Shown: positions 1 to 63,053, counted from the whole stretch's first letter. The stretch: 63,053 nt of DNA, filler included, from Reclinomonas americana ATCC 50394 (GCA_048213135.1; 17 parts of 14 records of this genome joined end to end with filler, not necessarily neighbours in it), one strand, 5' to 3'. Numbers and translations are program-made. The notes: generated from the letters alone by a model not told the origin.

Positions 1-51
<51 letters not shown>

Positions 52-287
52 ATAAAGCACACACGAAGCATCTCCACAATCGCCCATCTCTCCTCTTCAT
101 TCCTTGCTCTCTCTCACTCACACACTCTCTCGCTCTCTCCCCTCCCTCTCTCTCTCTCTCTCACACACACACATTGCACACGAATCATCTCCACACTCAT
201 TCATCTCTCCCTTTCCTCCCTTCCCTTCCCCCCCTCCCTCCCCCCCCCCCCTCCCCTCCCTTCCCCTTCCCCCACGCAACAAACACC

Positions 288-447
288 CTCAATGACATGC
301 CGCACAGCACGCATGAGTGCATTGTGGGAGAGACACGTGTGCAGCTGCACCGCGTGCGGCGCCACAAACGCCAGACTGGAGGAGCGAGGTAGAGTTGGAC
401 CTCCTCCTCCTGTTGTTGTTGTTGTGGAGGTTGTTGAAGTGCTCATG
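288..447 (-). CDS. First exon of a hypothetical protein (MSTSTTSTTTTTGGGGPTLPRSSSLAFVAPHAVQLHTC...), continuing off the window start
   Basis: ATG at 447, then an open GC-rich stretch ending at a GT donor, followed by a microsatellite intron. Confidence 0.4.
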
Positions 448-1085
448 CGTGTGTGTGTGCCAACAGAGAGTGAGAGAGAGGTGAGTGACCACAGCGACAT
501 TTGACATTCGCGGGCATCCAGGCCGTTTTCCAGCTGGAACGGTGTTCAGTGTGAGAGGGAGAGGGAAGGTGGCGTTGTGTGTGTGCGAGTGTTGGTGATC
601 AGTTGTTTGTGTTTGAGCGTTGGCAAGCTGTTGATGTGAAGTCCGCGAAGAAGCTGCACATTGGACGAGCTCGCAGCGTCGTGTGTCGCTGCTGCAACAC
701 TCGTGAGTGCGTGGAAGAGAGACTGTGACCACGTCGCTCTGTAAGAGGGAAATGAAACAGGGAAAGTGGCGCTGCGCTGGTCTGATTGCAGTATTAAACG
801 CACCTCAGTCCTTTCCGATGATTCACATGCCGCCTAAAGCACTTCCGGTCCTTCACCATAAGGTACACTCATGTTGCAGTGAGCGGCGGTGCGCGCCGTT
901 GAGTGGAAGAGGTCGAATGCTTTTTTCTTGGACCCAGAAGAATTTGGTGCCACAGAGTTGACGGCAAAGGAGAATGCTGAGCCTCCTCAGTCGTTCTTCT
1001 CCTCGTTGCCAACCCGCACCTGCCGCCGCTGCAGTTGGTGCATGACACCACACGAGCCAAAACGCTGTCCTTCACCCGCTTTCAT

Positions 1086-4000
1086 TCACAACTCCAACGT
1101 GAACTGCCCACACGCCTCACGAATGGCTCGCATTCTGTCGAGCACCTCCTGTGCCGTAGGGCGATCGATGTCGCGCCGAAGGCTCATGCACCGCATGCCG
1201 AGCTCGAACATTGGTTCGGCAATGCGCGGCGTCCACTCCACGCCACCATCCACCAGCTCCATGACGTGCAGTGAGGCAGGCGAGCGATCCCAGGCGAGGG
1301 ACCACTCGCCCACTGTCAACACGGGTTTGGCGGTGACCAGCTGCACCAGCACCACGCCCATGCTGTACACATCGTGGTCCGGCAGTGGGCGTCTCGCCCG
1401 GATGGCCAGTGGATCCATATAGTCGAGTGTGCCGGCGACGGTGGTCGACTGGGAGAGGGGAGAGAGTGAGATAAAGGGCGTGAGAGGAGAAGGAGAAGAA
1501 TAACCGACCTTGCCATCTGCAATCGACCGCGCGATGCCAAAGTCACCGAGACATGGCTCGAAGCGGTGATCGAGCAGCACGTTGGCGGGTTTGATGTCGC
1601 GATGCACCACGTTGTTCTGGTGAGTGGAGAAAAGGGGAAAACAAGTGAGAGAAGGATCAGTAACGAACAGCACGACACGGAATGAGGAGTGTGGTGCGTG
1701 GAAAGAACGGCAAGGGGCAGAAGGAGAGTGAATGAGTGGACAAGAGGGAAGGAAGCGAGAGAGAAGAGCAAGACAGTTGATGAGCATCATGTTGAATGGG
1801 CGTGAAGAAAGGACGTGAGAAAGTGTGTGTGAGAGAAAGAGAGACGGAGGGAGGGGGGGAGTGACGAAGAACACGAGGCTTGCCAACGATCGCTGGCTGC
1901 TGCGTGAATTATAGTCGGGAAGCAGAGGATTCGAGAGACTGCCAGCAAAGAGTGAGAAGGAGATGCACGAGAGAAGAAGTGCTGAAGCAATGTGCAAGAT
2001 TGATTGAGACGGAGATCATTCTAACAGCGGACCTCGTCAAAGAAGTGGAGCAGAAAACATGAGTGTTCGCGAGAGACAAAAATAATGGAAGAGTCACAGG
2101 AGTGGCACGAGGGAAGCAGAGTGTAAGGATGACTGAGAGGGATATATTTCACGCAGCTGACCTTGTGAAAGAAGTGAAGCAGAGAACATGAGGGTTTGCG
2201 AGACAAGATGAGCACGAAAGAGTGACGAGAGGAAAAGAGAAACAGGGGCTCACGCTGAGAAAAGGATGACTTAGAGAGAGATCATTCTCACGCAGCGGGC
2301 CTTGTGAAAGCATTGGAGCAGAAAACATGGGGATTTGAGAGACAAGAACGGGACAAATGAATTACGAGGGGTAAAGAGGAAAGAGACCTGATGGAGAGTG
2401 AAAGAAAGACTGTGAAGGAGACTATTCTCATGCAGCGAACCTTGTGCAAGAACGCCACCGCCTCGGCCAGTCCGAGACCAATCTGCACACGCTGCACGAC
2501 AGAGAGGGGTGCCTGACCGGCACGTGGCAGAAGCAACAGATCCTCCAGGTTGGGGACCCTGTGTGCTCAACAGTGAGATGATGATGGAAAAGAAGAAGGG
2601 GAAGGAGAGAGTGAACGCACTGCAGGGCCTTGTACACGAGACAGCGTGCCTTGTCGTCGCCCACCGAGTAGCCGACAAGAGGCACAATGCGACGGTCACG
2701 CAGGCGTCCGAGGGTGGCGACCTGCAAGAAGGATGTGGATAAACAGAGGCAATGAAGAGGAGAGAGGAAGAGACAGACCTCACTCTCAAACGACTCCATC
2801 GTCCACGGTGCATCGGGGTCGAGCACCTTGATGGCCACATGCATCTCGCGAAGGAGGGTGATGAAGACGGCACCCTGACGACCCTCGCCGACCATCAGGC
2901 GTGGGGAGAAGGAGTCGGTGGCGTGCACGATCTCGGGCCACTCGAAGCGCTGTACGGCAGTGTCGACTGAGGAATGAGAGGGAAGGGAGTGAGATATGGC
3001 GCAGCTAAGAAGGAGATGATATGCATGCAGAGTAAAGAGACGCAGACCTTGAGCGAGGAGGAGTTCTTGTCGGAGTTGGGAGACGAGTTGATCTCTTTCT
3101 TGAAGCTTTACGGCGAGGTCGTCCTTGTCACGCAGAGCCACATTCAACTGGGAGGCGATTCGATCCCTCTCGGCCTGCAGTTGGGCATACGCTCGCTGTC
3201 CCTCAACATGCGCTTGCTGCCATTGCGTTACGGCTTGCTGCAGTTGCACCACTTGTTGCTGCTCTGCAGTATGCGCTTGCTGAAATTGGGTGACTTGCTG
3301 CTGCAGCTGAGCATTCTTCTGCTCCTCATCGACCTTGCCATGTTGCAGCTCAGCATTGGTATGTTGCAGCAGGGCCACAATGTCCTCGTGCTCTCGTCGC
3401 TGTCGATCCCACTCTCGCTGCTGTTGCTCCCGCTCTTGCTGAGCTGCAGCGAGATCGCGCTGGAATTGGGCAACCTGACGGGCCATGCTGTCGTCGTCGA
3501 CCACCTGGACACGAGGGAGAAGGAAAATTAAATGCAGGATGCACTCACGAACAGAGTCAACTCACCTGGCGTGCAGGCACTGCGTGTTGTGCAGAGCGAT
3601 ACCCGCAGGCACACATATGGAACAACAGTGTGAGAAGAAACAGCATCAGTTGAACAAACAATAGGAAACCAAACCTGCAGGTGGAGGAGGTGGGGGAGAT
3701 TGCGCCAGTTGTTCTTGTTGTTGTTGACTTGATGGTGCTGGCTCCGCGGCGAAGCGGTCGAGTAACTCGGCCACTTGCTGCTTCTCGTTGTCGCGTGCCA
3801 ACTGAGCTGCTGTCTTGCCAACCTTAGTGACCATGGGAATGAGGTCGGGAAAGCGAGTGGCGAGGAGTCGCACAATGGCTTCCTGGCCATTCATGGCAGC
3901 ATAGTGTAGTGCAGTTACACTGTGACAGTAGCGCGCCCGCACCATCTCGGGCAGAAATCGTCGCTCATCGGCAAGTAACCACTCCACCACTTGCAAATGT

Positions 4001-4360
4001 CCATTCAAGGAAGCCGTCATCAGCGGCGTCCAGCCATGGTCGGTGATCAATAGTGCGAGTTGCGGCCCAACACCACTCTCCTCCCACAGATACTCCAACA
4101 CAGAAAGATGGCCTTCGCAGGCAGCCCAGAGAAATGCCGAGCCACCTTCACTCATCTCCTCGTTCTGCAGCAGCGTCTGTGCGCCCTCACTCGCCACCAA
4201 CTCGCGCAGTGCTTGCACATCGCCTTCCAACCCCATCTCGAATGCTTTCATCCTAAGCGGTTGACTGCCAGTTCAACAAAACCACAAACAACGAGAGTGT
4301 GAGTGAGTTGATGAGTCGCAATCTGACAACAACAACATGACACAGACAAGCACACCTCAT
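1086..4360 (-). CDS. Ankyrin-repeat / coiled-coil / Pelle-IRAK-RLK-type Ser/Thr kinase, copy 1 (multi-exon)
   Basis: Start micro-exon ATG AG|gt at 4360. ANK exon ~4266-3680 (GWTPLMTAS, TALHYAA, GKTAAQLA). Q-rich coiled coil ~3504-3048. Kinase exons ~2967-2780 (FEWPEIVHATDSFSPRLMVGEGRQG, VAIK), ~2721-2620, ~2558-2441, ~1616-1510 (HRDIKPANVLLD, GDFGIAR) and ~1449-1086 (STTVAGTLDYMDP, DVYSMGVVL, RPT). GT-AG phases checked at several junctions. Confidence 0.9.
2030..2450 (-). repeat. ~140-bp degenerate tandem repeat (4 units) that begins at a kinase exon/intron junction
   Basis: A CAAG|GT(T/C)CGCTGC...GAGAAT-like motif recurs at ~2441, 2301, 2162 and 2032. Confidence 0.75.
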
Positions 4361-4796
4361 TTTCTCGACGCGAATGCCAGCAGAGACACTCGACGTCGCA
4401 CACAGACACACGACACTGCCTTCTCCTTGCCCTGTTCCGCGTGTCCTGTTACATGCTGCGACGTCCGTTGCCTTGTCCACACGCAAAACACGCCAAGCAC
4501 TTTCCTCACTTGCATTCACTCAAAACTGCCAACAGACCCCCAGAAACCACCAACATTGGACCTCACAAAAGCATGCGCACTTCGAAGTCGCAGCTCCGGA
4601 TATCGATCCTGCATCACTTGCACCGCCATTCTCTGCGCAGCTGCATCAAGCAGCCCTGTTTCCTCTTCATCGCCCTCACATAGTCATCAACATCCTCACA
4701 ACTAATCCCGCAAGTAGACAGGAAGAGCGTCGTCCTGACAGCCTTGAGCAAAAAAGCTGTCAGATCCCGGCGTCGACTTGTCACACGAAACCCGTC

Positions 4797-7569
4797 ATGC
4801 AGCAAGACGCAAACCCGTGAGTCTCTCTCCTCCTCCTCCTCCCCCTCCTCCTCCTCCCTTGTTCTCTTCTCCTTCTCCCTCTTCTTGTTCTTCTTCTTCT
4901 CCTCCTTAAGGCATTCATCACACCGAAACCCTCACTCTTCGCTCTGTGTGCCTGCAGTGCTCGACAAAAGGCATGGGAGCTGGCGCGAAGAGGCGATGTG
5001 GACGCGCTGCGTGAGTTGGTGGAGAGCGAAGGCGGTCAGACGCTGCTCGACCGGAACGAAATGGAGGAGGACGGTGGCGGCTCGGCCTTTTACTTTGCCG
5101 CCTGGCAAGGCCATCTCGACGTGTTGGAGTTCCTCATGGAGGAGAGCGGTGTTGGTCCGCAGCTTGCGCAGAAGCTTACCGATCATGGCTGGACGCCGCT
5201 GATGAAGGCAGCCGACAATGGACACTTGCAAGTTGTGGAGTGGTTGCTGGCGGATGAGCGACGCTGTCCGCCACAGACGGCTCGGGCGGTCGCGCATCAT
5301 ACCTACACCTACCCGCAATCCACGGCACTGCACTTTGCCGCCTCACAAGGCCACGAAGCGATTGTGCGGCTGCTAGCCACTCGCTATCCCGATCTCATTC
5401 CCATGGTCGACTGCAACGGGAAGACGGCGGCGCAGTGGGCACGCGACGCGGGCAAGCGTGAAGTGGCTGATTTGCTCGATGGAATGTTACGTGCGCCACA
5501 GGCGCAGAGACCACGGCCAGTGATCTCTACTCGTCGGTCGGCGCAGCAGAGTGGTTGTGTGGTTCTCTCCTCCTACTTCTCCTCCTTATTCTTGCTCTTG
5601 TTCCTTTACTCCTTCTTCTTCTTCTTCTTCTCCTCCTCCTCTTCTCTCCTCCTCCTCCTCCTCCTCCTCCTCCTCCTCCTCCTCCTCCTCCTCCTCCTCC
5701 TCCTCCTCCTCCTCCTTCTCTCTCACCCTCCTCCTCCTCCCTCGCTCCCTTCCCCCTCCTCCCACCCCCCTCCTTCCCCCTTATTCCCCCTCATCCTTCC
5801 CCCTTATTCCCCCTCCCTTTCCCCCACAGCACCCTCCTCCAATCCCTCCAAACCCGCTTCGCCGACGCCCAGCGCCACGTCGAATCGCACGTCACCCCCG
5901 CCCACGCACAAATCATCGCCGACTGCCTCCGCCACTTCACCGAGCTCCTCGGACCCGACGACACCGACTGGACACTACGTGCCGCACATACCCACGCCAT
6001 CTGCCTCTCTCACCTCGACGACGATCAACACCGCGCACTGGCCGTCTACGAGGACACATTGGCGCGTCGTCGTCGATTGCTGGGTCACGACCATCGCAGT
6101 ACGCTCCTTTCGGCCTCGGATACGGGTCATGCGTTGAGCGTGGTCGGACGGCATGAGGAGGCCGTGGCGCTGTTGCGCGATACGCTGGCGCGGCAGGTGG
6201 AAGAGGTTGACATACGAAGGACCATGTATCACTTGGTGACTGCGCTGGCCGCTGTCGGTCGACGACAAGAGGCGGTCGACGTGGCGTTCGACTTGTTGGT
6301 GCGACAGCGGCAAGCACTCGGCGACGATCATGTTGAAACGCTGACAACCATGTACACAGTGGCCGTGCATCTCGTGCACCTCGGCGGCCGCTACAACTTG
6401 CAGACGGCAGAGGCGTTGTTCAGGGATGCGAAGTGGCGCGCAGTGCAGGCGCTCGGCGCCGACCACTGGATCTCCACCAATTCACGAATGGGTCTGGAGA
6501 GTGCGAGCGGTCATCTCGCGGCTGCTGAGAGTGGTGCGGCTTCACACACTCTCCTACCATGCACTCGTTGCACTCACTTTTCCGCACCGTGCAGAAGTCA
6601 TCAAGATCCATCACATGGCACGCCTGAGTGCCCACATGGCACGCCTGAGTGCCGTAGAACTGGCGGCCTTTGTCGTCGAGCTTGAGGCGATCGTGTATCG
6701 GCGACGCGAGATTCTTGGCGCGAAGCATTCTGAGACCATCTCGGCGGAGACGGATCTCATGAGAGCACGCTCCGCTCTTGCTTCGCGCATACAGCAGCAC
6801 GAGGCAGTGGCCGTTGGTTTGTATGCGTGCGCTCACTGCCCCCGCCTTGCACCGTTGGTTCATAACAAGTCTGCGCACCGCAGAGCCACCGGTACCGGCA
6901 CTGGCGCGCCTGTTGGCTGTCGAAGCCCGCGCAAACGACGCCGCTGCGCTCTTTTACGCGCAGGATTACGCCGCCGCCGCAACTGCGTTCGAGCAGTGCT
7001 GGGCGGATTACGTTGCCTTGCGAGGCGCCGACGACGCCTGCGCCCTGCAAACGGCCTACTCGCTGGCGGCATGCCATGTGCGGAGGGGCCGCCATGCCGA
7101 GGCCTTGCCCGTTTTCCAGGATGTCCTGGCTTGCCGGCGTCGCGTTCTCGGCGACGATCATCGCGAGACGCTGCTCACCGCCGCCGATGTCGGCAACACG
7201 CTAGCCACACTCGGTCGACACGATGAGGCGATCCCTTTGCTTCGCGATACGTTGGAGCGACAGACGCACGCACGACTGCGCATGCATAGTGTCAAGGATG
7301 CGGTGCGGACGTATCAGTATCTGGCCGCCGCGCAACCTGCTCGATCGCCACAGGCTGCGGCCGGCAGCGGTGGAGCGGTCGTTTTTAGTCGGTTTGTGGC
7401 GTGCTGCAACTGCACGGAGAGTGGATTGGAGTGGTGCTATCTCATGGCGTGCGGTCATGGCAATTGTCGGGAATGGTTTGTGTGCCGCGCAATTGGCCAG
7501 GGTGGTTTGTCGCTCACGCTACGGGTGCGCGTGCAGTCTTGCTGCGGCGCTTCAGGAGCACATGGCCAG
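4797..7569 (+). CDS. Ankyrin-repeat + TPR (kinesin-light-chain/TPR_10-12-like) protein, 3' end runs into the linker
   Basis: MQQDANP|gtgagt start exon. ANK exon from 4959, paralogous to the kinase genes. TPR exons ~5830-6530, ~6595-6813 and ~6884-7569 with motifs such as RRRLLGHDHRSTL, RQALGDDHVETL and RRRVLGDDHRETL. The phase of the ANK-TPR junction was not resolved. Confidence 0.8.
5630..5716 (+). repeat. (CCT)n microsatellite in an intron
   Basis: Direct inspection. Confidence 0.95.
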
Positions 7570-7830
7570 NNNNNNNNNNNNNNNNNNNNNNNNNNNNNNN
7601 NNNNNNNNNNNNNTTAATTAATTAANNNNNNNNNNNNNNNNNNNNNNNNNNNNNNNNNNNNNNNNNNNNAAAAGGGGGAAGCAAAGGGAAAGGGGGGAGA
7701 AGGGAAAGGGAGAATGAGGGCGTTGGAAAGTATGAATCATGCAATTTTCGGGTCCAGAAATGAAAAAAAAAAGAGAAAGAAAACGCGAAGGATGGGAGTA
7801 ACAACTCAAACGTCAGACCACGAAACGCAC

Positions 7831-8704
7831 CTGTTCGACGCTGCACACAGCAGCACGCGGTGGTCAACATTTCGACGTGTGCCGCAGAAGAGCTGACAGA
7901 TGATCTCCACCACGGTGGCGCTCTTGCCAGTGCCGGGTGGTCCCCAGATCAGCAGAGGCGGCAATTGGTCGCCTTCTGCGCTTCAGGGGTGAGATCCTGT
8001 TCCTTCTCCCCCCACCCTTCCCCCCACCAACCATTCGGGATCGTCGCACTATCAATGGCGCGATGCTGCCGCTGATTCGGCACCAGTCCACTGTAGAAGC
8101 GGTCGATCGGCGGGGCCGACAGCTGCAGTGCCAGGCCGATCTCGTCTTGCTCGGCCGTGAACTCGGGGAAGAGCAGGGTGCGGTAGACGTGCTCGGATTC
8201 GCGGTCGTCGTTGCAGCGGAGTGGGATTTGTTCGAGGGACCAGTATTGGCTGCGAAGAGGGGGAAGGGAGGGGAAGGGGGAAGGGAGGGGGAAGGGGAAG
8301 GGAAGGAGAGGGCGAGGGGGAAGAGAAAGAGAAGTTAGCACGTAACCCGTTCGAGAGAACGAGAAGAAGAGAGCACAATAAAACAAGAGGTCGAAGGAAA
8401 GAGAGTGAGGAAGCAAACCAGTTCCGCCTCCTAAAATGAAGTGACGACAAGCTTGCAAACGAGAGCACCAGGAGACAAGAAATTAAGAATATGGAATGCA
8501 AAAAAAAGTGACGCGCAGTGTAGAGGCGCAGTCGTCGCGCGACAAGTCCACAAACACTGTCACTCACCGAGAGGCCTCTCGGTATCACGTAGTGCATCCG
8601 CTTCCCTCTCTCTCTCACTCTCTCAGTAAATTGCTGCAACTCCCCTCTCTCTCCAAAGCTCAATCTGTCGCATACTGACAGACGTGGCATCCCACTCTCC
8701 ATCA

Positions 8705-8737
<33 letters not shown>

Positions 8738-11700
8738 CCTGACACACTCTCACTCCACACCGAGAGACAGCATACTCTCTCCATCTTTCTCTCTCTCGCA
8801 GAAAACCGGTAACTCACTGCAACCCTCCCTCTCTCTCGCACACACGCACGCACACACATATCACACGTACACACTGCATCAGTGTACGATTCGCAAGACA
8901 TTGATTGACAAGATGAGGCCTTTCTATCCCTATCCGTTCTCGTCAAAAATTGCTCACGCCCACTCTTTGTCCTGCTCTCTCTTCCCTTCCCCCACCCTTT
9001 CCCTTCCCACCCTTCCCCTGCGTGCGCACCGTCTCACCGGCAACCGATTGGCCCTGAAAAACACATTGTAGTATCGATTCGGTTCAAACAGCGCCGACTC
9101 GAACTGCGGGCTGGGGCACACGAGTACGCTGTCAAAGTTCAGCTCGTGAATGATGCCCTCCCACAGCAGGCGCGGCCGGGCGTCGTCGACGGCGTGAATG
9201 TACACCGAGTCACCTGGGCGCGCAAAGGGAGACGGAGGGAGAGAGGGGGAGGGAGGGCCAGGGAGTGAGAGGGAGGGAGGGAGGGAGGGAGGGAGATGGA
9301 AGGAGGGGGTGAGAAAGAGAGGGAAAAGAGAAGAGAGGGAGAGGGAGTGAGAAACAGAATGAGAGGGAATGAGAGAAAAAAGAAAAGAGAAAAGAGAATG
9401 AGAGGGAGCGAGAAAGAAATGAGATGAAGTGAGGAGAATGCGAGTGAGTGAAAAGGAAATGAGAGGGAGAAAAGAGAGAAAAAAAGAGGAAGACAATGTG
9501 AGAAAGAAAGAAAACAGGGAACAGAAAGAGAGAGAGTGAGAAAGAGAATGAGAGGGAGTGAGAAAGAATGAGAGCGAGTGAGAAAGAATGAGAGGGAGTG
9601 AGAAACAGAATGAGAGGGAATGAGGAAGAGAATGAGAAGGAGTGAGAAAGTGAATGAGAGAAAATTAGAAAGAGAATGAGAACGAGTGAGAAAGAGAATG
9701 AGAGAGAGAAGAGAATGAGAAGGAGTGAGAAAGAGAATAAGAGAGAGAAGAGAACAAGAGAGAGAGAGAGAAGAGAATGAGAGAGAAAGAGAGAAAAAGA
9801 ATGAGAGGGAGCGAGAAAGAGAATGAGAGGGAGTGAGAAAGAATGAGAGGGAGTGAGGAAGAGAATGGGTGAGAGAAAACAGAATGAGAGAGGGTGCGAT
9901 AATGAGAGAAAGTGAAAAAGACAATGAGAGGGAGTGAGAACGACAATGCGAAGGCAGGAGAACGAGAATGAGAGGGAGGAAGAAAGAAGAGAGAGAGATA
10001 GAGAGAGAGAGAGAGGACGAGAGAAGGAAAAGGGAGAGAGGCAGAAGAACGATTGAGAAAAACAGAACAACGAAAGAAAGAGAGAAAAAGAAAAGGAGAA
10101 AAGTCACACAAAGAGAAAAGCAGAGAGAAAAAAAGCGAGAGAAACACAGAACGAAAAGGAAAGAGAGAAAGAGGAGAGAAGCTGGCAAGAAGAACATCAA
10201 CTGGAAGTGCGCGAACCTCGCATAACGGAGGGGCGACCCTCGGACAGATTCGGCACCGGAACCTCGTATAGCTCTTCGGCGTTGGGGCGGCTCATCATGC
10301 GGCGCAGCTTCTCCGTCACGCGGTACGTCTCAATCTCCTGGCTCGTGTACACGTCTTCGAGCAGGAGGAGCAGGTTGAAGTGCACGGCATAGGTCTCAAA
10401 GTGGAGGCGACCCATTTCTGCACAATGACAAGTGTGAGACGCTGTCTTGGCAGAGAGTGCCACAACGCACGCACTCTCCAGCTCCGCCAGCACGGCTGGC
10501 ACGTCCAGATCCTCCGGCAGGTCATAGAAGGGCAGCTGGAATTGATAGATGGGTTTGCTGTGCGACACAAGAGTGAATACAAGGACGATTCACAACCCCC
10601 TTGACCCCAGAGAGACAGAGCATGTGAAGGCAGACCACGTCCATGTATCTGAAACGCACAAGAGAGAAAGACAGAGGCTCCCTGACACAATCCCCTGCAC
10701 AGCAACTCATGAAGGAGTGAAAGAGATGGCAAAGCAAGAACTGAGAGAGAGCGCCGCCAAGTTGACCACGAAAACGCATGAATCTGACAGGCAGAGGGGA
10801 GAGAGAAAGAGAGAGGGAGAGAGAGAGAGAGACAAAGAGAGGCTGAAAGAGAGAGCAACAGAGCTTCTGCAAGGCAGACCAAGTTGCGTCCAAATACTTG
10901 ACACGCACTTCGGAGAGAGCAAGAGGGGAAGAGACAGCTTCTCCAAACCAGACCACGTCAACTCCACGAACAGAGGGGGTGTGTGAGAGAGAGGCAGAGA
11001 GATATGGCAACGCATGAAGATGAGATCACGAGACTCTCAAAGAGAGCCTCTCAACTCAGACCACTTCAATCTACCGCACTTGGCACGGACATGAGTGAGA
11101 CAGATGGCAAAACACGAAAGGAAGAAAAGCAGAAAAGAACAAAAGAGAGAGAGAGAGAGCTGATCCAAGTCAACCCGATGACTTTGCCATGCGCTGTCGT
11201 AACAGAGAGAGGCAGACACTGAGAGAGGAGTTCTCCGACTTCAGCACTTGCGCTTGGCATACAGACAAGAGATACACAAAGAAAAGCAAGAGCGGGAGTG
11301 CGGAAAACAGAGTACAAGTCAGATCACGTCAAGTACATGCGTTTTACACGACGGGGGAGATAGAGCCAAGATGTCGACGAAGAGACAAAAAGAACAAACA
11401 CGAAAGACATCGTACGAGAGACTAGATGCAACACAATGCGAACCCCTTCCTCTCATCTCTTCCCCCTTCGCCCTTCCCCCCATTCCCCTTCCCCCTCCCC
11501 CCTTTACCCCATTACTTACTTCCTTCGATCCCCCTTCTGGGCACCGCCGTAGAACGGCACTCCGGGCACCACCTCCCAGTACTGCCCGTTGAGCTTGATC
11601 CGCACCGAGTCGGTGCGGGTGAGCTGGAAATCCTCCGCTCTCCCCGCGTGATGCCCACCGCCGCGCCCACCTCGACCACCTCGCCCGCCTCCACGTCCAC

Positions 11701-11888
11701 CACGACCGCCGCCGCGGTCATCACCACCACCACCACCCCTTCCCCTTCCACCTCCTCGTCCTCCGCGACCTCCACCATCTCCTCGCCCACGCCCTCCACG
11801 CCCACCACGCCCGCCGCGCACGTCCTGAAAGTGGCCACCACCTCGATGCTCGTGGAACACGGGCGGGGCGCGACCGGCGGGCGCCAGC
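7831..11888 (-). CDS. MOV10: MOV10/SDE3/Armitage-like SF1 (Upf1-like) RNA helicase with RGG-rich N-terminal region; truncated by linkers at both ends
   Basis: Exons: RGG-rich 11888-11520; ~10418-10217 ([13 protein letters not shown]...[14 protein letters not shown]); ~9213-9037 (DSVYI...EGIIHEL...[12 protein letters not shown]); ~8249-8032 (LLFP...NQRQHRAI); ~7975-7831 ([20 protein letters not shown]...VLLCAASN). The GxxExRPSVxRGD motif is characteristic of the MOV10 family. Confidence 0.85.
9290..10190 (+). repeat. Purine-rich degenerate ~22-24-bp minisatellite (GAGAAAGAGAATGAGAGGGAGT-like) in a helicase intron
   Basis: Direct inspection. Confidence 0.85.
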
Positions 11889-12774
11889 NNNNNNNNNNNN
11901 NNNNNNNNNNNNNNNNNNNNNNNNNNNNNNNNTTAATTAATTAANNNNNNNNNNNNNNNNNNNNNNNNNNNNNNNNNNNNNNNNNNNNAGAGCGAAGGGG
12001 GAGAGCGAAGGGGGAGAGCGAAGGAGAAGAGCGAAGGGGGAAGGGGAAGGGAGAAAGGGGGAAAGGAGGGAAGTAGATGGGGGAGGATGGGGGAGAGAAT
12101 GGAAGAGAAGATGAGGAGAAGATGAGGGAGAGAATAGGGAGAGCGAAGAGGGAGAAGAGAGAGAGGCAGAAGGGAATTGACGGGAAAGACGATGGGGGAG
12201 AGCAAAGGGAAGAGACAAGAAAGTGTCTTAAACGTATTTGTACTCTACAACTCTCTCTGCTACCTATACTTCATCGTCAAGGATGAATGGTTTAGTGCGT
12301 GAGAGGTTGTTCTGTGCGCCTCACGTCCGAGTTCGCTCTGTGCCACTACTACCTGCCTCTGCTTCTTGCACATTTCTTGTCTCTTCTCCATGCTCTCCTC
12401 CATCGTCTTTCCCGTTAATTCCCTTCTGCCTTTTCTCTCTTCTCTCTCTTCGTGTTCTCCGTTTCTCTTTCTCCTGTATCTTCCCCCTTCGCTCTCCCCA
12501 CTGTGCCTCTGATTCTTGCACATGAGAAGCTGCTCCCTCTGCTTCATTATCAAGGACGAGGCGTGTGCAGGAGTGGCTCTTCTCTGCTTGCCATGCACGC
12601 AGTCTCTGGTCTGTATTCGCTCTGTCTGACGACGTGAGTGTAGTGAAGGATGCCAAGGGGAGACAGCGGGAGCGAGAGGCGGTATAAGATGGGAAAGAAA
12701 CTGACACTCCCTCACGGCGCGACACATAGAGAAAGAAGAGCGATAAACAAAGTGATTCTTTGCCCACCAAACTC

Positions 12775-13944
12775 ACCGCCAGTCACATACTTGTTCAGTT
12801 CATCCACTGGAATTCCCGCCTGCAAACACACCATGAGTCACCTCACCCCCTTCCCAGCCATTCCACCTCCCACATACCTGCCCCAACACCTGCGGGTGCA
12901 ACCGCTGCTCAATCATGGTGTGGTAAAAGGCGGTGAGGACGGCACGGCACGCCGCGTCGCCGAGCAGCGGGCAGTCGAAGGTGATTTCGCCGAATTTCTT
13001 GCGGTAGCGCATGACGCCGTTGACGCCGTGGCCGGGGTCGTGGCGGGAGAGGCCGGAGAGCATGTAGATGACGCGGTGCATTTCGGGGACGTCGCCGAGT
13101 TCGTCGTCGGTGAGGGGGAGGATTTGGAGGAAGTCGTCGAACCAGTTCTGAAGGGGGAAGGGGAGGTGAGGGGAGGAAAAGGGGAGGGCGAGGGAAGGGG
13201 AAGGGAGAGAGAGATTCATCCTGTGAACGAGAGAAACCCTGCCGAAAGAGGCAATCCAACACAGAAAACTGCTAGCGCTTGGAGGAGACCAACACTTTGC
13301 AGCGAAGAACACAATTACCGAATGACACAACGACATACATGAAGAGTGCAGGATGAGATTGGACACGGTGCAGTGTAAGGAAGATTCCAGGTGCACAATG
13401 CCTCGTCTCTTTTCTTCGTGCTCTTGTCTCGCTTCTTGGTCTGAGAGCCATCAAGCAGAACGAAAACTGGAGAGGAAATCCGAGTTGGAATTCCTGCTCA
13501 TCCTCATGCATTTCCTCGTATTGCTGGACAAGAAAGAAGCAAGCAGCCGAATGACAACATAAAAAGGGTAGTGAACGAAGGAAGAGGTGGTGGAAAGATT
13601 GAAGTGGGAAGGTGGTTGAGGAAGGGGGAATTCTGACTGCTGAATCCTCTCTTTCTGGCCTTTCTCCTCGTGAGTCCCTCTCACTGCTCAGTCTCTGCCC
13701 CATCCACGCCTCTGTGTAGAAGTGCGGTTGACAAAGGCGAAAAGACGACTTGGACGCACAATGACCCTCTTGCCTCTTCCATTGCCCCTCATCTCCTCTT
13801 CTGCCTGCCTGCCCCTTCCTCAAGCCTCCAACTCGCCTCTCGAGAGAAAGCGAACGATATTTTCTACCGGAGAAACTCACCGTGACAGTCTTATCGTCGT
13901 GTTTCACCGCCCAAAACCTGGGCGGAATCGGATACTCGGCTCCC
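12775..13944 (-). CDS. Hypothetical multi-exon protein, partial
   Basis: GC-rich exon 13147-12878 (NWFDDFLQILPLTDDELGDVPEMHRVIYML...) with ag/gt borders, plus small exons near 13944-13881 and 12819-12776. No family recognised. Confidence 0.45.
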
Positions 13945-14863
13945 TGCACACACAAACACACAAAGGCACACAAAGGCACACAAAGTGAGTGACTTGAGGG
14001 CCAAAAGCGAGCGCGCAAATGTATTGCTGCTGTTATTGTCAGGCGCAAACAATGCATCATTCTCACACTCACTCTCACACACTAGATACACACAAAGAGA
14101 GACAGCGAGGCGAGTAAAACACCAGTAAACGCGCATGCAAACAGCAGACAAGTCGAATTGCATATTGCACACGAGGAAAAAACAAGACGTAGAAAGGAGT
14201 GGGAAAGTGTGTGCATGAGAGAGAGAGAGAGAGCAAGGCCAGGCAGTTCGTGTGAGTGTGCGTGCAAGTGAGAGGCAGCATGTGTGGGTGACAGAGTAAG
14301 AGAGTGACAGCTCGTGAAGAGCAGAGCAACACACATACAAACGCGCACACAAAGAGAGAAAGAAGACAAGGAGGCAGAGGGTGACACTTGCAGAGAGAGC
14401 CTCAGAAGGAGAAGGCACACATTCAAACATAGGAGTAATGTGCGTGTGTGTGAGAGCGAGAGAAGACAAGAAGGCAGAGGGCGACACAGAGACTCAGAGG
14501 GGAAGACAACACGAGAGACAAGAAGTGACACACGCACACGCGCCTCTCTCTCACACACACACTTGCACACTGTCACAAACAACTTGCACACAGATAACGC
14601 AAGACAAGAAGAGTGAGGAAGCTTGCATTCAGACACACTGTCTCTCTCTCTTCTCTCTCTCTCTTATACAAACACAAACGAGAGACAGAGAGAGAGGGAA
14701 CACAACAAGAGTCTTGCAGTGAGAGAGAGAGAGAGACACACACAGAGAGAGAAGACACACAGACACACACTCTTGCACACACATAACACAAGACAAGAAG
14801 AGACAAGAACTAGTTGCAGTCAGACACACAGTTGCCTCTCTCTTCTCTCTTATACACACACAC

Positions 14864-14907
<44 letters not shown>

Positions 14908-15086
14908 GAACAACAACGACGACNNNNNNNNNNNNNNNNNNNNNNNNNNNNNNNNNNNNNNNNNNNNTTAATTAATTAANNNNNNNNNNNNNNNNNNNNN
15001 NNNNNNNNNNNNNNNNNNNNNNNAGTGAGTGAGAGAGAGAGAGAGAGAAGGAGAGAGAGGGAGAGGGAGAGAGAGAGAGACAGAGA

Positions 15087-15450
15087 GTGCAAGTGTCAAT
15101 GTGCAAGTGTGTGCAAGTGTGTGCAAGTGTATGCAAGTGTATGCAAGAGTGTGCAAGTGTGTGTGCAAGTGTGTGTGCAAGTGTGTGCAAGTGTGAGAGA
15201 AAGAGAGAGAGAAAGAGAGAGACAGAGAGTGCAAGTACAATGTGCAAGTGTGTGCAGTGTGTGCAAGTGTGTGCAAGTGTGCATGTGTGTGTGTGCAAGT
15301 GTGTGTGTGCAAGTGTGAGAGAAAGAGAGAGAAAGAGAGAGAGTGCAAGAGTGTGTGCAAGTGTGTGTGAGAGAGAGAGAGAGAGTGCAAGTGTACTATG
15401 TTCATGTGCAAGTGTGTGCAAGTGTGTGCAAGTGTGTGCAAGTGTGTGAA
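15087..15450 (+). repeat. 10-bp minisatellite (TGCAAGTGTG)n mixed with (GA)n and (TG)n
   Basis: Direct inspection. Confidence 0.9.
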
Positions 15451-15719
15451 AATGTGTGAAAGTGTGTGTGTGTGTGTGTGTGTGTGCACGTGGTGTGTGC
15501 GCACCTGGGAGGTGAAGAACTTGGTTGTCCTGTCTGTGTGGAATGCGACTTGGGATCCGGCAAGTGTGAGATGGCCCTGGTTTTGGTTTGCTGCGATGGG
15601 AGGTGAGTTTTGTGTGTGCGTGTGTGAGCGTGGTTGCTGCGATCGGAGCGTTGCAACTGAATTTGAAGTTTTTCATTGTGTGCTGCAGCTGATTCCTGCT
15701 CGGGATTGCTTTGTGTGCG

Positions 15720-15770
<51 letters not shown>

Positions 15771-16074
15771 TGTGTGTGCGTCTCAATGTTGGTCTGTGCG
15801 TTGCGCTGGATCGTTGTGCGATGCAGACAATTGTCGACGTCGCGACTTCCGACGTTCATCGGTCTTTGGTGTGAGACAGAGGGAAGCTGCGGGAGGTGGC
15901 GAGCGTCTGCGTATGCAGGCATGCAGGGTGGATCGTCTCTCATCGACTTCGTTTCTCACTCTCGTCCGCCATGAAACAGGACACGCGGAAGAAAAGCTGG
16001 CCAAAGCTGCAGTGTTCTGTGTGTGCGTGTGTGTCTGTGTGCGAGTGTCCCTGCTGGATACCGGGTTGAGAAGA

Positions 16075-19000
16075 ATGAGGTGTGCTTGCGCGTGTCTTCT
16101 GATGTTGCCAGAAGGCGCACTCACTCTCTCGTTGTTTGTTCTTTTGGTTGAACTGGCAGTCAGCAGCAGAGAAAGAAAGCACACGAGATGGGGCTGAGTG
16201 GCGATGTGAAGGCACTGCGCGAGTTGGTGGCGCGTGAGGGCGCACAGACTCTGCTGCAGAGAGAGGAGATGAGTGATGGTGGCTACTCGCCATTTTACAG
16301 CGCCGCTTCCCGTGGCCATCTCTCTGTGTTGGAGTATTTGTGGGAGGAGAGTGGCGTCGGACCACAACTCGCACAAGTGGTCGCCGACTCTGGCGTGACG
16401 CCACTGACGGCGGCTGCCGCGAATGGACATTTGCAAGTGGTGGAGTGGTTGCTGGCCGATGAGCGACGATGTTCGATGGAGATGGTGAGGGCGGTCGACA
16501 AGTACGGTGATACTGCGCTGCATTATGCTGCCGCGGAAGGCCGCGAGGCCATTGTGCGACTCCTCGCCACTCGCTTCCCCGATCTGATTTCCATGGTCGA
16601 CAAGAGGGGCAAGACGGCGGCTCATTTGGCACGGGCGCGGGGCAAGCAGCAAGTGGTCGAGTTGCTCGATCGCCTCGCTGCGCAGTCAGCACCGCCGAGT
16701 CAACAACAACAAGAACAACAACAACAACAACAACAAGAACAACAAAAACAAGAACAACAGGCGCGATCTCCCCCACCTCCTCCACCTGCAGGTTTTTTGG
16801 TTGCCCTGTTATTGTTCAGCTTGTGTTCTTTCTTCTCACACTGTTCCATGTGTGTGTCTGTGTGTATCGCCCTGCACAACGCGCAGTGCCAGCACGCCAG
16901 GTGAGGCTAACGCTGTTCGTGAGTGCATTCATCTCCTATCCTGCATTTAATTCTCCTTCTCCCTCGTGTCCAGGTGGTCGACGACGACACCGTGGCCCGT
17001 CAGGTTGCACAACTCCAGCGCGATCTCGCCGCAGCACAAGAGGAGCGTGATCAACAGCAGCGGGAATGGGACCGACAGCGACGAGGGCACGAGGACATTG
17101 TGGCCCAGCTGCAGCAAGCCAATGCTGAGCTGCAGCGTGGCAAGGTCGATGAGGAGCGCAAGAAAACCCAGCTGCAGCAGCAAGTCACTGAATGGCAACA
17201 AGCGCATGCCAGAGAACAACAGCAAGTGGTCCAACTACAGCAGACTGTCACGCAGTGGCAGCAAGCGCATGCTGAGGGACAGCGAGCGTTTGCCCAACTG
17301 CAAGCCGAGCGAGATCGAATCGCCTCCCAGTTGACTGTGGCTCTGCGCGACAAGGACGATCTCGCTGCTCAGCTGCAAGAAAAGGATCAACTCGTCTCCC
17401 AGCTTCGACAGGAACTCCTCCTCGCTCAAGGTCTGCATGCCTGTCTTCTCTTTCCTTGATCTCACCGTTTCTCACTCCCTTCCCTCTCATTCCACAGTAG
17501 ACACTGCCGTGCAGCGCTTCGAGTGGCCCGAGATCGTGCACGCCACGGACTCCTTCTCCCCACGCCTCAAGGTCGGCGAGGGCGGGCAGGGTGCCTTGCT
17601 TATCACTCTCCTCCGCGAGATGCACGTGGCCATCAAGGTGCTCGACCCCGCTGCACCGTGGACAATAGAGTCGTTCGAGAGTGAGGTCTGTGTCTCTTCC
17701 TCTTCTGATTTCTTCTCTCTCTCCCTTTCTCCTCATCCTTCTTCCCATCTTGCAGGTTGCCACCCTTGGTCGCTTGCGTGACCGTCGTATTGTGCCTCTC
17801 GTCGGCTACTCGGTGGGCGACGACAAGGCCCGCTGTCTCGTATACAAGGCCCTGCAGTGCGTTCTCCACTTTCCCTCCTTCTTCTCCGTCGTCGCCTCAC
17901 TGTGAGAAGCACACAGAGTTCCCAACCTGGAGGATCTCCTGCTACTGCCGCGCGCCGGTCGGGTACCACTTTCTGTCGCTCAGCGTGTGCAGATTGGTCT
18001 CGGACTGGCCGAGGCTGTGGCGTTCTTGCACAAGGTTTGCTGCATGAGAATAGTCTCCCGTTCTCTCTTTTTTCCTCTCTCCTTTAGCTCTCTGTTCTCT
18101 TTTCTCCTCGTCACTCTTTGTGCTGTTCTTGTCTCTCTCAAACCCTAATGTTCGCTTGTGCCGTTTCTTCGACAAGGTCCGCTGCGTTAGAATGATCTCC
18201 CTCTCAGTCATTCTTTTCTCAGCATGAGCCCCAGTTTCTCTATTCTCCTCGACACTCTTTCGTGCTCATCTTGTCTCGCAAACTCTCATGCTTTCCGCTC
18301 CATTTCTTTCACAAGGTCTGCTGTGGGAGAATGATCTCCCTCCCAGTCATTCTTTTCTAAGCATGAGCCCCAGTTTCTCTATTCTCCCTGACACTCTTGC
18401 GTGCTCATCTTGTCCCGCAAACCCTCATGTTCTCTGCTTCACTTCTTTCACAAGGTCCGCTGCGCGAAATCTACATCCCTCTCAGTCCTCCTTGCACTCT
18501 GCTTCTCTCGTGTCACTCCCTGTGACTCTTCCATTATTTTTGTCTCTCGCGAACACTCATGTTTTCTGCTCCACTTCTTGTACAAGGGCCGCTGCATGAG
18601 AACCTTTTTCTCTGCCTTCTTTGCTCACTTCTTCTCTCGTGCCTCTCCATGTGACTCTTTCGTTGTCCTTGTCGCTGGCAGTCTCTCGTTTTCACTGCGC
18701 ATGCTGCGCAACTTTAGTTCACTGACCACATGAGTGGCAGCCAGCGATCGCGAACGAGCCTCGTGCTCTTTGTCACGCTCCACCCACTCTCCGTCTCTCT
18801 CGCTCTCGCTCTCACTTGCATTCTCTCTCTCAAGCTCTTTTCTCTCACCTTCTTTCACGCTCTTTCAACATGATCCTCGTCAAGTGTTCTGCTCTCCTCT
18901 CTCGTTTCTTTCCATCCTATCCAATCATTCAATCTCCTTTCTCCGTCAGCCTTGTTTCCACGCGCAGCACGCCTCGTCACTTGTCGTGCTCTTCGTTGTT

Positions 19001-19569
19001 GATCCTTGGTTCACTTTTTTTCCCCCTTCTATCCACTCACCAGAATGATGTGGTGCATCGCGACATCAAGCCCGCCAACGTGCTCATCGATCACCGCTTC
19101 GAGGCATGCCTCGGTGACTTTGGCATCGCGCGGTCGATTGCCAGTGGCAAGGTCGGTTCTTCTTCGTTTTCTCTCACGCCCTCTCTTTCTCATCCTCCCT
19201 CGTCTCTTCCAGTCAACCACCGTCGCTGACACGCTTGATTACATGGATCCACTGGCCCTCCGCGCCCGACGTCCACTGCCCAAGCACGACGTGTACAGTA
19301 TGGGCGTGGTGCTGGTGCAGCTGGTCACCGGCAAGCCGGTGGTAACAGTGGGCGAGTGGTCTCTGGAATGGGACGAGTCGCCGGCTTCACTGCGCGTCTT
19401 GGAGCTGGTGGATGGTGGCGTGGAGTGGACGCCGCGCATCGCGGAGCCCATGTTCGAGCTCGGCATGCAGTGCATGAGTGTGCGACGAGACAGACCGACT
19501 GCGCAGGAGGTGCTGGAGAGGATGCGGGCCATTCGTGAGGCGTGTGGGCAGTTTACGTTGGGGTTGTGA
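16075..19569 (+). CDS. Ankyrin-repeat / coiled-coil / Pelle-IRAK-RLK-type kinase, copy 2 (inverted paralogue of 1086-4360)
   Basis: Same exon layout as copy 1: ATG AG|gt at 16075, ANK exon 16160-16791, coiled coil ~16974-17430, kinase exons ~17500-17685, 17756-17857, 17917-18034, 19044-19151 (HRDIKPANVLID, DFG) and 19213-19569. Confidence 0.9.
18025..18605 (+). repeat. ~140-bp degenerate tandem repeat (5 units) starting at the HK|gt splice donor
   Basis: CAAGG..(C/T)GCTG motif at ~18031, 18173, 18313, 18451 and 18583. Confidence 0.75.
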
Positions 19570-19898
19570 GTGAAAGGAGGTGAAGGAGGGTCGTATGCGT
19601 TTAGTGAGCGAGCTCGAAGGCGGACGCTGACGTCGCGTCCCCCCAATAGAACACACAAACGCACAAAACAAACACAAGAGAGTGGTGAGTGTGGGGTGTG
19701 TGCGTGTGTGTTTGTATGTGCGTGTGTGTGTGCGAGAGAAAGATAGAGAGAGACAGAGACCTTTCAGATAGAACTGCGCTGCGTTGAATGGCGCAAGTCT
19801 GGCAGTGATCGCTTACTGACTTCATGGTTCTTGTCTAGCTTTCTGTGGCAACAACACTGGCGTGCTCAGCACCTCATTGAATGTCATCTCCATTTCTC

Positions 19899-22800
19899 AT
19901 GTCTGGCAAGCTGGGCAAGAGAGTTTCCCTGGATGGTCTGGCTGCATCGGCTGCGCTATCCAGCGCTGGAACTTACCCGCCATTGCGCGCTAGCGCTGCT
20001 ACCATGCACCGTCGAGCCTCCCGTTTCGCGCCGGCGTCTGGCGCCGTGGCAAGCGACTCTACGCGTACGGTGGCGATTCTGCCACGTGTTGACTCTGCCG
20101 CCGCGCATTGCTCGGCAGAGAAAGAAGCACTTGCCAGCACTGTGCGTGGCGACGTGTTGAGATCAAGCACGGAAGTGATACGGCTCAGTAGCGAGGCTCA
20201 AACACAACGCGAAAAGAGTGGGTCTGTCAGTCTAAGCGTTCGTACGTTGGCGGGCTCACCCACTCGATCATTTGCCTGGAGCAAAAATCCACACGGCCGT
20301 GCAACAGTCAATCGAGAGAGGTATGTTGAGGTTGTGCTTGTTGCTCTTGTGGGTCAAGACGTTCCTCACGCACAAACGATCGTTGGTTTCGAATGGACGG
20401 CGTGCTTCCGGATACCAGTGCTTGTAAGCAACAGAGTCGAAAAGTGTGGGAGATGGCGAAGGATGGCGATGTGGACCCATCGCGCGAGCCGACGGCGCGT
20501 GAGGGCCCACGCACTCTGCTGGTGAGAGAGGAGATGCTCACGGAAAACTCGGCAGGCCAGATTGCGGCCGGACAAGGGCTCCCCCTAGTCTTGACGGTGG
20601 AGTGCGGAGCCGGACCACATTTCGAGCTCGCAAGTATGGCCGATGACTATGGATGGACACCACTGATGAAGGCTGCCGCTTGCGGGCAGCTGCAAATGAT
20701 AGAGTGGCTGCTTGCAGATGAGTGGCGGTTTCCGCCGGAAAAGGTGCGGGCAGTCACAAATGACCGTGACGCAAATCCACAGTGCACTGCACTTCATTTC
20801 GCTGCTATGAGTGGCCATGAAGGCATTGTGAGACTCCTTGCATCTCGCTTTCCCGACCTCATTCCGATGGTCAACAAGGCTGGCAAGACGGCGGCTCAGC
20901 GTGCACGCGACAATGGCATGCACAGCGCGGCGAAGGTGTTGGAGCACCTCGCGTCGCAGCATCCATCACCACGCCTTTCTCAGCAACAACTACAGCAATC
21001 CCCGCAGTCATCTCTTCGAGTTTCGCAGCCTGTGCGAATATCAGGTGCGATAGTTAACGCTTGAGTTGTTGTTCTCCGTATTCGATTTCCAATTGCTTAT
21101 GTTTGTCGCTCTGAACTAGCAGAGTTTGCTTGTCAAGTGAGCGAGGTACGCATTTCTCTCCGAGCATCGATGAACGTGTTTGCTTCTTCAGCATTATTCT
21201 TACATAAGATGCGCATTACATTCCCATGTACTTGCGATATCCGTTGCCATCATTGCAGATCGTTGACATGTCTGCAGCGCGTCAGCTCGCCGAGAAGGAC
21301 GCAATCATTGCCCGACTCCACGGCGAACTTGCGGCAGCGCAGCAGGAGCGAGAGCAGCAGCAGCAACAGTTGGACCTGCAACGACTTGAGCACGCGGATA
21401 TTGTTGCAGAATTGCAGCGGGCAGTCACGGAGCACGATCAACTGATGGAGGATGAAAGACAGCGTGCCTCTCATGTGCAATGTGAGCTGGATTGTGCTGC
21501 AGTCCAGCTTGCTGTGGCCCTGTGTGAGAGAGACGCCATGGCCGATCGCATAAGTATGTTGCAACAGCACCTGCAAGGGAGAGACGCCGTTCAAGGTTTG
21601 CGTTTTCTTTATCGACTGTTTTCTCTCTCTTCTACGCCAATTTCTATTATTGCAGAGTGGTTTTGTAGTCGGTTTGTAGAGAAAGACTTATTATGTGATT
21701 GCTTTTGCTCATTGCACGCACCAACGCAGTCGACCTCGCCGCTGAGCACGACAGGCCTGCCGTGGTACTCAGTGCATTGCAGTCCGCAGTCGGTGACAAA
21801 CCGGCGGAACGTCAGTCGCTTGCAGCAGTACTCGCTGCTGACAAGGAAATTGTAGCACTCTTTGCTAATCATCAGCAGATCAGTGCAGACTTGCTCACTG
21901 TTCGTGATCGGTGTGTCGCTGAGGAGGATGCTGCGGAGCTTAATCAAGTCAGACTTGAGTTGGCAACTACCATCGCCGACCGTGATCGACTCCGACAAGA
22001 ATTGGCTGAATCGAAGCGTTCCGCATTCACTGTAGCTGCCGATTGCAGCAGTCTGCGTGCGCAGCTTCTGGCAGCCACCGCAGAACGCAGCCAGTTGCGA
22101 CACAGGGTCAGCAGGTTGGAAGGCGAGCTTCGCGCTCTGTTTCATATGGACTTTCTCAGGTCTCTCGTACGTTGCTTCGCTGTTTTCCCTACGTGCTGAT
22201 GTTACTCATCGTTGATAACTGGTGTTCAGTGACCGGCGTCAAATTTTGATGCTGACCGAAGTGGTTCACGAGATTATTCCGCTCGCTCTCGGCTCCCTGC
22301 TGCAACTGCTTGTCGCTAATTTCTTCCCTGACGAATTTCGCATTGAGCAACTGTGCCTCCCTGCTCCGCCGCCGAGGTGCGTGATTGTACTCTCTTCTGA
22401 TTTTGTTTGTTTAGTCTTCATCGGATCATAAATCTTTCTATTACGCGCGTATCAGATATTGTCGAATGTCGCTGGATAAGCGAGGAAACATTCGCATGCG
22501 ATCCGCGGAGCTGTATCCTTCCAACTATGAAGCAGTCTGCAAGTTCAAGCGGAGTGGAGAGACGACGAAGATGGACGTGTCGCTCCTCAGTACTCTACTG
22601 TTGCACGCAAGCTTCGTTTCCGCCGTCGCTTGTCGTGACGTAGATCTTCTCGAGAGCCGCGTGCGCCTCGATCCTGTCACCCACAAAGATCGATTGGCTG
22701 TGCCACTGCTCGCTGAACCGGCGAAGGTAAGCATCGTCGATGAGTATTCATGATCGTGCAAGGAACCCACTCGCTCTCGTCGATGCAGATTCAAGCTGTC

Positions 22801-24441
22801 AAAAACTTGCGAGATGTGCGCCACCGTGTGTCTCATTTGGCCCGACTTTCCACACTCGAGGACACAGAATATGTGAGTGTCATGCGACTGGTTCGCGACT
22901 CGCTCCACACTCTCTTCCCCGACGGACATGAGAGTATCCACATGCTATTTCAAGCGTACAAGAGTTGTGAGACTTGTTCCACTTAATGTTATCATTCTTT
23001 GTTCTCACTTACCATTGATACAGACGTGAGCCGCATCAATGTTACGGCCGAGTTGGTGAAGGAAAGGGCCGCCAAATTTGCGATTTGTGCACCTGAAGTA
23101 CGCTTCTCTGATTTGTCAACTTCGAAGCGGCTGGCTATCGGTTCTATCGATTTTTTTAGTTCTGCATTTGCAAGCTGGTTCGGGTACTTACTTAATGATT
23201 TGTGTTATCCCGCAGGACAATATGCTGTTTCCAAAGCCGTGCTCCGTCTCGGTGGTGTGAAGCAGACTGTTGCATACAAGCAATACCTGCTGGTCTGTCA
23301 GAAAGATCGTGATTTGCAGTCGGCGGACTGGGCAATGGTCCGTCAGAGCTTCGACAGCGAATATTCTCTGCTGATGCAACTCGAGTTGCGCATGCGTGCT
23401 GATCTTGATCGTATATGTGCACTTGATCTTGAATGCTTACCGCCTTCGCTCATGTGCTTGTACACAGTCATCCGAACATCGTGAAATTGATGGCTGTGTG
23501 CAAAGACGACCCGCGTGGTCTCGGTCTCGTTCTTGAATTCGTCGGTCCGCAAGACGAGGATGGAGGAGACACAGAGACGCTGTACGACTTGGTGAGGAGC
23601 GATCGCGTTTCAGCCCAACACCTGCTCAGTCTGCTCGTGCAAGTGGCGTCGGCCGTGGCACATATGCACTCACGGCGAGTGGTGCATCGAGACCTAAACC
23701 CCCGAAGTTGCGTTCATATTTATCGCTGGCAACGCAGATGTGGTGCGGTACTTGAGGCGAGAGTGGATGACAGAATACCAGTCTGTAGTGGCAGTATACG
23801 TAGGGCAGGTTGTCCAGCTGTTCCGGTTGCAGCCGGTTATCTTACTGCTTATGAACAGGCATTCTCATGAGCGAGAACTTTCGTGTTGCAAAGGTCTGCG
23901 ATTTTGGTGAAGCCACGGTGCACGGCACTCTCGGTAAGATGCATTCGAAGCATGGCACGGTGGCGTACACTGCGCCGGAAGTCGTGCTGGATCAGGAGGT
24001 GCTGTGATAATTGTTCTTTTGTTGTGATCACAGAGTGGATTGGTTACAAAACACTCCCTTTGCCGTCCACAGTATGATGAAAGGGCAGATGTATACGGAC
24101 TCGGGTCCCTGCTTTGGTTCGCCGTCACTCGTCAGGAACCATTCAGCGGAGTTACGCAGCTCGAAATCCTACGCCACATGCAATCCGGCTTGTTGCCGGG
24201 TGACCTTGACTTTGAGGATGTACGTGCAACCGTACCAGAGGATATTCGCGGTTTAATTCGACAGTGCTGGGTTGCGTTCGAGTGAATTACTTTGTAAATT
24301 GGGGGAGATTTGCTCACTGTGACTGTGATGCAGAGGCCACAAGCAACACGCGTGTCGGCATCGTATGTGCACGATGAACTGAAGCGCATGTGTGAGGCTC
24401 CACCAGCTGGAGGGGCTGGAGCCGCCGGACCTTCGATGTGA
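19899..24441 (+). CDS. Ankyrin / coiled-coil / DZIP3-like HEPN / TKL-type (possibly pseudo)kinase protein
   Basis: Exon 1 19899-20320. ANK exon ~20419-21044. Coiled-coil exons ~21259-21595 and ~21730-22160. HEPN-like exons 22230-22375, 22457-22726 (MDVSLLSTLLLH) and 22790-22966 (VKNLRDVRHRVSH). Kinase exons 23025-24441 (VAYK, HPNIV, HRDLNPRS, DFG, GTVAYTAPE, DVYGLG, CW). Confidence 0.8.
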
Positions 24442-25110
24442 TAATCAGAGAAGAAATAATGACTGTCAATCCGCTGTAATAAAATGATATGCTGCAGATC
24501 GCAATACGCAAGACACGAGCCACTTGCACAATATCTTGTTTCTTTCGACAGAGTCACCAAAACGAAAGACAAAACACTTTATTCACCCCATTCCAATCAT
24601 GCGACGAATGATTAGTCACGCCATTACACTTCTCCAACAGTCATCTTCCGTTTCAGGAGAAAAAGCCAATCAAACCCGTGTTGACTTCAAAAGGATTTCG
24701 TAGCGCATACGGTGTCAGCGGCCTGTGCAGACGCTCAATCCGCGAAACGGCCGAACAATGTCAACCCCGTTATTCTCAGTCAAGATCGCACATAGTCTCC
24801 GCGTCTCGACGCAACGCTGGCGTCATAAGTAGAGTCGCAGGAACAAATAATCGTGATGGCCCTCTCCACTTCAGCGCAGTGTCCAAGCGCAAAGTCCAAT
24901 ATCCACCATGCGAGTATTTTCCGTCGTCTCCCGTCACCAATCAAGCAGTCCTTGCCGTCAGTCCGAGCGCAATCCAGTGGCCTCATCAAGAGTCCATGTC
25001 ATATCATCGCTCGTCAATCCTCTTCCTCCCTTTCCTCTTCCCTCTCCTCTCCTTCCTCCCCCTCCCCCCTCCCCCACCCCACACACTTCACCCCCTCCCT
25101 CCCCACATAC

Positions 25111-25491
25111 ACCTCCACCCACTCCCTCAACACCTCCACCTGCTCCACCCACCACTCCCTCCTCCTCCCCGAATGCACCTCCGCCGCCCTCACCACCACC
25201 GCATACGCATCAACCGCCCCCACACCCTCCCCACCCTTGCCGCCCAGTCCCACCGTCACCAACAACGAATGCAACGGCAACACCGGCACCTCGCACGTCC
25301 ACAAGCGCAGCGGCGCCGTCACACGCCAACCACGCCCGCGCAGAATAGAGGCGGCCACGGGCGCAGGCGGCGGGGGCATGCTCGGCACCTCACCCCGTCG
25401 CGCCAACTGCTGTTTCAGCGCGCGATATTGCGGTTGCGACATGCACTCCCGCAGTGATTTCCAGCGCTGGCGCAGGTCGGCGAACAGCGGC
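25111..25491 (-). CDS. Exon of a hypothetical protein, possibly a 3' exon of TEDC1 across the linker
   Basis: cag|CCGCTGTTC phase-0 acceptor is compatible with the phase-0 donor at 26531. GC-rich open frame ending at a gt donor. Confidence 0.45.
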
Positions 25492-25544
25492 TGTGGGGGA
25501 GAGGAAGGGGAAAGAGTGTGAGCGAAGGGGGGAGTGAGCGGAAC

Positions 25545-26290
25545 GCGAGCAGAGGGAGTGAAACGAGCAAAAGGGAGTGAAACGAGCAAAAGGGAGTGAA
25601 ACGAGCAAAAGGGAGTGAAACGAGCAAAAGGGAGTGAAACGAGCAAAAGGGAGTGAAACCAGCAAAAGGGAGTGAAACGAGCAAAAGGGAGTGAAACGAG
25701 CAAAAGGGAGTGAAACGAGCAAAAGGGAGTGAAACCAGCAAAAGGGAGTGAAACCAGCAAAAGGGAGTGAAACCAGCAAAAGGGAGTGAAACCAGCAAAA
25801 GGGAGTGGAACGAGAGAAGGGAGTGGAACGAGAGAAGGGAGTGGAACGAGAGAAGGGAGTGTGACAAGAAGAGGGAGTGGAACGAGTAGAAGGGAGTGGA
25901 ACGAGAGAAGAGAGTGGAACACGAGCAGAGGGAGTGCAACACGAGCAGAGGGAGTGGAAAACGAGCAGAGGGAGTGGAAAACGAGCAGAGGGAGTGGAAC
26001 ACGAGCAAGAGGGAGTGGAACACGAGCAGAGGGAGTGGAACACGAGCAGAGGGAGTGGAGCACGAGCAGAGGGAGTGGAGCACGAGCAGAGGGAGTGGAG
26101 CACGAGCAGAGGGAGTGGAGCACGAGCAGAGGGAGTGGAGCACGAGCAGAGGGAGTGGAGCACGAGCAGAGGGAGTGGAGCACGAGCAGAGGGAGTGGAA
26201 CACGAGCAAAGGGAGTGGAACACGAGCAGAGGGAGTGGAGCACGAGCAGAGAGGGAGTGGAACACGAGCAGAGGGAGTGGAACACGAGCA
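25545..26290 (+). repeat. 20-bp minisatellite (GAGCAGAGGGAGTGGAACAC-like) with homogenised sub-arrays, intronic
   Basis: Roughly 37 contiguous units and no spacers. Confidence 0.95.
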
Positions 26291-26530
26291 NNNNNNNNNN
26301 NNNNNNNNNNNNNNNNNNNNNNNNNNNNNNNNNNTTAATTAATTAANNNNNNNNNNNNNNNNNNNNNNNNNNNNNNNNNNNNNNNNNNNNGAGTAAGTAC
26401 GTGAAATCAAAACCCTTCACCTTTCCTTCACCCTTCACCCCTTTCCCCTTCCCCCTTTCACCCCTCCCCCCTTCCCCCCTTCCCCTCTCTTTCCCCCTCC
26501 CCCCTCTTCCCCCTCTTCCCATTTGCCCAC

Positions 26531-28220
26531 CTGCGACTCCTGCACCACCTCCTGCAACAACGCCATCTCGTTCACCAACGCCGCCTTGCGCTCATACAAC
26601 GCATCCTCCGCCATCACCTCCCCGCCTCCTCCTCCCACACCACCTGTACCACCTCCCGCACCAGCACCAGCCTTCCGCGCCTCGGCATGCACACTGCCCA
26701 ACCACTCGGCCAGCACCGCCGCATACCGCCCCACACACCGCGTCTCCTCCAGCACGTGACGCAAAGCGCGCGACACCTGCCCCACATACCGCGCAAACGC
26801 ATCATCGCCCGCGCGCACATCCGGCTCGGCCGCCACCAACGGCAACTGCTGCACCGATTTGACGAGCGACGGCTCCAGGGCCGCCCGCTGCGCCACCAGC
26901 CCGAGAATGCGCGCACCGGCGGCCCGCAACTGCGCACGCTTGGTCCACACATGGGCCGCCGAGTCCGCGACAGTGGTCGCCATCTCGGGGACGGCGGGAG
27001 GGCACGGCAGCGCCTCCTCGCACAGCGTGTGATGCAAGTGCGTGGCGGCCTCGGTGAGGTCGCGCAGGTACCGCTGCGGCAGCGCCAGCCGCATGGTCAG
27101 CCAGCCGAGGGCCAGCAGCAGCTCGCGCGACGATGCCTCACAGCCGCCGACAAAGAGCGCCGCCCGTCCGTACCGCCAGTGGGCGAGTTGGTGGCTGACC
27201 ATCAGGCGGGCGCGCAGAGAGGAAGAGGAGAGCGGTGAGGGTGCCAGCTTCTCCAGCGCCGAGTGGTGGAGTTTTGCGCGGAGGTTGGAGCGGGCGAGGA
27301 GGACCAGGTCGTGGAGGAGCGTCCAGAGCCAGGGGCGCTAAGTGCGGAAGGGAGGGGGGAGGGGAAGGGAGAGGAGGGAAAGGGGAAGGGTAAGATATGA
27401 GAGAAGATGACGACCGATGAGACAATAACAGAGAATGCACGGCAAATTATCTGAGGCTCTCCGACTCTTATTTCTTATGCGATTTCTCTTCTGCCTCCTC
27501 TCTCTTTTCGGATTAGTCTTCTTCTACCTCCAGATATCACTTCTTTGAACTTCCTCTCTCCCGTTCCCTCTCCAACTCTTTTCTTCTTTTTTCTCGTATC
27601 TACTTGGTGAATCAACTGTCACCATGAGTGCATTAAACGGAGTGAGGTAAACAGTTCCCTCTCGAAGGGATGAGCAGGTGGAGAGATCGGTGAGTGAGAG
27701 TATGGCATGGGGACAAGGAGCCGCCCTGCGTCTGAGGGCCAGGTTGGAGAGGAACAGAACTTCGTGCTCTCTCTCTCTCTCTCGCGAGTATATCTTGTTG
27801 CTGTCTACGTGCGTGTTCTAGAGTCCGAGCGCGAAACAATGATTACAGTGCTCCTTGCAGCAGGCGAGAACAGCATGCGAGGAAGAGAAGAACTGTCTCA
27901 ATGAGCTTTGACTGCCGATGTGTTTTCGCACGACTCAACACAGCAAGACATAAAGTGCAACGCAAGTCTCCTCCTCTAGAGACAGAGTCAAACGCACGAA
28001 TCGTCCTCTCCCCTCTTCCACTCACCGCCTCCTCCGCATTGTACTTGCCCTGCCGCAACAACTCCGGCGTCGCCGACCACGCCACCACCACCTCATCGCT
28101 CTCCGTCTCCGCACTTGACGCGGAAGGAGAAGGCGGAGGCAATCGAATGCCAAAGTGACACAACACGCGACTCCACAGCTCGACGGCTGCTCGTGCACTG
28201 GCCGCGCCGGCGGTGCTCAT
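26531..28220 (-). CDS. TEDC1: Tubulin epsilon and delta complex protein 1 (C14orf80/DUF4509)
   Basis: Exon 28220-28026 (PELLRQGKYNAEEA) and exon 27337-26531 (WLWTLLHDL...SSRELLLALGWL) match the remembered TEDC1 motifs PEIFRRAKFD and GSRELLLALSWL. Confidence 0.75.
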
Positions 28221-28602
28221 GCTATGGAGGGGAAAGGGAGAAGGGAGAAGGGAGTGAGGAGGAATGAACAAGGCAATCGAGTGGAAGAGGAAGAGGGAAG
28301 TGACGATTGAGGTGCTGAATACGTGGGTGAGTGACAGCAGAGTGGCCCTCACTTGCTCACAACGATAGAGAATGCGAGCGAGAGAAAACGACGAGAGACA
28401 ACTATGATTGAAGCAGTCCAAGGTGCTGCATGATTGGGTAAGTGACAGCAGTGTGAAACAAGGGCCGTCCCTGACTCACTTGCTCACTCACAAAGAAGGG
28501 CGGAGAGAGAGACAAGGATAACAGCGATTTAAGTGTCACCAAAAGCAATCCGGGTGACGACTGAGGTGCAGAATGAGTGGGTGAGAGAGAGAGAGAGAGA
28601 GT

Positions 28603-28640
<38 letters not shown>

Positions 28641-29447
28641 GAGAGAAGAGAGAGAGNNNNNNNNNNNNNNNNNNNNNNNNNNNNNNNNNNNNNNNNNNNN
28701 TTAATTAATTAANNNNNNNNNNNNNNNNNNNNNNNNNNNNNNNNNNNNNNNNNNNNACACACTCTCTCACTCATTCACACACACACACACACTCTCTCTC
28801 TTTCTGTGTGTGTGGGAGAGAGAGGGCACTCACACACAGAGAAAGAAGAGGCAGAGAGGTGCCAGAGCAAACTCATCTAAACAGTCACTCATTCGCCGAG
28901 AGAGACTGAGAGACTCAATCAGGCATGCATGCATGCGTGCAGGAAGAGAGGGAAGAGAGAGGAGGGAGCAACTCATCACGCAATGCACTCACTCACGAAC
29001 ACGCTTGCATACACATACAGACACACAAATACGCACATGCCACAGAGTGTGAGGGACAGACAGATAGAGACTGAATCAGGCGTGCATGCAGAGAGAGTTT
29101 CAGAGAAAAACTCATCACACACTTACTCACATTGAAGCTGCAAAGGCAGACAGAGAGTCAACACACGCTCACAAAGTTCCATGCACAACTTTCTTCGGCC
29201 AATCCTGCACTCCTCTGCCTTCCCCTTGCACTTGCCTCTTCGAGAAAACACTTACACAGTACCATTCACAGCCTCTCTCGTGCCTGCATCTCCGTTCTGC
29301 ACTCTTTCCCTCTTATCTCCTCTTTCCTTCCCCCTCCCTTCCCCCTTCACCACTTCCCCGTTCACCCCTTCCCCCTCCCCCCTTCCCCCTCCCCCTTCCC
29401 CCTTCCCCCCTTTATCCCTTTCCCTTACACTCCCTTTCCCCATTAAG

Positions 29448-32082
29448 GCTTCCTTGGCCTGGACGACGACCGCAACGGCTCCTTCCTCCCCGGCCCCTCC
29501 TTCGCCCCGGTCCGCGTCCGCGAGGCCCTCCGCTACCCCTCCGCCAACTCCTACACCGAACTCGGCTACAACCTCTTCCCGCCCGCCTCCACCGGCCGCC
29601 AGCCCCTCATTCGCGACTTCGGCGACCTGCAGTGCGCCGACATGGCCGACATTGCGCAGGTGCACGTGGCGATCCACAAGGCGCTCGACGGCATCCTCCG
29701 CGCCGGCCTCATGCCGACGCTAATCGGCGGCGACCACTCGCTGACCTACCCCGTGCTCAAGTCGCTGGCGGAGCTCGAGTCGGCGGTGACGCGCAGCGCG
29801 TACGTGTTGCACTTTGATGCGCACGGCGACATTTATCACAACTTTCTCGGCAACCCCTTCTCGCATGCGTCGCCGTTTGCGCGCATTTGCGAGAACAAGT
29901 TGGTGGCGGGGGTGGTGCAGATTGGCGTGCGCACGCTGACCGAGGATCAGCGGGAGCAGCAGCACAAGTTTGGCGTGCATTGTGTGGAGGGGAAGGATGT
30001 GCCGGTGGATTGCAAGACCATGAGGGAGTATTACGCAAAGGTCTGGGAAGGGGAAAGGGGTGGAAGGGGAAGGGATGGAGGGAAAGGGATAAAGAGGGGA
30101 AGGGCGGGGAGTGAGGGGAGAAAGAGAGAGGGAGAGAGAGAGAGAGTGAGGTTGTATCTGTTCTATTATTGTCTCGTTCATTGAGACTGAAATTGTGAGA
30201 CAAGAAACTGACGAGATGTAGATAGTGTGATTCGTGGATGAAGAGAGACCAGAATTCAGCACTACAGCAGACACTCGCAGTTGTGAAGCAGACGGAGCGA
30301 AATGAACGCGAGTTGGGAGATAGGCAACCCATTGACAGAGAGAGAGGGAGACGAGAGACGATGTGATAAGCGCGTTAATTTCTCTCAGTCTCTTGTCTCT
30401 CGCTTTGTGGTTGTCTCTTGTCATGCCTCTTGTCTCGCAGCTTCTCTCTGTCTCTTCCTTTCTTCTCTCTTTCAGATACTGTCTCCTGTCTCTAGTAGCC
30501 TCGTGTCTCGCAATGCCCCGTCATTCTCATCTGTCTCTCTCTCTCTCTCGCTGTCTTCTGTCAATCTTGCTGTCGCTTGTCTCGCAGCTTCTCTCTGTCT
30601 CTTCCTTTCTTCACTTTTGTAGATACTGTCTCCTGTCTCTTGTAGGCTCTTGTCTTGCAATGTCCCGTCATTCTCAGTCATCTGTCTCTCTCTCACACAC
30701 GCACTGTCTTCTGTCAATCTTGCTGTCACTTGTCTCGCTCGTTCTCTTTCCGATTGCCTGTTGCAGTGCATTTCACAAGAGCGAAACACTATCTGTGTCG
30801 CATCCTTGCTTTGTTGGAATCGTCGTCTCAGACTTGGGTCTCCGTCTCTCGCAGTGTTCTGTCTTTGTCTCTTTCGCCTGCAGTCTCTTGTTATGAGTAT
30901 GAAACGACGAAGCACGGATAATGCAAGAATCACGTCAGTAGGCTCTTAGCTGGACTATTGAGTTGCTTCCTTTAAAGCAAGAAAAGAAGGATTGTCGTTT
31001 TGTGCCGATCTTGCGTCTCTTGATCCGTCATTCTTTCAGAATCTTGTCTCTTTAGCAACAGTGAAGCACACGTGAGACTGCGTATTGCCTTGCAAAAGAC
31101 GCTTTTCGATTGGCTGAAGTCTTCCTCTCTCTCGCTCTCCTTTTGGTGTCTCTTCTCTCTTCTCCTCTCTTTGTCTCTCTGTCGCTCAAGTCTCGACCTC
31201 GTGTCTTGTGAGCGTGCGAGGGCAAAGCACAGTTGAGAACGATTGACCCTTTTTGATGGCTGTGTCTCATCAGTGGAGCCTCTTGACAGCAAGAGTGAAG
31301 GAAATCCTCGTCGAAGTCTCGTGTCTGTCTTGCACGCTCAGTCCTCTGACTCTCCCAGCCAGTCGTCTCTTGTTCTCTCAGTCTCTTTCCTCATAAGCAA
31401 GAGAGCAACTCGCTTCGCAGCCAATTGAGTGCCTACCAAGTTTGATGATTGCGCCTTGAACAGAAGAGTTGTTGACGAACTGCAGTCACCTGCCTCTTCT
31501 GTGTTTTCGGTCTCTCAGTTCTTGTCTCATTTCTCTCTTCTCTCATTTCTCTCTTTCTCTCATTTCTCCTGTGCATTTCATCCTTTCCCTCACGTCCCCC
31601 TTCCCCTCACGTCCCCCTTTCCCTCACGTCACCCTGTCCCTCACGTCCCTGTTTCCCTCACGTCCCCCTTTCCCACACGTCTCCCTTTCCCTTCTCATCC
31701 CCTTCCCCCTCCCTTTCCCTGTCTAGGTTCTGCCCGCCAACGCCCCCGTCTACGTCAGCGTAGACCTCGACGTCCTCGACCCGGCCTTCGCCCCCGGCGT
31801 CTCCCACCACGAGCCCGGCGGCATGTCCTCGCGCCAGCTCCTCGACGCCATTCACGCCATTCCCAACACCAACAAGCTGATTGGCTTTGATGTTGCGTTC
31901 GAAGGAGAAGTTCTTTGATCTTCGTCTGCTGCTTATCTCTCTGCGTCCAGGTGATGGAGTACAATCCCCTCCGCGACCTCAACGGCAACATGACGGCCAT
32001 GGTCGCCGCGCGCATCTACCGCGAGTTGTGCAGTGTGGCGCTGCGCCAGCGTGGCGTTGTGCCGTGGACTGGACAGAGTTGA
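29448..32082 (+). CDS. Ureohydrolase (plant-arginase/agmatinase type); 5' exon missing
   Basis: Exons 29448-30040 (GGDHS, HFDAHGDIY, FSHASPFARI, QIGVR), ~31728-31892 (VSVDLDVLDPAFAPGVSHHEPGG) and 31951-32082 (MEYNP...MTAMVAA). The Mn-ligand motifs are intact. Confidence 0.92.
30400..30740 (+). repeat. ~150-bp degenerate tandem duplication inside the ureohydrolase intron
   Basis: CTTGTCTCGCAGCTTCTCTCTGTCTCTTCC at ~30429 and 30577; TGTCTTCTGTCAATCTTGCTGTC at ~30552 and 30705. Confidence 0.8.
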
Positions 32083-33004
32083 GAGAAAGGGAGGCGCCTG
32101 CCGGCCGCGTGTGGTGCGTGGTGGTGACAGAGAAAATGAATCTCCTTGAATAGTCTTGTATGCCAAAGGACGGGCTTTGCAACAAAAAAGGGACCTATGT
32201 CGGTTCTGAATAAAGACGGAAGCAGCATAGCAAAGGGAGATGGAGGAAAAATGATCTTCCCTTCGTCTTCTCTCGCTTGTTGGGAATAGAGAAGAGAACT
32301 ATGATTCGAAGAGGGAGGAAGAACGATTATCATTCTCATCTTCGCTCTCGGACACAGAGAAGACCAGAGAGGAGGACGAAGGATTTCCCCTTCACATTTC
32401 TCATCTTCCTTATCTCTTTCTCATTTCACGGGAAAAGAGAGGAAACGTAAGTGAGGAACGTGATGAGGGGCCCTTCATCTTCTCGTCCTTCTCATCTTCT
32501 CTCTCACACTTCACGGGAACAGAGAAGAGGTATAGATGGATCTCTCTTTCATCTGTCTCATCTCCTCTCTCTCTCTCTCTATCACTTCCCGAGAATAGAG
32601 AAGACAACAGGATGCGAACGAAGAAGAGAGAAGTCTAAAAAAGATTTCCCCTTCACCTTTCTCATCTTCTCTCACACACATTTGCCGGGAATAGAGAAAA
32701 AGAGGAAAGAGAGCAGAGGAACAAGTATCTTCCCCCTTCATCCTTCTCATCTATTCTCTCACTTCGTTCTGCAACTCCCTCGTCCTCTCGCAGTCTCTCT
32801 CTTTCTCTTACCTCTGTTCTCTCTTCTTCTCTTGTCTCTTGTTTCTAAACTTCCCTTTCCCTCCTCTCTCTCTCTCTCCTCCCTTCTCTCCCCCCTCCCC
32901 CTTCCCCCCTTCCCCTTCCCCTTCCTCCCCCTCCCCCCTTGCCTTCTCCCCAATTCCGATTCACTTCCCCTCCTTCCCTCTTCCCCCTCCTTCCCCCTCT
33001 TTCG

Positions 33005-33257
33005 TCACTCTGGGGGCATCCACTCCACCGCCGACGAATTCCACATGGTGACCGCCAGGTACACCGCACCACTCCACGTGGGCGGGATCGGCAGCGTCAC
33101 ATGCACCGTGTCGTTGCGCGAGAATGTCGCCTCTCGCTTCTCGCGCGACACCTCTACTCGCACCTCGATAATCTCCTGCTCCGTGTAGACCATGCCGCGC
33201 GAGCTGTGTGCGCGGGACAGGCTGCGTGGTGGCAAAAAAGAGTGGTGAGTGAGAGAG

Positions 33258-33300
<43 letters not shown>

Positions 33301-33372
33301 AGGAGAGGAGACGAGAGAAGAGAGAAGAAGGAGGGGCAGCAGGGAATGGGATCAAGAGGCATGTGCCTTGTT

Positions 33373-33409
<37 letters not shown>

Positions 33410-33521
33410 AAGNNNNNNNNNNNNNNNNNNNNNNNNNNNNNNNNNNNNNNNNNNNNTTAATTAATTAANNNNNNNNNNNNNNNNNNNNNNNNNNNNNNNN
33501 NNNNNNNNNNNNGAGAGAGAG

Positions 33522-33570
<49 letters not shown>

Positions 33571-36500
33571 GAAGGAATAAGAAGGGGGCAGCAGGAAATG
33601 GAAGGCAAGTGTCTTTTGAGGGAAGAGGGCGAAGAGAAAGAGTGAGAGAGAGAGAAGGAAAGGGATAGAAACGGGGCAGCAGTGAATGGGTTCAAGATAC
33701 ATGCGTCTGGTGAGGGAAGAGAGAGAAAAGGGGAAGGAATAGAAACGGGGCAGCAGGGAATGGAATCAAGATGACTGTCTTGTAAGGGAAGAGAGAGAAA
33801 GAGGGAGAGAAGGAAAGGGATAGAAAGCGGGCAGAAGGGAATTGGATCAAGAGGCATGTGAGAGAAGAGAGAGGGAGGGAGAGAGAGAAGGGAACGGATA
33901 GAAACAGGGTAGCAGGGAATGGAATCAGGATGCATGTGTCTTGTGAAGGAGGGGATAGAGAGAGACGCACTTGGACGATGTGCCGGCACTGAAACAGGCC
34001 ACGGAATCAGGCGTAATCAGACTGCTGTAGTTGTCCAGGTCTTCCGTGCGTGCCACGCCCCAGCCCATACTCGAGTTGCAGCCGGGCACCTTGCGCAGCC
34101 GCCACGACATTTCGCCGCCGCTGTGTCGACTCCAAGATGAGAAAGAGATGAAATGAACAGCTGTCAAAGTAGACGCACACTTCCAAGTCAACGCTCTCGG
34201 TCGACGAAAATAAAATCGGTCCGTTGATGGGCAGCCGCAGTATCCGCGTGGAGGCATCCCAGGTGCCTCGTCTGGCCGTCACTTGCTCAGCGTTGAAAGT
34301 GGCGGCAATGAAACGCGCTGGCGGTGAAGACGGAGATGAGAGTTCCATGCAGTAAACGAACTACTGCAAAAACACTCACCTCGCGTCGCCTCCTCCAACA
34401 TTCGCTGCACGGTCTCGATGCCACCGGTCACCACCGGCCCGCACTCTATTCTCGGCAGCTGCTGGACTTCGGCCTGCAACGCCGCGAGCCACGTCATGGT
34501 GTCGGCGTTGCGCGTCATCTCCACGTGCGACAGGAGCAGTTTGGCGGCGTATTCGGCCGTCGGCGACCTCTCCTCCAGCAGGCGGAGGAGGAGTGGTCGG
34601 AGCGCGACTTTGACGTTTTCGTGGGAGGAGGTAAAGTCGCAGCTGGCCGCGCGGGTGGCATCGGAGCGGTTGGAGAGCATGACGAGGGCGGTGTGGAGGA
34701 GGGAGAGGAGGGTGTCGTCGTCGCCATCTGGGGAAGGGGAAGGGGAGGAAAGGGGATTGAGGGAAAGGGGTTGAGGGAAGGTGGCAGACGGGGAGGAAGA
34801 AAGACACAATGTGATTAAAAGAACAGAGTTGAGGCTGATTGAAATGCTAGGAGTGATACAGACCGAAAGGAAACAGAAAACCACATTGTTGCAAGAATTG
34901 GTTTCAGAGAGAAACAATGCATCGCGAGGCGGAGAGCAGACGCAGAATGGACACCGAGAAAACAGAGATTCGAGGTGCATTGCTGACACACCTGATAGTT
35001 TGTGGGATAGAATTCGTCGCATCACTGTCACCATGCCGCCGGCCTCGCAAAACGTTGAGGTGGCCCATGAGACACCTGTGGATTGAGTGAGCAAGTGACG
35101 AAGCATCTGTCAGTCGAGCACGAGGCTAACCGCCACACAACACCGACGCCAGAGTCGCCGCCAGACGCACACATGATCCTCGCCCGTCGTCGATCATGAC
35201 CACAAGATCGGCAAAGACACGAGGCTCGCAACATACGATTGCTTGTCTTTCCCGTGAGGCTGTGGAGGCAGAGTAGGAAAGTGAGTGAGAATAGAGTGAA
35301 GGCGGAAGAGAGAAAACGATGGAAAGGGGAGGAGAATGAGCACGAAGACAGCAGGAGAGATTGCAGAGAACGACGACGGTTACTGAGAGAGAGAGAGAAT
35401 GGAAATAAATAATGGCGATGAACAGAGAAAGCAGACCAAGCAGAAAAATGATTGAATCAGAGACTATTTGTTCGCCTGCCGATGAACGAAAAAGGATATT
35501 TCTGAATGAGAGAGAGAGAGAGGGGAGCGAGAGAGAGAAGCCAACAAGCAGCTTGTAAACGATGGGAAAAGATCGAGGATGCAACCCGAGAGAGAATGAG
35601 TGAGGGGCTGTCATCACGCACAACGTGACACATGAATATGGACGAAAACGACAAGAGAGCAGAAAAAGCTGAGAAGGCTCCTCGACGGTGTCCACGTGAC
35701 AGTGACAGAAGGACGGGAGAGTGAGAGAGTGTGTGCGAGAGAGATCACAAGCTGCTTGTAAATGATGCAGAGGCGGGAATGATTGCGTATGTCCAAGCAA
35801 GAGGAAGAGTGGGTGAGCAAACGTGAAGACGACTGGCAAGAAGCCGAGAACCACATGACAACAAGACAATGCAAAGAAGACAACTCCGCAATTCTCCTGC
35901 AGATGACGCAACAATGCGTGTAGACCAACAACAACGCCGCAGCCGCCTCGCGCGTGCGCTTATCCCTCAAAAATCGTGCGAGCAGCGGTACAAACGAGTC
36001 GCACGGGAGTCGAGTCACCGCCGACAGAACTTCGTCGCGATCTGAGAAGGAAACATGCGGAAAAACAAAGAAGAGTGAGAGTGAGCGAGGAAAGGAGGAA
36101 GGGAGGAAGTGTGAGGAAGGATGGCAGCTTGCAGAGAGCAAAAGAGTGAGCGAGTGAGTGCGCGAGTTGCAGAACGGGAGAGAAAGGGCAAGAGATTGAT
36201 TTCAGGAAGAGGCGATTGCGTGATTGTGTGAGTGAAGAGTGAGAGAGAGAGAGAGAGCGAGGGAGAAGGAGTGAGGAAAACAATGAGGGAAGGAGGGAAT
36301 GAGGGAGGGAGAGCGTCATGACAGGTAAGAGTGAGCAATGAATGAGAAATGTGAGTGAGTGAGCGAGTGAGAGAGTGAGTGAGAGTGTGACAGAGTGAGT
36401 GAGTGAGTGAGTGAGTGAGAGAGTGAGTGAGTGAGTGAGTAGAGAGAGTGTGTGTGAATGAGTGAGTGAGAGAGTGAGAGTGAGTGAGCGTGAGAAAGTG

Positions 36501-36623
36501 TGAGTGTGAGCGTGTATGAGTGAGAGAGTGAGAGCGGAGGGAAGGAAGAGAGTGAGTGAGTGTGCGAGTGTGCGAGTGTGAGTGTCGAGAGTGAGCGTGT
36601 GAGTGTGTGTGGGTGAGAGAGAG

Positions 36624-36666
<43 letters not shown>

Positions 36667-37315
36667 ACGNNNNNNNNNNNNNNNNNNNNNNNNNNNNNNN
36701 NNNNNNNNNNNNNTTAATTAATTAANNNNNNNNNNNNNNNNNNNNNNNNNNNNNNNNNNNNNNNNNNNNCGGGCGGTCAGAGTTGCCGTCGACTTGCTCG
36801 ATCAGCAGCGTCATGGATTCGACGAGGCGCTTGCGGGCGTCGGTGTCGAGGACGTCCCATTGGAGGGCCCAGTGGACGCAGTTGCGGTGGAGGTTTTCCG
36901 AGACGCGGATCACCAGCTGCGAGGAGGGGAAGGGTGAGGGAGGGGAAGGGGGAAAGGGGAAGGGGGAAAGGGGAAGGGGAGGCAAGGAGACGGGAAAGGG
37001 GGAGAGGGAGGACGGCGGGAAATCTCAGAAACGACAGTGCACAGAGAAGACGAGGACATCAGGGAACGTTTGTGAGCGCTGCGACGAAAAGAAAAGCGAA
37101 AGACAGAGACAAAGGGAGCGGAAGATAGAGAGGAAGAGCAGACAAACGGAAACAAGAGGATCGGAGCTGCGCGTGCAATGAGGAAAAGGCAGAGGTGCGA
37201 AACGCACGATATGAACGACAAGAAGTGCATTCGGAGAGTACTCATGTCTGGACAAGTGGCGGAGTTCTGTGCATTGAGAGACACACTGACAGACAGGTAG
37301 GTAGACAGGCGGACA

Positions 37316-37379
<64 letters not shown>

Positions 37380-38294
37380 AAGAGANNNNNNNNNNNNNNN
37401 NNNNNNNNNNNNNNNNNNNNNNNNNNNNNNNNNNNNNNNNNNNNNNNNNNNNNNNNNNNNNNNNNNNNNNNNNNNNNNNNNNNNNNNNNNNNNNNNNNNN
37501 NNNNNNNNNNNNNNNNNNNNNNNNNNNNNNNNNNNNNNNNNNNNNNNNNNNNNNNNNNNNNNNNNNNNNNNNNNNNNNNNNNNNNNNNNNNNNNNNNNNN
37601 NNNNNNNNNNNNNNNNNNNNNNNNNNNNNNNNNNNNNNNNNNNNNNNNNNNNNNNNNNNNNNNNNNNNNNNNNNNNNNNNNNNNNNNNNNNNNNNNNNNN
37701 NNNNNNNNNNNNNNNNNNNNNNNNNNNNNNNNNNNNNNNNNNNNNNNNNNNNNNNNNNNNNNNNNNNNNNNNNNNNNNNNNNNNNNNNNNNNNNNNNNNN
37801 NNNNNNNNNNNNNNNNNNNNNNNNNNNNNNNNNNNNNNNNNNNNNNNNNNNNNNNNNNNNNNNNNNNNNNNNNNNNNNNNNNNNNNNNNNNNNNNNNNNN
37901 NNNNNNNNNNNNNNNNNNNNNNNNNNNNNNNNNNNNNNNNNNNNNNNNNNNNNNNNNNNNNNNNNNNNNNNNNNNNNNNNNNNNNNNNNNNNNNNNNNNN
38001 NNNNNNNNNNNNNNNNNNNNNNNNNNNNNNNNNNNNNNNNNNNNNNNNNNNNNNNNNNNNNNNNNNNNNNNNNNNNNNNNNNNNNNNNNNNNNNNNNNNN
38101 NNNNNNNNNNNNNNNNNNNNNNNNNNNNNNNNNNNNNNNNNNNNNNNNNNNNNNNNNNNNNNNNNNNNNNNNNNNNNNNNNNNNNNNNNNNNNNNNNNNN
38201 NNNNNNNNNNNNNNNNNNNNNNNNNNNNNNNNNNNNNNNNNNNNNNNNNNNNNNNNNNNNNNNNNNNNNNNNNNNNNNNNNNNNNNNNNNNNNN

Positions 38295-38328
<34 letters not shown>

Positions 38329-38710
38329 CAAGGGATACAACAACTCACTCCCTTGCCCACTCCATTTCCCCTTCCCTGTTCCTCCGCCGTTCCCACCCAA
38401 CACGCAACTCTAAACAACCGCTTGAACAGCATGCGCAGCAGCACCTCCACATGCGTGTTCTTGTAGATGAGGAGGCCGCGGCGGACGAGCGGGGCGGCCG
38501 TCATGTCAAACATGACCTTGGCGCCGTAGGCGGAGAAGGCGGCCCACAGGAGGAGGGAGCGGGTGATTTCCGGGTAAAAGGGCACCCTGGAGGGAGCGGT
38601 GTGAGATGGAGAGGAAGGGTGGGGCGGTGAAGAGTGGCGAGGTACGGCGAACCAAGTCAGCAGTGAAAAGGCGGCGCACTCGGCGGTCCACAGCACGGCG
38701 ACATAGGACC
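33005..38710 (-). CDS. Large hypothetical multi-exon protein: helical/ARM-like middle region and a possible SPRY-like beta-rich C-terminus
   Basis: GC-rich exons at ~38710-38404, 36918-36770, 36041-35900, 35258-34990, 34727-34379, 34350-33970 and 33220-33005 (MGWGVA..., IEVRVEV...ATFSRND...VYLAVTM). Spans linkers, so continuity is inferred. Confidence 0.45.
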
Positions 38711-38759
38711 TGTGAAAGGTGGAGGGGTAAGTTGGAAGGCAGAAGAAGGCGACAGGTAA

Positions 38760-39397
38760 GACAGTCGTGGCAGATCTAACTAACAGGAGCGAGCGAAGCG
38801 CAGCGACGCAAGAGGACTCGGAGTGAGTGAGAGATGAAGACAGTCGTGGCGGAGAGAGTTAAACAAGAGCGAGCGAAGCGCAGCGACTCACATGACTCGG
38901 AGTGAGTGAGAGACGAAGACAGTCGCGGCAGAGAGATAAAACAGGAGCGGGCGAAGCGCAGCGACCCAGAGGGCTCAGAGCGAGTGAGAGAAGAAAACAG
39001 TCGTGGCAGAGAGAATTCTACAGGAGCGAGCGAAGCGCAGCGAAGCGCAGCGAAGCGCAGCGAAGCGCAGCGAAGCGCAGCGAAGCGCAGCGACTCAAGA
39101 GGACTCGGAGTGAGTGAGAGACGAATACAGTCGTGGCAGAGAGAATTATACAGGAGAGAGCGAAGCGCAGCGACTCAAGAGGACACGGAGCGAGTGAGAG
39201 ATAAAGACAGACGCAACAGAGAGAATAGAACAGGAGTGAGCGAAGCGCAGCGCTCAAGAGGACTCGGAGTGAGTGAGAGACGAACACAGTCGTGGCAGAG
39301 AGAATTATACAGGAGCGAGCGAAACGCAGCGACTCAATAGGACACGGAGCGAGTGAGAGATGAAGACAGTCGTGGCAGAGAGAGTTCAACAGGAGCG
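38760..39397 (+). repeat. ~79-bp tandem repeat (8 units) with a nested (GCGAAGCGCA)n expansion
   Basis: CAGTCGTGGCAGAGA-like anchor at ~38762, 38841, 38920, 38998, 39128, 39207, 39287 and 39367. Confidence 0.85.
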
Positions 39398-39497
39398 NNN
39401 NNNNNNNNNNNNNNNNNNNNNNNNNNNNNNNNNNNNNNNNNTTAATTAATTAANNNNNNNNNNNNNNNNNNNNNNNNNNNNNNNNNNNNNNNNNNNN

Positions 39498-39552
<55 letters not shown>

Positions 39553-63053: not shown

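What the first reader, a model, noticed from the sequence alone, without database searches (positions are those of the whole stretch)
3680..21044. Four-member ankyrin family with a fixed scaffold and a hypervariable binding face (DARPin-like repertoire)
Seen: the ANK exons at ~3680-4266, 4959-5550, 16160-16791 and 20419-21044 keep near-identical scaffold segments (LQVVEWLLADERR and EAIVRLLATRFPDLIPMV in all four; EESGVGPQLA in three). They differ sharply at hairpin and first-helix positions: SAFLWAACEGH / SAFYFAAWQGH / SPFYSAASRGH; HGWTPLMTASLN / SGVTPLTAAAAN; RYCHSVTALHYAAMN / VDKYGDTALHYAAAE / HHTYTYPQSTALHFAASQ. The kinase domains of copies 1 and 2 are far more alike than their ANK faces. 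Known: these are the ligand-contact positions of ankyrin repeats. Inference: diversifying selection on a pathogen-sensor module.
Basis: partly seen in the sequence, partly recalled or inferred. Interest (0 to 1): 0.85.

Follow-up and report, generated by a model that had tools for sequence, protein, structure and literature searches.

The report
Fast-evolving ankyrin binding faces on kinases
A protist-like genome carries a small family of signalling genes whose ankyrin-repeat module keeps a fixed frame, while the residues that would touch a partner change about twice as fast as the genes' own introns, the pattern expected of receptors that keep acquiring new targets.

Summary
Four paralogous ankyrin (ANK) exons lie at the stated coordinates on two contigs of a linker-joined pseudomolecule. 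Each encodes a five-repeat, DARPin-sized domain (AlphaFold pLDDT 94.8; Foldseek TM 0.77-0.88 to DARPins).

Copies c1 and c3 are whole-gene duplicates: ANK, Q/P linker, about 150-residue coiled coil, RLK/Pelle/IRAK-like kinase. All six introns align. Between them the kinase has omega 0.11 and the coiled coil 0.16-0.21. The 25 codons at DARPin-randomised positions have omega 3.3-4.6 (LRT against omega=1, p about 1e-4). They differ at 36 of 75 nucleotides, against 24% in aligned non-coding DNA; 7 of 200,000 resamples reach 36. Exposed back-surface positions are conserved (omega 0.23).

A fifth member, a Reclinomonas americana EST, shows the same pattern.

Caveats:
- Only four DNA copies are available, and a codon-level test is not significant (p=0.12).
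- Deeper comparisons are saturated.
- c4's first two repeats look degenerate.
- c2 carries TPR repeats, not a kinase.

Diversifying selection on the binding face is supported. "Pathogen sensor" is untested: no NOD domain, expression data or partner is known. I rate it a new variant of a known kind.

The parts
3675..4264 (-). c1 ANK exon: N-cap, three internal repeats and C-cap, then a Q/P-rich tail
   Evidence: ORF; Pfam Ank_2 4.5e-20; AF2 pLDDT 94.8, pTM 0.89; splice signals
4356..4360 (-). c1 inferred mini first exon (ATG plus 2 nt) followed by a GT donor; splices in frame to the ANK exon
   Evidence: Conserved with c3 in the pair alignment. Inferred, no RNA evidence.
3048..3504 (-). c1 coiled-coil exon (about 152 residues)
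   Evidence: Translation; omega 0.16 against c3; parallel in-register homodimer model ipSAE 0.59, best control 0.00
1086..2966 (-). c1 RLK/Pelle/IRAK-like kinase in five exons (2779-2966, 2621-2721, 2441-2558, 1509-1616, 1086-1448 including the stop)
   Evidence: Pkinase 1.9e-19; VAIK, HRD and DFG visible in the translation; GT/AG at every junction; PDB best hits FERONIA, SYMRK, IRAK4, LysM-RLK, IRAK1, CERK1
4958..5550 (+). c2 ANK exon, head-to-head with c1 (5' ends about 700 bp apart)
   Evidence: Pfam Ank_2 2.5e-22; splice signals
6023..7260 (+). TPR_10/TPR_12 repeats downstream of c2 on the same strand, running on towards the contig end at 7569. That they form one gene with c2 is inferred.
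   Evidence: TPR_12 2e-12 and 9.4e-22, TPR_10 3e-12 and 5.9e-15
16075..16079 (+). c3 inferred mini first exon (ATG plus 2 nt)
   Evidence: inferred
16160..16791 (+). c3 ANK exon
   Evidence: Pfam Ank_2 2.9e-21; splice signals
16974..17430 (+). c3 coiled-coil exon
17498..19569 (+). c3 kinase in five exons (17498-17685, 17756-17856, 17917-18034, 19044-19151, 19213-19569 including the stop)
20429..21044 (+). c4 ANK exon. Its 5' boundary is uncertain. The N-cap and repeat 1 are degenerate, with Pro/Gly at core positions.
   Evidence: Pfam hits cover only residues 103-204 of the ORF. AF2 pLDDT is 49-81 over the first 70 residues and 87-98 afterwards. Donor.
21208..24285 (+). c4 downstream coding pieces: coiled-coil-like ORFs 21208-21855 and 21699-22199, and a different kinase (23433-23708, 23855-24007, 24028-24285)
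   Evidence: Translations; Pkinase 1.7e-10; PDB best hits are generic, Nek7 and EGFR among others

Best explanation
This is a lineage-specific family of small ANK recognition modules: N-cap, three internal repeats and C-cap, about 165 residues, DARPin-sized. The modules are combined with different output or scaffold parts.

In c1 and c3 the ANK module sits at the N-terminus. It is followed by a Q/P-rich linker, a coiled coil of about 150 residues, and an RLK/Pelle/IRAK-like Ser/Thr kinase with intact catalytic motifs. The coiled coil is modelled as a parallel homodimer.

Shown here: after the c1/c3 duplication the whole gene stayed under purifying selection, except the codons at the concave-face positions. 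Those were replaced faster than neutral DNA.

Inferred mechanism: each paralogue binds a different partner on its concave face. Binding recruits or activates the dimeric kinase, which phosphorylates downstream targets.

The sustained above-neutral rate points to partners that themselves change or are non-self, such as prey bacteria, parasites or viruses. I hold that reading at about 40%. Endogenous partners or addresses get about 35%. The same module has also been shuffled onto TPR repeats (c2) and onto another coiled coil plus kinase (c4).
For: Fold and size:
- Pfam Ank families score above their cut-offs in all four copies.
- The AF2 model has pLDDT 94.8 with five helix pairs.
- The top Foldseek hits are designed ankyrin repeat proteins, mostly five-repeat DARPins of about 157-160 residues, TM 0.77-0.88.

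Whole-gene duplication:
- c1 and c3 align over about 3.4 kb including introns at about 79%.
- GT/AG is conserved at all six introns, and the stop codon is conserved.

Selection, Nei-Gojobori counts for c1 against c3:
- ANK overall: dS 0.35, dN 0.196.
- 25 contact codons: dN 0.93, omega 2.9.
- ANK rest: omega 0.25.
- Coiled coil: omega 0.16. Kinase: omega 0.11 over 293 codons.
- Intron JC distances: 0.13-0.38.

Selection, maximum-likelihood codon models:
- Contact omega is 4.6 (LRT 17.1, p=3.6e-5).
- A literature-derived concave class gives 3.8 (p=1e-4).
- Without the repeat-3 hairpin it is 3.25 (p=0.0018).
- The back surface gives 0.23.
- With one neutral rate shared over 613 codons of the gene, contact omega is 3.26 (p=7.7e-5). 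By the profile, omega 1.5 and 8 are rejected and 2 to 6 are not.
- M2a against M1a gives p=9e-4 with three copies and p=0.004 with four.

Model-free checks:
- Contact codons differ at 36 of 75 nucleotides. Resampled non-coding triplets give mean 18.0, sd 4.2, and 7 of 200,000 reach 36.
- 0 of 20,000 random codon classes reach the observed pN.

Fifth member, the EST-derived P0219: 15 of 19-20 contact positions differ from c1 and c3, against 2-4 of 22 back-surface and 16-17 of 82 other positions.

Kinase type: all 8 of 8 PDB hits for the C-lobe exon and 8 of 8 for the N-lobe exon are plant RLKs, Pto or IRAK1/4.

Coiled coil: the homodimer model has ipSAE 0.59 against a best control of 0.00. That mark was reached by 21 of 30 proteins solved as pairs of one chain and 0 of 23 solved as single chains in microbes. 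In eukaryotes it was 17 of 29 and 0 of 30. The runs agree in at least 98% of contacts, partner pLDDT is at least 88, and contacts follow a heptad spacing over residues 7-152. The model supports binding but does not show it, and coiled coils can pass by likeness to solved ones.
Against: - Only four DNA copies are available.
- The signal for omega>1 rests largely on multi-nucleotide codon changes. 13 of 17 changed contact codons differ at 2-3 bases.
- Counting codons rather than bases gives 17 observed against 11.5 to 14.0 expected under neutrality (13.6 with the whole-gene neutral rate), p=0.02 to 0.16.
- Mismatches also cluster in non-coding DNA: 61 adjacent pairs against 42 expected, and 28 triples against 10.
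- Over all four copies the class omega is 1.29 (p=0.22), and over three copies 1.64 (p=0.046). Older comparisons are saturated.
- These same positions are the most variable in ANK repeats generally (PMC8415598, passages read).
- No expression evidence exists for the window's copies, and no partner is known.
- Gene models are inferred from conservation and splice signals only.
- c4's N-terminal repeats look degenerate.
Confidence: 0.6

Rival explanations
1. Relaxed constraint only. The concave-face positions are structurally unconstrained surface residues that drift neutrally after duplication. Apparent omega>1 comes from clustered (multi-nucleotide) mutation and small numbers.
For: - The codon-level test is not significant with the whole-gene neutral rate: 17 against 13.6 of 25, p=0.12.
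- Clustered mismatches occur in non-coding DNA.
- The four-copy class omega is 1.29, not significant.
- These positions are the most diverse in ANK repeats at large.
Against: - Contact codons differ at 48% of bases against 24% in non-coding DNA, and a resampling that keeps local clustering reaches this in 7 of 200,000 draws.
- LRTs against omega=1 give p about 1e-4 under three class definitions.
- Equally exposed back-surface positions are strongly conserved, omega 0.23.
- Three-base codon changes number 5 observed against 0.64 expected.
Confidence: 0.15
2. Old divergence plus homogenisation. The contact codons diverged long ago and are kept different by selection. Gene conversion between paralogues keeps scaffold, introns and kinase similar. 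The pair therefore only looks young.
For: Non-synonymous difference at contact codons is equally high in every pair (pN 0.39-0.53), whatever the age of the pair, while the rest rises from 0.08 to 0.25.
Against: - Synonymous difference inside contact codons is not raised: pS 0.26 against 0.29 elsewhere, on few sites.
- Divergence of introns and synonymous sites is fairly even along 3.4 kb, with no long identical tracts.
- c1 and c3 share a 5-residue hairpin deletion absent from c2, c4 and P0219.
Confidence: 0.1
3. Endogenous addressing. The variable faces direct otherwise similar kinases to different cellular partners or places, as proposed for the ankyrin-bearing Nek kinases of Giardia. No non-self recognition is involved.
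For: - The Giardia kinome paper reports Nek kinases rich in ankyrin repeats and coiled coils and proposes a targeting role (PMC3218828, passages read).
- No NOD, TIR or death domain is found in these genes.
Against: A sustained above-neutral rate over dS of about 0.35-0.46 is more typical of conflict than of a settled division of labour. This is an inference, not a test.
Confidence: 0.35
4. Artefact: the copies are alleles, collapsed or duplicated assembly products, or contamination.
For: The window is a linker-joined pseudomolecule with many gaps. No reads could be laid on it.
Against: - The copies differ by 21% in DNA with many indels and have different flanks and neighbours.
- All splice sites and frames are intact in c1 and c3.
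- An independent EST from a jakobid encodes a fifth member.
Confidence: 0.02

Closest known systems
Fungal NLR-like STAND proteins with hypervariable ANK/TPR/WD repeats (Dyrka et al. 2014, PMC4986451; passages read)
   Same: Positive selection maps to the concave face (inner helix and hairpin) of ANK repeats. There is combinatorial shuffling of repeat modules with different effector domains, kinases among them. TPR_10/12-type repeats occur in the same repertoire.
   Different: No NACHT or NB-ARC domain was found in these genes. Repeats within a copy are old and dissimilar (at most 12 of 26 residues, at most 49% nt), so there are no highly internally conserved repeats and no sign of repeat-number shuffling. 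Diversity here lies between paralogues. The output is a coiled coil plus an RLK/Pelle-like kinase.
Designed ankyrin repeat proteins (DARPins)
   Same: Same size and shape: cap, three internal repeats, cap, with TM 0.77-0.88. Variation concentrates at the positions randomised in the libraries: 2, 3, 5, 13, 14 and 33. Those numbers are recalled from Binz et al. 2003, which I did not see. They agree with the concave positions in PMC8415598 after a shift of two.
   Different: This family is natural. Positions 9 and 10 and one hairpin length vary too. The module is fused to signalling domains.
RLK/Pelle/IRAK kinases, including plant cytoplasmic coiled-coil kinases
   Same: The closest solved kinases are FERONIA, SYMRK, LysM-RLKs, CERK1, Pto and IRAK1/4. 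The catalytic motifs are intact.
   Different: There is no extracellular or transmembrane part. The sensor is an N-terminal ANK module rather than LRR, LysM or death domains. E-values are weak (2.6e-5 to 0.05), and no tree was built.
ANK-kinase architectures: ILK and TNNI3K (ANK then kinase), RIPK4/ANKK1 (kinase then ANK), Giardia Nek-ANK (PMC3218828)
   Same: ANK repeats and a protein kinase sit in one chain. In Giardia the family is large and fast-turning, with coiled coils in some members.
   Different: ILK and TNNI3K are conserved single genes with no known hypervariable face (recalled). In Giardia the kinase is N-terminal and Nek-type, and the repeats form long arrays. Here the order is ANK, coiled coil, kinase, and the kinase is RLK/Pelle-like.

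Membership tests
Ankyrin repeat domain (Pfam Ank clan) | Profile match above the curated cut-off | tested here: met
   Ank_2 scores 72.4, 79.7, 76.3 and 51.2 bits against a cut-off of 27.3 in c1, c2, c3 and c4
Ankyrin repeat domain (Pfam Ank clan) | Stack of helix-turn-helix repeats with hairpins | tested here: met
   The AF2 model of c1 has pLDDT 94.8 and five helix pairs. At least 500 Foldseek hits have E<=0.001, and the top ones are designed ankyrin repeat proteins, mostly DARPins.
DARPin-like repertoire (works-like, not descent) | Fixed framework with variation concentrated at positions 2, 3, 5, 13, 14 and 33 | tested here: met
   c1 against c3: 17 of 25 such positions differ, against 26 of 143 others. 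This is enrichment, not exclusivity: positions 9 and 10 differ at 6 of 10.
Gene family under positive (diversifying) selection | omega significantly above 1 at a site class | tested here: met
   A-priori class omega is 3.3-4.6, p 3.6e-5 to 7.7e-5. M2a against M1a gives p=9e-4 and p=0.004. The codon-level test gives p=0.02-0.16.
Gene family under positive (diversifying) selection | Excess of replacement change against polymorphism, or the same signal in many members | not testable with these tools
   No whole genome is held, no runs were listed, and no further members were found in the databases.
RLK/Pelle/IRAK kinase family | Active-kinase motifs (Gly loop, VAIK Lys, HRD, DFG) | tested here: met
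   All are visible in the c1 and c3 exon translations; Pkinase 1.9e-19.
RLK/Pelle/IRAK kinase family | Closest relatives belong to the family | tested here: inconclusive
   8 of 8 and 8 of 8 PDB hits are RLK, Pto or IRAK, but E-values run from 2.6e-5 to 0.05. No phylogeny was built. A database search with the C-lobe exon found nothing at E<=1e-5.
NLR / STAND immune receptors | Central NACHT or NB-ARC NTPase domain | tested here: not met
   Among the ORFs scanned from the four genes, only ANK, TPR and Pkinase were found. c2 is cut by the contig end at 7569, so a domain beyond it cannot be excluded.
NLR / STAND immune receptors | Highly internally conserved repeats (fungal type) | tested here: not met
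   Repeats within a copy share at most 12 of 26 residues and at most 49% of bases.
Giardia Nek-ankyrin kinases | N-terminal Nek kinase followed by an ANK array | tested here: not met
   The order here is ANK, coiled coil, kinase. The c1/c3 kinases match RLK/IRAK, not Nek. Only c4's N-lobe lists Nek7 among generic hits.
ILK/TNNI3K-type ANK-kinases | Orthology of the kinase domain | tested here: inconclusive
   The architecture is alike, but neither ILK nor TNNI3K is among the 16 PDB hits. No tree was built.

The most novel reading that the evidence does not exclude
A jakobid-like free-living protist has a natural DARPin-style receptor repertoire. Small ANK modules with hypervariable concave faces are wired through a dimeric coiled coil straight to an RLK/Pelle/IRAK-type kinase. 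This would be a cytoplasmic innate-immune or non-self recognition system that needs no NOD domain, LRR or membrane receptor. It would place variable-repeat plus IRAK-like kinase immunity deep in eukaryote history or show it arising independently.
Probability: 0.15. Interest if true: 0.85.

Novelty: new variant of a known kind. Interest (0 to 1): 0.6.

Why it matters
Binding surfaces of repeat proteins under diversifying selection are the hallmark of recognition repertoires: LRRs in plant and animal receptors, and ANK, TPR and WD repeats in fungal NLRs. This family shows the same signature in a different wiring, ANK directly on a coiled-coil RLK/Pelle-like kinase. The only close relative found is from a jakobid, a lineage with almost no described signalling or immunity genes.

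If the partners prove to be foreign proteins, this would be a new, very compact class of intracellular receptor kinase. It would also be a natural counterpart of the DARPin design principle. If the partners are endogenous, it still gives a clean example of how a kinase family acquires new addresses through a handful of surface codons.

Tried and rejected
- Whole genome: none is held for this window, so paralogues outside the window could not be collected.
- Earlier scan notes: none for this genome or sequence.
- Database searches with the ANK exon were swamped by generic multi-ANK proteins of at most 47% identity. Only one true family member emerged, P0219.
- A 'longer' search with the kinase C-lobe exon found nothing at E<=1e-5. 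This is weak evidence.
- A metagenome scan with family-specific peptide patterns returned 12 loci, all generic ANK of 26-41% identity. They were not used.
- Sequencing runs: none was listed, and no RNA holder was listed.
- A bacterial-type promoter and terminator scan of the c1-c2 intergenic region is meaningless for a eukaryote and was ignored.
- Targeted hypermutation of a DGR-like, adenine-directed kind was considered. Differences at contact codons are 27 transversions and 19 transitions of all kinds, with no adenine bias, and no reverse transcriptase was seen among the ORFs scanned. I rejected it as unsupported.
- Pairwise dN/dS for the older pairs is saturated, with dS from 0.7 to above 1.9 or undefined. 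It is not informative.
- My K1, K3 and K4 segments for dN/dS include 1, 2 and 1 codons that the later splice analysis places at or across exon boundaries. The effect on 293 codons is negligible.
- Literature searches found no description of this family. Searches used 'jakobid, ankyrin, kinase' and 'ankyrin repeat, diversifying selection, protein kinase, gene family expansion, protist'. One search found nothing useful on a Reclinomonas nuclear genome.
- No supplementary files were consulted.

Full report
**What the window is.** The DNA is eukaryote-like, with spliced genes, microsatellites and 52-58% G+C over the region. It is a pseudomolecule: contigs are joined by N44-TTAATTAATTAA-N44 linkers, and there are two gaps of about 910 N. 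Contig 1-7569 holds ANK copies c1 (minus strand) and c2 (plus strand). They lie head to head, with 5' ends about 700 bp apart. Contig 15024-26290 holds c3 and c4 in tandem on the plus strand. Adjacency within each pair is real. The spacing between the pairs is not established. No whole genome is held.

**The observation.**
- tblastn with each copy finds exactly four ANK loci in the window.
- Pfam Ank families score well above their cut-offs in all four.
- Amino-acid identity to c1 is 74% for c3, 65% for c2 and 53% for c4.
- The quoted scaffold motifs are exact in 3 of 4 copies, 1 of 4 and 3 of 4. The other copies differ by one to three residues.

**Structure.**
- An AlphaFold model of c1, built from a 10-sequence alignment, has pLDDT 94.8 and pTM 0.89. 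It shows five helix pairs: cap, three internal repeats, cap.
- The best Foldseek matches are designed ankyrin repeat proteins, mostly five-repeat DARPins of about 157-160 residues, with TM 0.77-0.88.
- c4, modelled with the same alignment, has pLDDT 49-81 over its first 70 residues and 87-98 afterwards. Pfam matches cover only its C-terminal half.
- The family is therefore three intact modules plus one whose N-cap and first repeat look degenerate.

**Gene architecture.**
- c1 (4455 down to 1068) and c3 (15970 to 19587) are colinear over the whole gene, introns included, at about 79% DNA identity. Their flanks are unrelated.
- Both genes keep GT/AG at all six introns and the same stop codon.
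- Both share a conserved ATG plus two bases followed by a GT donor about 90 bp upstream. This would splice in frame to the ANK exon. It is inferred, with no RNA evidence.
- The deduced protein runs: ANK module, Q/P-rich linker, 152-residue coiled coil, protein kinase with Gly loop, VAIK, HRD and DFG.
- The kinase C-lobe exon finds FERONIA (4 sequences), SYMRK (2) and IRAK4 (2), 8 of 8 hits. The N-lobe exon finds LysM receptor kinases, CERK1, Pto and IRAK1, 8 of 8 hits. The E-values are weak, from 2.6e-5 to 0.05, so I call it RLK/Pelle/IRAK-like, not a proven member.
- Two copies of the coiled coil are modelled as a parallel, in-register dimer with heptad-spaced contacts over residues 7-152. 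The ipSAE is 0.59 against a best control of 0.00.
- That mark was reached by 21 of 30 proteins solved as pairs of one chain and 0 of 23 solved as single chains in microbes, and by 17 of 29 and 0 of 30 in eukaryotes. The runs agree in at least 98% of contacts, and partner pLDDT is at least 88. This supports dimerisation but does not show it, and coiled coils may pass by likeness to solved ones.
- c2's ANK exon is followed on the same strand by TPR_10/TPR_12 repeats up to the contig end. That they form one gene is inferred.
- c4 is followed by other coiled-coil-like ORFs and a different kinase, whose best solved matches are generic.

**Is the face really hypervariable?** I fixed the contact class before looking at the counts. 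It comprises repeat positions 2, 3, 5, 13, 14 and 33 in a numbering where TPLH is 6-9. These are the positions randomised in DARPin libraries. The numbers are recalled from Binz et al. 2003, which I did not see. They correspond, after a shift of two, to the most diverse and interaction-enriched concave positions in PMC8415598 (passages read).

Between c1 and c3:

| Position class | Positions that differ |
|---|---|
| Contact positions | 17 of 25 |
| Positions 9/10 | 6 of 10 |
| Exposed back-surface positions (18, 21, 25, 26, 29, 31) | 4 of 28 |
| Remaining positions | 16 of 105 |

- Fisher's test of contact against all others gives p=1.3e-6. Contact against back surface gives p=7.5e-5.
- None of 20,000 random 25-codon classes reaches the observed non-synonymous difference.
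- The only close database relative is P0219, 154 residues and 69-70% identical to c1 and c3. Its source names it as a Reclinomonas americana EST.
- P0219 repeats the pattern against c1 and c3. It differs at 15 of 19-20 contact positions, 2-4 of 22 back-surface positions and 16-17 of 82 others.

**Is it faster than neutral?** Nei-Gojobori estimates for c1 against c3:

| Region | dS | dN | omega |
|---|---|---|---|
| Kinase (293 codons) | 0.46 | 0.050 | 0.11 |
| Coiled coil | 0.485 | 0.079 | 0.16 |
| ANK scaffold | - | - | 0.25 |
| ANK contact codons | 0.35 (exon-wide) | 0.93 | 2.9 |

Intron JC distances are 0.13-0.38.

My own Goldman-Yang-type likelihood implementation gives the following.
- Contact omega is 4.6 (LRT against 1 = 17.1, p=3.6e-5).
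- The literature-derived class gives 3.8 (p=1e-4). Dropping the possibly misaligned repeat-3 hairpin gives 3.25 (p=0.0018).
- Positions 13/14 alone give 6.0, the hairpin positions alone 3.2, and the back surface 0.23.
- One neutral rate shared across ANK, coiled coil and kinase (613 codons) gives 3.26 (p=7.7e-5). The profile rejects omega 1.5 and 8 but not 2 to 6.
- The site models M2a against M1a give p=9e-4 with three copies and p=0.004 with four. About 15% of sites fall at omega 3.5-5.6, and most of the high-posterior sites are contact or 9/10 positions.

**Results against this reading.**
- The a-priori class omega falls to 1.64 (p=0.046) with three copies and 1.29 (p=0.22) with four, where branches are saturated.
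- Counting changed codons rather than bases, 17 of 25 compares with 11.5 to 14.0 expected under neutrality. That gives p=0.02, 0.12 or 0.16, depending on the neutral rate used.
- The excess therefore lies in multi-base codon changes. One-, two- and three-base changes number 4, 8 and 5 observed, against 8.1, 4.9 and 0.64 expected.
- Clustered mismatches also occur in the non-coding alignment: 61 adjacent pairs against 42 expected, and 28 triples against 10. Multi-nucleotide mutation is a known source of false positives in such tests (recalled, paper not seen).

**A model-free check.** I compared the 25 contact codons with triplets resampled from the aligned introns and upstream DNA of the same gene pair. 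This keeps whatever local clustering the mutation process and the alignment produce. The contact codons differ at 36 of 75 bases. The resampled sets have mean 18.0 and sd 4.2, and 7 of 200,000 reach 36. So these codons have changed about twice as much as non-coding DNA, while everything around them is conserved.

**Other patterns.**
- Non-synonymous difference at contact codons is equally high in every pair (0.39-0.53), whatever the age of the pair. At other codons it grows from 0.08 to 0.25. This fits either repeated replacement or old, selectively kept differences on a homogenised scaffold.
- I favour repeated replacement. Synonymous difference within contact codons is not raised. Divergence is fairly even along the gene. 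c1 and c3 share a derived hairpin deletion.
- Differences at the contact and 9/10 codons together are 27 transversions and 19 transitions with no adenine bias, so nothing points to a templated mutator.

**Interpretation.** The best-supported reading is a small lineage-specific family of ANK recognition modules whose concave face is under diversifying selection. In c1 and c3 the module is mounted on a dimerising coiled coil and an RLK/Pelle-like kinase. It has also been shuffled onto TPR repeats and onto another kinase.
- Shown: the fold, the architecture from ORFs and splice signals, the purifying selection on scaffold, coiled coil and kinase, and the above-neutral change at contact codons in the c1/c3 pair.
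- Inferred: that the face binds partners, that the partners differ between paralogues, that binding controls the kinase, and the nature of the partners.

**Pathogen sensor?** The idea is compatible with the rate pattern and the kinase type but is not tested. No NOD, TIR or death domain was found, no expression or population data could be had, and only five members are known. An endogenous-addressing role, as proposed for Giardia's ankyrin-bearing Nek kinases (PMC3218828, passages read), remains a serious alternative.

**Comparison with known systems.** The nearest described phenomenon is positive selection on the concave face of ANK and TPR repeats in fungal NLR-like proteins (PMC4986451, passages read). 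This family differs in three ways.
- It lacks a NOD domain.
- Repeats within a copy are dissimilar: at most 12 of 26 residues and at most 49% of bases.
- Its diversity lies between paralogues.

In geometry and in the choice of variable positions it behaves like a DARPin library. My literature searches found no description of such a family in jakobids or other protists. I rate it a new variant of a known kind, of moderate to good interest. It is limited mainly by the small number of copies available.

Noticed in passing
window 41784-46076 (-), contig 41559-47231: One intron-less open frame of 1431 residues encodes a NACHT NTPase (residues 271-435, E=1.8e-8), a pentapeptide stretch and at least 11 WD40 repeats. 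It is an NLR-like STAND protein. A 126-nt (one WD repeat) tandem array of 4.4 copies at 79% identity lies at 43223-43773. It could be a real protist gene, a transferred gene or a contaminant contig.
   Followed up: partly
window 7570-7669 and 15 further places: Contigs are joined by N44-TTAATTAATTAA-N44 linkers carrying stops in all six frames. There are two longer N runs at 37386-38294 and 47232-48144. The order and spacing of contigs in the window should not be trusted.
   Followed up: yes
window 1996-2452 (c1) and 18025-18679 (c3): The long intron after kinase exon K3 holds about three decayed tandem copies (period about 139 nt) of the exon's 3' end together with its donor site. They appear as offset blastn alignments and as repeated FLHK-like peptides in the ORF listing. 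They are possible decoy donors.
   Followed up: no
window 29447-30181 (+): An open frame matches the arginase family (E=6.3e-31). It is unrelated to the finding.
   Followed up: no
window 5566-5825: A (CTC)n and 12-nt or 23-nt low-complexity tract lies between the c2 ANK exon and the TPR region. The ANK and TPR parts are in different frames, so an intron must lie here if they form one gene.
   Followed up: partly
window 25400-26290: A minisatellite-like array fills the end of the c3/c4 contig. It is seen as long periodic open frames on both strands.
   Followed up: no
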